Made by a program: the position numbers and the translations under genes. Below the pieces are notes generated by a model, which ran no database searches, had not been told where the DNA came from, and saw only the letters and a program-made list of their open reading frames with translations. Positions 1 through 64,000 of a stretch of DNA of 64,000 bases are shown here, piece after piece. Within the stretch, counting starts at the first letter, position 1; the number at the start of each line of letters is the position of its first letter. The stretch is from positions 1-64,000 of IMG/VR virus record IMGVR_UViG_2576861110_000002; one strand, 5' to 3'. The stretch comes from an uncultured virus (IMG/VR IMGVR_UViG_2576861110_000002). Its lineage: Duplodnaviria > Heunggongvirae > Uroviricota > Caudoviricetes.

Positions 1-1263
1 ATGAAACTCAACAAATCTACTGTTGATGCTATTCCATTAACTGAAAAAGGTCAAAAAATATATAGAGATGCAGAACTGATCGGTTTTGCTGTTCGGGTAA
101 CTAATAAAAGTAAAACCTATATTGTTGAAAGGAGGCATGAAGGTGAACTCTATCGAGTGACAATTGGTAAAACTACCGATATTCCTGCAACAAATGCTCG
201 AGCAAAAGCTCAGATGATCCTGGCGAAAATTTCAAACAATGAATATGAAAAGCCTATCAAATTAAAGAATGTTGCTAATCCTTTAGATATTACAGTGAAT
301 GAAGCTCTTCAAATTTATATTGATAGAAATGACTTTAGACCAAAAACAATTAGGCAGTACCGTAAGTACTTTGATTTATATTTGGGGTGGGGCAACAAAA
401 AGCTTTTCCAGATATCTAAGCAAGAAGTACTGGATCGATTTATTGAGGTATCAGAAGTAAGTGAGTCGTCAGCAAATGGTGCTGTATCTCTTTTAGGTAC
501 CTTATGGAAGTATATTCATGTTCTTTATTCAACAGATGAGAACCCGATTCTTAAAAGTAATCCAGTTGACATTATTTCCGTAACCAGAGGTTGGAATAAA
601 ATAGCAAGTAGGGATAGACATCTCCATAAAGACATCATTCACAAATATTACAATGCGGTGCTTCATTATGAAGATGAGTTGAATCTGGAAAATACTGCTA
701 GGTCAAACACGCATCGGGATATCGTATTGATGTGCATGTATACGGGATGCCGTAAACAGGAGGCATGTTGCTTAAAGTGGGCTGATGTAGATATTAAAAA
801 TGGTACTTTAACTTTTAGAGATACCAAAAATGGTTCAGATCATACTTTTCCTATTGGTGATCATCTACACAGTATTTTGCGTGAACGTTGGTTATTAAGA
901 GAAAACGATTGGGTTTTCCCAGCTACTAAGATGCCTACTTCGTGGAATATGCATGCGACTAAGGTAGATACATTATTGAATAGAGTGGGTAAAGAAGTTG
1001 ACTATTACGTTTCAATGCATGATTTCCGCCGTACATTTGCCACTATATGCAACCTTTTAAGATTTAATATTTATGTGACAAAAAGACTTCTTAATCACAC
1101 GGCTAAACCAAGAATTGATGTGACAGGTGGATATGTTCAAATTCCAGATGAGGAATTAAGAGCTTCAATGAACATGATTGAAGCGGTGTATCAAGGTAAG
1201 ATTGATTGCTTTAATTATCAATCTGTATGGGCAGAAAGATTAAAAGAAATAAAGGCGGTCTAA
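1..1263 (+). CDS. int: Tyrosine recombinase/integrase with N-terminal arm-binding domain
   Basis: Catalytic motifs YTGCRKQE, DTKNG, HDFRR, LLNH and GGYV; N-terminal RDAELIGFAVRVT...VTIGK arm-binding pattern. Confidence 0.95.
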   Translation: MKLNKSTVDAIPLTEKGQKIYRDAELIGFAVRVTNKSKTYIVERRHEGELYRVTIGKTTDIPATNARAKAQMILAKISNNEYEKPIKLKNVANPLDITVNEALQIYIDRNDFRPKTIRQYRKYFDLYLGWGNKKLFQISKQEVLDRFIEVSEVSESSANGAVSLLGTLWKYIHVLYSTDENPILKSNPVDIISVTRGWNKIASRDRHLHKDIIHKYYNAVLHYEDELNLENTARSNTHRDIVLMCMYTGCRKQEACCLKWADVDIKNGTLTFRDTKNGSDHTFPIGDHLHSILRERWLLRENDWVFPATKMPTSWNMHATKVDTLLNRVGKEVDYYVSMHDFRRTFATICNLLRFNIYVTKRLLNHTAKPRIDVTGGYVQIPDEELRASMNMIEAVYQGKIDCFNYQSVWAERLKEIKAV

Positions 1264-1272
1264 ACCGCCTTT
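1252..1272. terminator. Probable bidirectional intrinsic terminator between the integrase and the convergent cassette
   Basis: AAGGCGGT-CTAA-ACCGCCTT inverted repeat flanked by A and T runs. Confidence 0.7.
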
Positions 1273-1274
1273 AA

Positions 1275-2357
1275 TCAAATAACTAATTTAAGTTTAGAAG
1301 GATTTTGTGGCTGTAAATCTAATTGCGTAATTTTATTTAATAGATCTAGAGATATATTTAATTCATTAGCTATATCAATTGCTGAAATTCCTTTTTTACT
1401 TAAAGCTTTGAAACATGTATTTAGTAAAGTTGGAACTTCTTTAGGTATTTCATGATCTTCTGATTCTAAAATAGCCTCACCAGTACGCTTCAAATGAATA
1501 AAGCCACTACGATAACTTGTTTCATTTAAAAGATCTAAAGATTTAGCTCTATAGAGCAAAGCTGCCTTACTTATTTTCCAATTTGTTTTCATCTCACTTA
1601 ATTTATTCCAATTAAATCTACCATTAAAGCAATTACGGAAATGAGAAATCATCATTTCTTGTGGAATAAGTAAAGCACTAGCAAAACGATGCGCTTGCGA
1701 CTCAGTGAGAGTGTCACCTGTAACACAACCATCATGTAGTACAAGATGTCCTAATTCATGAGCTAAATTAAAACGCTGGCGACAAGTACTACTAATTTCG
1801 TTATTAACAAAGATTGGTCTTTTAGATGCAATAGATAGAGCATCGACTTCGCTTGAAACACTTGGAAAAGTAGTTACAAAAATTCCAAGCATTTCAGTTA
1901 ATTGAGTCATATCGCTAATAGGTCCCAACCCTAAATTAAAATATTTTCTAAATTGAAGCGCAGCATTTTCAATATCTTGAAAATTCTTTACAGATTCAAC
2001 AGAAGGTATTGAATACTTAGGGAGCCTTAAATTTGCCTCTATAAATTCTACTAACCTTTTTAAATATTCACCCTGAGCGATCACTGATTGCTTTGTAAAA
2101 ATTTTGGCAGTTTTGTTGCTTCGAAAATTGATTTGTTCTTCTTGTAAAATCGGATGAGAACTGTAAAAAATATCCGTTTTTACATTGAAGAAGTTGCTAA
2201 GTACATCAATTAAATCAGGTGTAGGAACAACTTGGTTCATTTCAATTTTATGCAAGAATTGGCGTGACTTACCAACATGAATTGATAAGTCCTCTAAAGA
2301 CAAATGATTAAATTGACGTAAGAGCCGCAATTCTAGACCATTAAAATAAGTATTCAT
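1275..2357 (-). CDS. XRE-HTH + ImmA/IrrE (M78) Zn-metallopeptidase; RmrA-like antitoxin candidate
   Basis: N-terminal HTH (LRLLRQFNHLSLEDLS...KIE) and RQRFNLAHELGH...ESQAHRFASALL HExxH motif. Confidence 0.88.
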   Translation of the reverse strand: MNTYFNGLELRLLRQFNHLSLEDLSIHVGKSRQFLHKIEMNQVVPTPDLIDVLSNFFNVKTDIFYSSHPILQEEQINFRSNKTAKIFTKQSVIAQGEYLKRLVEFIEANLRLPKYSIPSVESVKNFQDIENAALQFRKYFNLGLGPISDMTQLTEMLGIFVTTFPSVSSEVDALSIASKRPIFVNNEISSTCRQRFNLAHELGHLVLHDGCVTGDTLTESQAHRFASALLIPQEMMISHFRNCFNGRFNWNKLSEMKTNWKISKAALLYRAKSLDLLNETSYRSGFIHLKRTGEAILESEDHEIPKEVPTLLNTCFKALSKKGISAIDIANELNISLDLLNKITQLDLQPQNPSKLKLVI

Positions 2358-2393
2358 TTTCTCATCAACTTTTGCCTATTTGCTGTTGAAGAT

Positions 2394-3005
2394 TTACTTG
2401 ATTCCGCTTGCATCATCTAAATCATCATCAGCTAATAGATCATCAATATTATAGCGTTTCAATTCTGCTGGTTCTGGCAATATAGCCGCTGGATCAAAAA
2501 TAAATCTAGAAGTCTTATTAGATGTCCAAGCTGTAATCGGCTGTAATTTCTGGTTAAAACCAACAAAAGCGATAAATGTTTCTTCGTCATCAGTTTTAGC
2601 TGGAACCAAAATGAATCGCCAAAAAACAGGAACTTTTGAATCAGATTCAAATAATTCTAGATTGTAACTTTGCTTAAAAAAGTTTGGTCTTTTCGGTTTT
2701 AAATGATCAGATTCTTTAAAAAAACGGATACCAGGTGTGTTTCCAATTTTAAAGGTGAATTTATTTGAAGAATCTTCTAAATATGTTGGAGATGGGGCAT
2801 TGCCACTACGAATTTCACGAGCAAACCTATTACGGCATCTTCCAAAAATTGCACAACTGATAGTGTAATTATCATCATCTTTTCTACTAAGATCTTGAGT
2901 AGTTTGTGAAAAAACTTCTAGCATATGGTTAGCAAAAAAGCTTAATGTTTCATCATTCAGTGATGCATCATAATAGCTTGGAGGGGGATTCTTCGATAAA
3001 TCCAT
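2394..3005 (-). CDS. Uncharacterised partner of the HTH-peptidase; candidate RmrT-like toxin
   Basis: 203-aa ORF co-oriented 36 bp upstream of the peptidase, with its own promoter; the toxin role is inferred from architecture. Confidence 0.5.
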   Translation of the reverse strand: MDLSKNPPPSYYDASLNDETLSFFANHMLEVFSQTTQDLSRKDDDNYTISCAIFGRCRNRFAREIRSGNAPSPTYLEDSSNKFTFKIGNTPGIRFFKESDHLKPKRPNFFKQSYNLELFESDSKVPVFWRFILVPAKTDDEETFIAFVGFNQKLQPITAWTSNKTSRFIFDPAAILPEPAELKRYNIDDLLADDDLDDASGIK

Positions 3006-3036
3006 AATTAAGTCCTAAAGAGATTTGGGCAATCAA

Positions 3037-3097
3037 AATTTATTGCAAATTTTGAAAAGTGTCAACTAAAACTTTTTGCAATTTTAATTATTTGTCA
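3037..3097 (-). promoter_or_regulatory. Sigma70 promoter of the two-gene cassette overlapped by two direct-repeat operators
   Basis: Minus strand TTGACA(3065-3060)-17-TAAATT(3042-3037); plus-strand TTGCAA-N11-TGTCA at 3043-3064 and 3076-3097. Confidence 0.7.
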
Positions 3098-3142
3098 CCC
3101 AATATTTATCATGGAAACTACAATTATTTCTTAACTGAATCC

Positions 3143-3412
3143 TTATACAGTTGCAAGTTGCGCTGTATTAAGCACAGTCCTGCTTTGCTCATACTTTAAA
3201 ACGTCTTTCTTTTTATATGAAACACGTCTTCCAATTTTCGAAAAAGGCAGTGATGATTGATCACAACGCATTCTGGCTAATGTCCATGGTGAGCAATCTA
3301 AATAAAGCGCCACAACTTCTTGAGGGAACTTCTGTTCTTCATTAGCCATTATGAAGCGATCCAAATATTCTTGTTGCTCTGCATCAGATAGATTTCTCAG
3401 ATCTTTTAACAT
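3143..3412 (-). CDS. Excisionase-like winged-HTH DNA-binding protein
   Basis: EVVALYLDCSPWTLARMR...LPFSKIGRRVSY pattern (HTH_17/MerR-type Xis); last gene of the leftward early operon, near int. Confidence 0.75.
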   Translation of the reverse strand: MLKDLRNLSDAEQQEYLDRFIMANEEQKFPQEVVALYLDCSPWTLARMRCDQSSLPFSKIGRRVSYKKKDVLKYEQSRTVLNTAQLATV

Positions 3413-3757
3413 TTACCCCTCCTTACTTTCCGCTTTAACTTCTTTTGCAAACAACGCTTCAGCACCATCTTCCGTAAACCCAATATCTATTAAGAAAAAG
3501 CCGTGCGGTGCGATTGGATTCCATTTAGATAGGTCTGAGGAGTCCATAATCTCCAAAAATAGATCATCAGAAACACTCCCTTCTAAATAAAGTCGAACGG
3601 TGACAATATTGAAATGCTGCTTAAGTTGATCCCATTCGCTTTGGCTCAACCATTCTTGGTCAGCATAATTGTCATCCAAATATTTCAGATATTCAGGATG
3701 CACCCAACAACCCATTTCATCCCGGATGATCTCAGTTGGTTTTAATTGATTAATCAA
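3413..3757 (-). CDS. Hypothetical phage early protein
   Basis: 114-aa ORF coupled to its neighbours; IIRDEMGCWVHP...GFFLIDIGFTEDG phage-type motif. Confidence 0.7.
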   Translation of the reverse strand: MINQLKPTEIIRDEMGCWVHPEYLKYLDDNYADQEWLSQSEWDQLKQHFNIVTVRLYLEGSVSDDLFLEIMDSSDLSKWNPIAPHGFFLIDIGFTEDGAEALFAKEVKAESKEG

Positions 3758-4125
3758 CCCTCAGCTCCCGATTCGCTTGCCACTTCAACCATTAAAGAAT
3801 AAATAGGCGTGTAATGATCACGAGTCCCATCGCCCCAATGGAATCCACTATTTTCTAAACAGCTAACAACGCTGTCTGGAATCTCTTTCGGTACCAAACA
3901 GTAACCCTCTGGCACCGCCTGAGCTTTGGCTTTATTACAAAAGCTCCATAATTGTCGAGCCTGTTCACGCATAAAGAAGACTTCACCATCTATAATTGAA
4001 TAGATGAAAAGATCCTTATTTTTGTACGTGTCAGCTAAATTAGGCACAAACCAAAGCTCCATAGCTTCTTTTTTAAAAGTTTCAATTTGAGCTTCTAGCT
4101 CTCTTCCCTTATTCAAATCTGTCAT
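3754..4125 (-). CDS. Hypothetical phage early protein
   Basis: Overlapping start/stop with neighbours; AVPEGYCLVPKE motif common in phage early genes. Confidence 0.7.
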   Translation of the reverse strand: MTDLNKGRELEAQIETFKKEAMELWFVPNLADTYKNKDLFIYSIIDGEVFFMREQARQLWSFCNKAKAQAVPEGYCLVPKEIPDSVVSCLENSGFHWGDGTRDHYTPIYSLMVEVASESGAEG

Positions 4126-4487
4126 GCTGCCACCTTTTGATAACTGAATTTCATTGAATTAGAAATGCCACGCATTCGAAGCTGGTTAATAAAACGTTTA
4201 TCCTTATTCATCCAAACCCGGCAAAATGAAGTAAATCTTTTTTGACAGACTTCATTCATTTCGAAACCTTTTTTTGTTTTTATTAAAGAAATCTTTGCCA
4301 CTTCTTTGCCACGCTTCATAACGATGTATCCTTTTTTATAAGAAGGATAGAAACCACTTTCGGACATCCAAACAGTGAATGGGTATGACATTGAGTCAGG
4401 GATGTACTTCATCATGTTAGAATCTCCAAATGGAATCTTTAAGTTTCGCTTTGAAGAGCAAAGCTTCAGTTTCATTAAGTGATACAT
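4122..4487 (-). CDS. Hypothetical phage protein (true start may be internal, near 4415)
   Basis: Stop overlaps the next gene's start (ATGA); SD-like GGAG upstream of internal MM. Confidence 0.55.
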   Translation of the reverse strand: MYHLMKLKLCSSKRNLKIPFGDSNMMKYIPDSMSYPFTVWMSESGFYPSYKKGYIVMKRGKEVAKISLIKTKKGFEMNEVCQKRFTSFCRVWMNKDKRFINQLRMRGISNSMKFSYQKVAA

Positions 4488-4553
4488 TTAAGAAAACTTG
4501 GGTTCGTTTACCTATCACAGTAAAAGTTCTAGTTTTGCTGTTATAAATTTGAA

Positions 4554-5582
4554 TCATTGAGGCGACTCCAATAAAAAGTTACCTTCAACCTCAAGTTCTT
4601 TTCTTCTTTTTATAACCAGCTCCATTAGACGTTCTTGTATACGTTCATCAGCTTCAGAAATATCAATTTCAAGGGCATCTAATGTAGTCAGGTCCTTTGC
4701 TTGTCTGATCTTTTCCCCAATAGAAATATTTTCTTTTGATTGACCAGCAATAATGACTAAGTGTTTATTTAACTCAGTTAAAAAAGATTTTTGATGTTCA
4801 GAAGCCCAGTCTTTCGTTTCCTCAATAAGACTATTAGCTGCATCTGCAGTTTTAGTTTTCTTTAGCTTTTCAATATGGCCAGCTAACGGAGACTCAACAG
4901 GTTTGTCATTATGGTAACGAGTCCAATTTTCCTCTTTGTTATTGGCCTTATTCGCAGTTTTTTTTGCTTGAGTTGAGATAGTTTCTTTATCTGCTTTAGG
5001 TTCAATTGGTCCCAAAACGTTTAGGATGTTGTCGTCATCTATATTTGTCAAACCTACTTCACCACTAATAATTGCGTTAAGTAAATTCTTAAACTCCTCA
5101 CACCAATAAAGTGATTTAACAAATACCCGCAATTCACCGAAATCATGCGATTCTCGTTTAATAAATGCATCTGCAGCTGAACGAGTTAGATGGCAATTAA
5201 CATCTTCCCAAAAATATTTACCATGGCAAATATGAATATTGCGTTCATTCCAATCAGATAAAATGTTTATTTGAGTAGAAGCTTTTACATCGAGGAAAAG
5301 TTCATCTTCCTCTTCAATTGCTAAACCATTTAAAGCATGCTTATCTGTAGCTTTAAGAGATTCAAAAAAATCATCAATTGATTTATATGTTGATTCATCA
5401 TCGGCATCTACAATATTAGTGATTTCTACAGAATCACTAGCCGGATCTAAACCCCAAACAATCTTTTTTTCTTGAACAACAAAAATTGGTGAATCAGTAC
5501 CAGCGTTATCTTTTTCCCAAGAATTTTTGAGTTGTTGGGTAAACTCCGCCCATGTTTCAGGCGTAAATAGAGTAGGTTTCAT
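4554..5582 (-). CDS. Hypothetical phage early protein
   Basis: 342-aa ORF in the leftward operon; NAGTDSPIFVVQEK motif reminiscent of Ead/Ea22-associated domains. Confidence 0.7.
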   Translation of the reverse strand: MKPTLFTPETWAEFTQQLKNSWEKDNAGTDSPIFVVQEKKIVWGLDPASDSVEITNIVDADDESTYKSIDDFFESLKATDKHALNGLAIEEEDELFLDVKASTQINILSDWNERNIHICHGKYFWEDVNCHLTRSAADAFIKRESHDFGELRVFVKSLYWCEEFKNLLNAIISGEVGLTNIDDDNILNVLGPIEPKADKETISTQAKKTANKANNKEENWTRYHNDKPVESPLAGHIEKLKKTKTADAANSLIEETKDWASEHQKSFLTELNKHLVIIAGQSKENISIGEKIRQAKDLTTLDALEIDISEADERIQERLMELVIKRRKELEVEGNFLLESPQ

Positions 5583-5594
5583 AGTTGCTAACCT

Positions 5595-6275
5595 TTAAAT
5601 ATTTTGAAGCGCTTTACGCAAATGTGGGTCAAGGTCATCTTTATTCAGGAGCCATGAGATATATGGGCGCGGTAATTCTTTAAGAGGCGTTCCTTTGTGT
5701 TTACCCCATGTCATTATTTTGGGTAAACGTACAGCTTCAGACATGAGAAATAAGGAGTTCAAATCTTTAATTCCCAGTCGTTCAATTAGAGCTATTAGGA
5801 TAATCCCAGTAAAATAAACATCCGCCCGTGCTGAATGTGCATGTCTTAAATGCTTACGTGCTTCTTCACGGTTACTCATTACGAAATAGTACAGAACAGC
5901 CAATTTATGACTTGTTAAATCAGGCCATACGTCCCTTGCTAAAGCTAAAGTACAAATAGTCTTTGCCTTAATTGCTGGTCCACATTTATTTAGAGCTTTG
6001 ATGTCGTAATCAATATTGTGACCGACAATGAATTCAACCCCTTCAGGTAACCGGAACGATTCGCAACTTGGTTGACCTTCAATATCCGCTTCAATGATGT
6101 TGTGTACAGCCATTGCTTCTAAATCAATCGGTTCAGGACAAGAATAGAAACGGTTAAAAACTTCATCTTTATGAACTAACAATTGACCATTCTCTAAGCT
6201 AAAAGGCGCATAAGCGATTTCAATTGGATAACCATTTAATTTGTTGGTTTCCGTATCTAAAATAATTGCTTTCAT
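5595..6275 (-). CDS. exoX: DEDDh 3'-5' exonuclease, exonuclease X-like
   Basis: LDTET, VGHNIDYD, AHSARADV; C-terminal MTWGKHKG...YISWL. Confidence 0.85.
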   Translation of the reverse strand: MKAIILDTETNKLNGYPIEIAYAPFSLENGQLLVHKDEVFNRFYSCPEPIDLEAMAVHNIIEADIEGQPSCESFRLPEGVEFIVGHNIDYDIKALNKCGPAIKAKTICTLALARDVWPDLTSHKLAVLYYFVMSNREEARKHLRHAHSARADVYFTGIILIALIERLGIKDLNSLFLMSEAVRLPKIMTWGKHKGTPLKELPRPYISWLLNKDDLDPHLRKALQNI

Positions 6276-6289
6276 TGATCATGCACCAT

Positions 6290-6433
6290 TTAACTGTTAG
6301 GCCAACAAAAGCCGCAGTTGTGACATTCCCATTGAGCACCAGAGCCAGAATGACTAACACCTAAAGTGCATTTGTCATTAGTACATCTTGGACAAGTACC
6401 ATAAATCACACGAAAAGATTTAATAACTAACAT
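6290..6433 (-). CDS. Small Zn-ribbon protein, 47 aa (absent from the ORF track)
   Basis: MLVIKIFRVIYGTCPRCTNDKCTLGVSHSGSGAQWECHNCGFCWPNS; two CxxC pairs; fills the operon gap. Confidence 0.7.
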   Translation of the reverse strand: MLVIKSFRVIYGTCPRCTNDKCTLGVSHSGSGAQWECHNCGFCWPNS

Positions 6434-6445
6434 AAATATCCCCAA

Positions 6446-6817
6446 CTAGCGCGTACCAAGAAAACCACGACTAATTTTGTAAGCTTTTCGGTCAGGGGAA
6501 GGTATGTGCGTTTTTTGAAGAATTTGACCTAATTCACGTCCTCTACGATATTTAATTTCGGTTTCTAGATTTCGTAAAATCCACTCTTTTGTATTTAACG
6601 TATATTGTGAAACAGGAGTTAATTCATTGTTTTCATTAACCGTATAAACACGAGTTAAAGTGTGATTTGCAGCATAAACTGTATAGCCAAGACGGACTTT
6701 GTATAAACCATGTTCTTCATCCTTCCCTACGAATTCACGGAAAGTTGATTTATGGTTTACTTGACCATTCAGATTATTTTCGTAACGTTTAGATCCTCGT
6801 AAATAGTTTGTTCTCAT
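6446..6817 (-). CDS. Hypothetical phage protein
   Basis: 123-aa ORF with ATGA coupling. Confidence 0.65.
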   Translation of the reverse strand: MRTNYLRGSKRYENNLNGQVNHKSTFREFVGKDEEHGLYKVRLGYTVYAANHTLTRVYTVNENNELTPVSQYTLNTKEWILRNLETEIKYRRGRELGQILQKTHIPSPDRKAYKISRGFLGTR

Positions 6818-7143
6818 TGTGCACCACCTAATTTAACTACATGTACTTGAACATCAACAGGTTCGCCTGAGTTAAATTGTTGTTGCCAATGTTGCGTCTT
6901 CTGCTCACGCACTTGAGCCTCTGCATCACACGCATAAAGGAAAGCAATAGCTAATACACTAAATATAAGGAAGCATAAAACATACGGCCATTTACTATCT
7001 TTTTTAAACTTTAGATCCTCTGCTGATGGATGCTGATAAAGTCTAGAAGTAGCTGGTTTATTTGTTTTATTCCCGCTAAGTTCTGGTACAAAACAAATAG
7101 GGGTAGATGGGGCAGATTGACTGCCTATATATTTCTGATTCAT
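6814..7143 (-). CDS. Hypothetical single-pass membrane protein
   Basis: Hydrophobic stretch WPYVLCFLIFSVLAIAFLYAC. Confidence 0.65.
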   Translation of the reverse strand: MNQKYIGSQSAPSTPICFVPELSGNKTNKPATSRLYQHPSAEDLKFKKDSKWPYVLCFLIFSVLAIAFLYACDAEAQVREQKTQHWQQQFNSGEPVDVQVHVVKLGGAQ

Positions 7144-7223
7144 AATAATTTGCCTTAATACTTACAGTATTGGTAGGAAAAAGCCCCGATAGCCGACCAA
7201 AGTTTTCTGGGCTTTTTTCATTT

Positions 7224-7562
7224 CTAAGCTTTTACTTCAAAAAGTTGTTCTGTATGTTTCGCAAAAAGAGATACATCACCACCTGTATTTACATACATAG
7301 GTGTTTTATCTCTATGCTCTTCTACACATTTCCCTTTAGGAAGTGGAGCATTCGAAATTAATTTATGTTCTACAGTAATGTTGTTGTGACCAGCACCTTT
7401 AGATTTCGAGAACTTAAGTTGAACTGTTATTACTCCTACTTTTTGAGTTTCCATTGCTGCACTGGCAACTTTACTAACTGCATAACTAAGTTGTTCTGCA
7501 AAAGCTCCGCCATCTATGTCATTTATGAATTCTTCGCAATCAGTAGGACGTAAATTGGTCAT
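7224..7562 (-). CDS. Conserved phage protein, first gene of the leftward early operon
   Basis: 112-aa ORF directly downstream of the operator cluster. Confidence 0.7.
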   Translation of the reverse strand: MTNLRPTDCEEFINDIDGGAFAEQLSYAVSKVASAAMETQKVGVITVQLKFSKSKGAGHNNITVEHKLISNAPLPKGKCVEEHRDKTPMYVNTGGDVSLFAKHTEQLFEVKA

Positions 7563-7599
7563 CTTTTAATTCACCATTAGATGTGTTGGTGAAATTATT

Positions 7600-7648
7600 A
7601 TGCATAAGTGCATAACGTAATGCAATACTGCATTATGCAAATGTGCAT
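7600..7648. promoter_or_regulatory. OL-like operator cluster: three ATGC-N6-GCAT palindromes
   Basis: Sites at 7600-7613, 7620-7633 and 7635-7648. Confidence 0.8.
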
Positions 7649-7676
7649 TATTTTTTGCTTATGAAATTTTGGATAT

Positions 7677-7704
7677 AAAAAAACCGCTACTAGAGCGGTT
7701 TTTT
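7677..7704. terminator. Intrinsic terminator ending the cI operon
   Basis: AAAAAAACCGCT-ACTAG-AGCGGTTTTTT. Confidence 0.8.
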
Positions 7705-7756
7705 GAATTGGATGCTAAGCTATTAATTTAAAAAGTTAATTTACTAATTTAATAGA

Positions 7757-8041
7757 CTAAATCTTTAAATTTTCAACGGTTAGCTTAAGCATTCTTGCTA
7801 ATTCCATGTCAAAACCATGTAGAGCATTCTTAATAACGTTGCCAGCCATATCATGATTTTCAAAATGATCCATTGTAAATGCTTGTGTTACAAGGGGATG
7901 ATGCTCATTAGTGAGTTCTTTTATATTCATTAGAATAGATGCAGCCATATCTGGTGATGATCTTACTACCTCTTCGACAAATGTTGTAAGAAAAGCTTGT
8001 CTACCAATTAAGTCTGCCGTATTTTCCTTATTTTTTTTCAT
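7757..8041 (-). CDS. Hypothetical protein co-transcribed with cI
   Basis: Starts 3 bp after the cI stop and is followed by a terminator. Confidence 0.7.
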   Translation of the reverse strand: MKKNKENTADLIGRQAFLTTFVEEVVRSSPDMAASILMNIKELTNEHHPLVTQAFTMDHFENHDMAGNVIKNALHGFDMELARMLKLTVENLKI

Positions 8042-8044
8042 AAC

Positions 8045-8818
8045 TTAACGTCTCACCTTGCGACCTTCAGATTTCCACCAGTATTGACCAATGATTTGTA
8101 CATTTTCTGCTTCAATGCGAGCTGGTGAATAATATTCATCGGGATATTTAACTTTGTCTGTATTACGAGATACTGCCTTGAAGCCGCCTTTACCTTGTTC
8201 ATTCCATTCAAATAACATCTTGATTTTTAATTCATCACCTTTCAAAAAGGCATAAATTTCACCATCAAAGATTCTTTTAGCAGATGTATCAATTGAGATT
8301 CGTTGCCCTGGATATAAATCCGGGATCATGCTTTCACCATCTACAACTAGTACCTTCGCACAATCAGGTTTAACGTCATATCTTCTTATTTCATTAATTG
8401 GAAATAAGAACTTATGAGGGCTTTGATGTTCAATGTTCAAGTAACCACTTCCTGCACTAACCTTAATTTCACTATAGAAATCAATAGCTACATAACCATC
8501 AGGAACAGGGTCGCCATCTTCGTATAAATGGATCTCAGTATCATAAATTAAATTATTCTCAGGACCTGGATTATGTTCGTTTTGATTTCTTTCTAAGACA
8601 GATAAATCTTTATCAAATAAGTCATTAACAGTTACGCCTGCCCATTTAGCAATAGGTTCTAATGTAGAGCGTCTAGGATCTTTAGTAATTCCGTTCAAAA
8701 TGCGGAATACAGTCGATTGTTTAATCTCTGGGTGCTTTTGCTCAAGATCAGTAGGGTTTGTTTCATTCTTTGTGAGCAAATAATCAAGATTCGATTTCAG
8801 GTAATTCATAGATTTCAC
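8045..8818 (-). CDS. cI: CI-like repressor (XRE HTH + S24 peptidase)
   Basis: HTH IKQSTVFRILNG, cleavage site VSAGSG, VDGESMIP catalytic Ser, LKIK Lys; divergent from a Cro-like gene. Confidence 0.92.
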   Translation of the reverse strand: MKSMNYLKSNLDYLLTKNETNPTDLEQKHPEIKQSTVFRILNGITKDPRRSTLEPIAKWAGVTVNDLFDKDLSVLERNQNEHNPGPENNLIYDTEIHLYEDGDPVPDGYVAIDFYSEIKVSAGSGYLNIEHQSPHKFLFPINEIRRYDVKPDCAKVLVVDGESMIPDLYPGQRISIDTSAKRIFDGEIYAFLKGDELKIKMLFEWNEQGKGGFKAVSRNTDKVKYPDEYYSPARIEAENVQIIGQYWWKSEGRKVRR

Positions 8819-8841
8819 CGTTAACTCCGCGAACCTATTTT

Positions 8842-8918
8842 ATGCGTATTCGCATAATTTGTGGAAAATAACTCACAATTGCATTGACTGTAATGCAAAT
8901 ATGCATAATAATTTGCAT
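8842..8918. promoter_or_regulatory. OR-like operator region
   Basis: ATGC-N6-GCAT at 8842-8855 and 8893-8906 plus extra GCAT half-sites between cI and cro. Confidence 0.78.
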
Positions 8919-8944
8919 TACTAGGTCTGCATTAAGAGCTGAAC

Positions 8945-9148
8945 ATGACGCTTAAAGAAAAAATATTGTTTTTGACAGTCACTCGCGGTTACACCCAACA
9001 AGAAGTAAGTGATGAAACGGGGATTGAGCAAAGTTCTGTTTCAAGAATTTTAAAGAACACTCAAAAAAGTGTGGGTTATCAGAAAGGCATCGCTTTAGAT
9101 GCGTTCGTAAACCGTGAAAAAGAAAAAATGCAATCTCAAACAGCTTAA
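8945..9148 (+). CDS. Cro-like HTH regulator
   Basis: 67 aa, YTQQEVSDETGIEQSSVSRIL HTH; divergent from cI. Confidence 0.85.
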   Translation: MTLKEKILFLTVTRGYTQQEVSDETGIEQSSVSRILKNTQKSVGYQKGIALDAFVNREKEKMQSQTA

Positions 9149-9183
9149 GTGGTTTTACTTTTGAAATAAGTAATGAGGTATGT

Positions 9184-9558
9184 ATGGCTGAAAAACTTTT
9201 AGCAAATGCTTCATCAAAATTAACTTTAGAAGAAAAAGCAAAGATGGAATGGATTGCCAAACTAGAAGGCAAGAATTCCTTATCTAATCTCATCCGTTCT
9301 ATGTGTAAGAAAAAGATTTCAGAAGTAGAAGGTGAGATGGCAGGTAAAAGCTCTCTCGAGGTAATTAAAAACATTTGCACTAGAAAAGTCTCAGAAGCTG
9401 AATCCGAATACCAGTTTCTCAGAAATGTTTTTTGTGGGTCAAAAGATAACGGGTATACCAGAGATACCTTCGAATTAGTGCCTTTACGGGCCGAAAAATC
9501 GCGGCATACAAATGCTAGTGATAAATCAGTCCAGCTTGATCTACTTAGCTGGAAATAA
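9184..9558 (+). CDS. Putative regulator at the CII position (RHH-like N-terminus)
   Basis: SSKLTLEEKAKMEWIAKLEGKNSLSNLIR; located after cro. Confidence 0.5.
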   Translation: MAEKLLANASSKLTLEEKAKMEWIAKLEGKNSLSNLIRSMCKKKISEVEGEMAGKSSLEVIKNICTRKVSEAESEYQFLRNVFCGSKDNGYTRDTFELVPLRAEKSRHTNASDKSVQLDLLSWK

Positions 9559-9591
9559 AAAACCACTCCCTGCGCCAACAGGAAATGGTCT

Positions 9592-9792
9592 ATGGCTGTT
9601 CAAACCCTTGGAAGAATGAACGTGAGTAATTTAGCAAATCATCACTGCTCAGGCAAATGCACTGATTTTAAAGAAGAACAGTGCTCAACTTGTCTTATTA
9701 ATCAAGATGCCCCGCATCAAATCGTAAACACTCAAACCGATGAAGAGAAATTTCTAGATCGTGCATTCAATGCACAAAAGGAGATTTCATGA
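9592..9792 (+). CDS. Hypothetical Cys-rich small protein
   Basis: Operon position; stop overlaps the next start. Confidence 0.55.
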   Translation: MAVQTLGRMNVSNLANHHCSGKCTDFKEEQCSTCLINQDAPHQIVNTQTDEEKFLDRAFNAQKEIS

Positions 9793-9974
9793 CTTCAGAA
9801 AAAAAGGTTTGGCCGTTAGGAACCAATCACACTGATTCTGAGGGAACGCCGTGGAAGCGTGACGAGCAGAACAATTGGTGGTTTTGGCAAGAAAACTTTG
9901 GCTGGTCACGTTATGTAGGTCCAGTGAACCAAGCTTTCTTAGATTTACGATTTGAGGTAGGGACTGAACAGTGA
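9789..9974 (+). CDS. Hypothetical protein
   Basis: SD GGAG, coupled start/stop. Confidence 0.65.
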   Translation: MTSEKKVWPLGTNHTDSEGTPWKRDEQNNWWFWQENFGWSRYVGPVNQAFLDLRFEVGTEQ

Positions 9975-10426
9975 TTTTTGAATTAATAAACCTTAGTGAT
10001 AAATGTACATTTGAAGCACCAAATTTAAAAATTGCTGCTTTAGTTACTTGTGTACTTGGAAATGGTCAATACTCCGCGAAGGGGATAAAACATGATTTAG
10101 ATGTTCCGTTCTTTCTTTTCGGTGGACATGAAGAATGGTTTATCTCTAAATTTGGAACAAATTTTGAAGAAACACTTATTCAAGTTCGAGATGAAGAAAA
10201 ACAAGATTTAGCAGATAGCTTTAATAGCGTTTTATTAGGTTCCTACCTTGACCGAACAGCTTTTTTCAAAGCTTACAACTTAATTAAAGATCCAGCTGAA
10301 CAAAAAGAATGGCGTAAGCAGTGGTTAGATGAAAGACGCTCTTCTTTTAATAATATCTGTGAACGTGCTTGGAATTATGCTGAACAAGTGAGCTTGTATA
10401 AACCAGCTCAGGAAGGTGCAGCATGA
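9971..10426 (+). CDS. Hypothetical phage protein
   Basis: 151-aa coupled ORF. Confidence 0.7.
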   Translation: MIFELINLSDKCTFEAPNLKIAALVTCVLGNGQYSAKGIKHDLDVPFFLFGGHEEWFISKFGTNFEETLIQVRDEEKQDLADSFNSVLLGSYLDRTAFFKAYNLIKDPAEQKEWRKQWLDERRSSFNNICERAWNYAEQVSLYKPAQEGAA

Positions 10427-11040
10427 CGGTACGTCCAATTTTATTTAATTCAGAAATGGTTAGGGCCATTTTAAATGGATCTAAGACGCAAACACGCCGA
10501 ATTATTAAGAGTAAAGTTCAAAAAAAAATTGATATAGCTGAACATCTTGGAGAGTTCTTTGGTTTAGAAGATTCTAAATCACAAATATCTTCTTATTTTC
10601 AGAAAATTTGTCCTTTTGGAGCAATTGGCGACCAGCTTTTTGTTCAAGAGACGTATGGCACCAAAATTAGAAGTTTAGGTGGAACTCCTCATGAGTCATT
10701 TGTCTACAAAGCAGATAACCCAAATGAAATTGCTTATTACGACTGTAAGGGAAAGGGTTATCCAGTTAGATGGAAGCCATCTTCTCGTATGCCTCGTAAA
10801 GCATCACGTGTTTTGCTTGAAATAGTTGATATCCGTGTTGAGCGTTTACATGAAATTAGTGATGTAGATGCTAAGGCTGAAGGTTTTGATAAACCTAAAA
10901 CTGATTCAACTATGCAAAGCAATAATTCTCATAACCCAGTTCTTAACTTTCAAAAACATTGGGAAGCAATAAAAGGTAAAGAATCTTGGAATGAAAACCC
11001 TTGGGTTTGGTGTATTTCTTTTCGGAGGATTGATCAATGA
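10423..11040 (+). CDS. ASCH/PUA-like phage protein
   Basis: RPILFNSEMVRAILNGSKTQTRR, WKPSSRMPRKASR, AKAEG and NPWVWCISF motifs. Confidence 0.75.
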   Translation: MTVRPILFNSEMVRAILNGSKTQTRRIIKSKVQKKIDIAEHLGEFFGLEDSKSQISSYFQKICPFGAIGDQLFVQETYGTKIRSLGGTPHESFVYKADNPNEIAYYDCKGKGYPVRWKPSSRMPRKASRVLLEIVDIRVERLHEISDVDAKAEGFDKPKTDSTMQSNNSHNPVLNFQKHWEAIKGKESWNENPWVWCISFRRIDQ

Positions 11041-11576
11041 AAAGATGTCCATCGTTTAACAGTTACTCAGTCACTGCAGATGGGAAAGTTTTTACACACC
11101 GTCGCAAGGGTAGGTTAGCCAAAGGGCTAAATAGAGTTGATTTTTCATACTCAAAAGAACTATCGCAATTTACCACTTCAAAAGGATATCGCACCGTTTC
11201 TGTATATATCGGTAATGGCAAATCAAGACCAATTGGTGTTCATCAACTTGTTGCAGATGCATTTATTGGGCCTGTTCCAGAAAATCAAGAAGTACGCCAT
11301 CTAAATGGGATTCCATCCGATAATCGTTACGAAAATCTAGCTTATGGCACAAAACAAGATAATGCAAATGATAGGGTTCAGCATGGTGGATATAAGCAGG
11401 GGGCATCACATATAAATGCAAAACTTAATCAAGGGCAAGTAGAGAGCGTTAGGAAAAAACGTGCATCAGGCTCAAAAGTTAAAGATTTGGCAAAAGAATT
11501 TGCTGTAAGTACTAGCACTATTGAGTTGGTCCTCTATGGCAAGTCTTATAAAGTTAACCAAGGTGGCGCCTCATGA
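11037..11576 (+). CDS. HNH homing endonuclease (NUMOD4/HNH_3-like) with C-terminal HTH
   Basis: VHQLVADAFIG...VRHLNGIPSDNRYENLAYGT...N. Confidence 0.88.
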   Translation: MKRCPSFNSYSVTADGKVFTHRRKGRLAKGLNRVDFSYSKELSQFTTSKGYRTVSVYIGNGKSRPIGVHQLVADAFIGPVPENQEVRHLNGIPSDNRYENLAYGTKQDNANDRVQHGGYKQGASHINAKLNQGQVESVRKKRASGSKVKDLAKEFAVSTSTIELVLYGKSYKVNQGGAS

Positions 11577-12181
11577 GCCAGATTGTATATAGAGAAGACA
11601 ATTTCATTGGGGAACTTTTAATGGAAAAGTTCGTCTTCAAAAAAATAGGTGAATATAAGTCAGACTGGGCTTTAGCTTATGTTGATCCAAATAATTTATA
11701 TAGTGCTGGCGGTGGACGTCTAACAGTCGTTTTAAGTAGTTTTACCGGTTCCGCTTTCTTTTCTCATGTTGGTCAACCAACTTTTAAAGAGTTCATTGCC
11801 CAATGCCATGCTCCTTATTTACTTAATAAACTTTTTCCTAAAATTGAAAAGTGGGTAGATGTTGAGGATGGTAATGAAGTAATTGAATACATAGCTATCA
11901 ATAAGCTATCTGAATTAAAAGATGGTCGATCAAGTGGCGCAATTTCCAAAAAAGATCTTAGAAATTTTTATGAACACCTTAAAGAAATTGAATTCGAATG
12001 TTTTTCAAATTTCTTTGACCAGCTCACTTTTAAAGACCGATCAATCATGTGTGAACTGTTTGGTGAAGACTGGCTTTGGGAAAGTGGGCCATCCAAATTA
12101 AATCCTGATTACGTATACCTCGAAAAAATGCTGGTAGATGTGATTTCTGAATTTAAGAATTTAATTGGATTGGATGGGTGA
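11573..12181 (+). CDS. Hypothetical phage protein
   Basis: 202-aa coupled ORF. Confidence 0.7.
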   Translation: MSQIVYREDNFIGELLMEKFVFKKIGEYKSDWALAYVDPNNLYSAGGGRLTVVLSSFTGSAFFSHVGQPTFKEFIAQCHAPYLLNKLFPKIEKWVDVEDGNEVIEYIAINKLSELKDGRSSGAISKKDLRNFYEHLKEIEFECFSNFFDQLTFKDRSIMCELFGEDWLWESGPSKLNPDYVYLEKMLVDVISEFKNLIGLDG

Positions 12182-12573
12182 GCGATATGAAAAATAAACT
12201 CATCGTTGACCGCAACCAAGCTAAAAATATCCGCGATAGGGAATTATGCGAAATAGCGGTAAATATGCGAATTAAGGAAGGGGAAAACAATCAATTTCGT
12301 GCGAGAAAAAAATTTCTCAATCAAGTTTTTTGGGTAGCTGAACCCCTTTGTAGCATTAAATGTGGACCTGAAAAATTCTACGGCCATTTTTCCTGTGATC
12401 CGATTCCTGAAGGTTGGAGCCGTTATACACTTGATAGACCAAGAAGTAGGGTTAATTTTGGTGAACATCGCTTTTTAGTTGAGTGCACTGAAGTTAAGAC
12501 ATTTAAATATTCTGCAGGTCAATTATTCACTGTTTTACTAACGCTTAAAAAAGTTAATGGTGGTGCATTATGA
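12178..12573 (+). CDS. Hypothetical phage protein
   Basis: 131-aa coupled ORF. Confidence 0.6.
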   Translation: MSDMKNKLIVDRNQAKNIRDRELCEIAVNMRIKEGENNQFRARKKFLNQVFWVAEPLCSIKCGPEKFYGHFSCDPIPEGWSRYTLDRPRSRVNFGEHRFLVECTEVKTFKYSAGQLFTVLLTLKKVNGGAL

Positions 12574-14048
12574 ATATGTGCCTCAATCTTAACTTATTAC
12601 CTCATGAATTGATTGTTGATAATTTTGCAGGTGGGGGTGGAACATCTACTGGCTTAGAAAAAGCCTTTGGTCGTCCAGTTGATATTGCAATTAACCACGA
12701 TCCTAAAGCAATTGCCATGCATCGTGCTAATCATCCAAATACTCGTCATTTTTGTGAGGATGTTTGGGATGTTGACCCTGTAAAAGTTACAAACAATCAG
12801 CCTGTAGGATTGGTTTGGCTTAGTCCAGATTGCAAACACTTTTCTAAAGCAAAAGGTGGAAAACCGGTTGAAAAGAAAATACGTGGTTTAGCTTGGATTG
12901 CTCTTAGATGGGCTGACCTTACACGACCACGTATAATCATGCTCGAGAACGTTGAAGAGTTCAAAACTTGGGGCAGATTAGGAAAAGATGGATTCCCGAG
13001 TAAAAAGCACAAAGGTGAAACATTCAGGTGCTTTGTTAATGCATTACGTCATCAAGGTTATAAAGTTGAATGGCGAGTAATGAGTGCTCGGGATTACGGA
13101 TCTCCAACTCTAAGAAGACGGTTTTTTCTAGTTGCTCGCCGTGACAACTTCCCTATAGTTTGGCCCAAGCCTACGCATGCTGCACCAGATAGCAAAGCAG
13201 TTAAAACTGGGAAATTAAAACCATGGCGAATCACTGCAGAATGCATAGATTGGTCAATTCCTTGCCCAAGTATTTTTACTCGTAAGAAACCTCTAGTTGA
13301 GGCAACTTGTCGCCGTATAGCAAATGGTTTAGTCCGTTATGTAATCAATAATCCAGAACCATTTATTGTTCCAATGGATAAGGTTAAAAGCGTTGCCCCA
13401 GTACTTACTGAGTGTGCAAATGCTTCTAGCCCAAGATGTATGCCTATTGATGAACCTTTACGCACAATTTGCGCAGGGGTGAAAGGTGGGCATCATGCGT
13501 TAGTTACTGCGTTCATTGCTAAGCATTATACGGGTGTAGTTGGTAGTGATATTCGCGAACCACTTCATACTATTACTGCAAAAGATCATAACAGTTTAGT
13601 CGTCAGCAACCTGGTGAAACTGCGTAATAACAACATTGGTCAACCAGTAGATGAACCATTACACACCATTACTACAAGTGCGGGTCATTTTGCATTAGTA
13701 CAAGCATTTTTAACTGCCTTCTACGGTAGTGAGAAAGACGGAAACAGCATTCATGAGCCACTTCGTACGATACCAACACGTGATCGCTTTGGCCTTGTAA
13801 TGGTTAAAGGTGAGCTGCACCAAATTGTTGATATTGGCTTCCGTATGCTTCAGCCAAGAGAACTATTCACTGCACAAGGTTTTGAACCTACTTACATCAT
13901 TGATCATGGGATCGATGAACATGGAAACACTATCAAATTAACTAAGACAGAACAGGGAAGAATGGTAGGTAATTCTGTGCCTCCTCAATTCTCTGAAGCT
14001 TTAGTACGTGCAAATTTTGCACATGAACACCTATATGAGGCAGCTTAA
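12570..14048 (+). CDS. Orphan DNA cytosine-5 methyltransferase
   Basis: DNFAGGGG (motif I), SPDCKHFS, LENVEEF, RRRFF, GNSV (motif X); four internal EPL(R/H)TI repeats. Confidence 0.92.
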   Translation: MNMCLNLNLLPHELIVDNFAGGGGTSTGLEKAFGRPVDIAINHDPKAIAMHRANHPNTRHFCEDVWDVDPVKVTNNQPVGLVWLSPDCKHFSKAKGGKPVEKKIRGLAWIALRWADLTRPRIIMLENVEEFKTWGRLGKDGFPSKKHKGETFRCFVNALRHQGYKVEWRVMSARDYGSPTLRRRFFLVARRDNFPIVWPKPTHAAPDSKAVKTGKLKPWRITAECIDWSIPCPSIFTRKKPLVEATCRRIANGLVRYVINNPEPFIVPMDKVKSVAPVLTECANASSPRCMPIDEPLRTICAGVKGGHHALVTAFIAKHYTGVVGSDIREPLHTITAKDHNSLVVSNLVKLRNNNIGQPVDEPLHTITTSAGHFALVQAFLTAFYGSEKDGNSIHEPLRTIPTRDRFGLVMVKGELHQIVDIGFRMLQPRELFTAQGFEPTYIIDHGIDEHGNTIKLTKTEQGRMVGNSVPPQFSEALVRANFAHEHLYEAA

Positions 14049-14051
14049 GAA

Positions 14052-15095
14052 ATGGCAAGATCTAGAAATATTAAGCCCTCATTCTTTATGAATGAAGACA
14101 TTATTGAATTACCTTATGAAGCACGATTGCTATTTATAGGGCTTTGGACTTTAGCAGATCGCGAAGGCCGACTCGAAAATCGACCTAAGAAAATCAAAAT
14201 GTCTTTATTTCCTGCAGACGATATAAACGTTGCAGAACAGTTAGAGAACATTTCTAAGTTCGGTTTTATCGAGTTATATAACGCTGATGGTATTGATGTT
14301 ATCCATATCGTTAACTTTGTTAAACATCAAAACCCACATGGTCTTGAGAAAGATAGTGAGCTACCTGACAGAAATGGCATCTACACTGTCTATCAACGTA
14401 ATCCAAAAAACAAAACAATTGTTGGAAAGGCAATTCAGCTAAATAAAGCTGATTTAAAGCATTTTTACGATAAAACAGGTCCATTTGCCACTCAAAATAC
14501 TGGTTCTGCTGTTGAAAACAGTTATCAAGATAATGAATCGAATCAAGCAAACAGTAGTGGAAGCACACAAGAACAGTTAGATAACGGTTCTAAAACTGTT
14601 TCTATCTCAGACCAAAACGCCCTGAATCCTGAATCCTTTAATCTGAATCCTGATTCACTGAATCCTGAATCCTTTAATCAGAACCCAGAAGGTAATAACA
14701 ACTCCGCCGTTGGCGAAGTTGATTCATCGACTCAAGCAAAATTTAGTTTCAAGAGTGCTTTGAAAAAAAATGGTGTACCTGAGAAAGACGCTGCTGAGTT
14801 CTTACAAGTTCGTAAAGCCAAGAAAGCTCAAAACACCGAAAACGCTTTTGACGCACTTTTGAATGAAGCCCAAAAAGCAGGAATTACACTTCAGCAAGCC
14901 GTCGAATATTGCTTGAAAAGACAAAATCCTTGGGGTGCCTTCAAAGCATCTTGGTACCTAAACGAAAAACCCGAAATGACTACCGGTCAACAGTCAAACC
15001 ATCAATCGTTACCACGCAATGTAAATGATCAATGGGGCGCGCCAAAGAAATATGAACCGGTTGCTCACACAGCTGTGAAGGGTGAGTTGATATGA
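14052..15095 (+). CDS. Phage replication initiator protein
   Basis: MARSRNIKPSFF...RLLFIGLWTLADREGR N-terminus, low-complexity linker, directly upstream of a DnaC-like ATPase. Confidence 0.85.
   Translation: MARSRNIKPSFFMNEDIIELPYEARLLFIGLWTLADREGRLENRPKKIKMSLFPADDINVAEQLENISKFGFIELYNADGIDVIHIVNFVKHQNPHGLEKDSELPDRNGIYTVYQRNPKNKTIVGKAIQLNKADLKHFYDKTGPFATQNTGSAVENSYQDNESNQANSSGSTQEQLDNGSKTVSISDQNALNPESFNLNPDSLNPESFNQNPEGNNNSAVGEVDSSTQAKFSFKSALKKNGVPEKDAAEFLQVRKAKKAQNTENAFDALLNEAQKAGITLQQAVEYCLKRQNPWGAFKASWYLNEKPEMTTGQQSNHQSLPRNVNDQWGAPKKYEPVAHTAVKGELI
14622..14690 (+). repeat. Direct repeats inside the initiator gene; candidate origin iterons
   Basis: 22-bp CTGAATCCTGAATCCTTTAATC at 14622-14643 and 14658-14679, plus more CTGAATCC units. 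Confidence 0.6.
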
Positions 15096-15856
15096 ACGCA
15101 GTGCCTCAAAAATTGGAATATAAAATTTCCCATACAAACCAGATCTGTAAGATCCACAAAGAACACATGATCAATGTACATGGTCGAATCGTTTGTCAGT
15201 CATGTGTTGAAAAAATCATGAAGCAGTCAAATGAAAAATATGAAAGCGATAAGAATATTCGTATTTTAAATTTGAAAATGGCTCGAGCTGGTATCCCTAA
15301 AAGACATGTAAATAGCGGCTTTAGCAACTATGCAGTAACTCACAAAGGACAAGACAAAGCTCGTAAAACTTGTGAAAAATTTACTATGGATTTCAATTCA
15401 GGTGTTTTTCGAAATTTACTTCTTGTCGGCCGTACTGGTACGGGTAAAACACATCTAGGTTCATCAATTCTGAAAAATATCATCATTAAAAACTGGGAGG
15501 CTATATACATTACGTCTGCAGATCTAGCTGAAGATATCGCGGGTGCCTATCGCCGTAGCGGTGATAGTGAAGATGAAGCGCTAAAACGCTATGTAAAAAA
15601 AGATTTATTAATTATTGATGAATACGGTTTACATGACCGTGCTGAAAAACGTCCGCAGCTTCTTGAGAGTGTTCATAAGGTTCTACTCACTCGTTATGAC
15701 GAGTTGAAGCCAACAGTTGTGATTTCAAACCTAAGTCTTTCTGAGGTCCGCGAAGATCTTGGGGACCGGCTTTGGTCAAGATTTCAACATGATGGCTTAG
15801 ATATTGTGGAATGTGATTGGGATGATGCTCGTATAGGTGGAGGTAAAGCACAGTGA
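15092..15856 (+). CDS. DnaC/IstB-like helicase loader ATPase
   Basis: Walker A GRTGTGKT, Walker B LLIIDE, PTVVISN, DRLWSR. Confidence 0.9.
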   Translation: MNAVPQKLEYKISHTNQICKIHKEHMINVHGRIVCQSCVEKIMKQSNEKYESDKNIRILNLKMARAGIPKRHVNSGFSNYAVTHKGQDKARKTCEKFTMDFNSGVFRNLLLVGRTGTGKTHLGSSILKNIIIKNWEAIYITSADLAEDIAGAYRRSGDSEDEALKRYVKKDLLIIDEYGLHDRAEKRPQLLESVHKVLLTRYDELKPTVVISNLSLSEVREDLGDRLWSRFQHDGLDIVECDWDDARIGGGKAQ

Positions 15857-16386
15857 ACGCATTTGTTGATATGAAAAAATCTGAATACGCATTAGTTGCT
15901 TACTCAAACGTAGCAGCTAAATCTGAGGAGCGAAAAGCATTAGAAAAAGCAGTAAAGAAGTGGCTGAAACATCCTGGTAATAAAATCCGACACGTTGAGT
16001 CTATAGGGCGTGATCTCAATATGCCTCACGGCACCGGACCTATGTATAAGCGTTTATGTTGTCGTTGCGAAACTTGTGTTGAATGGGCGCTTTCCACTGG
16101 TTTAATCAAATCTAAGCCAAAACCAGTTGTAAAACGTGGTCCAGATGCTCGTCAATTGCGTATTTTGGCACAGAAAAGCCAATTGACCCCCTACGCTACA
16201 GCTTTTAATGAAGATTGGGATTTACTGGCCTTAGAAGTGGATTATTCCGTTACGGCATTTCAACTTGAACGTATTTATCAAGGCCGTTCTGAAATTGATC
16301 ACAACTTTGTTTGGAATCGAGTCAAGCGTGTTGCTGATCGTTTAGTAGCTGAAAAGTTAAGAGCTAAAGGGGGAGTGTGCAAATGA
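15853..16386 (+). CDS. Hypothetical phage protein
   Basis: Coupled ORF with H/C cluster HGT...CCRCETC. Confidence 0.65.
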   Translation: MNAFVDMKKSEYALVAYSNVAAKSEERKALEKAVKKWLKHPGNKIRHVESIGRDLNMPHGTGPMYKRLCCRCETCVEWALSTGLIKSKPKPVVKRGPDARQLRILAQKSQLTPYATAFNEDWDLLALEVDYSVTAFQLERIYQGRSEIDHNFVWNRVKRVADRLVAEKLRAKGGVCK

Positions 16387-17114
16387 AATCTAAAGCAACC
16401 AGCAAAAAACGCTCAAAAAAATACAATCCAAACAAGTTAACACCAGCGCAAGTTCAAGCTAATCAGAGACAGGCAGAATTGCGTAGAGAAGCTGCTCAAG
16501 AATATGAGTTCAGCATGCGGTTCGTTTCTAAAGATGTACGGGACTATATCGAAGCAAAGAAAGTTGAAGAGGCAGCATTGCTTGAGCGTTTCCCTAATCG
16601 CTTAACAATACCATATCACTTCAGTATTGCAGCTTACGGTTACCAAGATTTAGCAATTGTTCAAGTTCTTGAACATGTAGAAGAGTGTGAGAAATGGAAT
16701 GTTGAACTCACTATCACAATGTCCGATAGAACCGATCAATATGAAGGGCAACTAATAATAAATCAGCCATTTACCGCACCGAAAATGAATTATTTTGAGT
16801 TTTCAGAAGGAAAAGCAGACTGTTATGTAGATATAGGTGGTGGTTTACGTAGAAAAGGATGGAAAGGATTAAATGCAGAGATCTTAATGGCATTAGATCA
16901 AAACAAAAATATACCTGATGGTTTTGGGATTGATTTGATAGAGGTAGAGATAAGTACTTCCTCAAAATTTAAAAGTGTATCTGCGTATAAGGAATTCTTG
17001 AGTGTTGCTGAATGGGTAAACAGTGGAGTAGCTGAGGTAAAATTACGCCAGCTTTGGATTGCTGATCAAATTATAGGAAATGGTAAATCTCTTAGTTTTG
17101 GGGATGCAGCATGA
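16377..17114 (+). CDS. Hypothetical phage protein
   Basis: 245-aa ORF with basic N-terminus KKRSKKYNP. Confidence 0.7.
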   Translation: MQMKSKATSKKRSKKYNPNKLTPAQVQANQRQAELRREAAQEYEFSMRFVSKDVRDYIEAKKVEEAALLERFPNRLTIPYHFSIAAYGYQDLAIVQVLEHVEECEKWNVELTITMSDRTDQYEGQLIINQPFTAPKMNYFEFSEGKADCYVDIGGGLRRKGWKGLNAEILMALDQNKNIPDGFGIDLIEVEISTSSKFKSVSAYKEFLSVAEWVNSGVAEVKLRQLWIADQIIGNGKSLSFGDAA

Positions 17115-17482
17115 TGAAAAGACTAAGACAACGCCAGCGTCAACAGCGAAGTATTTTTGCGATGTTGCAAAGCAACTCTAGGGAGACAAGTACTTTCAAA
17201 AGTTCGGAGACTGTTACTCTAAAAGAACAGCAAGCGCAATCTGCAAAACCTAGATATATCTTCACAGAACTAGGGAAAGAGAAGCTTTGTAAACATTGTC
17301 AAGAATATTGGCCCGTTGATTCTGAATTTTGGTTCATGGTTAAAGCAAAACGTAAAGATGGATCAGTTGTACATCGTCCAGATTCAGCTTGTAAGGGATG
17401 TTATGACATTACCTATCGTCCGAATTTATCAAAGGGTAAATATCAAAAACGCTCAAATCATGAAAAGGGAGCTGCGGCATGA
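17111..17482 (+). CDS. Hypothetical Zn-finger protein
   Basis: CKHC...CKGC. Confidence 0.6.
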   Translation: MMKRLRQRQRQQRSIFAMLQSNSRETSTFKSSETVTLKEQQAQSAKPRYIFTELGKEKLCKHCQEYWPVDSEFWFMVKAKRKDGSVVHRPDSACKGCYDITYRPNLSKGKYQKRSNHEKGAAA

Positions 17483-17886
17483 ACCGTTTCCAAGAAAAGC
17501 AGTTAATACAAATTGACGAAGAGCAGAAAGTTATTAAGTTCACTCGAAAACGTGAATTAATTGAATGTGATCATAAACATATTCAAATTTCGGAAGAAGA
17601 GAGCGAAGTACTTTGCATTGATTGCAAAACAAAATTAAACCCTGTTCTTTGGATAGCTAAATACCTAAGACAACTTAACCAAGTTACAGATCGTAATAAC
17701 AGAATGTTAGCTGAGGTAAGGGTAATTCAGTCAAAGCTTGAAAAGAAAAACAAGTTTATGTGTAAAAGTTGTCATGCGGTTAATGAAATTGACTTTAAGA
17801 AATTACCTTCTCAAGCAGCTATTACACGTGGAATGTCTGTAATTGAGCAAGAGTTTGACGGAATGAAAGTGGAGTTCTGCCAATGA
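17479..17886 (+). CDS. Hypothetical Zn-binding protein
   Basis: CDH...CIDC and CKSC motifs. Confidence 0.6.
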   Translation: MNRFQEKQLIQIDEEQKVIKFTRKRELIECDHKHIQISEEESEVLCIDCKTKLNPVLWIAKYLRQLNQVTDRNNRMLAEVRVIQSKLEKKNKFMCKSCHAVNEIDFKKLPSQAAITRGMSVIEQEFDGMKVEFCQ

Positions 17887-18167
17887 AATACAAAATTGGT
17901 GATAGAGTCTATATAGATTTCAAATCATGTAATCGAATGGAAACTGATGGAACTCATATTTTTTGTGAAGGCCAGATTGATAGGGTCGATGAAGACAATG
18001 ATTTTCTAATTGGAAGACTCGATAGAGGTGGTTATTTTGGTTGTCCATCAACAGATGTAAAAATACTTAATGAAGCATGCGTACACGGGTACGATGTTGC
18101 ATGTTTATTATGTGGTTTTGGTCAATCTGAAACTACAGGTGAAAGGATCTGGCATACCCAACGATAG
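17883..18167 (+). CDS. Hypothetical protein (SH3/KOW-like N-terminus)
   Basis: MKYKIGDRV start; coupled ORF. Confidence 0.55.
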   Translation: MKYKIGDRVYIDFKSCNRMETDGTHIFCEGQIDRVDEDNDFLIGRLDRGGYFGCPSTDVKILNEACVHGYDVACLLCGFGQSETTGERIWHTQR

Positions 18168-18233
18168 TATTTAAGATATAGTTTTTAAAGGTATAAAAGA
18201 TTAAGCTCATCAATAGATGGGCTTTTCTTATAA

Positions 18234-19025
18234 ATGAGAAATATTATGACTTTGGGTATTTGTAAGCTTTGTGGTGAAGAAAAAAATTTAAAACGTTCTC
18301 ATGTTATTGGTAAAACAGTTTTTAGCAAAATACTAAGAGAAACAGAAGGTAATTACGCAATTAACATATCATTAAGTGAGAAGAAAATTAAAAAAAGTAA
18401 TGATACTTGGGAGAGTAGACTTTTATGCTCAGGGTGCGAATCTAGACTTAACAATAAATTTGAAGATTACTCCATTCATGTATTACGGCAAGAATACAGA
18501 GATGTAAAATATTCTAATGGTCCACATGGGGTGTTTTTTAAGAATGTAGAAACATATAGAGTAATTTTATACTTTTTTTCAATTTTTTGGAGAGCTGGTT
18601 ACTCAAGCCATAAAGCATATAAAAATTCTGTAATAAATGATGGCGTTAGCAATCACTTGATAAATGCTTTTGATGGTGAAATCAAGCTTAATTCAAAACA
18701 CTTCTCAGTTAGAGTGAGATTGTTGAAAGATCATACAAATGCCTTACCACCAGAATTTTTAAAAAGACAAATTTTTAGCCCTTATAACCGTCTCAAAGAT
18801 GATGGTTTTGTATTCAGTTTGGTTTATGAAGGGTATTTTTTTGAGTTATTTTTTAATGCTAGTAATTTTAGAGAGAGACAAAAACCAGGTTTTTTAAATA
18901 GTAAAAACGATTTCTTTTTTGTCCCTTATGTAGATGTTTTTGATGTTCCAGAAATTACAGAGGTGCTTTTCCAATGTTTCAAAATTCATAAAGAGACGCC
19001 AGATGAAGAAAAAATTAAAATATAA
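18234..19025 (+). CDS. Low-GC accessory protein with an HNH-like Zn-binding N-terminus
   Basis: CKLC...SHVI...LLCSGCESRL; AT-rich; follows a terminator at ~18203-18227. Confidence 0.55.
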   Translation: MRNIMTLGICKLCGEEKNLKRSHVIGKTVFSKILRETEGNYAINISLSEKKIKKSNDTWESRLLCSGCESRLNNKFEDYSIHVLRQEYRDVKYSNGPHGVFFKNVETYRVILYFFSIFWRAGYSSHKAYKNSVINDGVSNHLINAFDGEIKLNSKHFSVRVRLLKDHTNALPPEFLKRQIFSPYNRLKDDGFVFSLVYEGYFFELFFNASNFRERQKPGFLNSKNDFFFVPYVDVFDVPEITEVLFQCFKIHKETPDEEKIKI

Positions 19026-19073
19026 GCAGCGATTGAGGTGTAGGATAGAGTGGTAACTTGAATAGGATTTCTA

Positions 19074-19289
19074 ATGAAAATTTGTATAGGTGGTGATCTC
19101 AACGGTCAGGTTGTTGAGAAAGATGTTTATTCATTTAAAGCTGCTGAAATCGATCCAGAAAAAAAGTCAGAGTATTTCATTCAGAGTTATATTCTTGGAG
19201 ATAAGCGATTAAGGTTTTGGATTTGTTTTGATATGGATTTTCATGAAGCATCTCAAATTGTTGAAAAAATGATGAGAACAAAACATTAA
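19074..19289 (+). CDS. Hypothetical protein
   Basis: 71 aa, ICIGGDLNGQ motif, SD AGGA. Confidence 0.6.
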   Translation: MKICIGGDLNGQVVEKDVYSFKAAEIDPEKKSEYFIQSYILGDKRLRFWICFDMDFHEASQIVEKMMRTKH

Positions 19290-19332
19290 AATGTATATTG
19301 AAGGAATTCGATATATATTTTATATTATGTGA

Positions 19333-19400
19333 ACTGTTTATCGTTAAATGCCTTTATTTGTTTTATAGTCCGTACTTTCCCCAAGGTGCGGACTTTTTTT
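19333..19400 (+). ncRNA. Candidate ~70-nt small RNA
   Basis: TTGAAG(19298)-17-TATATT(19321) promoter followed by terminator AGTCCGTAC...GTGCGGACT-T run at 19367-19400. Confidence 0.45.
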
Positions 19401-19548
19401 ATTCCTAACAAAAATAATGAATTGGAACTAGGGTCCTTTTATATAAATACAACGGTCAATAATTCTGGAACTAAGTGTTTTAAGGATTATGTCATGCAAG
19501 AAGAGTTTCAAGTTTATGTAAATCTTACTTGCTTGATTTGAGGTCGTT

Positions 19549-20247
19549 ATGATTAAAAAAAGTAACCGCCGTCAGTGGAGTGAATTTTTCTCTAATAATA
19601 AAAGACAGGAACTCTTTAAGGATTTCAGTGTTTCATTAGATAATGACAAAGTTAAAAAGCAAAAAACTAGCTCATGTAAACATGTGTTTTTCCCATGCCG
19701 TGTAGAAAAAGAAAATGAGGGTGAAAACGGTGAAAATACTATATATAGGGGAAGCACAGGCGGTGTTATCATTTCTGGTAAGCAATACATCACAATCAAA
19801 TTGCCTTATGGATTAAGCGCTAACGAGATATGGCGGGCTACAATTGATCAGAACGGAAAGCAAAGAAACAGTCTTTCAGTAGGTGCTAAAAAATATAAAG
19901 ACAAGGTTCAAAAGCAATATGGACCTATGTTTAGGGCACTTAAGTTAAAAGCTATCGATCAACTTTGTGAAATACGATTAATTGTTCAGCCACCACTTAA
20001 AACTCGGTCTTACAGTGCAAAGACTTATCCACGATTTGATATTGATAACTATCCAAAACTACTAATTGATAGTGTCAAAGGTGATGGCTTGTTATTCAAA
20101 GACGACAATATTTTCATAAGTGAACAAATCAAGCTGGCAGAACCATGTGAAAAGGGTTGTGTCTGGCTTTCCTGTGTTTTTACTGAAGAAACTGATTGGT
20201 TGTCAAAAACTGTAGATTTTGATTGGTTAGCTGGGAGAAGCATTTAA
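19549..20247 (+). CDS. rusA: RusA-family Holliday junction resolvase
   Basis: LPYGLSANEIWR, FDIDNYPKLLIDSV and FKDDN motifs. Confidence 0.82.
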   Translation: MIKKSNRRQWSEFFSNNKRQELFKDFSVSLDNDKVKKQKTSSCKHVFFPCRVEKENEGENGENTIYRGSTGGVIISGKQYITIKLPYGLSANEIWRATIDQNGKQRNSLSVGAKKYKDKVQKQYGPMFRALKLKAIDQLCEIRLIVQPPLKTRSYSAKTYPRFDIDNYPKLLIDSVKGDGLLFKDDNIFISEQIKLAEPCEKGCVWLSCVFTEETDWLSKTVDFDWLAGRSI

Positions 20248-20934
20248 ATGGCGAAAAAGAGCGATTTGCAACGTCGAGTACTTATTGGAAGAAAACTTGC
20301 AATGGCGCGTGATATGGCTCAATTACGTCAAGAAGACGTAGCTTTAGAGATATTCGGTACACCACATAAAAACCGAATGAGTGAAATCGAAAATGGTAAG
20401 TTAATGCCAGATGCAGAATTACTTTCGGTGCTATGTCAAAAATACGGTGTTTCAGCCGACTGGGTTCTTGGTTTTACTATTGAGCCAGAACTAGACAAAA
20501 CAGCTTCTGTAGCTGGTATTCTGTTTAACAGTCTAGGTGAAATGATGAGTGAATACACTCAAGCCATGGCATTTCAATTAAGTATGGCTGCAGCACAGCA
20601 TATTGCATCTTTCCCGAAAGCCTTAACTGTAGAGCTGCTTGAAGCATCAAAGGGGCTGATTCAAGCTTGTTTATCGCAAGACCAGTCTATTCAAGAAAAG
20701 GTTTTACCTGAACTTCACACTCTTATGCGTATTGTTCGTGAGTGTGAACAGAATCGTGCAAAACAAATCCGTAATTTAGAGATGGCTATTGATGATGTTT
20801 TCCAGCGTGAAGAGAATGATTTACAGCAAAAAGCTTTAATTGATCTTATCCAAAATAAAAAACGTTTTAGCAAGGCTTCTTTACAGCAGCAAGCTTTAGA
20901 TGAAGTGAAACAAATAGGTCTATTTGCTGAATAA
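20248..20934 (+). CDS. XRE-family HTH transcriptional regulator with helical C-terminal domain
   Basis: IGRKLAMARDMAQLRQEDVA...MSEIENGK...GVSADWVLG. Confidence 0.8.
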   Translation: MAKKSDLQRRVLIGRKLAMARDMAQLRQEDVALEIFGTPHKNRMSEIENGKLMPDAELLSVLCQKYGVSADWVLGFTIEPELDKTASVAGILFNSLGEMMSEYTQAMAFQLSMAAAQHIASFPKALTVELLEASKGLIQACLSQDQSIQEKVLPELHTLMRIVRECEQNRAKQIRNLEMAIDDVFQREENDLQQKALIDLIQNKKRFSKASLQQQALDEVKQIGLFAE

Positions 20935-20947
20935 GGGATAGACTTTA

Positions 20948-21787
20948 ATGGCTCGCAAGATTGAATACTCGGAAGAAATTTGGAACCGGCTAAAAGAAGT
21001 CTATGAATCTTCACCTAAGATTACATGGCAAGCTTTAGTTGATCAGGTTGGCGAAGAACTCGGTTGTGAGATGCCTTCGCCATCCGTTGTACGCCGTAAA
21101 GCACTTGCTGAGAAATGGAAAAAGAAAGCTAAATCTTTAGTCAAAAAGACAGCCCAAGAGCTCAATAAAGAGATTAAAAAATTGACCAAAAAAAATAATG
21201 GTCAAGAAGATACACAAAATACTGATAAATCAGAAAAAAGTGATAGTCAAAATTCCGTCAAAAAAACGTCAAATATTGCTGAATTTAATAGTCAAAACTC
21301 TAAAAATAATGGTAATAACAACGGCGGGCGTTCTACAGTCAACGAGAACTATCTAAAGTCAGCTCTTGTTGTCAAAAATAACCGTATACGAGCTCATAAG
21401 CTGGGTGAGTTAATTACAGATACTATCGATAGTGTTATTCATATTAGAGATGAAGTCCTTAATCTGAATAATCCTACTGAAGATGAATTAGCGCTGGTTA
21501 AGTTTAAAATGGGCTTGATTAGTCAAGTGGTTGATTTGAACGTTAAACAAAGTATCAGCATTTCTAACATTGCTCGAACTGAGGCAATGTTCTGGGGCTT
21601 AGATGTAGATGATCTTAAAGACCAATCGGAAGTTCAAGCACGGCGTAGTTCAGTTATTTCAGGTGCTGAAGAAAGAATGGCAATTGCAAAAGCTAATATG
21701 AAAAAGAAAAAAGAAGAGGCGTTTATGCGTAAGTTAGCGTTAATTGAAGCTGGTGAAGTGGAGCCTGAAGATAGTAGTAATGAATAG
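20948..21787 (+). CDS. HTH/coiled-coil protein, possible terminase small subunit
   Basis: N-terminal WNRLKEVYES...VRRKALAEKW resembles TerS HTH; no other clear TerS candidate in the window. Confidence 0.4.
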   Translation: MARKIEYSEEIWNRLKEVYESSPKITWQALVDQVGEELGCEMPSPSVVRRKALAEKWKKKAKSLVKKTAQELNKEIKKLTKKNNGQEDTQNTDKSEKSDSQNSVKKTSNIAEFNSQNSKNNGNNNGGRSTVNENYLKSALVVKNNRIRAHKLGELITDTIDSVIHIRDEVLNLNNPTEDELALVKFKMGLISQVVDLNVKQSISISNIARTEAMFWGLDVDDLKDQSEVQARRSSVISGAEERMAIAKANMKKKKEEAFMRKLALIEAGEVEPEDSSNE

Positions 21788-21865
21788 TTTGTAATTTTAA
21801 AGGTTTTTTTTGAGGTTATTATCACGTGCTTACTATAATGTAGAGAACACTAACAATTTAGGAGA

Positions 21866-22138
21866 ATGTTCACTATGTCATCTAGTATTACCGCTGCTGA
21901 AGCTGCAAAAATTGCGGAGCAAAGCAATCCAACCGTTCTTGATATTATTAATATTCTCAGTAATGCAATTAAAGCTGACTCGTGTTTTGGAAAACGGTTT
22001 TCCAGTTGGAGTTTTGACAAAAGTGCCGTGAGTTTAGAGTATTTAGAAGAGGCAAAAATTCATTTCTCAAAATTAGGTTATGTAGTAGAAATTATTACTG
22101 ATAGCCCTGTAAGTAACACTTTTAAAGTTAACTTTTAA
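21866..22138 (+). CDS. Hypothetical protein
   Basis: SD AGGAG, upstream TATAAT at ~21834. Confidence 0.65.
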   Translation: MFTMSSSITAAEAAKIAEQSNPTVLDIINILSNAIKADSCFGKRFSSWSFDKSAVSLEYLEEAKIHFSKLGYVVEIITDSPVSNTFKVNF

Positions 22139-22212
22139 GTCTAGGAACTCATCATAAATTCATAGTTAGTAAGTTGCAAAAATGCTCTATATCAGTATGG
22201 GGCATTTTTGTT

Positions 22213-24501
22213 ATGGCAAATTCAAATCACAATGATACAGTTTTATCCTATGACGAGCTCGGCTTTATCATTGGAATGAAACGAGTTGAAAAAAAAGTTA
22301 GTACGATTGATTCAAACATTGAAAAGATCATTGGTATCCTTACTCAAAGCTTTGAAGAGCAAAAAGCACAATTTGCACAGCCTCAGCCTAAACTGACTGA
22401 ATTTCAAAAGATGCTTAATGCTGTCAATAATAGACAAGCTTTAGATTTTGAAGATTTATTAAAAGACAAAGCTAATCCAATCACTCAATCTTTTGTTGTA
22501 GCAGACAAGCTGGTCAAAGACTTTGCTGATGTTTTGGACCAATCAATTAATGACCTTAAAACAGTAGATAAAAAACAAATCAACAAATCTAATGGGCGAA
22601 AGCCCGCTATAGAAATTAATAGTCATGATGACTTATCAAAAATTGTAAATCCTAGTGTACCAGAGCGTGACGAAAAAGGCCGTTTTGTATCAAACCCTAA
22701 TGAACCCCAAAACCAATCATCAATTCGTAAAGTTGCCCAAACGATATCTACGGCGATTAAAGGAGTAATGCCGAACTCAACACAAGGTGTAGATCCTACA
22801 GTTGACGCAATCAATGAAGTTGGTCATTTACTTTCACCTGTACGCCGTGCAGCAGGATTAGCTTTGCGGCCATTAACTGGATTGATGCGTAGTAAAAAGA
22901 GAAATGAGCCATTACCTCGTGAACAAGAGAACCATAACCGCAAACAAATAAAGTTATTGCAGCGTATTGCCGATAATTTGGCGTCTAAGGGTGGTTTGTT
23001 AGGTTCTCTAGGGAAATTGCTTACTTCCGTGTTATCTGCTGGTGGTGGGCTTCTAGGTGGTGCTCTAGGCAAAGGAAAGAAAGGTGTAGGGAAATTAGGA
23101 AAGGGCTTAGGTAAATTTCTTAAGTTTGGCCGTGGTCTACCCGTAATAGGTGCATTGGCTGCTGGTGCATCATTATTAGATTGGAATGAACAAAGCACAC
23201 AAGAAAAAGGCGGTACTGTTGGTAGTCTTGCGGGTGGAGTAATTGGTGGTACTGTCGGGTCTTTATTTGGTCCAGTTGGAACATTAATTGGTGGTATGGC
23301 TGGTTCTTGGATTGGGAATAAGCTAGGTACCGTAGTTGCGCCGTATTTTAAAGAGTGGACAGATTCATTAATTGCTGCAGATGTACCAGGTATTATTAAT
23401 ACTGCTTGGAAAGGGTTTGTTAACTATGCAACCAATGCTTTTGAACTGACAAAAGGTACAGCATCAAAAGTTGTAGACGGTGTTAAAGATACTGCTAGTG
23501 ATACCTTAGATTTCATTAAGGATAAATTTAATCGCTTTAATCCATTTCATGACGGCGTTCCCACATGGGGCATTGGGCAAGGAGTTTATAAGCCGGGTTT
23601 TGGAGCAAATAAAAATGTACCTGCTTATGGATCAACTATTTCTCCAATTGGTGAAAAAACTAAGGAAAAGCAACTTGCAGTTTACAATGCTATGAAGAAA
23701 GCAGGTTTTAATGATAATTGGGCTGCTGGTTTAACTGCTTCCGTTGGTCGAGAAAATGATTATCGAGATGAATACTTGTTTGGTAAACATCAAGATAAAG
23801 CTGGTGGAATAAATATGGGAATGATTTCTTGGCAAGGAGCTCGTAAAGACCGGCTTACGGCATATATGAAGGAAAGGGGATTACTTGATGCAAACGGTAA
23901 TATGGTACGGAGCCAAGCAGCTTTAGATGCACAAGGTGCATTTATGAAGCATGAAATCGAAACGAATCCAGAATATGCTTCAGTTAAAGCTTATATGCAG
24001 AAAAACCCAAATGCATCAAAAGAAGATATTGCCCGAGTTCTCGGCACAAAATATGTAAGATGGGCGTATGGGCAAACAAAGCTTCGCAATGGGAAGTCAT
24101 TTGATTATAGACCGCATTTAGAAAAGGAATATAAATACAGAGCTAACATTGATAAAACCGTTCAGGAACAGAAAACTAATCTACCTAAAGAAAATACCCC
24201 AACTGTATCAGATTTGAAATCAAGTCATATTGTGGAAAATACAAGAGCTAAAGTTGCTAGTGTTTTAAGCACCCAAAAAGCTATCGTTCCCCAAGCTACT
24301 ACAAAAGCAAAACCTTCATTAAATAATCAAAATAGATTATTAACTAATGTCACGCCGTTTAAGCAACCTTTAAATACTCCTAACCCACAGGAAGTCGTTG
24401 TTGTTAATGGTAATAATGGTAATATCAGTCAGAATGTAAATGATAGATTCCTAGCACATGCTTTAACTGGTGGGATAGGAATGGGAAACTTAGAAGGTTA
24501 G
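22213..24501 (+). CDS. Tape-measure/injection protein with phage tail lysozyme domain (P1 Sit-like role)
   Basis: Gly-rich hydrophobic segments; AAGLTASVGREN...GMISWQGARKDRL lysozyme-like motif; ATG 22213 preferred over TTG 22174. Confidence 0.75.
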   Translation: MANSNHNDTVLSYDELGFIIGMKRVEKKVSTIDSNIEKIIGILTQSFEEQKAQFAQPQPKLTEFQKMLNAVNNRQALDFEDLLKDKANPITQSFVVADKLVKDFADVLDQSINDLKTVDKKQINKSNGRKPAIEINSHDDLSKIVNPSVPERDEKGRFVSNPNEPQNQSSIRKVAQTISTAIKGVMPNSTQGVDPTVDAINEVGHLLSPVRRAAGLALRPLTGLMRSKKRNEPLPREQENHNRKQIKLLQRIADNLASKGGLLGSLGKLLTSVLSAGGGLLGGALGKGKKGVGKLGKGLGKFLKFGRGLPVIGALAAGASLLDWNEQSTQEKGGTVGSLAGGVIGGTVGSLFGPVGTLIGGMAGSWIGNKLGTVVAPYFKEWTDSLIAADVPGIINTAWKGFVNYATNAFELTKGTASKVVDGVKDTASDTLDFIKDKFNRFNPFHDGVPTWGIGQGVYKPGFGANKNVPAYGSTISPIGEKTKEKQLAVYNAMKKAGFNDNWAAGLTASVGRENDYRDEYLFGKHQDKAGGINMGMISWQGARKDRLTAYMKERGLLDANGNMVRSQAALDAQGAFMKHEIETNPEYASVKAYMQKNPNASKEDIARVLGTKYVRWAYGQTKLRNGKSFDYRPHLEKEYKYRANIDKTVQEQKTNLPKENTPTVSDLKSSHIVENTRAKVASVLSTQKAIVPQATTKAKPSLNNQNRLLTNVTPFKQPLNTPNPQEVVVVNGNNGNISQNVNDRFLAHALTGGIGMGNLEG

Positions 24502-24508
24502 TTTATTA

Positions 24509-25330
24509 ATGACTCTTAGAGCTTTAAATTTAACGGTATTAATTACTATGCTTGCATTAGCTGGTTGTAATAAAAATAATGAGCAACCAGCTGAAGGAGC
24601 TAACTCAGCAATGCAAGAGCCCGTTAAAGCGGAAGCAATTTACGATTTTACATCTTTAAATGAATCTGATTTTTTGAATCAAAGTATTTTAATAAATGAC
24701 GACAAAACCTATAGAGGAATTAGATTTCATGATTATGATGTAGGTACAAAATTAATAGGTGCAGCGAGTATCGAATCAATTCAGAAGGTTGATAATCATA
24801 CTTTGGCTTTGGCATCCTCAAGGCCATTAATAAATCAAAAAGCTGGTTTATATGGGGTACTGGCAAATAAAGCTAATTTTGATGGTAATTTAGTTGTTTT
24901 AGTTTTTGATCCAAATGTACAAGCAAGGGTTATAGAAGGCGACATAATTGCATTTAAGGGCACTGTTGCGCCGTCAGACGTTTTTACTTATACAAACCCA
25001 AAAACTAACCAAATTGAAGAGTTACCAATTATATATGTTCATTTTTATCAAGCTGGCGAACTATCAATACAAGGTATTAACGATTATTTAAAAAAACAAT
25101 TTTCTGAAATTCCTAAAATCATTCAAGACAAAATTCTCCAATATGAAAAGCTCAATGATTCATGCCGTGGTGGGTCGGGTGATGACCCAAAAACTATTGA
25201 AAGTTGTGAAGCTAGAGATACTTTATATGTGGAAATTAAAAATGGTGGATGGTGTTTTGGCTCAGAAAACGAGAATGCGGTGGGATCGGAAATAAATTGG
25301 TTACCCTGTAAACTGAATAAATATCATTAA
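24509..25330 (+). CDS. Lipoprotein of unknown function
   Basis: Signal peptide ending in lipobox LALAGC. Confidence 0.8.
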   Translation: MTLRALNLTVLITMLALAGCNKNNEQPAEGANSAMQEPVKAEAIYDFTSLNESDFLNQSILINDDKTYRGIRFHDYDVGTKLIGAASIESIQKVDNHTLALASSRPLINQKAGLYGVLANKANFDGNLVVLVFDPNVQARVIEGDIIAFKGTVAPSDVFTYTNPKTNQIEELPIIYVHFYQAGELSIQGINDYLKKQFSEIPKIIQDKILQYEKLNDSCRGGSGDDPKTIESCEARDTLYVEIKNGGWCFGSENENAVGSEINWLPCKLNKYH

Positions 25331-25568
25331 ATTATAGATAGATATGGGATTGAGAAATACAGTCCCATTTTTATTGAGAGTAAATAAACTATAGAGTTAT
25401 AACTCTGTAAATTCTTGAAATAAGAGATAGAGGGTTATTTATTTAAATAATAAAATTTCAGTCAACTAAAAAAAATTAGTAATCTAAATGGATACGAGTA
25501 TGTTGACTTTATAAATATAATATTTATGATTAAAAAAAGGCATCTCGGTTCTTTAAAAATAAGAACAA

Positions 25569-26522
25569 ATGGAGTTATTGATGAAAAATTACACTGTTCT
25601 CGTTAAAGTTACTGAATCTAAATCACTTTTTAGAAAAAATGTGTATGAAGCAACTTTATTTGAACACCCAAAAGTCACAATAACAGGATCAAGCTATGAG
25701 GAAGCCGTAAGTAAGATTCAAGAAAAAATCATGGAGTATTTTGATTTCTTGAGTGATCGCGGTGAAGATATTCCTGAACCGGCTGAAATGACAGCGGTCA
25801 TGTTTAAAAATCGTGACAAAGATGTGTTTTTTCACGTTGTAAGTATTGATACATCTGTTTATAGCGAAAAAACAGAAAAAATTAATGTAACAATGCCGAT
25901 CTCTTTAACAAGAAAAATTGACGATTTTTTAAAAGATAAAGTTCATAATTCAAATCTTTTTTCATCAAGATCTGATTTCATTACTAAAGCATGTAAACAG
26001 TACTTACCATATGCTCAAAATTTAGCTGCAATTTTTAATAATGAGAAAAGTTTTTCTGCTTTGAGGTACAAAGAGAGTAATACAACTGATAATTGTTGTA
26101 ACCTTTTACAGTATCTAAATAATTCTTACGGTGAAGAAGTTATTCTCTTTGCAACGCATCGTACACCAAGCCACGGTTATAGTCATGACGATGGACCCGA
26201 GACAAATTTGCCGCTATTAGGGGCGATAGTAAAACTTAATTTACCTGCTTTACGTGACACATATATTATTTTCGATGGATTATTCTTAACTGCACAAAGA
26301 AAGCCTAGATATAATGAGGTAAAAGAAGTTCTCGATACTGCTGTATTAACAAATAAAACAAGTTTTATTCGACATGCTGTCCCATTTACATCTCAATTAG
26401 ACCCTGCCGAGGCTATAAGTCTGTTAGGAGAGTTTCCGCGTAATAAATTAACAGAAGATTCGAGACCGGAATTTTTCAATTTATTGAGTAATATTTCAGA
26501 AGCGCAATATCAAAATTATTAA
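25569..26522 (+). CDS. HicB-family antitoxin domain + RHH fused to an unknown ~170-aa C-terminal domain
   Basis: TITGSSYEEAVSKIQE...DRGEDIPEP (HicB) and EKINVTMPISLTRKID...SRSDFITKA (RHH). Confidence 0.75.
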   Translation: MELLMKNYTVLVKVTESKSLFRKNVYEATLFEHPKVTITGSSYEEAVSKIQEKIMEYFDFLSDRGEDIPEPAEMTAVMFKNRDKDVFFHVVSIDTSVYSEKTEKINVTMPISLTRKIDDFLKDKVHNSNLFSSRSDFITKACKQYLPYAQNLAAIFNNEKSFSALRYKESNTTDNCCNLLQYLNNSYGEEVILFATHRTPSHGYSHDDGPETNLPLLGAIVKLNLPALRDTYIIFDGLFLTAQRKPRYNEVKEVLDTAVLTNKTSFIRHAVPFTSQLDPAEAISLLGEFPRNKLTEDSRPEFFNLLSNISEAQYQNY

Positions 26523-26584
26523 TCAAAAAAAAGCCTCGCTCCCTGGAAAGAATACGAGGCTTGTCATCACTTAGGAGTAACAAC

Positions 26585-26881
26585 ATGAGTACTTTAACAC
26601 AATTTAATAGGCCTTTGGAAAACCCTATTATTGAATCAATTGATAAACAGTTCTTTGACTTATTAGGTGGTGAAGAACCCCATGGACGCCAATGTTATTG
26701 GGTGGTAATTGAAAACGGAGAGGCGGGAGTTCAGCAATTACCTGCACATTTTGCTCCAACAAATGTTGTACAACTTTCAGATGCTTTCAATTCACTACGT
26801 GAAGTTTTTGTTGCAGGAGAAATTTTGGAGCATGCAAGAGCTTTGAAAAAAATTCCATTTAAAATGAAGAAGAATAGTTAA
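26585..26881 (+). CDS. Hypothetical protein
   Basis: SD AGGAG before ATG 26585; followed by a terminator at ~26930-26957. Confidence 0.6.
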   Translation: MSTLTQFNRPLENPIIESIDKQFFDLLGGEEPHGRQCYWVVIENGEAGVQQLPAHFAPTNVVQLSDAFNSLREVFVAGEILEHARALKKIPFKMKKNS

Positions 26882-27079
26882 TAAGGGAATATTACTTTAA
26901 TAGTTTCTAAAATGAACCTCCCTTAATTTAAAAGCCAGCAATTAAGCTGGCTTTTTTAAATTTAATGACAAATATAAAATTCTTAATTTAATTGATATTT
27001 CCAATGTAATTGATCATATAGTTCTTGAAAAATATTATTCATAAATGCATAATTCGCGCGCGTTTTAAGGATTATGTTA

Positions 27080-27787
27080 ATGACAACAACAGCTTATGAT
27101 ACTCATTTCATGGCTTCCGACATAGCCTTTACAGTAAATCGTACAGAAGTTACTCTAAATATTCCTTTTAGGAAAGTGAAACGTTTGGGCGATATTGTAT
27201 TTGGTATGGCTGGATGTTTATTTTGTATGAGAGATTTTAGCGAGGCCCTTATTGATTTTATCTTACAAAATAAAACACAATTTGAGCTTCCGATATCTAT
27301 ACTTGAAAAAACTAGCAGCGATTTTATTGCATTGATCTACTTAAGTGGTTCTTGCCTTAAAGTTTCAAAAATGGTAAACCACACAGAGTTTACAATAGAA
27401 AACATTACTAATGTTCCTACTGTAATCGGTTCTGGGAGTTTACATACTCAACATATTATTCAAGATTGCCCTAATGCGATAGCTGTTGTTCTAGAAGCTA
27501 TTAAATATGATCAATATACTGCAGGGGAAGTTAAATATTGCAGTATTAAACGAGAAGAAGTTCATAATTTGGAAGCGCCTATCATGTCTACAACTCTTAA
27601 TAATCAAATACAAATGTTGCAAACAGAGATTGCTGAAACAAATCAACTTGTTGGAAATGGCAATACTTATCACGCTAATACTGAAACATACCATCATGGT
27701 GAACCAGTCAAAATTTCTACTGAATTAGGTTTACAAATGTTTCAACACAGTTTAACGAACGTCCGAAATAAATTAACTACTAATTAA
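27080..27787 (+). CDS. Ntn-hydrolase, proteasome-beta/HslV-like threonine protease
   Basis: M-TTTAY N-terminus, MASD, RK, FGMAG, IGSG, D-QY-TAGEV; SD TAAGGA 8 nt before ATG 27080; promoter TTGAAA-17-CATAAT (27025-27053). Confidence 0.7.
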   Translation: MTTTAYDTHFMASDIAFTVNRTEVTLNIPFRKVKRLGDIVFGMAGCLFCMRDFSEALIDFILQNKTQFELPISILEKTSSDFIALIYLSGSCLKVSKMVNHTEFTIENITNVPTVIGSGSLHTQHIIQDCPNAIAVVLEAIKYDQYTAGEVKYCSIKREEVHNLEAPIMSTTLNNQIQMLQTEIAETNQLVGNGNTYHANTETYHHGEPVKISTELGLQMFQHSLTNVRNKLTTN

Positions 27788-27795
27788 TTTTAAGT

Positions 27796-27825
27796 AAAAA
27801 ACCTGCATATGCAGGTTTTTACTTT
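27796..27825 (+). terminator. Intrinsic terminator
   Basis: AAAAACCTGC-ATAT-GCAGGTTTTT. Confidence 0.8.
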
Positions 27826-27912
27826 TAAAGGTTATGAAAATTAATGGAACTTACTTAATTCTCAGAATAAATTTACTTAGAAGATAACCTCATTGATATG
27901 AGGTTATTTTTC

Positions 27913-28854
27913 ATGGGCAGTCTTAATCTTGCAGCTATAACAGCTACTTCTCCATACATTAAAAAGATCCAATCGGCATTAGAAAAAGCAACAGGCCAAA
28001 CGATTGTTACACCAGAATTTCGCAAAATTAAGCGCGTTGCTGGTGTTAGCGTTTTACCAGTTGCATTTTTCTTTTCTGGTGGCGCTACGCTTACACTTTA
28101 TATTCGTGCATTAGCGGATGTAGTGAAGGCCGAACTGAATGATAAAGTAATTGTTCTATCTGGCGATTTTAGTGATGACTATAAGCCAACATTTGAAAAC
28201 GCCGTAAGTTGTGTTGCTAAACTTATCCGTGAAGCACAATCTAAAATCCAAGAACAAAATAAGCGTGAAAAAGTTAGCTTACCGCCGCGCCGTACTTCTG
28301 TAGATCAGAAAATTAAAGAAGTCGAAGAACAAGAGCAAAAGCTTGATGAGGATTTAGCTAAGCAAATAGCTCACCGTGACCAGCTGAAAGAACAAATTGA
28401 ACATGCTAAGCAACAACTTGGTATAAGTTCGGAGGCTGGTCAATCCGAACTGGGAAAGCCTGAATTTGATAGTGCGAGTCCAATCAAATCAGTTACAGCA
28501 AATATCACACGTGGTAAAGCTGCAATGAACAAAGCCATTATGGAAAAAACCACAGTGCATAGAGCTATGTATCGTAATGATCTAGGCTGGGTGGATTTTG
28601 AGTATGGCAGTGATAAACAGGGCATTAAGCATATTATCAAGCGCCGTATGGAAAGTGATGGCATGACATATGATGAAGTTGTGCATATGCTTGTGGATAC
28701 TATTGTGCAAACAATCGCTCAAGGTAGTACACAACGGCGTACAGAACGTGGATTATCTACAAGAATAAATATTGTATTTAATTCGCATGAAGCGTCATTG
28801 ATTAAGCGAGAAGGTAGTAATGCATGGCTGCTTACAGCTTTTGAAGTGCATTAA
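27913..28854 (+). CDS. DarA-N/Hdf-like head-associated protein fused to a PBECR (barnase/ColE5/RelE-fold) nuclease-like domain
   Basis: N-terminal KIKRVAGVSVLPV.FFFSGG...DVVKAELNDK (DarA_N-like), coiled coil, C-terminal LGWVDFEYG..KQGIKHII...WLLTAFE (PBECR1-like). Confidence 0.65.
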   Translation: MGSLNLAAITATSPYIKKIQSALEKATGQTIVTPEFRKIKRVAGVSVLPVAFFFSGGATLTLYIRALADVVKAELNDKVIVLSGDFSDDYKPTFENAVSCVAKLIREAQSKIQEQNKREKVSLPPRRTSVDQKIKEVEEQEQKLDEDLAKQIAHRDQLKEQIEHAKQQLGISSEAGQSELGKPEFDSASPIKSVTANITRGKAAMNKAIMEKTTVHRAMYRNDLGWVDFEYGSDKQGIKHIIKRRMESDGMTYDEVVHMLVDTIVQTIAQGSTQRRTERGLSTRINIVFNSHEASLIKREGSNAWLLTAFEVH

Positions 28855-28945
28855 AAAAAGCCCGGTAGTTAGAGATGGGTTGCGACATCTTCTAACCTAC
28901 ACTTATGACCCTATACGTTCTCGTGTCATAAGTGGAGCGGGCTTT
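28853..28945 (-). ncRNA. Candidate structured ~93-nt RNA convergent on the DarA-N/PBECR gene
   Basis: Minus-strand TTGAAA(28980-28975)-17-TATTAT(28957-28952); closing stem AAAGCCCG/CGGGCTTT enclosing two hairpins; U7 tail. Confidence 0.55.
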
Positions 28946-29053
28946 GTATATATAATAATCCATGCATTTCTTATTTTCAAATATGGAACCATTCACGCTT
29001 ACATATATACAAAAGCAATACCCTTAATATAGTTCTTATTAAGGGTGTTTTTT

Positions 29054-29410
29054 ATGCAAATTCAAATCGGTATTGATATTGTCTTAATTCTTGCATTTTT
29101 AGCTTATCTTTCCGTTGTTACAGGATGGAATAGCAAGAATAAAGCTGCGTATATTAAACAATTCCGTCATGTGCCTATAAGCCTCTTATTTAAAGAAATC
29201 AGATATATGTATTTCATAAGTATGGCATGTGTATTGATCACTATTATTCTTGTTGATTGGCGAATCTATAACGTTGCTTCATATTTTGATGCATTAAGCG
29301 TTTCATTATGGATATTCATAATCTATTTCACCATTTTTTCAACTTACCAGATCGGCACTGCAATACTAGTAAAGCTTTTGATGATTTTCAGTAATAGAGC
29401 AACTTCCTAA
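29054..29410 (+). CDS. Small three-TM membrane protein
   Basis: Three hydrophobic segments; first gene after a GGAAC element. Confidence 0.65.
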   Translation: MQIQIGIDIVLILAFLAYLSVVTGWNSKNKAAYIKQFRHVPISLLFKEIRYMYFISMACVLITIILVDWRIYNVASYFDALSVSLWIFIIYFTIFSTYQIGTAILVKLLMIFSNRATS

Positions 29411-29748
29411 TGATCACATCTAAAACAATTTTAGACATGGTTGAGTACTGGCTTAATCATCCGGTTAATGGGAAGTATGGTTCTGACTTTGGTGCACCTC
29501 TTTATGATTTGCTAATGGCACCTTTAGACTCGAGGGTGGCAGATAGTTTTCTTATTAAGATGAAAAAGGATCTACCAATATTATCTGAGCTTAACTCTGA
29601 CCAATTAGCCCTGTATTCACAAACCGAAGGATTTGAGACGGTTCATATTCATTTAAGCATCATGAATGTGAATATAGATCTTAACCAAGTAGCAGACCGA
29701 TTGGGTAAATCAGTAACAGGTGAGACATATGACATTAACGCAAGCTGA
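29410..29748 (+). CDS. Baseplate wedge gp25/W-like protein
   Basis: GKYGSDFGAPLYDLL motif; directly upstream of a baseplate J-like gene. Confidence 0.6.
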   Translation: MITSKTILDMVEYWLNHPVNGKYGSDFGAPLYDLLMAPLDSRVADSFLIKMKKDLPILSELNSDQLALYSQTEGFETVHIHLSIMNVNIDLNQVADRLGKSVTGETYDINAS

Positions 29749-31174
29749 TTTTGAAGCCCAGCTCCAAGCAGCGATAGATGATTATGAGATTCAGGAACGC
29801 TATAAAGCTCAAGATCCACTTGTCGTTCACCAGCTGCGTTCTATGGCTAGTTTTTTGACTGCATTTGGTCCAGAAATCGATATTGCTTCAATTGAACCAT
29901 TTACCAAAACACGTGACCGCTCAATTATTGCGGATGCTACAAATAAAGGCATTTTGCCTATAGGTACACCGTGTCAGCACTTAATAGAAATTATCAACCG
30001 GTCAACAAATGCTGTGAGCTTAAGTCAAGGGCGAATGATTGAGGACCATAGCGGCGGTAGAGTATGGCGGTTGCTTCAATCAATTACTGTTAAAGCTGGT
30101 GAGACGGCGGAAGTAATAGCAGAACAAAGTGAATACCGTGAAATTAAATATGTTGTACCAGTTACTGAAGGGTTCCATAAATATCGAATAGACCTTTTAG
30201 AGGACCTTTCACTTGCAAATATTTCGGTTAAGCAGGGCAATAATAACTATGTAATTAAGCCGCGCTGGATGAATGTTGAACCAGGTGAATATGCTGTAAC
30301 TGTTACTACAGATAATCTAAGAAGATTGTTTATTGAGTTTGGCGATTCTGAGAGAGCTGGTCGTACTCTGCAAGCCAATGAAACTGTAATAATTGGAATT
30401 CTTGAGACATACGGGGAAGTTGATGTTAATCGTTTAAAAGATGCGGCCTTACTTGATGTACTTACTAATGATGAACAGCGGGTATCAGTGCGTTTTAAAG
30501 CTGGTGGACTGATTAGAGAGGGCGTAGATCCGTTAGCTGTATCAGAATTACGTTTATTATCAAGCTATCCATCACTTTACGATGAAGATGCGGTATTTCT
30601 CGGCAACTTTGACTATGCAGTCCGTAAAAAATTTATGAAACGGGCACAGTTTATTTCTGTCTGGAATGAAACGTTGCAAGAGCAACACTTTGCCATTACA
30701 TACCGCGACATAAATCATTTAAATCTTGTGGTGGTTGCGAAGAACCCAGCTGAACAAGCAACGTTAGAACAAGATATCTGTCGGTATATTGGTTATTGCG
30801 ATAACTTGTATGAAGGTAAAGTGAATGTACATGAAGTAGTTGAAAAGCCAATTGAAGTAAAAATTAAAGGCTCTTTGGCTTCTGTACATAACACTGATAT
30901 GGTTAAGACACAGATCAAAGAATTACTTGTAGAACGATACGGGCGTGAATCATTGAGCTCAAGTCGATGGCTGGTTAATGGCTTTAATACGCAAGAAATG
31001 GGGAAGCTGATTAATGACAATATTGTGGCTTTCCAAGACCGGATGAGTGACTTTACCATTATGCTTTCAAATGAGTTGAATAAGCCTAATGAGTGGGTGT
31101 ATGTGACAAAAGACAGCATTACTGTTGAGTTGGAACGCACCGCTGATATTTCGGGGGCTACATGGACCCTATAA
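29729..31174 (+). CDS. Baseplate J-like wedge protein (P1 BplA-like)
   Basis: Size, IEFGD motif, GVDPLAVSELR and synteny. Confidence 0.65.
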   Translation: MTLTQADFEAQLQAAIDDYEIQERYKAQDPLVVHQLRSMASFLTAFGPEIDIASIEPFTKTRDRSIIADATNKGILPIGTPCQHLIEIINRSTNAVSLSQGRMIEDHSGGRVWRLLQSITVKAGETAEVIAEQSEYREIKYVVPVTEGFHKYRIDLLEDLSLANISVKQGNNNYVIKPRWMNVEPGEYAVTVTTDNLRRLFIEFGDSERAGRTLQANETVIIGILETYGEVDVNRLKDAALLDVLTNDEQRVSVRFKAGGLIREGVDPLAVSELRLLSSYPSLYDEDAVFLGNFDYAVRKKFMKRAQFISVWNETLQEQHFAITYRDINHLNLVVVAKNPAEQATLEQDICRYIGYCDNLYEGKVNVHEVVEKPIEVKIKGSLASVHNTDMVKTQIKELLVERYGRESLSSSRWLVNGFNTQEMGKLINDNIVAFQDRMSDFTIMLSNELNKPNEWVYVTKDSITVELERTADISGATWTL

Positions 31175-31776
31175 GCTTTACTCGGCCTATCGATGAACAC
31201 TATGTAAGTACGGGCTTGCAAACCGCACTTGCTAAAGCATTTAAACAAGTATTTGCACAAAACTTTGAGCAGTCCATTCAAGATTTATTGGATTACGGTT
31301 GTCCTCATATCGGTAGTAAAACAGTTGTAGAACGGTTCTCTAAACAAAACGGACTTGTTGTATTACGCCGAAATAACACCTCTGACACGTTAATGCGAAT
31401 TATCTATGCCAATTGGAGCAGCATGGGTAATAAAAGAGGATTAGCGTTTTTAGAGTTTGTTTTACGAATGTTGTGGGGGAAAGATCATTTTCAGATTATC
31501 CGGCTATGGCATAGCTTGGAAAAGCTAAAAGAATATCCAGCCTATTTGTCTGATTTTGAAAAGCCAAATTACTTCTTAACAAGTCGGATTAGAATTGTTT
31601 TAGATAAAACTGTTGATGCAAATGAAGTGGTAGAGCTGTCACCGATATTACGGCGTTTAGTACCAGCCAATATTGTCGTTAAAGTTCACTCAATGGCATT
31701 TGATAGAGATTTAGGCACAACAAGCTTTACAGCGGCAATAGCAGCTAAGCCTTATGCAGTCTATAACTTCCTTTAA
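31162..31776 (+). CDS. Baseplate/tail I-like protein
   Basis: KRGLAFLEFVL...LRRLVPANI; follows the J-like gene. Confidence 0.6.
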   Translation: MDPISFTRPIDEHYVSTGLQTALAKAFKQVFAQNFEQSIQDLLDYGCPHIGSKTVVERFSKQNGLVVLRRNNTSDTLMRIIYANWSSMGNKRGLAFLEFVLRMLWGKDHFQIIRLWHSLEKLKEYPAYLSDFEKPNYFLTSRIRIVLDKTVDANEVVELSPILRRLVPANIVVKVHSMAFDRDLGTTSFTAAIAAKPYAVYNFL

Positions 31777-31854
31777 TTCAATTGGAACTGTTGAGTTAGC
31801 GCTCAAATACAAAATGATTTCATAGTCCTGTTCATTAGTTCAGGACTTTTTTAT

Positions 31855-32313
31855 ATGCAACAAGCTCAAGACAATGTTTTAGTAGGAATCGCAGAACCTA
31901 TCAATGATCAGGGAGAAAACTTATTAATTGATCATTTCTTAGGATATGCAAGCCATGAATTAGAACCACAAGAAATTGATAAAGTTATTAAAGGGGAAGT
32001 GGTTGAAGGCATCACGGAATATGCTCAGGGCCATTACTATAAGATTTCAGCAAATCCTGAAAACCAAAATGCAAAAGAATTTGAAATCAGTATTCATTTT
32101 CAGGATGGCCCAATTCCAGAACATGGTGTGAATGGGGTTACCAGTGAAGCATTGTTAAAAGTACTTATTCACCGTACTAAAACCTTGGATGAAAAATTTC
32201 CGAGTGAGTTCAACAAACAAGCCATTATTTATATGGAAAGTGCGCTAGAAGAATTTAATAAGCGTACAGCTGAACGCCGTGCTCGTGGTGTTGAAGGCAC
32301 ACTTGTTAAGTAA
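31855..32313 (+). CDS. tad1: Tad1-family anti-defence sponge protein with acidic N-terminal extension
   Basis: HYYKI...IHFQDGP..EHGVNGVTSEALLKVLIHR...FPSEFN.QAI..MESAL..FNKRTAERRARGVEGT matches the Tad1 pattern I.FQ.G...GV....LL....R...F.S.EN..A....EAL....R...R..R.V.GT. Confidence 0.78.
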   Translation: MQQAQDNVLVGIAEPINDQGENLLIDHFLGYASHELEPQEIDKVIKGEVVEGITEYAQGHYYKISANPENQNAKEFEISIHFQDGPIPEHGVNGVTSEALLKVLIHRTKTLDEKFPSEFNKQAIIYMESALEEFNKRTAERRARGVEGTLVK

Positions 32314-32324
32314 TGGGGTGATGT

Positions 32325-32552
32325 ATGCGTTTAAGTATTTTTTGTCGAAAGCGTGGTTGCTCTCAATTAATTGACTTATCTCAAATGGATTGTTTGCAAG
32401 TCTCCCAAAGTGAACATAGAGGCGGCATGGTTAGTGAAAGCTTTTATGACGTTTTTATCTCACTTAAAAGTGGATACATTTTTGATGCAACCATTGAAGA
32501 TAAACAGCATGACAAGCTATTGGAATTGATTGAGTTTGATCAAAAGATTTGA
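32325..32552 (+). CDS. Hypothetical protein
   Basis: 75-aa ORF with an SD, directly after the Tad1-like gene. Confidence 0.6.
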   Translation: MRLSIFCRKRGCSQLIDLSQMDCLQVSQSEHRGGMVSESFYDVFISLKSGYIFDATIEDKQHDKLLELIEFDQKI

Positions 32553-32624
32553 TTTGGAACTGATTAAATTTCAACTGTAGAACAACTGAAACAATAGCCT
32601 CAATCACAGCATTGGGGCTTTTTT

Positions 32625-33530
32625 ATGGCTAGCAAAAATAGAAAGACAAAAGTTCTATCTTACAACTTACATGATCGATGCCGTAAATTTACCGGTGTTG
32701 ATCGAAGTAATGTCGATGTAGATGCAATGGTCAACTTGATCAACAGTGACCATGTACAAGAAATGGTTGCTACTAATTCATTACAAGGTTTTTATGGTCA
32801 TCAAATTCGACAGCGCTATGGTATGGTGCCGCCTGAAACGGTGATCATTAAAGGTAAAGTTGTATATCTTTCACGGGCGTTTAAAACAATTGAATTACGT
32901 GCTTCAAAGGATGGAACAGTTGAACACCGAGAAGAGTTTTATGATAACGAGCCTGGTGAGATCGCATTACAAGATTATAAAGCCCAAGCGGGTGGTTTTA
33001 GCACATCAGTCAATTACAAGAATGTCGGTGGCCGTTTAATTCCAACGGGTTTTTTTGGTTTTGATTTCGTTGCACAACCAAATTATGCAAGTAATGTAGG
33101 GGATGGTCAGTTATTTGATGGATTATTTGTTCCTGAAGAGCCAGAAGGTGTTGTTTCTTGCTTTGATAGCGCAACAGATATTTCACAGTTATCACAACCT
33201 GAAATTATTATTGCCCAATTACTTGAAGATCAAATCTTACAGACCTACGACAATATCAATAGCCAACTTCAACTTTTAAATGAGTTAGGAAATGCTCAAG
33301 GCTTAGTAGGTGAACTCTCAGAAAAAGTTGATAAACAGAAACGCCTGCAACAACTTAGAGAAGAACGCAAAAAAGAACTCTATACGGGTTTGGTAAATCC
33401 GGTGAAGAGCTTTGATTCAGTTCAACAACATGCTGAACAAATTCTGCAATCCATGGATCAGCCAAGTGTAAAAGAAAAAGCTAAAAAGCCGAAAAAGTCT
33501 TTTGGCAGTATCTTTAGTGTATGGGGGTAA
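32625..33530 (+). CDS. Prohead protease/head processing protein (P1 Pro-like)
   Basis: GFYGHQIR, GTVEHREEF..NEPG, AGGFS, FGFDFVAQPNY. Confidence 0.7.
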   Translation: MASKNRKTKVLSYNLHDRCRKFTGVDRSNVDVDAMVNLINSDHVQEMVATNSLQGFYGHQIRQRYGMVPPETVIIKGKVVYLSRAFKTIELRASKDGTVEHREEFYDNEPGEIALQDYKAQAGGFSTSVNYKNVGGRLIPTGFFGFDFVAQPNYASNVGDGQLFDGLFVPEEPEGVVSCFDSATDISQLSQPEIIIAQLLEDQILQTYDNINSQLQLLNELGNAQGLVGELSEKVDKQKRLQQLREERKKELYTGLVNPVKSFDSVQQHAEQILQSMDQPSVKEKAKKPKKSFGSIFSVWG

Positions 33531-33532
33531 TA

Positions 33533-34348
33533 ATGAATTACCCCAACGATTCGCTTAAATGCATCCAAAACGCTTGGTATAAGCAGCTTGTCAATTTTCG
33601 TGCTTGGTATATGCCTGAGACACAATTAACGGCTGACTGGAAGTTGAGAGCCATTGGTAACGCTATAAAAGCATGTCCGTCACGGATGATGGACGATTCA
33701 GAAGCAATGCTTTCTGAATATAGAAAAAGCCAGAAGCATGAGGAAGAATCCAAAGTGCTTTTACCTGTAATGCTTACTGCAACAGCGTTAACTGACCAAC
33801 CCCCTGATGTAAATCAATTATTACCAGTGCCTGATTTTATTGAAACGGTCATTGATGAGAAACGGGTGAAGGTTCGTCTGGTGCCGACAACTGTACGTGC
33901 TCAAATCGCTTTCTTTGCCACCAATCCCAATGATCTGCGTTCAGTCATTGGGCAATTTTGCGCGTACATGTCTAGCAATGATAACCGTCGTTTTAATGTG
34001 CCATTTCAGCAATGGAATGATCATGTATTTAATTCAACATTCACTGTTTTTGAAAATGAACTTTTTCCATCACCAGTCCCAAGCGAAGCAATCAATCTTT
34101 CTATCTCAACTGTAGATATTCAGCTCGTGGGTTATACACCTAACGTCATCGGTTTCGGTGGTCCATTCGACCAAAACACAGGTAATGGCTATGAACCTGA
34201 CGGCTCAGCAACGGAACAGCCCGCAATCAACGACAAAGTTGTAGTGCAAGCTGATCAGTACACATCACTCGATCACCAGCGTGTGAAGGGTGATAGAGAA
34301 ACAGGTGAAATTACAGTTGAGAGTATAGATGACAGACTTAATCGATAA
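33533..34348 (+). CDS. Virion structural protein (tail completion-like)
   Basis: ORF within the structural operon; function inferred from context only. Confidence 0.45.
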   Translation: MNYPNDSLKCIQNAWYKQLVNFRAWYMPETQLTADWKLRAIGNAIKACPSRMMDDSEAMLSEYRKSQKHEEESKVLLPVMLTATALTDQPPDVNQLLPVPDFIETVIDEKRVKVRLVPTTVRAQIAFFATNPNDLRSVIGQFCAYMSSNDNRRFNVPFQQWNDHVFNSTFTVFENELFPSPVPSEAINLSISTVDIQLVGYTPNVIGFGGPFDQNTGNGYEPDGSATEQPAINDKVVVQADQYTSLDHQRVKGDRETGEITVESIDDRLNR

Positions 34349-34529
34349 GGCACAAGAAAGTGCTGATTATTTATTGCAGCAAGAAATTGCAAATCGATGC
34401 CGTTTTGACGGCGAATCTGAAAAAGAATGTATTGAATGTGGTGAAGAGATACCAGAGCGTCGCCGTGCACTTGGTGGGGTTAAATTCTGCATTGAATGTC
34501 AAACCAAGATAGAACGTAAACGGCGCTAA
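34329..34529 (+). CDS. TraR/DksA C4 zinc-finger protein
   Basis: MTDLIDKAQ, CIECGEEIPERRR...CIECQ. Confidence 0.9.
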   Translation: MTDLIDKAQESADYLLQQEIANRCRFDGESEKECIECGEEIPERRRALGGVKFCIECQTKIERKRR

Positions 34530-34540
34530 GGATAAATGTA

Positions 34541-35053
34541 ATGTCTGGAATTATTCGTATAGACAGCCGTGTTGCTGGGTTTTCGGATCAACCAATTCGA
34601 CTTATTGGAGCGGCATTTGCTGATACAGGTGAGCTTGTTATTCAAAAAACAGCTGTTTATTCAAATTTGCCCGTACCAAGCGATTTAAGTGATCAAACAG
34701 TTGTAGTAACTGACTCACCGGATCAAGTACAGAATTGGCAATTAAGTTTCAATGCTAAAGAGCACTTAGAAGAAGTGATTTCAATTTACCAAGCTCGTTT
34801 CAGAGCAAAGTTAATTGAAATTGAGCCGAAGCTAAACCAGTACAACCCTAAAAACGTACTTGAAATCCGTAAGGTCGATAAAAACGGCCTTCAGCAAGAA
34901 TTTGATAGCAGCAGCTTAAACAATGGACACATTGCAATTCTATTAGCTGTTTGGGCTAGTACGAAAATTGCCAAAGGCTTTTCAATTACTGAAGGGAATC
35001 AGTTTGAAGAAGATGCTGTAGATCCAACAATGCTTCCTTTTTCAATCTTTTAA
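34541..35053 (+). CDS. Hypothetical protein upstream of the terminase
   Basis: 170-aa ORF with SD TAAGGA. Confidence 0.7.
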   Translation: MSGIIRIDSRVAGFSDQPIRLIGAAFADTGELVIQKTAVYSNLPVPSDLSDQTVVVTDSPDQVQNWQLSFNAKEHLEEVISIYQARFRAKLIEIEPKLNQYNPKNVLEIRKVDKNGLQQEFDSSSLNNGHIAILLAVWASTKIAKGFSITEGNQFEEDAVDPTMLPFSIF

Positions 35054-35072
35054 GTAATGGTGTTTTTACGGT

Positions 35073-37064
35073 ATGGCTTTGGCACCATTAAAAGAAATTC
35101 CCGAATGGTGGGAACTTTGTGAGCGTTATCGATACGACATCTATGCTTTCGCCGTAGAAGCATTAGGTGTCGAACCCACATGGCAACAAGAATTACTTTT
35201 TGAATCTATTGCATTTGATGGTAGCCGTACTTCAGTAGCATCGGGGCATGGTTGCTTTGGTAAAGGGACTTTAATCAAATTAGCCAATGGGGAATTTATC
35301 CCAGTTGAGCGTATTAATCTAAATCATAAAATTCTTGCTGCAGATGGTAAGACAGAACTAGATGTAATTAAAACAGTAACCGGTTATCAGGAAATGTTCC
35401 GGTTTGAATATGAGAATGGTAAAGCTCATACATTCAATAAATCACATATTCTTTGCTTAATTTCTTTATACGATGGTAACGGGTGGTCAAAGGGCGACAA
35501 GATTGAATTGCTTGTTTCTCAATATATGAACCTTAAACCTGAAAGTAGGGAACAGTTTGCATCTTATAGGCTTATAGATGGGGAACATAAGCCTTTAAAA
35601 ATTACATCGGTTACTGAGCTAGGTGAAGGTAAATATTACGGTTTTGTACTCGATCCAGATCCATTTTTCTTAGGTGAAGATAACTTAGTACTACATAACA
35701 CTGGTAAAACGGCCAGTGCCGGTATTGTTGCCTTATGGCATCTCCTGTTTTTTGATGAATCCATCATGATGTTTACTGCTCCGCAGATTGGGCAGTTAAA
35801 GAAACAAGTGTGGAAAGAAATCAGTATCAATCTAGCACGATTGAAGCAAGGGCCTTTGGCTTGGCTTGCTGATTATGTTGGGTACCAATCTGAACTTGTA
35901 TACATCAAAGGCTACAAAGAAAAATGGTATGTCTTTGCGAAGACAGCACCAAAACATCAACCTACAAACTTAGCGGGTAACCACGGCGATAACTACATGG
36001 TCTGGGTCGATGAGGCCAGTGGTGTAGATGATGCCGTACTTGATGTAGCATTTGGTGCATTAACGCACGAAGACAACCGTGCAGTAATGACCTCTCAGCC
36101 TACCCGTAACGCGGGGATGTTCTATGAAACTCATCACAAGTTAAGTCATCGAGCAGGTGGGGTATGGATTGCTCTCACATTTAATGGTGAAGAGTCACCA
36201 CTAGTTAGTAAGCAGTCCTTAGAAGAACAACGGCAAAAATACGGAAGCAGGGAAGATGCCCAGTATAAGATTCGTGTTCTAGGTGAATTCCCAGACTTAT
36301 CAGACGAGTTCTTAATTACCAAGCGTCAAACTGAAGAAATGTATGTTGGCGCCAGTATTTTTGATGACCATCAATTCGGTTATGTCATTACGGTTGACGT
36401 TGGTGGTGGTGTCGGCCGTGACGATTCAGTAATTGTTATTTCTAAAGTTTGGGGTGAATCGCAATGGGGAGAGCGCGCACGCCGTGTAGAAGTTGTAGAT
36501 ATTCCATTATGCAAAAACAGAGATGATATCTTAGAACTATTTGCAAAGATTAATGAGCTACTTTTACAGTACCCAAATGCTAACTTAGTTGTAGATGATA
36601 ACGGGGCGGGTAAAGGTTTAGGCCAATACCTTAAAAAGCAAGGTATTTTCTACGTTCCTGTTTATTGGGGCTCACAATGTTTTAGTAATGACAATAGAAA
36701 AGAGTTTACAAATAAACGGTCATTAGCTTATGTGGGCTTAGCTCGAGCAATCGCAAGTGGCCGTTTTAAAATAAAAACGAAGAAACACCATGTGAAAATT
36801 AAAGATCAGTTAATCCACGTTCCATACCGTTTTGATGACTTTGCTCGTTATAAAATCTTAAGCAAAGACGAAATGAAACGGATGGGAATTAAATCACCGG
36901 ATATTGGTGATGCTTTTGCCTTCTTATTCTTAGAAAACGTTCACTACACTGAAGCTTACGAAACTGTAAATGTCACTGACGATACACCAGAAGGCCGTGA
37001 ACAAGCTGAACGTAAGTCAAGATTCAGTGCTTTAAGAGAAGCAGCTGAAAAAGAAAATGATTAG
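35073..37064 (+). CDS. Terminase large subunit (P1 PacB-like) containing an intein
   Basis: Q motif PTWQQ, Walker A SGHG/TGKT, Walker B VWVDEA, RVLGEFP, TVDVGG, SPDIGDA. Confidence 0.92.
   Translation: MALAPLKEIPEWWELCERYRYDIYAFAVEALGVEPTWQQELLFESIAFDGSRTSVASGHGCFGKGTLIKLANGEFIPVERINLNHKILAADGKTELDVIKTVTGYQEMFRFEYENGKAHTFNKSHILCLISLYDGNGWSKGDKIELLVSQYMNLKPESREQFASYRLIDGEHKPLKITSVTELGEGKYYGFVLDPDPFFLGEDNLVLHNTGKTASAGIVALWHLLFFDESIMMFTAPQIGQLKKQVWKEISINLARLKQGPLAWLADYVGYQSELVYIKGYKEKWYVFAKTAPKHQPTNLAGNHGDNYMVWVDEASGVDDAVLDVAFGALTHEDNRAVMTSQPTRNAGMFYETHHKLSHRAGGVWIALTFNGEESPLVSKQSLEEQRQKYGSREDAQYKIRVLGEFPDLSDEFLITKRQTEEMYVGASIFDDHQFGYVITVDVGGGVGRDDSVIVISKVWGESQWGERARRVEVVDIPLCKNRDDILELFAKINELLLQYPNANLVVDDNGAGKGLGQYLKKQGIFYVPVYWGSQCFSNDNRKEFTNKRSLAYVGLARAIASGRFKIKTKKHHVKIKDQLIHVPYRFDDFARYKILSKDEMKRMGIKSPDIGDAFAFLFLENVHYTEAYETVNVTDDTPEGREQAERKSRFSALREAAEKEND
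35253..35699 (+). mobile_element. Mini-intein (149 aa, no homing endonuclease) in the terminase Walker A
   Basis: Starts CFGKGT, block B TFNKSH, ends YYGFVL...LVLHN followed by Thr; removal restores SGHGTGKT. Confidence 0.93.
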
Positions 37065-37136
37065 TTATATGGAACTGCCCACTTAAATACCTATTCTTCA
37101 TAACTACCATAGATCAATAAATCATATGGGTGGGTT

Positions 37137-38738
37137 ATGGCTATTAATTTCTTTTTAACTGACGCAGGTCGGAATGCATTAAATAAAGCAGGCGATGTTG
37201 CTAGCTTTGGTGGGGAGCTTACTCATCTTGCTGTTGGTACCGGCAAATTTGATGCATCAGTTGAAGCGAAAAACCTAACTTCTCTTAAAAATGAATTAGC
37301 CAGATTTTCGCTTAATGGTGGTGGTGTAGACACAGAAACTGGAACTTTGCGTTTTGTGATGAGTATTGAGCCAACTTTAACAATGGAAGTGTTTGAGTTA
37401 GGTATATATCTATCAGATGGCACTTTACTTGCAGTGGCGTCAACTACAGAAGTTCAATCAATCATGTCACTGCATGCAAACGTGGTTGCTATCGTTACTT
37501 TTGGATTTGTTTTAACTGACGTTAATTTAAAAAATGTAACTATAAAAATTGATCCAAATACTCCAATTGCAGTGATGTTGATGAACCAGCATAGTGCAGA
37601 TGAAGATCCACACCCGCAGTACGGCGCGTTAATACAGGAAATAATCAAAGAACACTTAAATCAAAATGATCCACACCCGCAGTACGGCGCGTTAATACAG
37701 GAAATAATCAAAGAACACTTAAATCAAAATGATCCACATTCACAATATGCTTTTAGAAAAGACGTAAAAGAAAAAGATGAGGATTTACAGCGCCAAATTA
37801 ATGGTTTAGATACTTCATCCCAAAATTTAAGTCAGCAGCTAACGGATTTAAAAAAATATTTAGATTCTCAATATCCGAAATTATTGGGAGCAGGGGTAAA
37901 CATTGGGTCTAAAGCTACTATTGATTTGGGTGGAAAGGTAACTGACTTACGTGACTCAAAATATGCAATCCATTTAACACCTGAAAGCATGCATGAAGCG
38001 TGGACAATAACGCGTTCTGAAAAGTCATTTGATTATGAAGTTTGGAACCGTTCAGGGCAAAACCGAATTGGGTATTCTGGAATTGTAAGTTGGTCTGTAA
38101 TTCAAGTTGCTGCAGAAACACTAAACGATGGTAATGGCGATTACACAGTACCAGGTGTTTATATCATTCCAATTCAACCAAAAGAACAAAAAGAATTCAT
38201 ATTGGTTGGTGCTGGTGGTGCTGGTGGTGGCAGTGTCTGGGAGTTAGGAGCATTGGCACATGGGACCAGTGGTACAGATACACGCTTACGTTTAAATGAA
38301 CTTGATTTGGCGGTTGTTGGGGGCGGTAAGGGCGGTACAAGTGGTCAGTGGTCGAATGGTAGTGCTTTCTCAAATGGTGCTGGTGGTTTAGCAGGTGTAA
38401 TCACTGTGACATCAAACATTACCGAAATTTCACGCAAGCTTGGTAACGCTGGTACAGCTGCAAACCAAACAAACCACAAAGGCGGTGCTTCAGTAAGTCC
38501 AGAGGGTAATTGGGGTGCAGGTGGAGATGGCGCAAATGGAGTTGGTGATCTTGGTTGGGGTTTAGGTGGTGGCGGTGCTAGTGGCGGATTATTGGTTTGT
38601 AGATATTCTAATATCAGTGAAAAAATTCAATACATGACACTCATTGTTGGTGAACCTGGTGTTGCAACCGAAAGTAATGGTAACACTGGTAAAGCAGGTA
38701 CTGGTGGCTTTGCTCGTGTAAGTACTGTTAAAGCTTAA
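37137..38738 (+). CDS. Tail fibre (tail-collar N-terminus, DPHPQY repeats, Gly-rich C-terminus)
   Basis: LTDAGRNAL, ELGIYLSDGTLLAV, DPHPQY, VGAGGAGGG. Confidence 0.85.
   Translation: MAINFFLTDAGRNALNKAGDVASFGGELTHLAVGTGKFDASVEAKNLTSLKNELARFSLNGGGVDTETGTLRFVMSIEPTLTMEVFELGIYLSDGTLLAVASTTEVQSIMSLHANVVAIVTFGFVLTDVNLKNVTIKIDPNTPIAVMLMNQHSADEDPHPQYGALIQEIIKEHLNQNDPHPQYGALIQEIIKEHLNQNDPHSQYAFRKDVKEKDEDLQRQINGLDTSSQNLSQQLTDLKKYLDSQYPKLLGAGVNIGSKATIDLGGKVTDLRDSKYAIHLTPESMHEAWTITRSEKSFDYEVWNRSGQNRIGYSGIVSWSVIQVAAETLNDGNGDYTVPGVYIIPIQPKEQKEFILVGAGGAGGGSVWELGALAHGTSGTDTRLRLNELDLAVVGGGKGGTSGQWSNGSAFSNGAGGLAGVITVTSNITEISRKLGNAGTAANQTNHKGGASVSPEGNWGAGGDGANGVGDLGWGLGGGGASGGLLVCRYSNISEKIQYMTLIVGEPGVATESNGNTGKAGTGGFARVSTVKA
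37605..37738 (+). repeat. Perfect 63-bp in-frame tandem duplication
   Basis: 37605-37667 is identical to 37668-37730, followed by a partial third copy. Confidence 0.95.
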
Positions 38739-38752
38739 ATAGGTGAAACAGT

Positions 38753-39031
38753 ATGAGAAATGATTATCGAAATGCTATTAGAGACTTAATTCACCGTAAT
38801 CTTCAACAAAATAATATTCAGAATCTGATTGTTTGGGAAATCAAAGACGATGAATCTCAAGATCCATCACTGTTGAGTTTGAAATTATATGGTTCAAGAA
38901 ACCATATTGATGCAGTACTTGTGGCGTGTGGTGTGAACGGCGTTTGGGAAAAGTTACCTCTTCATAAGGTGGCTTTTCCAAGGCTTGTTGATCTTTTAAG
39001 ACTTCAAAAAGAATACTGGGAGGATAATTAA
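38753..39031 (+). CDS. Tail X/LysM-like baseplate protein
   Basis: IKDDESQDPSLLSLKLYGSR...VLVACG. Confidence 0.55.
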   Translation: MRNDYRNAIRDLIHRNLQQNNIQNLIVWEIKDDESQDPSLLSLKLYGSRNHIDAVLVACGVNGVWEKLPLHKVAFPRLVDLLRLQKEYWEDN

Positions 39032-39032
39032 A

Positions 39033-40163
39033 ATGTCAGCATTCAAGCCAGATGATTTACGCCGTGCCCAGCTGCAATTAAACCAGTCTTTGCAAAATGG
39101 TGGAGTTCGTAGAGATCAACAGAGCCGCCAGCGTGCAGATAGAGAACAGCGGGCATTTGCAGAAAAAGAAATTGAATATGATGATTGGGGACGAAAGATC
39201 CCTAAACCTATGTTCTTGCGACCACAAGATATTGCCCAAGGGGAAAAATATGATGTCGAAAGGGTACTTTTTACAACATTAGGTCAGCGAAATGGAGAAG
39301 TACCACGGCGTATTACCCGTGATGATATCTTGGCATTTCAGGAAAACATTCAACTATTAAAAGATCAGTATAGTAAGGGTATTACCCCTCAAAACATCAT
39401 TAATTTAAGCCGACAAGACGATATTGACCGGGCAAATGAGCAAATCTATTTGGCGGTTCCAGTAAGCAGAAAAGCTGGTTTAGTTCACTTGCTTACTAAT
39501 GCCGGACCAAATAGTAAAGTTTTAAATCATCACGTTGAGATTGAGTTTTCTAACTTTAAATCTGTTGTTTTTGATATCGATAAACAGGCATTAAACACCG
39601 TCAAAAACCGCTTGGCTAAAGGCAAAATCAAATTTCAGTGTGATTGCGAACGTCATACGTTCTGGTACCGCTATATGGCAACTATTGGCGGTTACAATTT
39701 AGGACGTGATGAGGGCGGCTTTCCAAAGATACGTAACCCGCATTTATCAGGTGTGGCTTGTAAGCATGTATTGCGCGTTGTTAAGTGGATTAGTTCACCA
39801 TCTGGGATTGCCTACCTTAAAAAGGAAGTAGAGAAAGACCGTAAAAAACAAGTAGGTGCACGGTATAAGCAAACAGATAAGCAAATACAGAATTCAATTA
39901 ACGAGCAAGTAAAGGATTTGATGAATGGTTCTGTTAAGCCAATCAAAGCCAATATCCAAAAAGCAGAAAAAGAAATGATGCGTAGAGCTGATAAAGTTGC
40001 CAAAAAGCTCTTAGAACGCGAATTAAAAACCCTCAAACGTTTTGAAGTGGAAACTGTTAGAGCGAGTCAAATTGAAAGAATTCAAGCCTTACATAAATCA
40101 GGCGCAATCGACAATGACATGTTAAATGTCTTTATGAAAGGTTTAAGTCGAAATGCTAAATAG
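39033..40163 (+). CDS. P1-like tail-associated protein with SWIM-like Zn motif
   Basis: CDCERHTFWYRY...FPKIRNP...ACKHV. Confidence 0.55.
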   Translation: MSAFKPDDLRRAQLQLNQSLQNGGVRRDQQSRQRADREQRAFAEKEIEYDDWGRKIPKPMFLRPQDIAQGEKYDVERVLFTTLGQRNGEVPRRITRDDILAFQENIQLLKDQYSKGITPQNIINLSRQDDIDRANEQIYLAVPVSRKAGLVHLLTNAGPNSKVLNHHVEIEFSNFKSVVFDIDKQALNTVKNRLAKGKIKFQCDCERHTFWYRYMATIGGYNLGRDEGGFPKIRNPHLSGVACKHVLRVVKWISSPSGIAYLKKEVEKDRKKQVGARYKQTDKQIQNSINEQVKDLMNGSVKPIKANIQKAEKEMMRRADKVAKKLLERELKTLKRFEVETVRASQIERIQALHKSGAIDNDMLNVFMKGLSRNAK

Positions 40164-40701
40164 ATCAGTAAATCAAGTTGCAAATGGACGCCGTTTAGCA
40201 GCTAGACGCGTTGTTATGAATGCTCTAGCAAGTATTCCAGCGCAAATTTGGCGAAAAGAAGTAATTTTCAATAATCCGGCTGAAGATTCAAAACCTTTAG
40301 ATCCTCTTTCTTTTGAAGCGAACACTTTATCGATCCAAGACGAACCCAACTACAATTATGAATATAAGGGCGCTGCTTATGTTCATTTCGATAAATTTAA
40401 TGGTGGTTATATTCAAAAGAACTTCTCAATGAATAACCCCTCAGATTTGGTATTAACTGCTCAAGTAGAGCCATTTAATGATGAGTTGGAAGATGTAATG
40501 GAAAGGATAATCAACATCCCCGACTTGATTCTTAAAGAAGGGGACCTTTTAGGATTAATGATTTATGAAAATTTAATGTTGTGGTTTGAGATTGTGAATA
40601 TTACTGGTTTTAGCCTCATGGCAGATTTTGGCAGTAAGTATGTTTTAAACCGTAGAGATGATTTGTTTATTTCACCTATAGGTGATGGAGAAACTAAATG
40701 A
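40153..40701 (+). CDS. Putative morphogenesis protein
   Basis: Coupled ORF in the structural operon. Confidence 0.55.
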   Translation: MLNRSVNQVANGRRLAARRVVMNALASIPAQIWRKEVIFNNPAEDSKPLDPLSFEANTLSIQDEPNYNYEYKGAAYVHFDKFNGGYIQKNFSMNNPSDLVLTAQVEPFNDELEDVMERIINIPDLILKEGDLLGLMIYENLMLWFEIVNITGFSLMADFGSKYVLNRRDDLFISPIGDGETK

Positions 40702-41000
40702 GCTATTTAATATTCAATGAAAAAGGTAAAAAGACAGGTGACATTGAAATAGCTGAACAATGTACTTCTGCAATTTTCAATTACCAGGTAATCGGGAACG
40801 GGGCAGAAGTAGAGTTTTTCGGAAGCAATATTCCATATGCAGATCCGCAAAACGATTCTCACTGGGTGTCTATTCTTACATTAACAGCTGCTGCGCCAGA
40901 TACTGAACCGTTTAGACAGCATTGCTGGGATAAGCTCCGTTATAAAGTAAAAGCAGGTGATAATGTAGAGATTTATGTTTCTAGTGGAGTAAGTGGATAG
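40698..41000 (+). CDS. Hypothetical protein
   Basis: SD GGAG, coupled start/stop. Confidence 0.6.
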   Translation: MSYLIFNEKGKKTGDIEIAEQCTSAIFNYQVIGNGAEVEFFGSNIPYADPQNDSHWVSILTLTAAAPDTEPFRQHCWDKLRYKVKAGDNVEIYVSSGVSG

Positions 41001-41154
41001 CTATATAAATAAAGGGCTGAGATGGTCCTTTAGCTACATTTTCTTTGTCCTCAATTTTGGGGACTTTTTTATGTTTGGAACCGACCAGCTTTAGTAAAAA
41101 TAGGCCATGTCAGACTTTCTGCATCTTACATAGAAAGCCAAAGGCTGGTTTAAA

Positions 41155-42933
41155 ATGACTGTGTTATCAGAAGAAATTCGTAAAAAGTATGAGGCTCAAC
41201 AAATTGCTACAGCTCAGTGCCGAAATTACTATTTCAAAAGTCCTGATGAGCTTGAAAATGGGTTTGACAGTGCACAAACAGCGGCAGAAGAGTACCCAGA
41301 AGTATTAAAAGCAATTTTTGATTCAATTGGCATCGAATATGCGCCAGAAGTTGATAAAGCTGTGATGTTTGGGGTATCACAATATCAAGCACGCCATGGG
41401 GGTGAATTACCGCATCCTTCAATCATTGCAGCTGCGTTAACTGCTGGTTTAAGTGGTGCTAAACAAGCTGGTTCTTTGCCAACTGATACTATTAGCTATT
41501 ATGACAGTATTAATGAATCTGGATTTGATGATGTAAATCATCAGCATCATGAATCTGTAAGTATCGTCCCAGCGATTACTGTAGCAACCATTGCAAACGT
41601 TATCGCTTATGCAACGCCAATTGTCGCAATGATTCCAAATTCTAATGGATCAAATGAAGTTCCGTTAGTATCTATTCGTTTTGTCACCAATCGTGATTTT
41701 GGTGCAATGAAGAAATCAGAATACTTAGACGGTGCAAATGCCTCAAAGCCATATGTAGAGGGCCGTTTACGTTTTGCATTGTCAAATGGTGGTGCAGGTA
41801 CAACTTACTCAGTAGTAGCACGAACCGGTTATGAAGATTTCAAGGCTAAAACCCCTGATGTAAATGCTAAGTTGCTTCCATTCATTGCTGGTAATGTATC
41901 AATCAAAATCAACGGTAAAGAAGTCGCGCATACTCGAAACCGTAGTAAATCAAAATTTTCTGGCAAGATTTCCGCTATCGCTGAAAAAAACGTATTTGTA
42001 AACGGCGTAGAGTATCGTGTTGTTGGTAGTGAAATTGACCTTAATGCTAGCAAAATTAGCGTGACTTTAAATGAAGCTTTACCTGCTGGTGCTAAAGTTG
42101 AAGTTCATCTTGTCGCTGATTTTGATGCGCGTGATGGTAATGGTAACTTCTTAATGACGCCTGTTGGTGTTGATTTTGAACCTGAATATGAAAATTTGGT
42201 GGCTTCACCAATTATGGCACAGGTTACAGCGGCCACCTTATTGCAGACTCAGTTGAATAATGAACTCAAACTCGGCTTCTTAGGTCAAGCTTTAGCAATT
42301 ATTCAAGGTAAAGTTTTCTTGGAGCAAACGGTCCGTCTTTTAGGTGAAGCAAAAGATTTAGCTGAATACTCAGGCCACGAAATTACTTTTGATGCTTCTC
42401 GTGGTGTAACTGGTAAATTGGCAGCTGCGTTTAATACCACTGGTGATCTGTTTGGCGAAGTAATGAAGTTCATTTCGGCTGCAAAAATGGATATTAATCA
42501 GCGTACTGGTGGTTCTACTGTTGCATACGATTTGTATGTTGGGGATAGTGGTGCAGTATTCTTTAACCAACTTTCTAGCGATAAGATGCCGACAAAAACT
42601 GGGTACTCTGCTGGTTATGGTCAAATTGTCCGTATTGGTACTCTTGCAGATGGTACAAACGTTTACCACGCACCGACAGCACAAGAGCTTGTAGCTGAAG
42701 CAGATACAGCGTTTGATCTGCTTTTAGTTGGTCGTGGTAATGAGCCAATTCGTGCGCCGTTCGTTGGCTTTATTCAAACGCCTCTTTCAGTTATTGAAAC
42801 TCGACCAGATGCGCGTGAATCAGTACTTACTTTAATCGGTGCTCAAGCAGCCGAAATGAACCCGTTAGAACGTTATGCTGATCAAAGCTATGTCATCCAC
42901 TGTATCAATATGCCATCTCTTAAAAAATCGTAA
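41155..42933 (+). CDS. Major capsid protein (P1 gp23-like)
   Basis: 592 aa, own late element, high-expression codon usage, N-terminal propeptide-like region, terminator after (42945-42970). Confidence 0.7.
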   Translation: MTVLSEEIRKKYEAQQIATAQCRNYYFKSPDELENGFDSAQTAAEEYPEVLKAIFDSIGIEYAPEVDKAVMFGVSQYQARHGGELPHPSIIAAALTAGLSGAKQAGSLPTDTISYYDSINESGFDDVNHQHHESVSIVPAITVATIANVIAYATPIVAMIPNSNGSNEVPLVSIRFVTNRDFGAMKKSEYLDGANASKPYVEGRLRFALSNGGAGTTYSVVARTGYEDFKAKTPDVNAKLLPFIAGNVSIKINGKEVAHTRNRSKSKFSGKISAIAEKNVFVNGVEYRVVGSEIDLNASKISVTLNEALPAGAKVEVHLVADFDARDGNGNFLMTPVGVDFEPEYENLVASPIMAQVTAATLLQTQLNNELKLGFLGQALAIIQGKVFLEQTVRLLGEAKDLAEYSGHEITFDASRGVTGKLAAAFNTTGDLFGEVMKFISAAKMDINQRTGGSTVAYDLYVGDSGAVFFNQLSSDKMPTKTGYSAGYGQIVRIGTLADGTNVYHAPTAQELVAEADTAFDLLLVGRGNEPIRAPFVGFIQTPLSVIETRPDARESVLTLIGAQAAEMNPLERYADQSYVIHCINMPSLKKS

Positions 42934-42996
42934 GTAATACAAAATAAGGCGCATTTCGATGCGCCTTTTTACCCTATTTATTGAAAGGAAAATCTC

Positions 42997-43623
42997 ATGG
43001 CTGCTGCAACACAAAACACTGACGAAACTTTAGCTTCAACTGACGAACAAGCGACTACTAAACAAAAAAACACACGTAATAAAACCAATAAAACTACAGA
43101 AACACAGAATACCCAAGCTGGTGATGAAAAAGCTTCAGACCAAGGTGATTTGTTAAATAGCCAAGGTCCTGAAGACGGCGCATCTCAAGATGAAGGTAAT
43201 AAACCTACTGATTTGAAAAATGGCGATTCAGATAATGAAGAGTCCAATACTCAAGAAAATGGAAATCCAACTGAAACATCGAATGATTCTGTCAAACCTT
43301 CAAATGATCTAGATTCAAATGGTGGTAAGTCTGGTGATGATGTGGGGACGGAATCGGATCATGTCCTTAAAGAAACTGATACTTCTAAAGTTAATACTCC
43401 CATTACGGATTTGTTAACAGTATCAGGTGGGAGTAGCGTGGATCCGCTAGTTATTAAAGTTACTAATAACGGATTTTCAACAGTTTTAGAACCGTTATCA
43501 CGTGTTGCTATTGAGGCAGGTAAAACAGCAAGTATTACGTGTCATAACCAAACATTTAAACATCAAGTACTGGAAAACTTACGTCAGTTGAAGGGGCTTG
43601 GTAAGAATCTAACTGTTGAGTAA
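42997..43623 (+). CDS. Structural protein with acidic disordered N-terminus
   Basis: C-terminal domain (NNG..EP..AG..LENL.Q.KGL) is paralogous to the next ORF. Confidence 0.6.
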   Translation: MAAATQNTDETLASTDEQATTKQKNTRNKTNKTTETQNTQAGDEKASDQGDLLNSQGPEDGASQDEGNKPTDLKNGDSDNEESNTQENGNPTETSNDSVKPSNDLDSNGGKSGDDVGTESDHVLKETDTSKVNTPITDLLTVSGGSSVDPLVIKVTNNGFSTVLEPLSRVAIEAGKTASITCHNQTFKHQVLENLRQLKGLGKNLTVE

Positions 43624-43627
43624 CAAG

Positions 43628-43915
43628 ATGACTATTTTCATTATTGATGGCACGAACCCAATTATGGATGCTGTTGGTGATCATCCTACTGAACGAAGTA
43701 TTACACTTCAAAATAACGGTTTAAGTGACATTACCGAACCATTTACGCAAGTTTTGGTACAAGCTGGTCAAAAGGTCACATTCACTTTGATCGGTGACGA
43801 AGCTCATAAACAATTGCTAGATAACCTAGATCAAATTAATGGCTTGAAAGGTAATGTACTTCAAATTGTACCTACTGAGGCAGAAGAGCCTACAGAACCT
43901 GCTAGCGGATTATAA
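43628..43915 (+). CDS. Small structural protein, paralog of the upstream C-terminal domain
   Basis: ITLQNNG..EP..AG..LDNLDQINGL. Confidence 0.6.
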   Translation: MTIFIIDGTNPIMDAVGDHPTERSITLQNNGLSDITEPFTQVLVQAGQKVTFTLIGDEAHKQLLDNLDQINGLKGNVLQIVPTEAEEPTEPASGL

Positions 43916-44033
43916 AATTTAGGAAATGAAAAACCACTTTCGAGTGGTTTTTTTTACATTGGAACTAGCCAGAAAATCAAAAAAGCCAACGGCTCAAAAT
44001 ACTTAAAACAAATAGCCTTGGGCGTGTAATGTA

Positions 44034-45329
44034 ATGAATATACTTGCTCTATCAAGTACAGGTGAGCTATCCCTTGTAGCAGGGGCCAGCCCATCACTAA
44101 AACTGGAATTTGATACTCACAGTTATCTTGCAAATACAGAAATCAATGTGGCCTTTTTTGCGAAAGTAACTAGCCCACGCGGTCCTGCAGATATTTCTAT
44201 GCGTTTGGAAATCCGTGATGCGGTAACAGGTGATCAAATTGTTACTGTTCAGGGATTAGTAGATGGAGACATTGAAAATTCTGCTTCTATTGTCGCTGTA
44301 GCTGATGCGAAAGAATATTTTGAGCGTTTTGATTTATCGTTAGGTATTGATGCGTTACAAGCAATACTCAAATCAAATGCTTATAACGAATCAAATAGCT
44401 TAGGTCGTGCTTCAAAAACATTGGCATTGGAAGATGAATCGTTACCATCATTTAATCCAGATGAACTATATAAGATTCTGACGAGTCAATTAAGTACACC
44501 AGCATATCTGACTTTACCAAATCCTCATGATTTACCAATTTATGTTGCGGCACAACGTGCAGCTACAAAGTTACGTATTCCTTTGGATGCTGAAATCAAC
44601 CCAACTTTTACAGCTGAGCAAGCAGCTCAATTTGCGACAAGTGTAGATGCACAATCACAGTTTGTTCAATTCATTTGGAGTCCGAACCTATGCCGTCCAT
44701 CTGGTGCTGTCACACTAAGAGGGCGTAAGGTCCCAGCTTATTATTTGGGCCATTACATCGGCGATAAATTATTACGTAACGCAAAGTTAAATAAACAAGG
44801 CTTTGCGCCGTTAAAAAATGCAGTAGCTTGGAAAGATTATCCATTTACAGCAAAAAACTTAAGCCAGATGCCGAATATTGATCTTGAAGATGAACAGACT
44901 CAAGAAATGTTGGCAAAGGCTAAAGTAAATGTAGTTCGCCCAGTTAAGTTTGAAACTACATTATTCGTTTTAAGTGATGTATTAACCCAGTATCAAAGTA
45001 AAAATAGTGCATTGCGTTTAGTTCCTGCAGCTGAGATTGCGGCACGAGTTACGAATAAATGTATCGAAATCCTTAGAACTTACATGTTCCAAGCTACACC
45101 GGACTATATCAAAAAAGCTGGTGATGAAATTCAAGAGTTTTTAGAGGGTGCTTCTAGTGAAACAACCGGTTGGTTACAACCGGCTGAAGATCTAGGTGGT
45201 AAACCTTTTGAGTTCAGTTTAATACCTGACAAAGACTATCCATATGAGCGTGTACGACTCTATTTAGCCCATGGAGTTGTTGGTACAACTCGTGCCGCAA
45301 TTTTTGATGACGACGTTTTAGTTAAATAA
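44034..45329 (+). CDS. Tail sheath protein
   Basis: Sheath-like C-terminus (EMLAKAKVNVV, SDVLT...SALR, GWLQP, ERVRLYL...GTTRA). Confidence 0.65.
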   Translation: MNILALSSTGELSLVAGASPSLKLEFDTHSYLANTEINVAFFAKVTSPRGPADISMRLEIRDAVTGDQIVTVQGLVDGDIENSASIVAVADAKEYFERFDLSLGIDALQAILKSNAYNESNSLGRASKTLALEDESLPSFNPDELYKILTSQLSTPAYLTLPNPHDLPIYVAAQRAATKLRIPLDAEINPTFTAEQAAQFATSVDAQSQFVQFIWSPNLCRPSGAVTLRGRKVPAYYLGHYIGDKLLRNAKLNKQGFAPLKNAVAWKDYPFTAKNLSQMPNIDLEDEQTQEMLAKAKVNVVRPVKFETTLFVLSDVLTQYQSKNSALRLVPAAEIAARVTNKCIEILRTYMFQATPDYIKKAGDEIQEFLEGASSETTGWLQPAEDLGGKPFEFSLIPDKDYPYERVRLYLAHGVVGTTRAAIFDDDVLVK

Positions 45330-45347
45330 TTTTAAGGATCTATCAAG

Positions 45348-46115
45348 ATGAATCCATTTGGCCCAACTACAGAAAAACCTTTAGCTTTACGTGCTTTTGA
45401 TTCAGCAGCGGAGAATATTTCTACCGTTGTAAGTAAGGTTTCAAGTACTGATCGAGAACAGCAATCTGTGATTGAACAAGTACGACAAATTGCTCTGAAC
45501 ATTCTATCTGATACGGTAGATACAATCAGTGAAGGTAAGCTTGAAGAAGGTGAACTGGGCGTTGATCATTTAGACGCATTAATTGTCGATGCATTAGATG
45601 GTGCAGATGATGAAGACGGTATCTATGAAAACGCTTTGATGGCGTCTCTTTCCGATGCTTTCTTAACATTTGGCGTTGACGCTACTGATATTGAAGAGAT
45701 CTTTAGTGATGATACAGAAGTTGCTGATGCGGCGTTAGAAGCAGCAGCCAATACAGTTCTTGCTAATATGCCAGACGAAGGCCCTGAACTTGAAGAACTG
45801 GTTCGTGAGTTTATTTTCGGTGAAGCAGATGAAACTGAAGAAGGTTTCGATTCAATGGCTAAAAAAATTAAAGCTCGAAATGGAGCATTTAGCCAACGGA
45901 AAGTAAATGGGCGAAAAATTCACTACCGTGGTGTGCTGGCTATTCGTCAAGGTGTCAAAACCGTTGTGAATAAACGATTACCTGGTCAAAAGGTCCGTTT
46001 AACTGCAGCACAAAAAGCTGGTATGAAAAAAGCTCGACTTCATGCTTTTACTGCAAATGCAATCAACAAGCGTTTACGTTCATTCAAAAAAGGTAAACGC
46101 TTAGGTATTTACTAA
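45348..46115 (+). CDS. Acidic/basic virion protein
   Basis: Very acidic core and very basic C-terminus separated by GFDS. Confidence 0.6.
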   Translation: MNPFGPTTEKPLALRAFDSAAENISTVVSKVSSTDREQQSVIEQVRQIALNILSDTVDTISEGKLEEGELGVDHLDALIVDALDGADDEDGIYENALMASLSDAFLTFGVDATDIEEIFSDDTEVADAALEAAANTVLANMPDEGPELEELVREFIFGEADETEEGFDSMAKKIKARNGAFSQRKVNGRKIHYRGVLAIRQGVKTVVNKRLPGQKVRLTAAQKAGMKKARLHAFTANAINKRLRSFKKGKRLGIY

Positions 46116-46176
46116 TTACTCATAGGTAAGGTCATTTTTGGCTTTACCTATAATCCATTTAATTAAGGAAATACTC

Positions 46177-46455
46177 ATGAATACAACTCAAATCATAGGT
46201 GAAGCGCCTGGTATTCAATATCAGAAAAAAACTGATAAAACAGAAATAAAGACCAATCAATCATTAACTGACACAATTATTATTGGTCGTTTTATGCGTG
46301 GGCGTTTTGATGCACCGATGACAATACATAAGGGTAATATCCGTGGTGAACTTGGTTATGAACCAAATAATCCTGATTATCGTTGTGTCCAAGATGCGCT
46401 AGATCGGGGTGTACCTTCATTACAGGTTCTGCGAGTACCACCAAATATTGGATAA
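46177..46455 (+). CDS. Small protein resembling a tail-sheath N-terminal domain
   Basis: GEAPGIQY...IIGRFMRG...LQVLRV; SD TAAGGA before ATG 46177. Confidence 0.5.
   Translation: MNTTQIIGEAPGIQYQKKTDKTEIKTNQSLTDTIIIGRFMRGRFDAPMTIHKGNIRGELGYEPNNPDYRCVQDALDRGVPSLQVLRVPPNIG
46403..46455 (+). repeat. 53-bp direct repeat, copy 1
   Basis: 52/53 identical to 48230-48282. Confidence 0.92.
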
Positions 46456-46540
46456 GTTCTAAAAAGAAAGCCAGCTGTATAGCTGGCTTTAATATAAGGG
46501 GAGTTCCAGTAGGAACGTCTTAATTTAATGATATGCCCTT

Positions 46541-47437
46541 TCAGTTCACAGGTTCAAAAGGAAAGCGTTTTAATACTTTGCCAAGCTCAAGTACTTCATC
46601 CTTATGAAGAAACTCCCATAGCCCATTAAACTTTTCGCGTAGTTGCACGACATTAATGGGCGTGTGGTGTAGAGAATATTGCTGTACTGAAAGAGCGCCG
46701 TTTTCCTGAATCGAAATCCAGAAGTTTTTCGGACCTTTGGGAGATTGATACTTTAGCTTCTCACCTACATGCTGTGCTATTTCATAAGCTAGCGGATTTT
46801 CTAATGCTGGATACCGTGCAGCGAGATTATCTACAAATTTTTCTAAACGTTTAAGTGTATCTGTTTCGGTTGGGCCTAGCTCATGAAGTGGTATTGTCTC
46901 AAGATACTGCTTCGCATCATCAAAATGGATTGAAAGCAATTGGCTATATTTAGCAATTCCAAAGTGGCGATTATGACGTATCCACATAGAGGCTCTTAAA
47001 CTTCGATCTTTTCCTGCACGACGATCGACGATTGCATGTAAAGCATGCTGTTGTTCAGGTGAGATAGCTTTTCTATGATTGATTACTTGGCCTTTTGTCC
47101 AGTAATTCCATAAGACATCATCACATTCGTTTTGGTACATGATGACAGTGTCACGAAGTTCAGGTTTTACTTTGTTAGGACTGATGGTGGTGAGCCAAGC
47201 AAGAAGTTTTCTTAGTGGTAGACAAACCATTTCCTGTAAGTCGCCAAGAGTAGGTATAACGATTTTCGTTATACCCCATCGTTGAGGATTGGCATTCAGT
47301 TTTGCTAATTGAGACTGCCAAGCTAACCCCATACCCTCAACAATAGGCTTCATGGGTGTATATGGCTGACCATCATGTTCCACCAAGTACAACTCAGCAT
47401 TGTGGAAAGGTACGGTGATTTGAGTTAAAGTAGTCAT
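46541..47437 (-). CDS. ant: Phage antirepressor (P22 Ant N-terminal domain)
   Basis: VPFHNAELYLVEHDGQPYTPMKPIVEGMGLAWQSQ...CDDVLWNYW. Confidence 0.88.
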   Translation of the reverse strand: MTTLTQITVPFHNAELYLVEHDGQPYTPMKPIVEGMGLAWQSQLAKLNANPQRWGITKIVIPTLGDLQEMVCLPLRKLLAWLTTISPNKVKPELRDTVIMYQNECDDVLWNYWTKGQVINHRKAISPEQQHALHAIVDRRAGKDRSLRASMWIRHNRHFGIAKYSQLLSIHFDDAKQYLETIPLHELGPTETDTLKRLEKFVDNLAARYPALENPLAYEIAQHVGEKLKYQSPKGPKNFWISIQENGALSVQQYSLHHTPINVVQLREKFNGLWEFLHKDEVLELGKVLKRFPFEPVN

Positions 47438-47555
47438 GTCTAATTTCCTCTTAGAGATTGGATATAACCCCTTGTTTACTTTGATCGGTACAAGGGGTTC
47501 TTTTTATCAAGACCATATCCTGTCCTGATGAGTTAAATATAACAACTATTAAATA

Positions 47556-47635
47556 TAATAGCAATTGCGAGTATTAATAAAATTATATTTAATAGCAATT
47601 GCGAGTATTAATAAAATTATATTTAATAGCAATTG
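47556..47635. repeat. 34-bp tandem repeat (2.35 copies) in the ant/HTH divergent promoter region
   Basis: TAATAGCAATTGCGAGTATTAATAAAATTATATT at 47556 and 47590, partial at 47624. Confidence 0.92.
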
Positions 47636-47674
47636 TTCTTGTGATACACTGAACTAAATATTTTTTGGTATATC

Positions 47675-47929
47675 GTGATGGTTGAAAAAAACAATGTCGC
47701 AACTTTGCGAGAGCAAGCTGGTATGACAGTTTATCAATTAGCTAAACAATGCGGATTTATATCAAATAATCATGTGCTTAATAGGTATATAAAAGATGCA
47801 GAAGCAGGAAAACACATCAGTGTTTATCGTGCCTTACTCATTTACACCGAACTAAAAAAAGCTGGTGTATGCGAGAAGTTTGAAGATGTCTTTTGGCTTG
47901 AATGTGATGATAAAGATATCGAAAACTAA
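47675..47929 (+). CDS. Small XRE/Cro-like HTH regulator divergent from ant
   Basis: VATLREQAGMTVYQLAK...FEDVFWL. Confidence 0.75.
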   Translation: MMVEKNNVATLREQAGMTVYQLAKQCGFISNNHVLNRYIKDAEAGKHISVYRALLIYTELKKAGVCEKFEDVFWLECDDKDIEN

Positions 47930-48018
47930 AATATTTTTCTTGTGGAGTTGGAACTAACTAACTTCTAAGCTTTCCTCATTGTAAATAATGGCTTTATTCA
48001 ATGAATAGGGTCATTATT

Positions 48019-48150
48019 ATGTCCAAAGCTTTAGCTTATGCACCGGCAGTAAATACAGCTAGAACAAAGTTGCCCAGTACTGAATCAGATCCTTTCTATT
48101 TTAGGCACATTACAAGAAAATCAGTTATTATGAAAATCATAACAACTTGA
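48019..48150 (+). pseudogene. 43-aa ORF behind a late element; probable truncated late-gene 5' end
   Basis: GGAAC element and hairpin upstream; MSKALAYAPAVNTARTKLPSTESDPFY then runs into AT-rich sequence. Confidence 0.4.
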
Positions 48151-48230
48151 TTAACTATTTGTTTTAACTTAACAAACTGAGAAGCCCAATCTAAGCCAAT
48201 GCCATCAACGATATGCTTCATGGGCGTGTA
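48150..48230 (-). pseudogene. Fragment of a second P22-Ant-N antirepressor
   Basis: Minus strand reads YTPMKHIVDGIGLDWASQFVKLKQNS*, homologous to YTPMKPIVEGMGLAWQSQLAKL in ant. Confidence 0.8.
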
Positions 48231-48282
48231 TCGGGGTGTACCTTCAGTACAGGTTCTGCGAGTACCACCAAATATTGGATAA
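48230..48282 (+). repeat. 53-bp direct repeat, copy 2
   Basis: Duplicate of the 3' end of the 46177-46455 gene. Confidence 0.92.
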
Positions 48283-48462
48283 AAAGCTGATTTAAAAAGC
48301 TACCTTTTAGGGTGGCTTTTTTATTAAGACCTATTAAGTGGTTGTTAAACAGGTCTTGAAACAGATCTTCAAATTGTTTATATTGAGTTAACCCTGTAGC
48401 AAACTTAACTTTCTGAGGACGGTTCTAATCAATTGGCTACAAATTGATGTAGGACACATCAA

Positions 48463-48750
48463 ATGAGAAACGTCATGAACCACATAATCCATAGTCGATT
48501 TGTGGCTAGTGTTTCTGAATTAAAAAAGAATCCTACAGCAGTTGTACAAAATGCTTTTGGCGAAGCAGTAGCTATTCTGAATAGAAATAATCCAGAATTC
48601 TACTGTGTTCCGGCAGCAATGTATGAACGCATGATGGATCTAATTGAAGATCAGGAACTAATTAAACTAGCCGAGCAAGTTGATACTGACGAAACTGTGA
48701 AGGTATCTATTAATGAGTTACGAGCTAGAGTTCTCAAAAACAGCTCTTAA
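48463..48750 (+). CDS. Phd/YefM (StbD-like) antitoxin
   Basis: ASVSELKKNP...VAILNRNNPEFYCVP...YE. Confidence 0.9.
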   Translation: MRNVMNHIIHSRFVASVSELKKNPTAVVQNAFGEAVAILNRNNPEFYCVPAAMYERMMDLIEDQELIKLAEQVDTDETVKVSINELRARVLKNSS

Positions 48751-48979
48751 AAAGTTTGACAAACTTAACCCACAAATCGCTGAGCAGTTTATTCGTAAGC
48801 TGGAAGCAATCCTAGATAACCCTAAGATACCGAAGAATAAGCTGAGAGGATCAGTTGATCTATATAAGATTAAACTGAAATCAGCAGGATACCGCCTTTT
48901 ATATCAAGTCAAGGATGATGTAGTCGTAGTTCTTGTTCTTGATATAGATAGGCGAGATGTTATCTATAAACAGATGTGA
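48713..48979 (+). CDS. relE: RelE/StbE-family toxin
   Basis: YELEFSKTALKKFDKL...YKIKLKSAGYRLLYQV...RRDVIY; overlaps the antitoxin; terminator at ~48983-49005. Confidence 0.9.
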   Translation: MSYELEFSKTALKKFDKLNPQIAEQFIRKLEAILDNPKIPKNKLRGSVDLYKIKLKSAGYRLLYQVKDDVVVVLVLDIDRRDVIYKQM

Positions 48980-49106
48980 TATAGCCCGCTTTTGCGGGTT
49001 TTTTTATTAATATAAAGTCAGTTTTCTAAAATGGAACTGATTAAAAACCAATAGCAAAAACATCATTAATCTTGTTGCATAAATCTGCATTTTGAGCATC
49101 AAAATT

Positions 49107-49754
49107 ATGCAACAATCTAATCCGATTTTACTAAATCAGCTTAAACAAGATTACATTGCTCTACAGCAACTTGGTTCACCCTTATTAGCATGTCAGGGGA
49201 TGTTTGTTCCTCGTGGCATGGAAGACCTTCGCTTCTTATTTAAAAGTTGCCCACGGCCAATTGTGAGTAATGAAGATCCAGCAGAAGTTCAATATGCTGG
49301 TGGATTTACTGGAATTGTTGCTGGTCCTCCGAAAACCCATTACACAGGCAACCTTCAAATCCTAGTAACTGAAGCAGGGCATGATCAATTATTAGCTGAA
49401 TATGTCGTAGCTAGTGGTGGAATCATCCATGGTGATTATTACGATGGCCGATTAGGAAGTTTTACACGCTCATATGCACTTGAAAACTGTGCTATTCGCT
49501 TTGAGTCAGCTGAGTATGATTCAGATAGCCGATCTCAAGTTATGACTGTCTCTTGCCCAATCGACTATAACTACTTTGGTAGCTTCGCAAACATTGGTAC
49601 CAACGGCAGTATTCAGCCGGGTAAAAAAGAAATTGATGGTACAGCTGAGCTTGTTAATCGAGTTCAGCAAGTGATCAATACTGCTCAACAAGCAACTAAT
49701 CTTGCAAATGCTGTGCAAGGCGTTGGTCGTCAACTGGGCAATCTATTTGGGTGA
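49107..49754 (+). CDS. Tail tube/baseplate tube-fold protein (P1 BplB-like)
   Basis: Size, beta-rich pattern, IDYNYF; first gene after a GGAAC element. Confidence 0.5.
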   Translation: MQQSNPILLNQLKQDYIALQQLGSPLLACQGMFVPRGMEDLRFLFKSCPRPIVSNEDPAEVQYAGGFTGIVAGPPKTHYTGNLQILVTEAGHDQLLAEYVVASGGIIHGDYYDGRLGSFTRSYALENCAIRFESAEYDSDSRSQVMTVSCPIDYNYFGSFANIGTNGSIQPGKKEIDGTAELVNRVQQVINTAQQATNLANAVQGVGRQLGNLFG

Positions 49755-50197
49755 TGGCAATGAAGTTATTACCTGAATCAGAAGGGTATGCTGTAGTTGC
49801 TGGTTCTATCCAGCAACTATCAGAAGAGCTCTATAAAGAATATCAATTATCGGGCTATTCAATTTTGCTTGATGATATCGTAAGAGCATTTTTAGAAGAG
49901 GCTAAATACTATGCAGGTTGGGCGGTATTAGATTGTCAGACTAAAGCTTCTACAAGTATTGAACTGAATGAAACTATTGAACTTAGCGGCGATGAGTACG
50001 TAATCATTCAACCTGTAGTAAAAGCTCATTGTGATCTTTTGCAAGCGAGATTGGTTGAGTCGACTCGTGGACTCGGTGTCGAAAGTTATGGATTATCTGT
50101 CTCGGAAGCTCAACAGATCTATAATGAAAAGAAAGACGCTTTACCAAAGCTTGCATTTTGTATGGCCCCTATAAGTTTTAACATGGGGAACCGTTAA
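49751..50197 (+). CDS. Putative morphogenesis protein
   Basis: Coupled ORF in the tail operon. Confidence 0.55.
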   Translation: MMAMKLLPESEGYAVVAGSIQQLSEELYKEYQLSGYSILLDDIVRAFLEEAKYYAGWAVLDCQTKASTSIELNETIELSGDEYVIIQPVVKAHCDLLQARLVESTRGLGVESYGLSVSEAQQIYNEKKDALPKLAFCMAPISFNMGNR

Positions 50198-51090
50198 TGC
50201 AAATCACCATTGTTTCTGCGGGTAAAATTATTCCAGCTTCTGAGCTCATTAGCGCAACTTTAAGAACTGATCTTGTACCTATTCCAGCATCCATTGAGTT
50301 TACAGTTCAATCAACCACTGAATTAGACTCCCTTTTAAAAGAAGGGGAACAACTTACTGTAAATGACATTTCTCATCCTTTTGAACTTATCAAAGTTACC
50401 CCTTTAAAAACTCAAACTATTAAACAAGATCGCCGTGTTGGTGGCATCTCTTGTATTGGTATTTTGGCTGGTTGTAAAAGACTTATCGAATACTCAAAGC
50501 AAGCAATTATTAGTAATGAAACTTCTTTTAATTCTGTAATTCGAGCTTGTGGGGCAACTATTAGTCTAGGCAATGATCTGCCTTTGCCTAAATTTGTTTG
50601 TTTAAAGGGGAGTATGCCTACACAGCGCTTGGCTCATTATCTACAACAAGAAGCGGCTGTAATTTGCTTTCAAAATAATAAAGTGTCTGCTCAAAAAATT
50701 GATTCTTTCTTCAAAAAGGAACCTATCACAAAACTAGATCCTAGCAGTGTCGTTTGGATATCCAGTAAACCTTTGGAACTGATGCAAAAATCATCTTTTG
50801 TCACAGTTGAGAATAACGGTTCAACGGTTGTTGGTGATGACTCAATAACCCCAGGCCACACTGTTACGCAAAGAGCTGGTTTAGATGCCCGACAAGTCAA
50901 AAACTTGGAAAAAGTTTTGATTATGCGTGGGACCATTATTAGACCACTAAATTTGAACTGGAATGCAGGCGATATATTTGAAATAGATAGTAAGAAGTAT
51001 GTCGTTTTAACTGCTGCACATCATATAGATACAGGCGCAATCGGGGGATCAATGGGGACTTCATCAAAGTTCTGGATTGCTAATTTGTAG
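50197..51090 (+). CDS. Baseplate hub-like protein
   Basis: Directly upstream of the spike gene; LRTDLVPIPASIEFTV. Confidence 0.55.
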   Translation: MQITIVSAGKIIPASELISATLRTDLVPIPASIEFTVQSTTELDSLLKEGEQLTVNDISHPFELIKVTPLKTQTIKQDRRVGGISCIGILAGCKRLIEYSKQAIISNETSFNSVIRACGATISLGNDLPLPKFVCLKGSMPTQRLAHYLQQEAAVICFQNNKVSAQKIDSFFKKEPITKLDPSSVVWISSKPLELMQKSSFVTVENNGSTVVGDDSITPGHTVTQRAGLDARQVKNLEKVLIMRGTIIRPLNLNWNAGDIFEIDSKKYVVLTAAHHIDTGAIGGSMGTSSKFWIANL

Positions 51091-51099
51091 GTCAAATAT

Positions 51100-54000
51100 A
51101 TGAATGGTTTAAAACGTGCAAAGATTTTAAGTTACAACGCAAAAGGTCGTACTGCACAAGTACACATTCATGGTTTAACTGATGGCGCGAGTGAAGGAAT
51201 TACAGCAACTTTTGCCTATCCAGTCGGCGATAGTGATTTAGATACAGAAATTCAAATTGTGGATGGGGAAGACGTCTATGTCTTCTTTGAAAATGGTAAT
51301 GAAGAACGTCCAGTAATCCATAGTTATGTCAGTCACGGAGATGGTGCGATTGTAGGGGTGCGCCGTATTCGACAAGACAATATTGAATTTATCTCTAAAG
51401 AAAATTTAAAAGTAGATTCTGGCACAACCGTTTCAATCAAAACGCCGTTAATGAATGTACAAGCTAATACTCAACAAACTGGTAATAGCACATTAACGGG
51501 AAATAGCACTGTAGTGGGTAATACTTCAGTTGCGGGCAATAGTGCTGTAGCAGGTAGTATGGCCGTTGGCACAACGCTTACGGTTGCAGGTGTGCCTATT
51601 GACCCTAAAGCTATTGAGGGTGCATTTAAAGATGCTCTTGATAAATTAGAAAGTTTAAAGGAAGAGTTAAAAGAACAAGGCGAAAAAATTGATGAAAATA
51701 AAGATCAAGTAAGCCAAGAGATTGAAGAAAAAGTAAAAGAAGTAGAAAAGTTAATTGAAAATATTAAAGATTCTGATGCATTTAAATTGCTTGAAGAAGG
51801 TATCAATCATATTGATGAAGAAGTGCAAAAAATACATGATCAAGTAAAAGAAGTTGGTCAAATTGCGCAAAATAAAGTTGATGAAGTAAGAGCTTATATT
51901 GATCAAGAAATTATTGATACCAAACTAATTGTTGAACAGCATGCCAGTGATGCAAACATTCGTTTAGATGAAGCCAACCAACGTATTGATCAGTCTATTC
52001 AAGCGAATGAAGCGCTGGTTGCAGATGCTCAGCAACGTGCAATTCGTGCTGAAAAAGAACTCGATGACAAAATCGGATTTATTAAAAGAGAAACAGATTC
52101 AATCATTGCTGATGTAAGAAGTGATGCAGATGAAATTCGATTAGTCGCAGAAAATGCAAAAAAAGTAGCTGATCAAGAAGTTCTAGACCGTAAAAAACAA
52201 GCTGCTGATACTCTTATTGTTATTGATCAAACTAAGGCCGCCTTAAAACAAGACATTGATCAAAACTTAGTAAAAGCTGGTCAAATGATTGATGATGCTA
52301 AATTAGCATTAGGTGAAGAAACTAATACACTCATCAATCAAAAAATTGAACCTATTGTTAACCAAACTGAAGCTGCAGTTAAAAAAGTTGATCAAGTTGC
52401 AGCCCAGTATGTTGACCTAGATAAAAAAGTCGATTCGGGTCTTCTAGCTGAAGCTGAAGCACGTGCAAATGATAAAGAGGCTTTAACTCAAAGTTTTGAG
52501 CTTAAGTTTGCTGAAATGCAAAACGAATTCGGTAAGTCAAACGCTCTAATTTCAGAAGAAATAAAAACTCTAGCAGCTCAAGATAAAGCGTTTACTGAGC
52601 AAATTAGCACCGCACAATCACAAATTGGTGACAACAAAACTGCTATTAACAAAGTCGAACGTACTGTAAGTGATTTGAATCAATCTATTGCTGAGAAAAC
52701 CTCACAAATTGAATCTACTCTTAAAAACTCACAAGAACAAATAGAAGGTAATGCCGCAAACATCGAAAAAGTAGAATCTTCAGTGAAACTTGTTGATGAG
52801 AAGGTTGTTTCAGAAGCAAAAAAACTTGAAGAACTAAAAACTGACTTTAATTCGAATAAAACTAAAACAGAGTCGGATATAGCAACAATTGCTCAAACAG
52901 TTTCTGATGGTGATAAAGCCTTATCTTTACGTATCGACTAAACGAAAGCAGCTTTGGAAGAAGCTGATCGGAAATCTAATGCAAATATTTTAGAAGTTAC
53001 TGAGTCACTTACCGAGTTGGAACAGTCTACTGCTTCGAAATTTAGTGAACTTGATACAAGTATCTCTAAAGAAAACTTAAAGGTACAAGGGCAAATTACT
53101 GATATTCAAAAAAGTGTTTCGACCTTAGAAAGTAATACAAATACAAGCATAAATGGCCTTTCATCATCACTTAAAACTACTGATGATCTTGCAAAACTGG
53201 CTTTTGATAATGCAGCAGAAGCGCAGCAAACAGGAACAACGGCGGTAAAAGCTACCGAAGCCCTTTCTCAAAATTTATTAAGTCTAAAATCTCAAACTCA
53301 AGTAACTTCTGGGGTACGTGCAGTCGTCACGACAAAAGGTATTGATGACTGGACACGTTGGCGTACCACTGCAGAAGCGAAAGTAATTCAAGATTCTGAT
53401 GCACTAGGTGGTTATATTCTTGAGCTTGGGAATAATGCTGATAATGATGAAACATGGGTTCATTGGAATGAGTTTGTAAAAATTAACCCAGATACACTTT
53501 ATCGGGTTCGTGCACGTTTCCGCCGTGTACTCGGTGAAAATGGATCTATTTATCTTGGTGTTGCATGTAAAAATGCAGACCAAAGTAAATACGTAACGAC
53601 TACAAACACCCTTGCAGAAGATATGGGTTCTTCTAACTACTTATTGTCGGCCATTAAACCTAATTTAGGTGAGTGGCAAGAAGTAGTTCTATACATGAAG
53701 GGTAAGTCTACTGGGGCAGCAACTGGCTTAGGGACAATTGATAATCCGCGTACTTTCCCCGCGCAAGCTGAATTTTATGCCCCAATCTTTATTGCAAACT
53801 ACAACTTCCAGACAGGAATTTGTCAGCTTAATTACATTATTGTTGAAGATAACAACTCATTAGCTTCAGCTAATGATGCAACCGCAACAGCAAATGATTT
53901 ATTCAAAACAGCAACTAACAGAACAGAAGCTGAAGCTGAAAGGACCAGTAAGCTTGAAACAAGAATGCAGAATGCAGAAACAGGTATTCAGAGCAATGCT

Positions 54001-57000
54001 CAAGCTTTATTGAAAACAGCTACAAAGAGTGATCTCGAAAGTGCAATGGGCCGTGTATCGACTGATATAACAGCTGCTGTAGATAATTTAAAAATCGGTG
54101 GTGTTAATGCTGTTGCTAATTCAGAAGCTCCTAGAACATCGACAGCTACAACAAGTCGTGAATACTTAATGTATGAACGAAGCAAAGAGTTAAAAGTTTT
54201 TTATGACGAAAACTTAGATAAGCCGGTTACCATTTCATTTGAAGTGAGTGTACCTGTTGCCGGTTCGGTTCAGGTTTACTCATCTAATGGTTCTGCCCAC
54301 TTTTTCACAACTTCAGTTACAGTAACTAAAGCAAATGAATTTCAAAAATTTGCAGTGACGGTTTTTCCTAAATTAAACACTGGCAGTTCAACTGAATCTA
54401 CAATTGAGTTTTACGGTACATATGGCTCAGGCCGAATTCCAACAATTCAAAAATTACAGATCGAAGCCGGCAATAAACCTACAGCATGGAGCCCAAGCCC
54501 TCGGGATACGCAAAGCTCATTAAATGCTAATGCAGAAGCGATTAAGATCACTCAAGCGGAAGTTAAGAAGCACGGCGAAACATTGTCTTCTCAAAGTTTA
54601 GATATTTCTAAGCTTAGAAATGATCTAAATTTAACTAATAATGAAGTAAATAAAAAGGCTTCGTCAGAAGCATTGGAAGCAACGAAATCAGATGTAACAG
54701 AACAAGCTGGACAGATTAAAGCAGTTACAGAGCAAGCAACAGCACTCTCTGCAAGTTTGAGTAGAGCCGCAGCTGCTGGTTCGAATTTGCTTATCCAGTC
54801 AAATGTTGTGGGTAAATATAACGGAACTTCATATCCTCATCTTTCATATAAGCTAGGCGAGGATTGGGAGGTAGGCGCAAAATACACTTTAATGTGGTGT
54901 GCCGAACATCAAAGAAATGGTGCGGATACAAACTCTAATTTGGCAGTTTATGCTGGGGGAGGTCAGCAAGCCTTACAATCCGTTGTTAATACAAATGGCA
55001 AAGTTATTAATAAAATAACCTTTGTTAAAAATAATCAAGTTATTGAAAAACGTGCTTTAAATTTTTACATGATTAACAGTCCTACTGCTGCTCAAGGTTC
55101 AGTCGGAACGGTTTATTGGGCAGTGCTTGTCAGGGGTGACTTAATCACTACTGAATCGTGGATCCCCAGTGCTTATGACTACAACGCTGCAGTAGACCAA
55201 GTTAATGCAAACTTTAATGATTTCAAACAAACATATGTGACTGAAAAGGAGGCACTAACAAAGAGAACATCAAGTCTTGAAACTGGACTTTCAAATGCTG
55301 AAAAAAATATCGATAACACCGCAAAAGCACTGCAGAACTATGCAACCACAGCAAAGTTAGACGAAGCTACAGCAAATCAAACTAATCAGCTTAATGCTCA
55401 AATTAAAAATGTTAAAGCATCTATTGAATCTGCTAATGATAGTGACTCATTACTGCCAGATTTTAATTTAAAAAACCCTGAAGATTGGATTAATTACTAT
55501 AGTTATGATTTGAAAATCCACTTTAAAACAACTAATACAGGTAAAGTTGGCAATACTGTCTTTAGAAAAGATTCTTCGAATCAAGCAGGATGTTGGATAT
55601 ATAGCCGTAAAGCTTTACCGACAAATCGTTCATATAAAGTTAGCTTTTGGGTCCGCCGAAGTGCAGATTCTACAGGTGATTGCAGCATTACGGCTATGTA
55701 TGGCAAAGCTGATGGTAGTTTTTCAAATGCTACAATCACTGCATCAGCGATTGCTTTAATTAGAATTCCAGCAAACGAAGAATGGGTATATATCGAACAG
55801 GTTGTAACTTTTAATACTCATCCACAAATGAAGTTAGGTTTTGCGCTTGGACACAATGGCAGTGGTGGTTGGTGGGAGTTACAAGCTTATCGGGTAAATA
55901 GCGTTTTCACAGACAAAGATGTAGACACATCACTTGTACGCGCTACACAACTACAAAATTATTCGACTACTGCTGACACAAATAAAGCAGTTGCCGCAGC
56001 TACAGATGCATTGGAAGCAAAATTTAAGCAGAAGTTCGGAAATTTATGGACAGATAGTTCAGCAACACTGGATAGCACCCGTTATACAAAAGCAGAAACA
56101 AATAAAGCTATAGCTGAAGAAAGTAAAATTCTAAAAGCAACAATCTCGTCAAGTGGTGGAGACAATTTAATCAAGAATGGTGATTTCTATGCGCCTTTTT
56201 CAATCTCTAACTGGCGTCAGAATGCTGTTGTTGAAGGTAATGTTCTAGAAGTTTTTAAGGATGCTTATGGCGCAAACTGGGGGAGATTCCGCTCTACGAA
56301 TTCGTCTACATATTTTAAAGGTTTTATCGAGTCAATTACGATAGCTGATGGTTTAGAAATAAATCAAACCTATACGTTGTCACTTAAAGCCAAAGCTCTA
56401 ACTGCAGCACAAAAAACTTTGCTATTAATCATCCATAGATATGATGGTAGCAGTAATAATCAGGTTGTTAATGAATGGAATATTGCAACAGATAAAGAAG
56501 TATTATGTACTTATACTTTTGATACAAATATCAATAACTTACAGTATATTAATATTATCCTATGTGCTCAAGTAGGGTATGCTCCTGATTTCTTAATTCG
56601 AGAAGTTCAATTAGAGAAAGGTGAGTTAGCAACAGGATTTAGAAAAAATCCTCGTGAAATTGAGAAAGGTTTAGAAGCTAACTCATTAGCAATTACAGGT
56701 ACTAAAACAGATGTTCAGAAAAATTTAGAAAAGATCCAAGTACTAACTGAAAATTATACAACTCTGAAATCTACTGTTGATACGAATAAATTAACAGTTG
56801 ATGGGAAGTTTCAGGAAATAAACTCTACAATTAGTGATAATCAACAAAATATAACCCAATCAATTAATAGCTTAGATTCTAATTACAAGCAGTTAAATCA
56901 AGATCTAGGACAAGTCTTTAATTACAGAGTTTATTCTTCAGGCTGGAATAATGATTTTACTGGAATCAAGAACTTAAAAGGTGAGACTATATCTGTAGCT

Positions 57001-60000
57001 TCTAACCGCGGCTTTTCTGTGCATGTTTTAGCAGCAGATGGCTCGATTGCAACTTCAACTCGATATGACACATATGGTGACCCTGCAAACGCCGTTGCCA
57101 TGAGTAATGCTATTAATGAAATACCTAAAGATACTTTTGTGATAATCACAAATTATGATTACATTGCTATGAATTTAAACACAGTTAAAGCTGCGTTACT
57201 TTCATTAGGTGCAAATCAATTTACTCTTGATCAGATTACGGGAAGGGATGCATATATCCTAATTGGTCAGAAAGGAATAGGGGCTGGAAGAGGTATTGAG
57301 CTCCATGCAACTCCTGATTCTGGTCTGAATGGTGCAAAACAGATAATGGTTGCTGTTCAGGTCGTTAGTGGCATTCCTCTAGGTTTGGCAAATAACAGTG
57401 GAAACTTGCAAAAAGTTTTGGAAAATCATGCTCAAATTCTTCAACAAAAAATTACTCGATCTGATGCAAAAGAAGTATTTGCAGAAGAAATAAAATCCTT
57501 TTCAGCAAAACTAGATACTATTCAATACGCAGAAGACAATTGGATTTTATTAGGAGATGAAACCAAAACATTAAATGTTTCAACAGGCACAAATCAAACT
57601 TTTCCGGTCTGGGAACTACAATATAAAATTAAAGAACTACCAATCGCTAAAGGTGATCCTGTAGTTATACGAATCAAATATAATGCTTCGGCAGGTCTAA
57701 TTGGTGCAGTTTGTACCATCCAATTTCACGGCGCGGTATATGGGCTTGGTTTACCATTATTTACTGTTCAAGCAAGTGGAGAATTAGAATTAACGGGGAT
57801 TTTTCCAAGTGATGTAAAAGCTACGAATTTTGAATTTGTTCCTCTGGGTTTAAGATTTGATAATGCTCCTTCAGCGGGCACATTTTCAGTTTCGAATATT
57901 TTCATTAGCCGAGGAAATTCTGCTCCTAATTTCAAAGGAGGATTTAAAACTACTCTTAAACAAAATGCGAAATTTGTGGAAGATACATTTATCAATGCTG
58001 ATGTTAACAAAGGTGTTATTGCACAACAAATTCAGCAATATGACGCTTCTGTACCAGGTGGACTTTCAACGGTATTAAAAACTACTAAAGCAGCAGCGGA
58101 TCAAACATCAAAAGATTTAATTAATCTTCGTAATAATGATATTACTCAGCTCCAAACAAGCACCGACAATCTGGGTTCAGCATTAGAAAATACAACTAAG
58201 CTTGCAATGATGATTACTAACGGTAAGTTGCTTTACGGTGATGTAAATTTCAAGAAAGGAATGAACAACGTCGGCACTTATAACAATCTAGGCAATGGTA
58301 CAGTTAGTGTTACTCGTGAAGCTAAAAGTGCTGACAATCCGACAACTTCAACTCATGAACTTAGAATCGTTACAACTGGTTCAGCAAGCCCGAATTTCGG
58401 CGGTTTTCATCAACAGTTTTTCACACGTTCAAATGCTATTTTTATCATTAAATACCTGATTAAATTACCTATCGGCTACAAGTTATATCCTGCAGCAAAT
58501 TTAATGGGCGATGGATCAGTAGATAAATTCATTGGTAGCACTGACGGGACGGGGAGATTTGAAGTTTATGTTCGTATGGTTAAATCCGGTGCCACCGGAA
58601 GATTCGATACTTCTGGATTCGTACATGTAGCGGGTGGACCAGCCCCAACACCTGAAAGCCCTCTAATCTGGACTTTAGCTCAAATTGAATGTTATGACGT
58701 AACTGACTATGCATCTGCAGATCCTAATTTACAAGATTTCGTTTCCACAGCTAACGAGTCATTAGGGACATTAACTAATTTTAAGGAGACATGGGCAAGT
58801 AAGCTTACTGAAATGTCTTCTAAATTGGATAGAACTAATAGTGCATATATTCTTAATTCTGACCTCACAAATACAAATATTGAAAGAGCAATTGCTGCAT
58901 CGTCAAATCAGTTAAAGTCGGAATATATTGATCCATTACAGAAAAATACTGAAAGCTTAAAAGAAAATATTTTAACGAATGTTGACTTATCAGGTTTGAA
59001 TCCAGATATTTACTATCCTGTTATCTTTCAGTTGGCTACCGGTAAGCAAAAGTATGATTTTAAAGTATTTTGTACTTTAGGCGGCCAAAATAATAGTAAT
59101 GTGCCTTGGGCTACACATGGTACACGCTCTTTCGGTCTTAATTGTGAATGGAGTGTTACCGCCAATGGATGGGGTACTCAAGCAGAAAATAGAATTATTG
59201 ATAAGTTCTCTTTTAGCTGGACTGCACAATCACCTTTAATAAATATTAAGCAAATGCCTAACTCTTCAATTGAAACTGTCTTTTTACGGGGTGGGGCGAG
59301 ATATGATATTTCACACTATAAAACGATTACACCACTTATTAAAACTGAGTCTTTCACAGCTTTGGGACAATCTATTGAACCAATTCAATATAATTCGTCA
59401 CTTGTACCAGTACCAATTTTTGCAGAAATTGTAAAAGCTCAAGACACAGCTGCTGCAGCATCTAGAACAGTTGCTGACATACAAAGAGATTATGTGACTT
59501 CTTCAAAATTGAATGAGGCAGTTGCTTCATCCAATGAACGATTATCAGCCCTCTATTCAGCAAATAGCCAAACCATTATGGCGTCTGCTTTGCAAACTTT
59601 TGAGAAAGATTGGATTATTAGAACGCCTAGCGGCTCAAGAATAGGTATGCGTTTAATTGAAGATCAAACTTGTCGTGGTGGTTATGCATTACGAATGGGA
59701 GATAATTCTGGCAACGATGAAATCTGGCTAAACTGGTTCTCTACCTTACCAATTGATGATAATAAGATGTACCGGATTAAATACCGCTACAGAAGGGTGT
59801 CAGGTGCTGGTGTCGTTTATGTGGGGGCCACCTGTTTTAATGCCGCAAAATCTGCATTTATTACAGATGCGAATTACATAAATGGAGATATTGGCTCAAG
59901 TCATTATGTGGTTGGAGGCGCTGCTCCTGCCTTGGGTTCTTGGGTAACTGGAGTTGCTTATTTCAAGGGTAGATCTGCTGGTGCAAGTAGTGGGGCTGGA

Positions 60001-60681
60001 ACGCTTGCTAACCCTAAAACATTCGCAAATAAAGCAGCTTTCTTTACACCTGTTTTTATTGGTAATTATTCAGCTCAAGCAGGCGAAGTAGATCTTGATT
60101 ACATTGATATTGAAGATGCAGACAATATTGCTGAATTTGAGAGTTTCAGGACCACTTATACAACTGATGTAGGAGCTTATGCAGGTTCTCTTCAAACCCT
60201 AACTTCTGTTTATGGTCCAAATGCAATTAATCTTAAGTCTCAAGTTGATTTGATCAATGGGATGAAAGGTAAATATGTAATGGGTATGGATAACAACGGC
60301 GTTTTCTCAGGTTTATCCATGGTAAGTGAACAAAATAATGGAACTGTCCAAACTTCTATAGGTTTCCAAGCTGATAGAATTTTCTTCACAACAGGTACTT
60401 CTTCTACTAAATACATGCCGTTTATAGTCCAAGACAATCAAGTCATTATGAATAGTGATGTATTTATTAAGAATTTGACCGCAGCAAACTTCAAAGCGAA
60501 GTCTTTAACAGCTGAACTGTTTAAAGTCGATAAATTGAGCGCGATTGCTGGTGAGTTGGGGACATTAACTACCTACAAGGATCCGGCTAAACCCAATGGT
60601 GCAAGGATGGTTTTAAGCGGCAGTTTAATTACGGTTTACGACGATAATAATGTTGTCAGGGTTAAATTAGGGCTGTGGTAG
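51100..60681 (+). pseudogene. Baseplate spike (gpV/gp5 OB fold) fused to a giant central fibre with carbohydrate-binding-like, ILEI/PANDER-like and J-type C-terminal (DUF1983-like) domains; one in-frame TAA at 52939-52941
   Basis: ORFs 51100-52941 and 52954-60681 share a frame; junction reads RID*TKAAL; N-terminal VYVFFENGNEERPV; C-terminal KYVMGMDNNGVFSG...FQADRI...RVKLGLW. Confidence 0.8.
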
Positions 60682-60725
60682 TGAAGAGGGGCTAGTTATC
60701 TAGCCCTTTATTTTTGGAGGACAAT

Positions 60726-61016
60726 ATGCCACAAGGCTTACAAGTATTTGATGAGTCTAAGAATATATTATTAGATGCTACTACTCGTATTACTAGACTT
60801 ATTGGTAGGGTTGAAGGTGGTAGTCCTCCCGGTATCTCAGGTTCAGTAACAATACCTACTGACAGTATTGGTAATGGTAATATATTTTTTATTATCGATT
60901 TATTACCCGGCTATGGAAGTAATCTTGCAGAGATGACCTACAATAAATTAACTATTTCAGGTAATACAATTAACTATGCAGGTCTAGTTACTGGATTCTA
61001 TTATGGGGTTTATTAA
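60726..61016 (+). CDS. Tail-tip associated protein
   Basis: MPQGLQVFDE...YYGVY pattern typical downstream of J-like fibres. Confidence 0.65.
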   Translation: MPQGLQVFDESKNILLDATTRITRLIGRVEGGSPPGISGSVTIPTDSIGNGNIFFIIDLLPGYGSNLAEMTYNKLTISGNTINYAGLVTGFYYGVY

Positions 61017-61781
61017 ATGGCTGCAGGTTTTCAAGTAGTTAATGATAGAAATACTATTCAAATTGATAGTAATTATAGCAATCTACACTTACATTCTGTT
61101 TTAGATATTAAATCAGGGGTACTAATTGATAGTTTACCCGGTTTTAATCCTAGATGGCGTTTTGATGGGAAGATGCGTAAGCTTAGTGTTCCAAAAGCTG
61201 ATTTACCTCTTCCTGTTATTGCTTTAGAAGTTATTAATGACTGTAGTTGTGCTTTTGGTGGAATTCAATCTAATGGCTATAATTGGGATATTGTTGTTTA
61301 CTACGGTAAGCGAGTAACAGGCGGTGTATGGACTATAGAAGAACCCCCAGCAGCTAAGGTATATATATTTTCTACTAGGGTTCAGCCCTTATCATCTGGT
61401 GTAGGTTTAGAAATCTACAGAGAAGACGGTACTGTAGCTTTTTCATCTCAAGCTAAGCCTTTAACTATTGTAACTAGTTTACAAGAGATTAGTGGGGTTG
61501 ATTATTTATATTCAGGAAATATAGCTAATAAGGCTTTATTATTTCAGGGTATGGATGTTATATGGAGTTTTTCTATGGATGTTGATGAATTTTATGTATC
61601 AACTTTCTATGGATATCAAGATAATAAAATTTATCAAATTGGTAGAAACACCTCTGACCCTAATGGACATATGATGCCTGAATTATATGCTTGGTTTGAT
61701 CATTTTGAAGTTAACACACATAGTTGGTATCAATTAACAGCTCCTTATCCTTTGTTAATTGATACGACTATTCTTAATTAA
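61017..61781 (+). CDS. Tail-tip associated protein
   Basis: MAAGFQVVND..IQIDS and GLEIYREDGTVAFSS repeats. Confidence 0.65.
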   Translation: MAAGFQVVNDRNTIQIDSNYSNLHLHSVLDIKSGVLIDSLPGFNPRWRFDGKMRKLSVPKADLPLPVIALEVINDCSCAFGGIQSNGYNWDIVVYYGKRVTGGVWTIEEPPAAKVYIFSTRVQPLSSGVGLEIYREDGTVAFSSQAKPLTIVTSLQEISGVDYLYSGNIANKALLFQGMDVIWSFSMDVDEFYVSTFYGYQDNKIYQIGRNTSDPNGHMMPELYAWFDHFEVNTHSWYQLTAPYPLLIDTTILN

Positions 61782-61833
61782 TTTTAATAAAAAGAAAGCC
61801 CCTTAATTGGGGCTTTCTCCATTTAAATGCATT

Positions 61834-62028
61834 TTATGCAGGCTGATCATTACTTTGTGGTTCTTCTACAAAAGTGTAGTTAACTGCAATGGAACCAGTC
61901 TCCAAATCCCAGCCTAGGTTTAATGTTTTGAAAGCAGGACGATTATTATATCGTTGACTATTTACAATATCTTTTGTCTTTTGAGCTAATTCGATATCTA
62001 AATCGTTAAATACTTTAACTTCAGCCAT
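61834..62028 (-). CDS. Small hypothetical late protein
   Basis: SD AAGGA, own GGAAC element on the minus strand, bidirectional terminator at ~61794-61818. Confidence 0.65.
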   Translation of the reverse strand: MAEVKVFNDLDIELAQKTKDIVNSQRYNNRPAFKTLNLGWDLETGSIAVNYTFVEEPQSNDQPA

Positions 62029-62100
62029 GAGCTTTTCCTTTGAACAGATTAAAAAATAAGTTCAGATAGAATTGCATGCAGTTAATTAATGAAATCTGTA

Positions 62101-62124
62101 GGGTTCCAATTCACTTTGGAACCC
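62101..62124. promoter_or_regulatory. Back-to-back GGAAC late elements forming a palindrome
   Basis: GGGTTCCAA-TTCACT-TTGGAACCC between divergent genes. Confidence 0.7.
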
Positions 62125-62187
62125 ATCTAAAAGTAAAAAAATAGCAGCCTTCAAAATACATAATTATTTAGGTATTTTGGCTTCGTT

Positions 62188-63723
62188 ATGTCTTCTCGGT
62201 TCTTATCGTTGTTACTCGGTGAAAATGTTAATTCATATGATCAGCAATTCGATACGTCTAATCAGGATGCAACAGCACAGCTATATGAAACTATGGCTCC
62301 GTTTTCACTTGGGACTAACCAAACCAAAGCCAATAAGAAGCGTACTCGGAAAGAAATTCTTACTAAATGGGAGAGAATGTTACGCTTTGCACCTATCGCA
62401 GAGGGTATGGGGATTCATGTTTCTGCAGCCTTAGGCGGCGATTCTTATAGCGGCCAACAAGTCTTTATTACGCCCGCAGAACGGTTAAAAAAGGCGAATG
62501 GACCAGCAGCTGAAAAACTAAAAAAACAACTAGATGAGCGCCGTGTAAAGATGGAAAAGCTGATCAATAAGTATTTAAGCAAGCTAGCCCGAGATGCAAT
62601 TTCATTTGGTGATTCTTATGCACGTATTTACGGGAAAAAAGATAAAGGTGTAATTGACCTCGTATGTAATGAGTATACTTATCCACCATTAATACAACCT
62701 TTCGAACAAGGCAGTAAGACTGTCGCCTTTTTTTGTTTAGATCCTCGCAATTGGCAAAAAACTATTACCAAACTGAATACTATCCAAATGGTACGTTTCA
62801 AAATGCCCCGTATGAGCAATATTGCTCAATATGAGCTTGTTGAAACTGGTCTTGTCACGAAAATGTTGGAGGGTGATGATCCAGATGAGCTACCAATCTT
62901 ACCCGCGCATTTAGGCGGCTCATTTCTTTATGAGATTGAAGATATTTATGATGATGTAATCCTCGCTTTGGCATCTATGAATAGCCAGCAAATCGCAGAT
63001 ACCGTAAATCAGATGTTCTTGACAGTAAATATGTCAGGAATGCCGCCAGCACAACGTCAAGCCTATATTCGTGGTTTAGAAGGTTTGCTTAAAAATCATG
63101 AGGCTTATGTCCGTGATGCTTTATCAGGTGGTGAAGCAGTCTGGAATACTGCTTTTCACATGCTTCCAGTATTTGATGAAAAACAAGTTCTAAATCCAGT
63201 GGGTGATATCAAGAATCAACGAAGCTCACCTATTAATATTGAACAGTTCATGATTAATGTCCGTTTGTTAATGGGCGGTATAGGTCTAGACCCAAGTATG
63301 GTAGGGTGGGCTGACATGTTAACTGGTGGTATTGGAGAAGGTGGAGCATTCCATACTTCTGCACAAATCATGCGTAGGTCACAAGACATTCGAACAGCAG
63401 CTTCCGAAGGGATTAATCAAATTCTTCACTTGGATTGGGGTTTTGCTTATAACGAACAATTTGAGCCTGAAGATTACCCTTGGCAAGTTGAATATTATTC
63501 AAACCAAACTGCAGCAGCTACGGAAGAAATCAACAATGCTCAATCAAGAATGAATACAACATTACTTAAAACACAAGTAATCGCATCATTGAAAGAATCA
63601 AATTTAGATGTAGATATTATGGCCTACATTCTTGAGCGCGATACAGGTATGAAATATGAGGAAGCATTAACATTAGCTGAAAGTATTGCTAAGAGCCGTA
63701 AATTTCCAGAGGATGAAGAATAA
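62188..63723 (+). CDS. Portal protein (P1 Prt-like)
   Basis: 511 aa, helical; GIGLDPSMVGWADMLTGGIGEGGAFHTSAQ. Confidence 0.7.
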   Translation: MSSRFLSLLLGENVNSYDQQFDTSNQDATAQLYETMAPFSLGTNQTKANKKRTRKEILTKWERMLRFAPIAEGMGIHVSAALGGDSYSGQQVFITPAERLKKANGPAAEKLKKQLDERRVKMEKLINKYLSKLARDAISFGDSYARIYGKKDKGVIDLVCNEYTYPPLIQPFEQGSKTVAFFCLDPRNWQKTITKLNTIQMVRFKMPRMSNIAQYELVETGLVTKMLEGDDPDELPILPAHLGGSFLYEIEDIYDDVILALASMNSQQIADTVNQMFLTVNMSGMPPAQRQAYIRGLEGLLKNHEAYVRDALSGGEAVWNTAFHMLPVFDEKQVLNPVGDIKNQRSSPINIEQFMINVRLLMGGIGLDPSMVGWADMLTGGIGEGGAFHTSAQIMRRSQDIRTAASEGINQILHLDWGFAYNEQFEPEDYPWQVEYYSNQTAAATEEINNAQSRMNTTLLKTQVIASLKESNLDVDIMAYILERDTGMKYEEALTLAESIAKSRKFPEDEE

Positions 63724-64000
63724 TGGCTTTTTTTGAATACGAAACACAGAATAAAACTATAAATAACAGTTTTGGAAACGTTTTAAATCCGTTTAAAGAT
63801 CGTTTTGCTAAAAATCCTGTCTTATGGTCTGGTCTAACAGTGGATCAAGCTGTTTCCCATTATCAGGAACTTTACGCATTAGGAACACTTTCAGCTGCAC
63901 ATTTTGGAATAGAAATTCAGCCTTACCGTGCAAACAGTAAGATTGCTCAAGCGAATATTCCAATTTTTGATCCTTCAAACAAAGTTGCTTGGTTAGCCAA
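63723..64000 (+). CDS. Structural protein, truncated by the window end
   Basis: ATG overlaps the portal stop (TAATG); open reading MAFFEYETQNK...VAWLA to the end. Confidence 0.6.
   Translation, partial: MAFFEYETQNKTINNSFGNVLNPFKDRFAKNPVLWSGLTVDQAVSHYQELYALGTLSAAHFGIEIQPYRANSKIAQANIPIFDPSNKVAWLA

Follow-up and report, generated by a model that had tools for sequence, protein, structure and literature searches.

How are the late genes of a phage expressed when they lie scattered in separate blocks along its genome? The question is raised by the window analysed here, the 64,000 nucleotides at positions 1 to 64,000 of the IMG/VR record IMGVR_UViG_2576861110_000002, which represents an integrated ABMM1-like Acinetobacter myovirus. 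The phage is temperate, and its late modules are dispersed in a P1-like manner. Our analysis points to one shared promoter type that fronts each late gene block; most probably, these are activator-dependent sigma-70 late promoters consisting of an upstream box and a -10 element, with a candidate activator encoded by the phage itself.

A common element in front of the late gene blocks

An earlier sequence-only reading of the window had proposed 13 intergenic GGAAC boxes, nearly all preceded by T and followed after 29 nt by a hexamer with A and T at its second and sixth positions, and all 13 were confirmed in position and orientation. The base preceding the box is T in 12 of 13 sites, the exception being A at 22144, and with the first G of GGAAC numbered 0, A occurs at +35 in 12/13 and T at +39 in 13/13. 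Only the site at 31784 has the hexamer CATAGT at a spacer of 32 nt, as had been noted, with TTTCAT as an alternative at 29 nt. The pattern is far above chance in the window: GGAAC-N29-NANNNT yields 22 matches compared to 7.8 +/- 3.1 in shuffled sequences, and the stricter TGGAACH-N28-NANNMT yields 14 compared to 1.21 +/- 1.10, a number reached in 0 of 100 shuffles. Eleven of these 14 are listed sites, and three are located within coding sequence (20981, 39421 on the minus strand, and 50774).

The first putative late promoter (19424..19463, + strand; GGAAC 19424-19428, AATAAT 19458-19463, predicted +1 at 19470) adjoins a terminator on its upstream side (19367-19394) and precedes a unit of RusA-like, HTH and 279-aa genes (19549-22138, +). 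Embedded hairpins accompany the following ones, all on the + strand. At 22144..22183 (AAAAAT), hairpin and T-run extend to the ATG at 22213 of a gene for a 775-aa tail lysozyme-like protein; at 27846..27885 (GAAGAT), the hairpin at 27880-27911 is followed by the ATG at 27913 of an Hdf/DarA-type gene with a PBECR1 domain; and at 28985..29024 (TACCCT), a terminator-like hairpin (29017-29049) precedes the ATG at 29054 of the baseplate unit. The promoter with the deviant -10 (31784..31826) likewise has a hairpin and then an ATG at 31855, while that at 32556..32595 (AACAAT; embedded terminator-like hairpin 32596-32619; ATG 32625) heads a unit running through the terminase genes to 37064. Further + strand promoters are found at 37071..37110 (TACCAT; predicted +1 at 37117) in front of the tail-collar fibre gene (ATG 37137), at 41077..41116 (CAGACT) in front of a 592-aa head protein gene (ATG 41155), and at 43961..44000 (CAAAAT) in front of the tail sheath gene (ATG 44034); terminator-like hairpins adjoin the latter two boxes on the upstream side (about 41047-41064 and about 43928-43953, respectively). 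The promoter at 47950..47989 (+; AATAAT; embedded hairpin) is duplicated, being a paralogue of that at 72166 of the record, and is followed by a 43-codon remnant from 48019 and, downstream, a Phd/ParE-type toxin-antitoxin pair; in this point the earlier reading needs correction, since the box fronts a gene remnant. The tail tube promoter (49033..49072, +; TAATCT; ATG 49107) drives a predicted unit reaching 61781. Finally, a leftward promoter (62068..62107, - strand; box 62107-62103, AATTCT 62073-62068) in front of a 64-aa ORF (start codon 62028) is oriented divergently from the portal promoter (62118..62157, +; CAAAAT; ATG 62188).

Counted by hand on the site sequences, the likely start codon follows the first G by 66-79 nt at 12 sites, close to the 66-78 nt given previously for all (69 nt at 22144, 28985, 32556 and 47950; 67 nt at 27846; 74 nt at 49033). 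This range does not apply to 19424, where an ATG at roughly 73 nt begins a mere 15-codon mini-ORF and the true gene begins 125 nt away, at 19549; a second box lies in between, at 19467. Past the window end, the same record adds three boxes (64382, 72166 and 73994), and the one at 73994 precedes the holin-lysin. The box-driven genes are virion and lysis genes, holin-lysin included. Several virion genes of the window are covered by P1-type families (Hdf/DarA-type, sheath, tube). PHROGs bear out the earlier labels for portal, sheath, tube and tail fibre, while no family match supported the labels 'tape measure', 'Tad1-like' and 'protease'.

Conservation in related phages

The element was followed in six whole genomes (G000, ABMM1 and G002-G005) by collecting unique intergenic, gene-oriented TGGAAC sites (n=67), with the hexamer ignored in the choice. 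NANNNT is present at a spacer of 29 nt in 56 of the 67 sites and at 28 nt in 6 more, leaving 5 with neither; at any other spacer from 15 to 40 nt it occurs in at most 13. Coding TGGAAC controls have NANNNT at 29 nt in 24/147 and at other spacers in 7-17. Accordingly, 29 nt is the dominant spacing, as claimed, but not the only one. It is kept in relatives, a check that the sequence-only reading had proposed, although their sheath proteins are only 43-58% identical to that of the window and the spacer sequences have diverged. Box, spacing and hexamer are maintained across a GC content of 37-50%. For 22144 and 27846, the ABMM1 orthologues retain all three with the spacer replaced, that of 22144 also keeping the hairpin, and the G002 and G003 orthologues of the deviant site 31784 have NANNNT at 29 nt. 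Each genome carries 13-20 box promoters, and the distance from box to start codon has a median of 69.5 nt (interquartile range 66-73). All gene-oriented intergenic sites are on the + strand of the records as retrieved, except the leftward one at 62107 and its ABMM1 copy.

A predicted start without a -35 element

Downstream of the hexamer, whose positions 4 and 5 are enriched in A, the 56 sites with a 29-nt spacer have C or T at +45 in 45 and A at +46 in 42. This pyrimidine-A signal independently marks the exact spot, 46 nt after the first G, at which the start had been predicted. The reported lack of a -35 was also borne out: the best match to TTGACA averages 2.08 of 6 positions compared to 2.55 in shuffled spacers. 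TGn precedes the hexamer in 18/62 sites. We infer the start site and the late timing from sequence and gene content; four raw RNA sequencing runs compared with positions 27000-46999 contained no read from this phage.

The promoters would thus be composed of an invariant TTGGAAC (about -48 to -42), a weak -10 of sigma-70 type (consensus CAAAAT, with A always second and T always sixth) that follows GGAAC at exactly 29 nt or, rarely, at 28 nt, and a pyrimidine-A start 7 nt after the hexamer. Since a -35 is absent, the host polymerase and its primary sigma factor would be expected to depend on a trans-acting protein that binds the box. Located one helical turn upstream of the would-be -35, such a protein would recruit or stabilise the polymerase. 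Every sequence test run supported this core of the sequence-only reading, i.e., -10-only, activator-dependent late promoters, one per late module, with GGAAC at about -46 to -42.

Terminator hairpins at the promoters

The earlier description had overlooked that many of the hexamers overlap terminator hairpins. About one third of the promoters are located inside such a hairpin, with its 5' arm upstream of the predicted start; the hexamer is often the 5' flanking part of a stable hairpin whose T-run ends at the ATG. A hairpin with dG <= -8 is present between hexamer and start codon in 19/62 sites. By a crude finder, hairpins occur upstream only at 20 sites, embedded only at 11 and in both positions at 1; the same finder, which was strict, returned no terminator at 35/67 sites. 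At the site orthologous to 32556, all five lineages have a hairpin, with different stem sequences.

If the RNA begins at the predicted +1, the embedded hairpins collapse from a median of -12.4 to -1.3 kcal/mol. RNA made from the promoter itself would begin within the hairpin and therefore lack the 5' arm, by which termination would be escaped and the Shine-Dalgarno sequence left free. In read-through RNA from upstream, in turn, the hairpin would form, causing termination and covering the Shine-Dalgarno sequence. In this proposed arrangement, every late unit would end at an intrinsic terminator, either just upstream of the next box or between its -10 and start codon.

Candidate activator

Most likely, the box would be read by a phage protein whose gene is expressed last in the early operon. 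A three-gene block at 19549-21787 comprises the only non-structural genes common to all box-bearing genomes: a 232-aa protein with a RusA-like C-terminal part (19549..20247, +), a 228-aa protein in which residues 4-73 form an XRE/434-type HTH and which also has three long helices (20248..20934, +), and a 279-aa protein (20948..21787, +) whose small N-terminal domain of three helices is joined by a disordered linker to a coiled coil. The block is syntenic in 15 further loci, with all three genes in 13, the last two only in L383 and the HTH gene only in L370, which is cut near its end; boxes occur downstream of it in 17/17 loci scanned. This co-occurrence fits all three genes alike and offers no choice among them. 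In the fragments G006-G008, which are 38-57% complete, boxes with a 28-nt spacer are present and an HTH homologue was not found.

Within the 228-aa protein, conservation is highest in the HTH, which has a fold like those of ImmR, C.BclI, P22 c2 and the 434 repressor. By inference from these features, we regard the protein as the best activator candidate, possibly acting together with the 279-aa neighbour, which also looks DNA-binding. XRE-type HTH proteins are usually dimers on dyads. The asymmetry of the box, unlike the usual dyad sites, counts against an XRE candidate: CCA at +8 to +10, which might serve as a second half-site, is found in only about half of the sites (C at +9 in 31/62, A at +10 in 36/62) and is absent in G004.

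Alternative explanations

An alternative sigma factor, either encoded by the phage and too divergent to be recognised or of host ECF type, might instead contact box and hexamer directly as the two halves of a promoter. GGAAC is the classic core of ECF -35 elements, the rigid distance between box and hexamer is as in a bipartite promoter, and two conserved all-helical proteins of no known function are encoded at the early/late border. However, the spacer of 28-29 nt is not the 16-17 nt of ECF (group 4) promoters, the A-rich hexamer, with A second and T sixth, resembles a sigma-70 rather than an ECF -10, and the fold of the 228-aa protein is that of a plain XRE HTH. Furthermore, no sigma domain was detected in 71 window proteins searched against Pfam (the 2575-aa tail protein left out) or in eight proteins scanned against NCBIfam, which makes this reading improbable. 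We see equally little probability in a host transcription factor conserved in Moraxellaceae that reads the box and ties late expression to a host signal. It would agree with a box that is invariant among phages of differing GC content, with the box-binding phage protein being a candidate only, and with the additional requirement of P1 late transcription for host SspA; but the late genes of the prophage would then hang on a host factor alone, and, in the phage genomes and loci examined, the occurrence of the box regulon matches that of one phage family and of a conserved phage HTH gene placed exactly at the early/late border.

The hairpins allow another reading, which we consider very improbable: transcription might start upstream of them, for example in the A/T-rich mid-spacer, and pass a leader terminator by antitermination as with lambda Q. 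About one third of the sites indeed have a terminator-like hairpin between hexamer and ATG, and TTGGAA matches TTGACA at 4/6 positions. Nevertheless, two thirds lack such a hairpin, no conserved T-ending hexamer was found 16-18 nt after the box, and the conserved A, T and following Y-A are all downstream of that position. Hairpins upstream of the box and embedded ones are, moreover, mutually exclusive, fitting terminators of the preceding unit.

Relation to known promoter systems

As stated in the sequence-only reading, the activator-dependent promoters proposed here match neither P1 Lpa nor ECF promoters. With the former (Lpa, gp10) they share the many dispersed late units, each with its own promoter, and a -10 without a -35 downstream of a short conserved box that is read, in the window phage presumably, by a phage factor. 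In the P1 record, however, only 4 nt separate the 9-bp box ('-22 region') from the -10 (at LPpac, LPhot, LPpmgL and LP26), whereas the box of the window phage differs in sequence and lies 28-29 nt upstream. No Lpa homologue was found in the six genomes (BLASTP/phmmer E > 0.28; hhalign probability 0.1%), and the 279-aa protein is unrelated to PacA. With ECF promoters only the GGAAC core is in common, the spacer and the sigma-70-like -10 being different and a sigma gene not being found.

As described in PMC2582627, the late promoters (C) and the middle promoter (Mor) of Mu have a recognisable -10 but lack a typical -35, and are activated by a small HTH protein of the phage, which binds upstream and acts together with the host holoenzyme. 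The window phage resembles Mu in these respects, its HTH activator being a candidate; yet Mu has four late promoters, compared to 13-20 per genome and an asymmetric 7-bp core in the window phage family. The site of the Mu late activator is a dyad bound by a dimer. The DNA-binding domain of our candidate shares its fold with activators of the XRE/lambda-cI type (lambda cI at PRM, P22 c2, C-proteins of restriction-modification systems), which touch sigma region 4 from about -41.5. Should TGG (-1 to +1) and CCA (+8 to +10) form a dyad, it would be centred at about -41.5 from the predicted start. Sites of this type are clear dyads beside a real -35, in contrast to the weak second half-site and missing -35 here. 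At T4 middle promoters (MotA/AsiA), a large phage regulon, a phage protein acts with sigma-70 on an asymmetric box that replaces the -35. The large regulon and asymmetric box are similar in the window phage, among whose window proteins no match to the MotA or AsiA family was obtained. The MotA box is located at about -30, where a -35 would be, and the box described here lies one helical turn further upstream.

Late intergenic regions share a box and a hexamer at fixed spacing

The window derives from an integrated temperate myovirus (GC 37%), in which an integrase gene (1-1263), an S24-type repressor gene on the minus strand (8045-8818) and a rightward early operon encoding a methylase, a replication initiator and a DnaC-like loader (9971-19025) are followed from about 19.5 kb by the virion genes (baseplate, terminase, tail fibre, sheath, tube, a 2575-aa tail protein and portal). 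A sequence-only reading of this DNA had placed GGAAC, followed after a spacer of 29 nt by a presumed -10 hexamer (NANNNT), in front of 13 late transcription units, and all 13 GGAAC sites were found where it had located them. With the first G of the box counted as 0, A is present at +35 in 12 of the 13 sites and T at +39 in all of them; the core TTGGAAC is invariant over these sites, the sole exception being an A at -1 in site 22144. Within the window, GGAAC-N29-NANNNT has 22 matches compared to 7.8 +/- 3.1 in shuffled sequences, and TGGAACH-N28-NANNMT has 14 compared to 1.21 +/- 1.10, 11 of which belong to the listed intergenic sites and three of which are coding. The distance between box and start codon, put at 66-78 nt, is 66-79 nt at 12 of the sites when counted from the first G; it does not hold behind site 19424, where the gene starts after 125 nt and the intervening stretch, i.e. 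the leader of a RusA-like gene, holds a 15-codon mini-ORF (19498-19545) and a second TGGAAC box (19467). Both the mini-ORF and the second box are kept in the related phage ABMM1. Past the window, which makes up the first 64 kb of the 78,862-bp virus record, this record contains additional sites at 64382, 72166 and 73994, the last of which precedes holin-lysin.

A complete match to box and hexamer is also located within a 279-aa gene (20981-21021, 34 nt past its start) and recurs at identical codons of ABMM1 and of the provirus G003 (about 45% protein identity). It may be a mere echo of the conserved residues W-N ... P-K-I-T-W, or an internal promoter.

The spacing is conserved in related phages and proviruses

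Among isolated phages, a tblastn search with the sheath protein gave a single relative, Acinetobacter phage vB_AbaM_ABMM1, with 92% identity over part of the late region. ABMM1 is the subject of a study of its antibacterial use (PMC10345192), in which the word 'promoter' occurs 0 times. IMG/VR holds more than 80 near-identical proviruses, and a scan of genome contigs yielded a single locus, from Acinetobacter nosocomialis. Distant relatives were collected via sheath-protein alignments, and four whole records were used (G002, 80.8 kb with a GC content of 44%, G003, G004 and G005), the sheath proteins of which are 43-58% identical to that of the window. No further lineages were gained from a second locus scan seeded with the most divergent sequence of the helix-turn-helix (HTH) protein discussed below.

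In ABMM1 the motif is present at orthologous positions. At the window sites 22144 and 27846 the sequence separating box and hexamer (28 nt) is unrelated to that of ABMM1, while the box, the spacing, the hexamer type and the downstream hairpin are all kept. To avoid circularity, sites were chosen with the hexamer ignored, as intergenic TGGAAC with a same-strand gene starting 30-160 nt downstream, which gave 78 sites from the six whole genomes and 67 once near-duplicates had been dropped. NANNNT follows the box at spacer 29 in 56 of these 67 sites and at spacer 28 in six more, and the spacing is kept in the relatives; at each of the remaining spacers in the range of 15-40 it occurs in 0-13 of the 67. 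Coding TGGAAC sequences, which served as control, have NANNNT at spacer 29 in 24 of 147 cases and in 7-17 at other spacers. Five of the 67 sites match neither spacer 28 nor 29 (window 31784, G002 13631, G002 41999, G003 42963 and ABMM1 59560). All gene-oriented intergenic sites in the fetched records lie on the plus strand, save the leftward site 62107 and its ABMM1 copy.

Spacer 28 is used throughout, as counted on upstream sequences, in three incomplete fragments, the GC-rich G006 and G007 (loci L387-L390) and G008 (L391-L393). The base before GGAAC is often C, not T, in G006 and G007; G008 invariably has A as the sixth base (GGAACA), followed by an A-run at about +9 to +13. A peculiarity of G005 (L302-L304) is the word GCCGTGG, which recurs at varying position between box and -10 in at least five late promoters (8908, 14781, 22479, 34222 and 48957), with GCCACGG being present in promoter 16837. 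This word could be a further binding site.

The sites resemble activator-dependent promoters without a -35 element

Sigma-70 reads the A and the T of the -10 hexamer most strictly. Over the 62 sites with spacer 28 or 29 the hexamer consensus is CAAAAT, which was seen 14 times, and A occupies position 4 in 46 of the sites and position 5 in 47. The spacer-29 sites have a pyrimidine at +45 (45/56) and A at +46 (42/56). This Y-A, which played no part in choosing the sites, is the usual Y-R start dinucleotide, located 7 nt past the hexamer, and coincides with the +1 that the sequence-only reading had predicted. Its remark that no shared -35 box is evident held as well: at a distance of 16-18 nt from the hexamer, the best TTGACA match covers on average 2.08 of 6 positions, below the 2.55 obtained in shuffled spacers. 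TGn is found ahead of the hexamer in 18 of the 62 sites. As the median distance between box and start codon is 69.5 nt, the predicted +1 implies a leader of about 23 nt. In 62 of 67 sites the hexamer has the A (-11) and the T (-7), and together with Y-A at the predicted start, no -35 and a fixed upstream box this is the pattern of an activator-dependent sigma-70 promoter with a -10 only. Four older RNA runs in contig form contained 59% of the words, and four raw RNA runs from as many studies (X8, X9, X10 and X12), compared with 27000-46999 at 90% likeness, yielded 0 reads of this phage, a count that speaks neither for nor against the predicted start sites. On this promoter reading, the box would cover positions from about -48 to -42 and thereby stand a helical turn ahead of the usual place of a -35. 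A weak second element follows the box (C at +8 in 27, C at +9 in 31, A at +10 in 36 and A at +12 in 40 of the 62 sites), strong in G002 and missing in G004; as a lead only, TGG and the CCA at +8 to +10 could form a dyad centred near -41.5.

Several known systems share some of these properties. P1 late promoters likewise serve many dispersed units with one promoter each and combine a -10 lacking a -35 with a phage-specific box. The 9-bp box of P1 (about -22), however, ends 4 nt before the -10, whereas GGAAC is located 28-29 nt before the hexamer and differs in sequence, as had been claimed. Among all ORFs of the six genomes no homologue of Lpa (gp10) was found (best E 0.28 by phmmer and 1.3 by BLASTP), hhalign gave a probability of 0.1% for P1 Lpa against the family of the 228-aa HTH protein, and no PacA relative was found. 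Since both box position and Lpa protein, the two defining tests, fail, the promoters fall outside the P1 Lpa class. ECF sigma promoters and sigma-54 promoters are excluded because of spacing. In agreement with the earlier claim of a mismatch to the former, NANNNT occurs at spacers 15-18 in 2-7 of 67 sites compared to 56 of 67 at spacer 29, and no sigma factor domain was detected by Pfam in the 71 window proteins scanned or by NCBIfam in eight proteins. Unlike sigma-54 promoters (TGGCAC-N5-TTGC, with GG at -24 and GC at -12), the sites have no conserved GC 10-12 nt past GG, positions +11 to +13 being mixed or A/T. T4 MotA promoters use an asymmetric box, as do the promoters described here. The likeness to the C-dependent promoters of Mu consists in the missing -35 (PMC2582627). 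The box itself was not found in the literature searched, which lay outside subscription journals. Judged from the sequence patterns, we consider the element real and conserved, a variant of activator-dependent late promoters of phages that apparently has not been described before.

Many of the promoters are embedded in terminator-like hairpins

The hexamer often constitutes the 5' flank of a hairpin which is followed by a T-run ending at the ATG. These hairpins have the form of intrinsic terminators, a G+C-containing stem-loop with a T-run directly behind it, and are predicted to terminate transcription; a terminator scan gave matches at 19367-19394, 29017-29049 and 32596-32619. In 19 of the 62 sites the region between hexamer and start codon has a structure with a dG of -8 kcal/mol or lower. 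When the RNA is begun at the predicted +1, the structure vanishes, the median hairpin energy shifting from -12.4 to -1.3 kcal/mol. By a strict stem finder, which misses bulged stems, a terminator-like hairpin is present only upstream of the box in 20 of the 67 sites, only between -10 and ATG in 11, at both positions in one and at neither in 35. Seven of the 11 embedded hairpins begin at +40. All five lineages have such a hairpin at the site before the gene family of 32625, the stem sequences differing between them. The 3' arm bears GGGG or GAGG about 7 nt ahead of the ATG.

The hairpins probably represent terminators of the preceding transcription unit. A transcript initiated at the embedded promoter would lack the 5' arm, so that it would not terminate and would expose its ribosome site, while read-through RNA from upstream would be terminated and its ribosome site masked. 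As an alternative, the RNA might start upstream of the hairpin and be controlled by antitermination. This explanation is disfavoured, as the conserved A and T and the Y-A are positioned against such a start and as upstream and embedded hairpins occupy mutually exclusive positions. In the embedded hairpin at 29026-29040 the loop is nearly the reverse complement of its ABMM1 counterpart (L082, record site 70198), with identical stems, and thus looks like having been flipped between the inverted repeats.

A three-gene block contains the candidate reader of the box

The only non-structural genes common to all box-bearing genomes are three plus-strand neighbours (19549-20247, which is RusA-like, 20248-20934 and 20948-21787). 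This block proved syntenic in 15 more loci, 13 of which have all three genes; L383 has no match for the first gene, and L370, cut near the end of the locus, shows the HTH gene alone. Boxes occur downstream of the block in all 17 loci scanned. In G003, G004 and G005 the block has no preceding box and looks, from its arrangement, like the end of the early operon. The window and ABMM1 have a box ahead of the block, as does G002 with a poor hexamer; such a box would provide positive feedback.

The second gene encodes a 228-aa protein with a highly conserved XRE-type HTH, a five-helix HTH_3-type domain. Pfam matches to HTH_19 (8.6e-7) and HTH_3 are below or near threshold. In the structural model, the HTH domain has a pLDDT of 75-88 and is predicted to be followed by three long helices; Foldseek aligns this modelled domain with ImmR, C.BclI, P22 c2 and the 434 repressor at a probability of 1.0. 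As for a dyad operator, CCA at +8 to +10 opposes TGG, weakly. Named homologues are restricted to Acinetobacter species and carry generic names. The 279-aa neighbour (20948-21787) is modelled as a small three-helix N-domain with a coiled coil, and weak leads connect it to clusters named small terminase (atlas score 0.93; Foldseek E about 1). Fold searches with the 228-aa and 279-aa models gave no match at E <= 0.001, and only the HTH domain of the former is clearly placed. As co-occurrence is unable to tell the block genes apart, or to distinguish them from the virion genes, the 228-aa protein is graded a candidate; that it is the activator reading the box appears quite possible, if still tentative.

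Another candidate, the 263-aa protein encoded at the end of the early operon (18234-19025), which has an invariant CxxC...H...CxxC, an HNH-like zinc motif, was rejected. G002 and G004, both complete proviruses with boxes, lack it, and 20 of the 31 loci of its distant homologues (L100-L130, mostly 32-34% identical) are without any pattern match, the other 11 having one or two, most of them on the opposite strand. Besides the A. baumannii lineage, other proviruses of 40-50 kb encode the protein at about 32% identity, and the majority of these display no box.

A possible two-part device for late transcription

It might be speculated that this Moraxellaceae phage family runs its whole late programme via a new two-part device, an activator-read box combined with promoters inside terminators, a proposal that we regard as possible while inclining to doubt. 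The previously unstudied XRE-HTH/coiled-coil protein (20248-20934), perhaps together with 20948-21787, would act as a class-II-like activator of promoters without a -35, where it would read a site centred on TTGGAAC at about -45. Many of these promoters would be set within intrinsic terminators, so that only polymerase initiating at the activated promoter would skip the 5' arm and produce translatable mRNA. If this is true, both parts together would act as a double lock by which every late module of the prophage is insulated. Our analysis extends the sequence-only reading: it tests the spacing without bias, finds a start-point signal and lineages with spacer 28, rejects one activator candidate, and points to the three-gene block and the promoter-inside-terminator layout. 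It provides a complete, testable map of late transcription units for a very common Acinetobacter baumannii prophage family, in a promoter class unexplained by P1 Lpa, Mu C/Mor, P2 Ogr, T4 MotA or ECF sigma factors, and narrows the search for the regulator to the three-gene block. The box may be used as a simple marker to annotate late operons in these phages, and the promoter-inside-terminator layout, should it work as proposed, would offer a compact means of insulation, of general interest to both phage gene regulation and synthetic biology.

Additional features of the genome

The giant tail protein is a single annotated 10.4-kb CDS in ABMM1 (16609-26964) and is divided into two ORFs (613 and 2575 aa), 12 nt apart, in the window (51100-60681). 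In the large terminase (35073-37064, 663 aa), residues 61-123, N-terminal to the terminase N-domain, weakly match a Hint/intein-type family (PF05203, E 1e-6, short of the Pfam cut-off), and the protein may carry an intein or intein remnant. The promoter region of site 47950 (47705-48148) is a duplicate of 71922-72314 in the same record (L287), with 83% identity over about 400 bp. The duplicated stretch spans the promoter and the first approximately 27 codons of the baseplate/tail-tube gene at 72234, the window copy being a 43-codon remnant. Next to this remnant lies a second antirepressor paralogue (46541-47437), and the Phd/ParE-type toxin-antitoxin pair that follows the remnant may now be driven by the 47950 promoter.

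What the first reader, a model, noticed from the sequence alone, without database searches (positions are those of the whole stretch)
22177..62188. RBS-sequestering hairpins whose 5' arm overlaps the late -10: a second, translational lock
Seen: most GGAAC units have an inverted repeat ending 0-8 nt before the ATG with the SD-like sequence in the 3' arm. Examples: CAAAAATGCTCTATA/TATGGGGCATTTTTG (22177-22210), ATAACCTCA/TGAGGTTAT (~27884-27907), AATACCCTTAATA/TATTAAGGGTGTT (~29017-29049), AGTCCTG/CAGGACT (~31824-31847), AGCCTCAAT/ATTGGGGCT (~32596-32619), AATAATGGCTTTATTCA/TGAATAGGGTCATTATT (~47984-48018), CAAAATAC/GTATTTTG (62152-62179). The predicted -10 lies in or just before the 5' arm. Known: T4 genes e, soc and I-TevI use this logic. 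Inference: read-through RNA from constitutive morons or early promoters folds the hairpin and is not translated (some stems with U tails may also terminate), while true late transcripts lack the 5' arm. This would explain how so many constitutive morons are tolerated among structural genes.
Basis: partly seen in the sequence, partly recalled or inferred. Interest (0 to 1): 0.8.

Follow-up and report, generated by a model that had tools for sequence, protein, structure and literature searches.

The report
Late promoters nested inside RNA hairpins
In this Acinetobacter phage most late-gene promoters sit inside a hairpin that can form only in RNA arriving from upstream, where it would stop that RNA or hide the next gene's ribosome site, while RNA started at the promoter itself probably escapes.

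Summary
The window is 1-64000 of a 78.9-kb Acinetobacter temperate myophage, about 93% identical to vB_AbaM_ABMM1. It holds 11 (genome: 14) cassettes: TTGGAAC, a 29-nt variable spacer, a -10-like cAaAATagCC motif, then the start codon about 69 nt after GGAAC. RBS masking by upstream sequence exceeds shuffles (summed z = 7.2) and 57 control genes (p = 3e-4). The hairpins are kept in other Acinetobacter species and Alkanindiges with compensatory changes, and fold better as + strand RNA. The -10-like hexamer always overlaps or abuts the 5' arm, so a start about 7 nt downstream would leave late mRNA without that arm. About three quarters of the hairpins carry a U-run and look like ordinary intrinsic terminators of the preceding operon. 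They are rare where a separate terminator already precedes GGAAC. The tail-fiber cassette has no U-run and masks the start codon, which is a pure translational lock. No transcription start is mapped (four RNA runs gave no reads), and the link to morons is untested. The logic is that of T4 genes e, soc and I-TevI, used genome-wide. Two earlier notes of this scan describe similar cassettes in other phages.

The parts
22144..22215 (+). Late cassette 1, at the boundary between the early-right operon and the tail-lysin gene. GGAAC 22144-48; -10-like AAAAAT 22178-83; hairpin 22176-22211 followed by a T-run; ATG 22213.
   Evidence: -18.4 kcal/mol; 0 of 100 shuffles. Orthologous hairpins covary.
27798..27819 (+). 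Separate intrinsic-terminator-like hairpin after the HslV-like moron, 26 nt before the GGAAC at 27846.
   Evidence: -11.2 kcal/mol, T-rich tail.
27846..27915 (+). Late cassette 2. GGAAC 27846-50; -10-like GAAGAT 27880-85; hairpin 27880-27911 with GAGG in the 3' arm and a T5 run; ATG 27913.
   Evidence: -16.1; 2 of 100. The start codon is confirmed by a full-length PHROG match.
28985..29056 (+). Late cassette 3. GGAAC 28985-89; -10-like TACCCT 29019-24; hairpin 29017-29049 plus T6; ATG 29054.
   Evidence: flagged terminator-like; -15.3; 2 of 100.
31784..31857 (+). Late cassette 4. GGAAC 31784-88; hairpin 31824-31847 plus T6; ATG 31855. The -10 is ambiguous: either CAAAAT at positions 26-31 or CATAGT at positions 37-42.
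   Evidence: -10.6; 2 of 100.
32556..32627 (+). Late cassette 5. GGAAC 32556-60; -10-like AACAAT 32590-95; hairpin 32596-32619 plus T6; ATG 32625.
   Evidence: terminator-like; -11.2; orthologues covary; 1 of 100.
37071..37140 (+). Late cassette 6, before the tail-fiber gene. GGAAC 37071-75; -10-like TACCAT 37105-10. A two-tier stem at 37098-37140 pairs the -10 region with the SD and the start codon. There is no T-run. ATG 37137.
   Evidence: -12.8 in the window; relatives -18 to -25 kcal/mol.
41047..41064 (+). Terminator-like hairpin plus T6 just before the GGAAC at 41077.
41077..41157 (+). Late cassette 7. GGAAC 41077-81; CAGACT 41111-16; no local RBS hairpin; ATG 41155.
   Evidence: (55 of 100 shuffles reach it). 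The long-range pairing seen is not kept in L088.
43929..43955 (+). Terminator (stem at about 43934-47 plus T8) before the GGAAC at 43961.
   Evidence: conserved across all but one (L056, a different upstream context) of the 20 distinct upstream sequences.
43961..44036 (+). Late cassette 8, before the sheath gene. GGAAC 43961-65; CAAAAT 43995-44000; no RBS hairpin; ATG 44034.
   Evidence: (88 of 100).
47950..48021 (+). Late cassette 9. GGAAC 47950-54; AATAAT 47984-89; 16-bp hairpin 47984-48018; no T-run. ATG 48019 opens only a 43-codon ORF. The cassette is a truncated duplicate of the one at genome position 72166.
   Evidence: -15.4; 2 of 100.
48983..49000 (+). Terminator after the Phd/RelE-like pair, before the GGAAC at 49033.
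49033..49109 (+). Late cassette 10, before the tail-tube gene. GGAAC 49033-37; TAATCT 49067-72; only a weak A/U hairpin; ATG 49107.
   Evidence: -6.8; 1 of 100.
62118..62190 (+). Late cassette 11, before the portal gene. GGAAC 62118-22; CAAAAT 62152-57, which is the start of the 5' arm; hairpin 62152-62179; ATG 62188.
   Evidence: -9.2; 13 of 100.

Best explanation
Each cassette is an activator-dependent late promoter for host RNA polymerase. A TTGGAAC box is centred near -44. A 29-nt spacer of fixed length but free sequence follows, and there is no -35. Next comes a -10-like hexamer xAxAAT followed by aGCC. The start is predicted about 7 nt downstream, at an A in 11 of 14 genome units, which gives a 20-32 nt leader. 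In about two thirds of cassettes an inverted repeat pairs the -10/discriminator region with the Shine-Dalgarno G-run, or in the tail-fiber cassette with the start codon itself. Because the 5' arm is promoter DNA, only RNA that arrives from upstream contains both arms. Where a U-run follows, in most cases, the hairpin is the intrinsic terminator of the preceding operon. Any RNA that still reads through, and all read-through RNA at cassettes without a U-run, has its ribosome site locked. RNA started at the cassette's own promoter lacks the 5' arm and is neither terminated nor locked. Shown: the anatomy, its statistics, conservation and covariation, sense-strand specificity, and depletion where an upstream terminator exists. 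Inferred: the TSS position, actual termination, actual translational silencing, and the activator's identity. Candidate activators are the syntenic 228-aa HTH and 279-aa proteins at 20248-21787.
For: Motif: in 43 non-redundant units of 79, information is confined to TT-GGAAC and to positions 34-43 (A35 40/43, A37 41/43, A38 39/43, T39 40/43, C42 38/43). There is none at positions 5-33, and A46 occurs in 31/43. An unsupervised EM search places the motif at position 34 in 31 of 81 candidates and at 33-36 in 41 of 81. Orthologous units vary freely in the spacer but not in the two boxes. Masking: (z = 7.2; p = 3e-4 against 57 genes; long 10.9 against short 5.0 kcal/mol). The 5' arm overlaps the -10 in 27 of 27 hairpin units. 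Conservation: the lysin-gene unit gave 21 distinct sequences, all folding (-10 to -19 kcal/mol), with pair types such as GC/AT/CG, TA/CG and AT/TA at the same positions. The 301-aa-gene unit gave 13 sequences with CG/UG/UA variation. Tail-fiber unit: 21 of 26 true gene starts pair xCCATAAC with GTTATGGx (the start codon), and 3 of 26 use another register, AATAGCCATAG/CTATGGCTATT, with an A-T to G-C change coupled to a Val/Ala change in codon 2. RNA level: the sense fold is more stable than the antisense fold in 21 of 26 (p = 4e-5), and 31 of 337 pairs are G.U. Action on upstream RNA: upstream terminator against leader hairpin gives 3/7/24/5, Fisher p = 0.004. Within the 118-121-aa gene family, the window has a hairpin and no upstream terminator, and six relatives have the reverse. 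No phage RNA polymerase or sigma factor was found.
Against: No transcription start, 3' end or translation measurement exists: four RNA runs laid on 27800-47799 gave 0 reads. The -10 assignment rests on a motif alone. Unit 31784 and its distant orthologues have the best xAAAAT hexamer 8 nt closer to GGAAC. That would start RNA about 2 nt before the hairpin and its T6 run. Three to four of 14 units have no masking. Counts across relatives are not phylogenetically independent, and the hairpins were selected on the sense-strand fold. With a leader of only about 23 nt, any upstream anti-SD must overlap the promoter, so the overlap alone does not show design.
Confidence: 0.6

Rival explanations
1. 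The hairpins are ordinary intrinsic terminators of the preceding operon, squeezed between the next promoter's -10 and its start codon for compactness. The Shine-Dalgarno lies in the 3' arm only because a G-rich stem base plus a U-run resembles an SD plus spacer. There is no selected translational role.
For: Twenty of 27 hairpins are followed by at least 5 T in 7 nt. Two are flagged by the terminator scan. Their energies match the phage's stand-alone terminators at -11 to -13 kcal/mol. They are depleted where a stand-alone terminator exists. Most lie between two late operons.
Against: Seven of 27 lack a U-run. The tail-fiber cassette masks the start codon with an 8-11 bp stem and no U-run in two different registers, with covariation reaching into codon 2. 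Cassette 27846 has both a stand-alone terminator and a hairpin.
Confidence: 0.2
2. The late start lies upstream of the hairpin, for example with GGAAC acting as an ECF-type -35. The hairpin would then be part of every late mRNA, as a 5' stabiliser, an attenuator needing an antiterminator, or a translational timer.
For: GGAAC resembles ECF -35 elements (recalled). Unit 31784 has a good hexamer that would start RNA just before the hairpin. A hairpin plus U-run right after a promoter recalls lambda pR'-tR' with Q (recalled).
Against: There is no information at 16-18 nt spacing after GGAAC (positions 21-28), and that stretch is the most variable part in orthologues. No sigma factor or Q-like protein was found. 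The link with absence of an upstream terminator is not expected for an element acting on its own transcript. Four cassettes work without any hairpin.
Confidence: 0.12
3. The inverted repeats act at the DNA level, as cruciforms, a hairpin promoter element, or recombination hot spots for module shuffling. RNA folding would be incidental.
For: In relative L082 the loop of the 29017-49 hairpin is inverted. Upstream contexts of the lysin cassette differ completely between relatives, with junctions near the cassette.
Against: G.U pairs make up 31 of 337, and the sense fold is more stable in 21 of 26. This asymmetry has no meaning for duplex DNA. SD or AUG content of the 3' arm is not required by a DNA role.
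Confidence: 0.04

Closest known systems
T4 genes e, soc, 49 and I-TevI: RBS-sequestering hairpins opened by a late promoter placed in the 5' strand
   Same: The SD and/or AUG is paired in long, upstream-initiated RNA. [quoted passage not shown]
   Different: In T4 this applies to a few genes, uses the gp55 promoter TATAAATA, and has mapped 5' ends. Here it is the default design of about two thirds of late operon boundaries in a temperate Acinetobacter phage family. The promoter is different (TTGGAAC-N29-xAxAAT). It is usually fused with a U-run terminator, and nothing is mapped.
Intrinsic (Rho-independent) terminators
   Same: A G/C-based stem-loop is followed by 5-8 U at the end of a transcription unit. 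Energies match the phage's stand-alone terminators.
   Different: The terminator sits downstream of the next promoter's -10 and ends 0-3 nt before the next start codon. Its 3' arm is the next gene's SD. Seven of 27 have no U-run.
Dispersed activator-dependent phage late promoters: P1 Lpa/SspA-dependent, and Mu Mor/C-dependent
   Same: Many copies of a stereotyped promoter are spread through the late region, each with a -10, no -35 and a conserved upstream box. P1 late genes depend on Lpa (PMC8198154, passages read). A box centred near -44 matches the position of Mu Mor/C sites (recalled).
   Different: The box sequence and distance differ; the P1 box near -22 is recalled, not checked. No protein in the window is annotated as Lpa, Mor or C by PHROGs or Pfam. 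The activator is unknown.
PeSL promoter/stem-loop cassettes of T4-type phages
   Same: Repeated intergenic promoter-plus-stem-loop modules sit at the borders of variable gene modules.
   Different: As I recall, in PeSLs the stem-loop precedes an early promoter. Here the promoter's -10 is itself the 5' arm and the 3' arm is the RBS.

Membership tests
T4-type late-promoter-gated RBS hairpin (e / soc / I-TevI logic) | SD and/or start codon paired in RNA that includes upstream sequence | tested here: met
   In-silico folds and opening energies. Ten or 11 of 14 units show it, and three show none.
T4-type late-promoter-gated RBS hairpin (e / soc / I-TevI logic) | Late transcription starts inside or after the 5' strand, so late RNA lacks it | tested here: inconclusive
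   The -10-like hexamer overlaps the 5' arm in 27 of 27. No 5' ends were available (one search gave 0 reads). Unit 31784 is a possible exception.
T4-type late-promoter-gated RBS hairpin (e / soc / I-TevI logic) | Long transcripts from upstream promoters cross the site and are poorly translated | not testable with these tools
   Needs RNA-seq or Ribo-seq, or reporter fusions.
T4-type late-promoter-gated RBS hairpin (e / soc / I-TevI logic) | T4 late promoter TATAAATA read by gp55/gp33 | tested here: not met
   The motif is TTGGAAC-N29-cAaAATagCC. No gp55-like or sigma-like protein was found. This is an analogue, not a homologue.
Intrinsic terminator | Stable stem-loop immediately followed by a U-run | tested here: met
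   Twenty of 27 hairpin units. In the window: 22176-211, 27880-911, 29017-49, 31824-47 and 32596-619. Not met for 37098-140, 47984-48018 and 62152-79.
Intrinsic terminator | RNA 3' ends at the U-run | not testable with these tools
   Needs Term-seq or 3'-RACE.
ECF-sigma promoter (GGAAC -35) | -10 element 16-18 nt after the -35, and a cognate sigma factor | tested here: not met
   No information at positions 21-28, and that stretch is variable in orthologues. No sigma factor was found.
P1 Lpa-dependent late promoters | Lpa homologue, and the conserved box at the P1 distance from the -10 | tested here: not met
   No Lpa-annotated family among 66 ORFs scanned. The box lies 29 nt before the -10. 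The P1 geometry is recalled, not checked.

The most novel reading that the evidence does not exclude
A whole family of Acinetobacter/Moraxellaceae temperate myophages builds its late-operon boundaries as one ~70-nt cassette. A single inverted repeat serves as the -10/discriminator of the next promoter, the terminator of the previous operon, and the anti-SD/SD (or anti-AUG) pair. Every late operon is thereby strictly promoter-autonomous. This promoter-gated insulator would let morons, toxin-antitoxin pairs and duplicated modules be inserted between structural operons without disturbing late-gene dosage. The repeated cassettes would themselves be the crossover points for module shuffling.
Probability: 0.35. 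Interest if true: 0.7.

Novelty: new variant of a known kind. Interest (0 to 1): 0.55.

Why it matters
If the predicted starts are right, this is a compact and portable design. About 35 nt carry a promoter core, a terminator, a translational lock and a ribosome site. One mapping experiment would test 14 cases at once. It would extend a T4 curiosity known from a few genes into a general organising principle of a temperate phage family that is very common in Acinetobacter baumannii genomes. It also defines an undescribed late-promoter class whose activator is unknown. The same design would be useful as an insulator part for synthetic operons.

Tried and rejected
RNA evidence: the look-up of sequencing runs listed seven small holders kept only as contigs and 17 raw RNA runs of the same species label. 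I laid four of those 17 raw runs on 27800-47799 at 90% likeness and got 0 reads. This is no test either way.

ECF-type reading of GGAAC: rejected.

Sigma-54 reading (TGGCAC-N5-TTGC): rejected by eye, because no TTGC follows.

The long-range anti-SD right after GGAAC in units 41077 and 37071 is not kept in L088 and is no better than shuffles, so I dropped it.

Activator identity. The 90-aa ORF 21866-22138 has its own sigma-70-like promoter. Its model (pLDDT 78) has no Foldseek match at E <= 0.001. It has no homologue detected (tblastn, E <= 1e-3) in any searched relative except L092 (39%); L095, which keeps the neighbouring 228-aa and 279-aa genes, has none. The 279-aa ORF 20948-21787 gave a model with pLDDT 63. 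Only its N-terminal three-helix domain resembles paired/Mu-I-gamma HTH domains, and only weakly (best E = 0.56). Neither protein is assigned.

Rfam: 0 families at gathering score.

Literature: searches for the motif and for Acinetobacter late promoters found nothing relevant. The search for a promoter inside a terminator returned 113 papers, of which I saw 12 as listings and one passage that was irrelevant. 'Not described' therefore rests on these searches only.

The MAFFT alignment A5 mis-registers the two hairpin types by one column. I re-counted pairs from each sequence's own fold.


Full report
**What the DNA is.** The window is bases 1-64000 of a 78,862-bp virus record. It is about 93% identical over the structural region to the temperate Acinetobacter baumannii myophage vB_AbaM_ABMM1 (annotation). 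The left part holds lysogeny, replication and regulator genes. From about 22.1 kb rightward lie tail, baseplate, terminase, sheath, tube and portal genes, all on the + strand. These are interrupted by moron-like genes: a HicB-like gene, an HslV-like peptidase, an anti-repressor and a Phd/RelE-like pair. PHROGs and Pfam scans of 66 ORFs found no RNA polymerase or sigma factor. The 2575-aa ORF is a tail/baseplate-spike protein.

**The units.** GGAAC as a pentamer is not enriched: 83 copies against 78.7 expected. Eleven intergenic + strand copies, nearly all preceded by T or TT, lie 66-78 nt before a start codon. The distances are 69, 67, 69, 71, 69, 66, 78, 73, 69, 74 and 70 nt. Three more units lie beyond the window at 64382, 72166 and 73994. 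I fetched relatives from IMG/VR and from one genome per species. The same cassettes occur in prophages of A. nosocomialis, bohemicus, pragensis, kyonggiensis, venetianus, puyangensis, boissieri and modestus, and in Alkanindiges illinoisensis.

**The promoter.**
- An unsupervised motif search on 81 candidate units found cAaAATagCC. It starts at position 34 (counting the first G of GGAAC as 0) in 31 of 81, and at 33-36 in 41 of 81.
- In 43 non-redundant units (of 79) the information content is confined to TT-GGAAC and to positions 34-43: A35 40/43, A37 41/43, A38 39/43, T39 40/43, C42 38/43 and C43 28/43. Positions 5-33 carry no information. A46 occurs in 31/43, and a G-run lies at positions 57-59.
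- Orthologous units confirm this. The stretch from about 10 to 33 nt after GGAAC is the most variable part, while both boxes are kept.
- The hexamer at positions 34-39 fits xAxAAT, with the two bases that matter most for a sigma-70 -10 (A-11 and T-7; established knowledge). In the genome, 13 of 14 have A at position 35 and 14 of 14 have T at position 39. The base at position 46 is A in 11 of 14.
- I therefore read GGAAC as an activator box centred near -44. There is no -35, the -10 is at positions 34-39, and the start is near position 46, giving 20-32 nt leaders.
- An ECF-type reading, with GGAAC as a -35, is rejected because nothing is conserved at the required spacing.
- All of this is inference from sequence. 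Four RNA runs laid on 27800-47799 gave 0 reads.

**The hairpins.**
- In the window 7 of 11 units have a strong local hairpin with the G-run SD in the 3' arm. Two are weak and two have none.
- I computed the energy needed to free -14..+3 around the start codon, for -99..+33 (long) and -23..+33 (short). For the 14 units the mean is 10.9 (long) against 5.0 (short) kcal/mol. For 57 other + strand genes it is 7.5 against 5.9. The difference is larger in units (Mann-Whitney p = 3e-4).
- Shuffling only the upstream 76 nt gives a summed value of 152.2 observed against 99.5 +/- 7.3 (z = 7.2). Seven of 14 units are reached by at most 2 of 100 shuffles. Units 41155, 44034 and 74064 show no signal.

**Conservation and covariation.**
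- The cassette before the tail-lysin gene gave 21 distinct leader sequences from very different upstream contexts. All fold into a hairpin of at least 10 bp (-10 to -19 kcal/mol).
- At single stem positions the pair types are GC 13/AT 5/CG 3, TA 16/CG 5, AT 15/TA 5, and CG 17/TG 3/TA 1.
- The cassette before the 301-aa gene gave 13 distinct sequences, with CG 6/UG 5/UA 2 and CG 8/UG 5 at two positions.
- These sequences fall into a few lineages, so the number of independent events is small.
- Folding the hairpins on both strands shows the + strand RNA to be more stable in 21 of 26 (mean -13.5 against -10.1; Wilcoxon p = 4e-5). Of 337 pairs, 31 are G.U. The hairpins were chosen on the sense fold, which biases this test, but the gap is large.
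- Rfam has no match.

**Which RNA do they act on?**
- In 27 of 27 hairpin-bearing units the 5' arm spans positions within 31-53 and overlaps or abuts the -10 hexamer. RNA started at the cassette's own promoter cannot contain the arm's promoter-proximal part.
- Among 45 candidate units, 6 were dropped for a weak second motif. In the remaining 39, a separate terminator within 40 nt upstream of GGAAC and a leader hairpin (<= -8 kcal/mol) avoid one another. The counts are both 3, terminator only 7, hairpin only 24, neither 5 (Fisher p = 0.004, not corrected for relatedness).
- The window units outside that table fit the pattern. Units 41077, 43961 and 49033 have an upstream terminator and no strong hairpin. 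Units 31784 and 62118 have the reverse. Unit 37071 has neither strongly.
- Within one orthologous cassette (118-121-aa gene), the window copy has a hairpin and no upstream terminator, while six relatives have an upstream terminator and no hairpin.
- This is what one expects if the hairpin deals with RNA arriving from upstream. It is not expected for a 5' stabiliser or attenuator of the promoter's own RNA.

**Terminator or translational lock?**
- Twenty of 27 hairpins are followed by at least 5 T in 7 nt (a loose criterion). Their energies match the phage's stand-alone terminators.
- For these, the simplest reading is that the hairpin is the intrinsic terminator of the preceding operon, placed downstream of the next -10. 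RBS masking is then a back-up for molecules that read through.
- Seven of 27 have no U-run. The tail-fiber cassette (37071) is the clearest. I recovered 26 distinct true gene starts, from 28 distinct upstream sequences taken from the 79 IMG/VR loci together with the window and five GTDB loci; two of the 28 were not gene starts.
- In 21 of those 26, xCCATAAC just upstream of the -10 pairs with GTTATGGx, which contains the start codon. An inner stem pairs the -10 region with the SD. Energies run from -12.8 kcal/mol (the window's weaker TTCATAAC allele) to -24.8.
- Three distant relatives use another register, AATAGCCATAG/CTATGGCTATT. There an A-T to G-C change is coupled to a Val/Ala change in codon 2.
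- That is a translational lock without a terminator, found in two registers.

- Most hairpins separate one late operon from the next.
- Only 22144 (end of the early-right operon), 27846 (after the HslV-like moron, which also has its own terminator), and 47950/72166 (after a small HTH gene) follow early or moron-like genes.
- The claim that the locks explain tolerance of morons is therefore possible but untested.
- Unit 31784 is a possible counter-example. Its best hexamer, CAAAAT, lies at positions 26-31, as in its distant orthologues. That would put the start about 2 nt before a hairpin with a T6 run. A weaker CATAGT at positions 37-42 would rescue the model.

**Comparison with known systems.**
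- The logic is that of T4 genes e, soc, 49 and I-TevI. There the SD or AUG is paired in long early or middle RNA, and a late promoter in the 5' strand gives late RNA that lacks it (PMC3014915, passages read).
- This phage is not a member of that family by descent. The promoter and its factor differ.
- What differs most is scale and fusion. This is the default design of about two thirds of late boundaries, conserved across a phage family, and usually fused with a terminator.
- The dispersed activator-dependent promoters recall P1 (Lpa; PMC8198154, passages read) and Mu (Mor/C; recalled). No homologue of those activators was found.
- Two earlier notes of this scan describe related things on other DNA. 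One is a GGAAC box 28-29 nt before a -10 in a Psychrobacter phage. The other is late promoters nested in hairpins in a P1-like Acinetobacter phage-plasmid. I reached the same architecture before reading them. They are unchecked AI notes, not independent evidence.

**Verdict.** I put 0.6 on the combined model of a promoter-gated terminator and RBS lock acting on read-through RNA. The rivals get 0.2 for terminators with no translational role, 0.12 for a start upstream of the hairpin, and 0.04 for a DNA-level role. I class it as a new variant of a known kind. One 5'-end mapping experiment would decide it.

Noticed in passing
window 46503-46516 and 62103-62122: GGAAC occurs as inverted pairs: GTTCCagtaGGAAC, and GGTTCCAA..TTGGAACC. 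The 62103 copy faces the 64-aa minus-strand ORF 61834-62028 (79 nt to its ATG) but has only a poor second motif. The 46512 copy points antisense into the anti-repressor gene 46541-47437. These may be divergent or antisense late promoters.
   Followed up: partly
window 19424-19471: Two TGGAAC boxes 43 nt apart lie upstream of the operon 19549-21787, which encodes the RusA-like, 228-aa HTH and 279-aa candidate regulator proteins. The second motif is weak. This could be autoregulation of the late activator operon.
   Followed up: no
window 47540-47660: At least two and a half tandem copies of a ~34-bp repeat (…aatagcaattgcgagtattaataaaattatattt…) lie just upstream of the small HTH gene 47675-47929. 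They look like operators or iterons (seen).
   Followed up: no
window 46500-48250 versus genome 70770-72500: A module of anti-repressor, small HTH gene and late cassette is duplicated. The window copy of the cassette (47950) drives only a 43-codon remnant of the gene that the 72166 copy drives (264 aa). Its hairpin has lost the U-run and gained an AATAAT/ATTATT stem extension.
   Followed up: partly
window 41047-41073: The terminator before cassette 41077 reads GTCCTCAAT…GGGGACTTTTTTATG. This is a near copy of the leader hairpin plus ATG of cassette 32556, followed at once by TTGGAAC. It looks like a relic of a cassette left by recombination.
   Followed up: no
L082 (relative) versus window 29030-29036: The loop of the 29017-49 hairpin is replaced by its reverse complement in one relative, which is a flip at an inverted repeat.
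   Followed up: no
window 35073-37064: The large terminase carries an N-terminal extension: phrog_34449 over residues 1-241, and a weak Hom_end_hint hit over residues 61-123 that is below the Pfam cut-off. This may be an intein or Hint remnant.
   Followed up: no
window 10423, 12178, 18234, 26561, 50197 (gene starts): Five of 57 control genes also have their RBS masked by upstream sequence by 6.5-9.8 kcal/mol. These may be translational-coupling structures inside operons.
   Followed up: no
L096 4297, L098 12070, L097 12058, L102 12080 and window 31784: The cassette before the ~152-aa gene keeps its xAAAAT(G)GTT motif 21 nt rather than 29 nt after GGAAC across distant relatives. This is a second spacing class of the promoter.
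   Followed up: partly

Follow-up and report, generated by a model that had tools for sequence, protein, structure and literature searches.

Proteins that phages inject together with their DNA act ahead of any phage gene expression and, to our knowledge, few of them are known, with almost none beyond T4, P1, N4 and P22. The internal proteins and Alt of T4 carry a capsid-targeting sequence and are cut by gp21 at Leu/Ile-x-Glu, and RegB of the same phage is an mRNA turnover enzyme acting in the infected cell. For P1, a cryo-EM report (PMC12810830, cited here and below for the accessible part of its text) describes 55 DarA-Hdf pairs that are attached to the inner capsid via helices and are all lost after DNA ejection; the Hdf helix is given as the capsid- and DarA-binding element, Hdf as unprocessed, and DarA as trimmed at its N-terminus with no C-terminal domain lost. 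DarA-N and PBECR1 were defined as domains of polyvalent proteins by Iyer, Burroughs, Anand, de Souza and Aravind in 2017 (PMC5512222, likewise cited throughout for the accessible part of its text). In the MuF polymorphic toxins, described in a paper with 0 mentions of DarA or Hdf, a small immunity ORF follows most of the toxin genes (Jamet et al. 2017, PMC5576092).

The DNA analysed here (the window) is a stretch of 64,000 nucleotides, positions 1 to 64,000 of an IMG/VR record of an uncultured member of the Caudoviricetes, and this Acinetobacter prophage encodes a protein whose Hdf anchor, probable cutting motif and RNase-like domain together make it look like a head-borne, DNA-coinjected enzyme. 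Its likeness to the P1 system extends over the whole of Hdf, and the genome also holds DarA-like, DdrB-ParB, Pro-like and gp23-like genes; by analogy with the P1 cryo-EM structure (PMC12810830), the protein would be expected on the inner capsid face and would exit with the DNA. P1 Hdf, however, is a solo protein of 203 aa, unprocessed and without an enzyme, whereas the fusion protein adds a cleavable-looking linker and PBECR1, and its gene neighbours baseplate genes, with the DarA-like gene some 36 kb away, and belongs to no darA operon. With the polyvalent proteins of PMC5512222 it shares both domains and the idea of a late-encoded, packaged and injected effector, and the ART, PRTase and LPD3 cargos of its relatives are polyvalent-protein domains as well. 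It is nevertheless a minimal two-domain form that lacks the zincin metallopeptidase, the processing enzyme proposed in the accessible text of that paper, and here it is the prohead protease that would do the processing, at a short motif. The exact Hdf-like/PBECR1 architecture may already be among the figures of PMC5512222, and the fusion protein is a fresh variation on the known polyvalent protein theme.

Like the MuF toxins (PMC5576092), the protein combines a head-associated N-module with swappable C-terminal toxin-like domains presumed to be delivered with the DNA, but its anchor is Hdf/DarA_N, not MuF (Phage_Mu_F was absent among its 14 Pfam matches at E up to 1), so that it works like the family without being a member; an immunity ORF is typical there, whereas none is convincing for the fusion gene, although an ART-like allele of the locus has one. 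Like the T4 internal proteins and Alt, it would be taken into the prohead, cut there by the prohead protease behind an acidic residue and then injected, and the ART-like cargo parallels Alt; T4, however, uses a leader of 10-20 residues where the fusion protein uses a folded 170-residue structural protein and a Phe-Asp-Ser (FDS) motif. The colicin D/CdiA-CT tRNase toxins provide the best fold matches of residues 194-313 and the same His-in-helix style of active site, but at Z of only 5-6.4 and 5-11% identity, and the fusion protein has no convincing immunity partner and lacks their secretion/translocation domains. We propose that this sole Hdf homologue of the phage carries a passenger domain and that it is made late, packaged, cut at FDS, injected and RNase-like, a reading that, taken as a whole, we consider somewhat probable.

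The fusion gene and its late-gene element

The open reading frame put forward from the letters of the DNA (27913-28854, + strand, 313 aa) was recovered as given, and a late-gene element lies ahead of it.

27845..27850, + strand: TGGAAC late-gene element, 67-68 nt upstream of the fusion-gene ATG; putative promoter function
27913..28854, + strand: CDS of the Hdf-like/PBECR1 fusion protein (P0001), 313 aa, from ORF reading, Pfam and PHROG

The ATG is preceded at 9 nt by a GAGG Shine-Dalgarno sequence, and an alternative ATG at 27898 is unused in most homologues. The closest match is gp77 of ABMM1 (97% identity), which is annotated as a 'tetratricopeptide repeat protein'. The fusion protein was found in 25 of the 30 related proviruses examined, and the prophage family that carries it is common in Acinetobacter; the number of Hdf-like genes per genome is 1, both here and in each of the 30 related proviruses. 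Virion LC-MS/MS of ABMM1, as given in the accessible part of the ABMM1 paper, identified 2 structural and 4 hypothetical proteins, and the name 'Gp77' does not occur in one supplement of that paper.

A GGAAC late element had been noted in the sequence-only reading, and it is real: TGGAAC recurs upstream of late genes and is conserved in relatives. The hexamer precedes 10 late genes by 59-78 nt (18 intergenic gaps examined) and has 40 matches in the window against 28.3 expected, a count that 0 of 100 shuffles reached. It stands 67-68 nt before the gene in ABMM1, and this spacing is kept in 27/27 related loci in which the gene start was found (30 examined). These recurrences suggest that TGGAAC serves as a promoter element and that the fusion gene is transcribed late. 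A sigma-70 promoter scan returned 9 sites, fewer than the 11.4 in shuffled sequence, and a Pfam scan of 18 early or middle ORFs turned up neither a sigma factor nor a late activator.

A complete Hdf homologue among P1-type head genes

Residues 1-170 are a complete Hdf homologue, consisting of an alpha/beta domain and a long helix.

27913..28266, + strand: alpha/beta DarA_N/Hdf N-domain, residues 1-118, with D69 and N76-x-K78, from the AF2 model
28297..28416, + strand: long helix, residues 129-168, equivalent of the capsid-/DarA-binding helix of P1 Hdf

The DarA_N/Hdf identity proposed earlier was borne out by PHROG 1620, hhalign, profile matches to PDB chains and fold matches. PHROG 1620, 'Hdf-like antirestriction', matched residues 5-179 over 175 of 200 profile positions (E 3e-29), and P1 Hdf itself matches this profile at E 6.5e-80. 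An hhalign comparison with P1 Hdf gave 97% probability and E 1e-10, aligning residues 17-168 with P1 residues 23-177, helix domain included, and a profile of the fusion family found the PDB chains 9ukm_H, 'Hdf' (E 3e-8), and 9ukm_I, 'DarA' (E 9e-8). The top two PDB matches of the fusion-protein model in Foldseek were P1 head entries, for which the VIA Z values were 10.9 and 9.9, the next being an unrelated fold at 6.6; the value of 10.9 covers 160 residues aligned to residues 70-287 of the P1 DarA chain 9ukm_I. Since BLASTP of the fusion protein against P1 Hdf found no match, the relation to P1 Hdf is visible at the level of profile and fold only. Pfam DarA_N (PF18788) scored 14.6 bits on the fusion protein itself, under the threshold of 27, while its relative P0022 (56% identical) exceeds the threshold with 33.7 bits. 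The signature of DarA_N/Hdf, a conserved Asp and Asn-x-basic (N-x-+; PMC5512222), is present: across 36 Hdf-like sequences, conservation is 90% or more at both D69 and N76, and the fusion protein reads N76-D77-K78. The separate coiled coil that had been described after the DarA_N domain turned out to be a single long predicted helix belonging to the Hdf-like part, residues 129-168, which by analogy with P1 Hdf may play the capsid- and DarA-binding role.

The DarA partner and the P1-type head genes co-occur with the fusion gene in this genome. The DarA-like protein (650 aa, genome positions 64450-66402) matches Pfam DarA_N at E 1e-21 and is followed directly by a DdrB-ParB protein (E 2e-35, genome positions 66402-67853), the pair adjoining the portal gene. 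Two further genes of this type lie in the window.

32625..33530, + strand: Pro-like prohead protease (P1 Pro homologue, 301 aa), whose tail has FDS at 180 and 263
41155..42933, + strand: major capsid protein, homologue of P1 gp23, 592 aa, with FDS at 37 and 55, YDS at 116 and FDD at 124

The Pro homologue shares PHROGs 4727, 30560 and 1801 with P1 Pro and matches it by BLASTP at E 2e-19; it is presumably the processing enzyme. The capsid protein gave nothing by tblastn against the P1 record at E up to 10, and its homology to P1 gp23 was recovered through PHROG 1014 and hhalign (96%, E 4e-9); it is 25% identical to the major capsid protein of Xanthomonas phage Rb1. P1 Hdf had been assumed to be processed; in the accessible text of PMC12810830 it is unprocessed and DarA loses its N-terminus. 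Because P1 Hdf is uncut and DarA is trimmed N-terminally, release of a C-terminal cargo would be new, with no P1 copy.

A conserved motif in the linker

The anchor is followed by a short disordered stretch in which the candidate cleavage site lies.

28426..28485, + strand: disordered linker, residues 172-191 (…SSEAGQSELGKPEFDSASPI…), with pLDDT below 50, about 40
28465..28473, + strand: F185-D186-S187, candidate prohead-protease site, with a predicted cut at D186|S187

All of the motifs named beforehand are present, namely GKPEFDSASP at 181-190, FDS at 185-187, GIKHII at 237-242 and WLLTAFE at 305-311. The sequences of the relatives diverge immediately past ELGK, and none of the 22 PBECR1-type relatives with a located gene start has lost FDS. 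The tripeptide occurs in the tail of the Pro-like protein, the N-terminal propeptide of the capsid protein, the N-terminus of the DarA-like protein and the linker of the Hdf-like protein, and these four head proteins, with 7.5% of the residues, account for 7 of the 10 occurrences in the genome (binomial 1e-6, calculated post hoc); none lies beyond the late region. Genome-wide, FDS is mildly enriched (10 against 4.3 expected, with 67 of 5000 shuffles reaching 10) and ranks 81st of 6230 tripeptides, a weak test on its own. In the capsid protein, FDS 37/55, YDS 116 and FDD 124 all fall within the N-terminal propeptide; at least 2 copies of [FYLM]D[SA] are present in the first 150 residues of 61 of 62 capsid-protein sequences (98-33% identity), and F37 and D38 do not vary across an alignment of 29 sequences.

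The same pattern is found where Hdf-like proteins meet their cargos. The generalised expression [FLMY]D[SA], which was picked after the data had been seen, occurs at the anchor-cargo junction in 10 of 16 cargo-bearing Hdf-like cluster representatives (shuffle mean 2.2; 0/5000 shuffles reach 10), and the stricter [FL]DS in 9 of the 16 (shuffle mean 0.56; 0/5000). The junction motif is missing in the remaining 6/16, including the ART-like cargo of the same locus and the LPD3 forms, and FDS anywhere in the sequence is found in only 3 of 43 solo Hdf-likes. On these sequence comparisons, FDS is a conserved head-protein motif of the phage family and not a chance tripeptide.

A possible counterpart exists in P1, where the mapped cut in gp23 reads …MLE|SV (PMC9024508, accessible part of the text). 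P1 Pro contains 4 copies of [FLM]ES (shuffle mean 0.27; a count of 4 is reached by 1 of 10,000 shuffles), and P1 DarA has LLE-A at residues 67-69, adjoining the first modelled residue 70, while the hydrophobic-Glu|Ser motif is absent from P1 Hdf. When the capsid proteins were compared by hhalign, the mapped P1 site fell, at low confidence, on HHE|SV and not on an FDS; HHE|SV lies 8 residues past the last FD[DS]. FDS would mirror the P1 hydrophobic-Glu|Ser motif only as an Asp|Ser analogue. The proposal of a head-protease site at FDS stands in one part, the conserved motif of head proteins, and needs correcting in another: the mapped P1 site is Glu|Ser. We consider that the prohead protease probably cuts the fusion protein at FDS. 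If the Phe-Asp|Ser reading is true, P1-Pro-type head proteases would have their first sequence rule, and processed head proteins and packaged effectors would become predictable from sequence; P1 Hdf would then stay intact because it lacks the motif.

The strongest alternative, which we nonetheless regard as unlikely, is that the protein goes into the head and on into the next cell in one piece, with FDS as a docking or targeting motif for the shell, protease or portal and the RNase-like domain acting without release from the Hdf/DarA/DNA complex during its entry into the cell. In favour of this, P1 Hdf stays unprocessed, and the mapped P1 capsid site aligns with an E|S downstream of FD[DS], so that the motif could be an exosite. 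In P0030 and P0031, moreover, FDA lies just 6 residues from the N-terminus, where a cut would be of little use, and the presence of the motif in every class of head-internal protein resembles a shared address label. Such a label would, however, be redundant given the Hdf anchor already present; in the cargo-bearing proteins the motif lies in a disordered linker, precisely where the anchor gives way to the cargo, few solo Hdf-likes (3/43) have it, and the analogous hydrophobic-Glu|Ser motif of P1 includes a proven cut site.

The PBECR1 domain

Downstream of the linker, the C-terminal part of the protein adopts a BECR-type fold.

28492..28851, + strand: PBECR1 (BECR-fold) RNase-like domain, residues 194-313, with K239-H240, R245 and T308

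The PBECR1/BECR assignment made from the sequence was upheld by a Pfam score above the cut-off, the retention of catalytic-type residues and the BECR-toxin fold. Pfam PBECR1 (PF18809) matched residues 218-311 with 45.9 bits against a gathering threshold of 27.6 (E 9e-12, profile positions 1-99 of 104). H240, R245, H216, R217, D228, S302 and N303 are invariant in 8/8 PBECR1 sequences, and position 308 is T or S in all 8. H240 lies within helix 238-249 of the AF2 model, and the conservation of H240 and T308 matches the active-site configuration of PBECR, a His in a helix and a C-terminal Thr/Ser (PMC5512222); K239-H240 likewise corresponds to a Lys-His pair described in colicin-like BECR enzymes (bioRxiv 10.64898/2026.08.28.747851, accessible part of the text). 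The domain-only model (pLDDT 91.8) has a helix followed by a four- to five-stranded sheet, as in solved BECR members, and in an unbiased search of 48,161 chains, 24 of the best 25 were by title CdiA-CT, colicin D or RelE/ParE/YoeB-type toxins. The best BECR match, 7m5f_C, had Z 6.4 and rmsd 4.3 over 94 aligned residues; the Z-scores are modest, none being at least 8. Both of the folds named in the sequence-only reading, DarA_N/Hdf and BECR, were thus matched. The PBECR1 profile found no relative among PDB sequences (best E 0.25, a splicing factor), a homologue search with residues 187-313 alone returned just 2 near-identical proteins, and no characterised PBECR1 was found in 4 papers that mention PBECR. 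For the close PBECR1 homologues P0027, P0030 and P0031 the fusion partner is a Pro-like prohead protease (phrog_30560, E 1e-79), and PBECR fusions to MuF and portal have been reported (PMC5512222); these fusions are independent pointers to the head interior. Residues 194-313 may be an active RNase.

A less probable alternative, improbable in our view, is a structural Hdf that serves head-size control, Dar recruitment or DNA shielding and whose PBECR1 is catalytically dead, an RNA- or DNA-binding appendage. The fusion protein has Lys243 where 7 other sequences have Glu and lacks a loop of 12-13 residues, no immunity gene is evident (a search 3' of the fusion gene gave no convincing ORF), and an inactive PBECR in Mu gp30, with MuF-C proposed as a binding appendage, is described in the accessible text of PMC5512222. 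The genome also has a single Hdf-like gene, and the structural role of Hdf must therefore reside in the fusion protein. Against a dead domain, the His in the helix, the C-terminal Thr/Ser, R245, H216 and R217 are all retained, K239-H240 fits the colicin-like Lys-His pair (bioRxiv 10.64898/2026.08.28.747851, accessible part), and the swapped cargos described below are enzyme-like.

Cargo exchange on Hdf-like anchors

At the same locus, relatives carry ADP-ribosyltransferase-like or phosphoribosyltransferase-like cargos in place of PBECR1, and Hdf-likes elsewhere carry Zeta toxin or LPD3; a small ORF follows the ART-like allele. The enzyme-like nature of the swapped cargos (ART-like, PRTase-like, Zeta toxin) points to an effector slot, and the exchange of cargos at one locus shows that a structural module which is conserved in other respects harbours an arms-race hotspot. 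The remaining explanation, that the protein is not virion-borne but turns over host or early phage mRNA late in the producing cell, as RegB does in T4-infected cells, or serves the prophage as an abortive-infection or exclusion toxin, is very improbable: phages also have stand-alone PBECR proteins (PMC5512222; here P0028 and P0029) and the gene adjoins a variable, moron-like slot, but the anchor is a whole Hdf, the TGGAAC unit is common to head and tail genes, PBECR1 homologues are fused to the prohead protease and no antitoxin-like partner of the fusion gene was found.

Proposed mechanism

The sequence-only reading of a virion-packaged, protease-released and injected effector is supported in its folds, conserved residues, late element and FDS conservation, and not in its coiled coil or its P1-like processing. 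In the mechanism that we favour, the fusion gene would be expressed late from its own TGGAAC-type unit, and the N-terminal 170 residues would pair with the DarA-like protein, as P1 suggests, and line the inner capsid face, the Hdf-like anchor thereby carrying the PBECR1 domain into the procapsid. Inside the head, the P1-Pro-type protease would probably cleave the linker between D186 and S187 (Phe-Asp|Ser), and an RNase-like protein of 127 residues would be set free. On infection, anchor and cargo would exit with the DNA, as do the P1 Dar proteins, and a colicin-D-like, metal-independent endoRNase, using His240 as general acid/base together with Thr308 and Arg245, would cleave some RNA, the likely purpose being early host shut-off or counter-defence. 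Late transcription, packaging, pairing with the DarA-like protein, cleavage, injection, RNase activity and target are all inferred here; the fusion protein would be a compact and testable case, with an anchor solved by homology, a candidate release site and an RNase-like warhead.

A broader reading, which we offer as a tentative and rather doubtful possibility, is that Hdf-likes are a general load-and-release vehicle of P1-type heads, made of an anchor, a hydrophobic-acidic|Ser cleavage code of the Pro type and an exchangeable warhead. The code would be Phe-Asp|Ser in these Acinetobacter phages and Leu/Phe-Glu|Ser in P1, and would represent a previously undefined recognition site of Pro-type proteases; the warheads would comprise an RNase, an ADP-ribosyltransferase, a phosphoribosyltransferase and a Zeta kinase. 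If this were true, the same motif would also direct the dismantling of the capsid propeptide, of the tail of the protease and of the N-terminus of DarA, and a single protease code would rule both head maturation and the arming of each virion with tens to hundreds of effector copies.

Neighbourhood and leader

Two hairpins flank the TGGAAC element.

27797..27821, + strand: hairpin and T-run 3' of the HslV-like peptidase gene, read from the sequence; ends the preceding transcription unit
27884..27907, + strand: leader hairpin with a 10-bp stem and a U-run, the GAGG Shine-Dalgarno sequence lying in its 3' arm, from RNA folding

The gene upstream of the fusion locus varies between relatives, and the fusion gene adjoins a variable, moron-like slot of HicB-like, anti-repressor-like and HslV-like genes. 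The HslV-family peptidase encoded just upstream was weighed as the processing enzyme but dropped, since no more than 13 of 30 relatives have it at that place, whereas FDS and the fusion gene are kept; the P1 Pro homologue is a better candidate. A 70-aa ORF (28820-29032) without a family match overlaps the end of the fusion gene and the promoter of the next gene. An Rfam scan of 26500-29800 gave nothing above threshold and 3 sub-threshold matches at chance level. The leader hairpin has a folding energy of -17.6 kcal/mol (z -2.98) and is conserved in relatives, with an altered stem in L086 and L108.

The N-terminal module of P0001 is Hdf

P0001, the Hdf-like/PBECR1 fusion protein, comprises 313 residues and is encoded by an ORF at 27913-28854 (+) within a provirus record of 78,862 bp (IMG/VR). 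The nearest named relative of this provirus is vB_AbaM_ABMM1 (ABMM1), a temperate Acinetobacter baumannii myovirus that is 97% identical across window positions 27881-30000 and differs upstream of 27881. The strings GKPEFDSASP, GIKHII and WLLTAFE quoted in the sequence-only reading were located at residues 181-190, 237-242 and 305-311, and the observation of an Hdf/DarA_N-like N-terminus joined to PBECR1, with FDS in between, was confirmed by profile, alignment and fold matches. The accompanying interpretation, an RNase-like effector that is packaged, released and injected, accounts best for the evidence, its functional steps being putative. The ABMM1 orthologue, gp77, is annotated as a 'tetratricopeptide repeat protein', a name supported by none of the searches made here.

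Pfam DarA_N stayed below threshold on P0001 (14.6 bits), and BLASTP against P1 Hdf gave no match. The relative P0022 lies above the DarA_N threshold, and PHROG 1620 ('Hdf-like antirestriction'), which P1 Hdf covers end to end (E 6.5e-80), matched residues 5-179 of P0001 (E 3e-29). An alignment of 36 Hdf-like sequences matched P1 Hdf with 97% probability, residues 17-168 of P0001 corresponding to 23-177 in P1, and its profile recovered from the PDB sequences the Hdf chain (E 3e-8) and the DarA chain (E 9e-8) of P1 head entries, with no other meaningful match (next E 0.37). The model of the full-length protein, with a mean pLDDT of 79, is made up of the following parts.

Residues 1-118, alpha/beta domain
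Between this domain and the helix, short loop
Residues 129-168, single long helix
Residues 172-191, disordered stretch (pLDDT ~40)
After the disordered stretch, BECR domain

The best PDB matches of this model by Foldseek were likewise P1 head chains (E 7.5e-5 and 1.3e-4), and VIA gave these chains Z scores of 10.9 and 9.9 over residues 3-174, with the next fold at 6.6. The conserved Asp and N-x-basic motif described for DarA-N (PMC5512222) are retained as D69 and N76-x-K78. These PHROG, profile, fold and residue matches therefore identify residues 1-170 as an entire Hdf homologue, helix included, a recognition that is new here. The proposed DarA_N assignment thus held at the level of the Hdf/DarA_N family, while the coiled coil described as following it is Hdf's own helix.

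Head proteins shared with phage P1

In P1, 55 DarA-Hdf pairs are reported to line the inside of the capsid at penton-hexon junctions, anchored through a parallel helix-domain bundle of both proteins and touching the DNA, and to be gone from heads after DNA ejection (Zheng et al. 2026, PMC12810830). The same paper describes Hdf as unprocessed and DarA as lacking residues 1-69, a removal thought to be due to the protease Pro, and cites a figure of ~400 Hdf copies per virion. Counterparts of these head proteins are encoded in the present phage.

41155-42933, capsid protein (PHROG 1014; hhalign to P1 gp23 96%, E 4e-9; 25% identity with the MCP annotated in Xanthomonas phage Rb1)
32625-33530, P1 Pro homologue (PHROGs 4727, 30560 and 1801 in common; BLASTP E 2e-19)
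Just outside the window, after the portal gene, DarA-like protein of 650 aa (Pfam DarA_N E 1e-21)
Just outside the window, after the portal gene, DdrB-ParB protein (E 2e-35)

The genome carries one Hdf-like gene, and each of 30 related proviruses likewise has one; these 30 are the contigs of 65 kb or more out of 78 loci that a search with the DarA-like protein recovered. Because P0001 is the product of this single gene, Hdf's role in the head must fall to it.

A BECR-fold domain as proposed head cargo

The proposed PBECR1-like domain is matched well above the curated Pfam threshold (45.9 bits against 27.6). Aligned with seven homologues (42-55% identity), it shares the invariant residues N197, R200, K212, H216, R217, W226, D228, H240, R245, S302, N303 and W305, and position 308 is Thr in seven of the eight sequences and Ser in one. 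Five of six PBECR families are described as having a His within the N-terminal helix, together with a C-terminal Thr/Ser (Iyer et al., PMC5512222), a configuration that H240 and T308 fit; the conserved residues likewise match the Lys-His pair described in colicin-like BECR enzymes (2026 preprint 10.64898/2026.08.28.747851). An AlphaFold model of the domain alone (pLDDT 91.8), compared with 48,161 chains without Foldseek, was closest to CdiA-CT tRNases (7m5f_C, Z 6.4, rmsd 4.3, 94 aligned; 6cp9_A, Z 5.5; 7vmc_B, Z 5.2), followed by colicin D (Z 5.0), BrnT and RelE, and toxins of these kinds, judged by title, filled 24 of the 25 leading rows. Since none of the chains reached Z 8, the modest scores back the expected BECR fold class and not a function. 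Two points count against an active enzyme: residue 243 is Lys in P0001 and Glu in all seven other sequences, and a loop of 12-13 residues is missing. Among the four papers found to use the term 'PBECR', none described experimental work on PBECR1. The Acinetobacter pittii homologue P0003 is 95% identical to about residue 262 and unrelated in sequence beyond; its PBECR1 domain looks frameshifted and is probably inactive.

Independent hints of PBECR1 as head cargo came from other architectures. In P0027, P0030 and P0031, PBECR1 stands N-terminal to a Pro-like prohead protease (phrog_30560, E 1e-79), and BFVD fold matches were mostly large multi-domain viral proteins, one of them called 'internal head protein'. 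P0024 and P0025 place PBECR1 after a W-x-E-x-x-H-P/K-R…G-x-F stretch, probably the one known from MuF-type and polyvalent proteins. Fusions of PBECR to MuF and portal are on record (Iyer et al., PMC5512222). In the terms of that paper P0001 is a minimal phage 'polyvalent protein'; it would work similarly to MuF polymorphic toxins and T4 internal proteins, though it belongs to neither family.

FDS as a candidate processing site

The count of FDS tripeptides is unimpressive by itself (10 among 24,734 residues where 4.3 are expected, with at least 10 in 67 of 5000 shuffles; rank 81st among 6230 tripeptides), but their placement is non-random. All ten lie in the late region, and seven fall in P0001, the protease, the capsid protein and the DarA-like protein, which make up 7.5% of residues (binomial 1e-6, post hoc). 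The capsid protein carries FDS at 37 and 55, YDS at 116 and FDD at 124 in its N-terminal propeptide, the DarA-like protein FDS at 22 and 72 and FDA at 98 ahead of DarA_N, and the protease FDS at 180 and 263 in the tail beyond its catalytic domain. At least two [FYLM]D[SA] motifs occur within the first 150 residues of 61 of 62 capsid proteins (the query plus 61 homologues with identities as low as 33%), the sole exception, P0095, reading FDN; F37 and D38 are invariant between variable flanks in a 29-sequence alignment. A 255-aa late protein (45348-46115, PHROG 1053) has FDS at 17 and at 167, the latter dividing an acidic body from a strongly basic C-terminal tail, and resembles an internal head protein that undergoes processing.

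Scanning 1.84 billion cluster representatives with P0001 residues 1-176 yielded 72 matches, among which 43 were solo proteins (150-215 aa) and 15 were longer, carrying an N-terminal Hdf module. The repeat proteins P0125 and P0151 were left out as spurious matches. Within the junction zone (-10 to +60 around the end of the Hdf match) of the 15 longer proteins and P0001, [FLMY]D[SA] occurred in 10/16 (shuffle mean 2.2; at least 10 in 0/5000) and [FL]DS in 9/16 (shuffle mean 0.56; 0/5000), statistics that are only indicative because the pattern was broadened after the capsid data were seen. FDS was present anywhere in 3/43 solo proteins.

FDS is absent from P1, where the chemically equivalent hydrophobic-Glu-Ser/Ala is present instead. 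The P1 stretches concerned were as follows.

L004, 19014-20033
L004, 27904-29823
L004, 29825-30436
L005, 1462-3189

The mapped cut in the P1 capsid protein, which falls after E120 and before S121 (Gonzales et al. 2022, PMC9024508), reads …AMLE|SV. P1 Pro contains four [FLM]ES motifs (shuffle mean 0.27; at least four in 1/10,000 shuffles), two of them in the tail beyond the protease domain, like the FDS of the Acinetobacter enzyme. P1 DarA has LLE-A at residues 67-69, adjoining residue 70, the first seen in the cryo-EM map, and the unprocessed P1 Hdf has no motif of the [FLM]ES type. Hydrophobic-Glu-Ser may thus be what the P1 head protease recognises, and Phe-Asp|Ser may therefore be read as the Acinetobacter lineage's version of the Pro cleavage site. 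A candidate sequence rule of this kind for P1-Pro-type proteases is new here. Alternatively, FDS could possibly be a docking motif instead of a cleavage site. Three points weigh against the cleavage-site reading: in the capsid-protein profile alignment the P1 E|S pairs, at low confidence, with HHE|SV, 8 residues past FDD, and not with FDS; the ART-like and LPD3 cargo junctions lack an FDS-type motif; and P1 offers no precedent for a cut behind the Hdf helix such as the one proposed in the P0001 linker.

An exchangeable cargo slot in a presumably late gene

Relatives are 70-88% identical as far as …GQSELGK and diverge beyond. The cargo is PBECR1 (95-100% identity) in 25 of the 30 related proviruses, a different domain of ~250 residues in four (three proteins of 438 aa and one truncated, 311 aa), and a third domain in one (463 aa), preceded by FDS and a W-D-E-N-E-H-P-R…G-K-F stretch. 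The 438-aa protein's cargo had no Pfam match; a language-model look-alike search placed it with ADPrib_exo_Tox clusters (score 0.96), a lead towards ADP-ribosyltransferases resting on resemblance. For the 463-aa protein, a sub-threshold match (E 0.04) is a lead towards a phosphoribosyltransferase-like domain. Other relatives carry a Zeta toxin (P0117, E 8e-22) or LPD3 (P0137, P0140 and P0144). A small ORF follows the ART-like allele, and the PBECR1 allele has only a questionable ORF of 70 aa that overlaps the next promoter. This evidence for an exchangeable cargo slot on an Hdf anchor is new here.

TGGAAC, enriched in the window, lies at 27845, 67-68 nt ahead of the P0001 ATG. The proposed GGAAC late element was borne out, TGGAAC or GGAAC recurring 59-78 nt ahead of 10 late genes (18 intergenic gaps >40 nt examined), including those for protease, capsid, sheath, tube, portal and the DarA-like protein. 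Its distance to the P0001 ATG is kept in ABMM1 despite an unrelated flank, and in all 27 related loci with a start found (30 examined), whatever the cargo or upstream neighbour. GGAAC is similar to the -35 of ECF-sigma promoters; a scan of 18 ORFs turned up no sigma factor, and no regulator of the late leaders was identified. Between TGGAAC and ATG, a hairpin with a U-run buries the Shine-Dalgarno, and comparable hairpins precede three other late genes. The TGGAAC and leader data make the P0001 gene look like a self-contained, presumably late-transcribed unit. The common leader consists of TGGAAC, a ~30-nt spacer, and a hairpin holding the Shine-Dalgarno in its 3' arm, with a U-run that stops 1-5 nt short of the start codon; its layout suggests a terminator set between promoter and gene, or else a 5'-terminal stabiliser.

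27845-27912, 28984-29053, 31783-31854 and 32555-32624, late-gene leaders
37070, 41076, 43960, 49032 and 62117, further late-gene leader sites

Neighbouring genes

The variable slot upstream of P0001 holds an HslV-family peptidase gene (27074-27787; PHROG 1040 E 6e-61, no Pfam match), present directly upstream in 13 of the 30 related proviruses and replaced by other genes in ABMM1. At 28820-29410, where ABMM1 annotates the 196-aa gp78, an in-frame stop splits gp78 in the window; a promoter-like element, a leader hairpin and a PHROG match all suggest instead a membrane protein of 118 aa with its start at 29054. A HicB-like antitoxin domain (Pfam E 4e-17) lies inside a 317-aa protein (25569-26522), near which no HicA-like partner was seen; the ABMM1 counterpart of this protein is annotated as a toxin. 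The 775-aa protein at 22174-24501 has a phage tail lysozyme domain and matches PHROG 19273 (4846 positions), which the PBECR1 domain also matches; this is probably a further injected protein with several domains, of the Acinetobacter kind mentioned in PMC5512222. The large terminase (35073-37064, 663 aa) is extended at its N-terminus, and the extension has a Hint/homing-endonuclease-associated match below threshold (E 1e-6, 29.3 against 32.1 bits), which may represent an intein or intein remnant.
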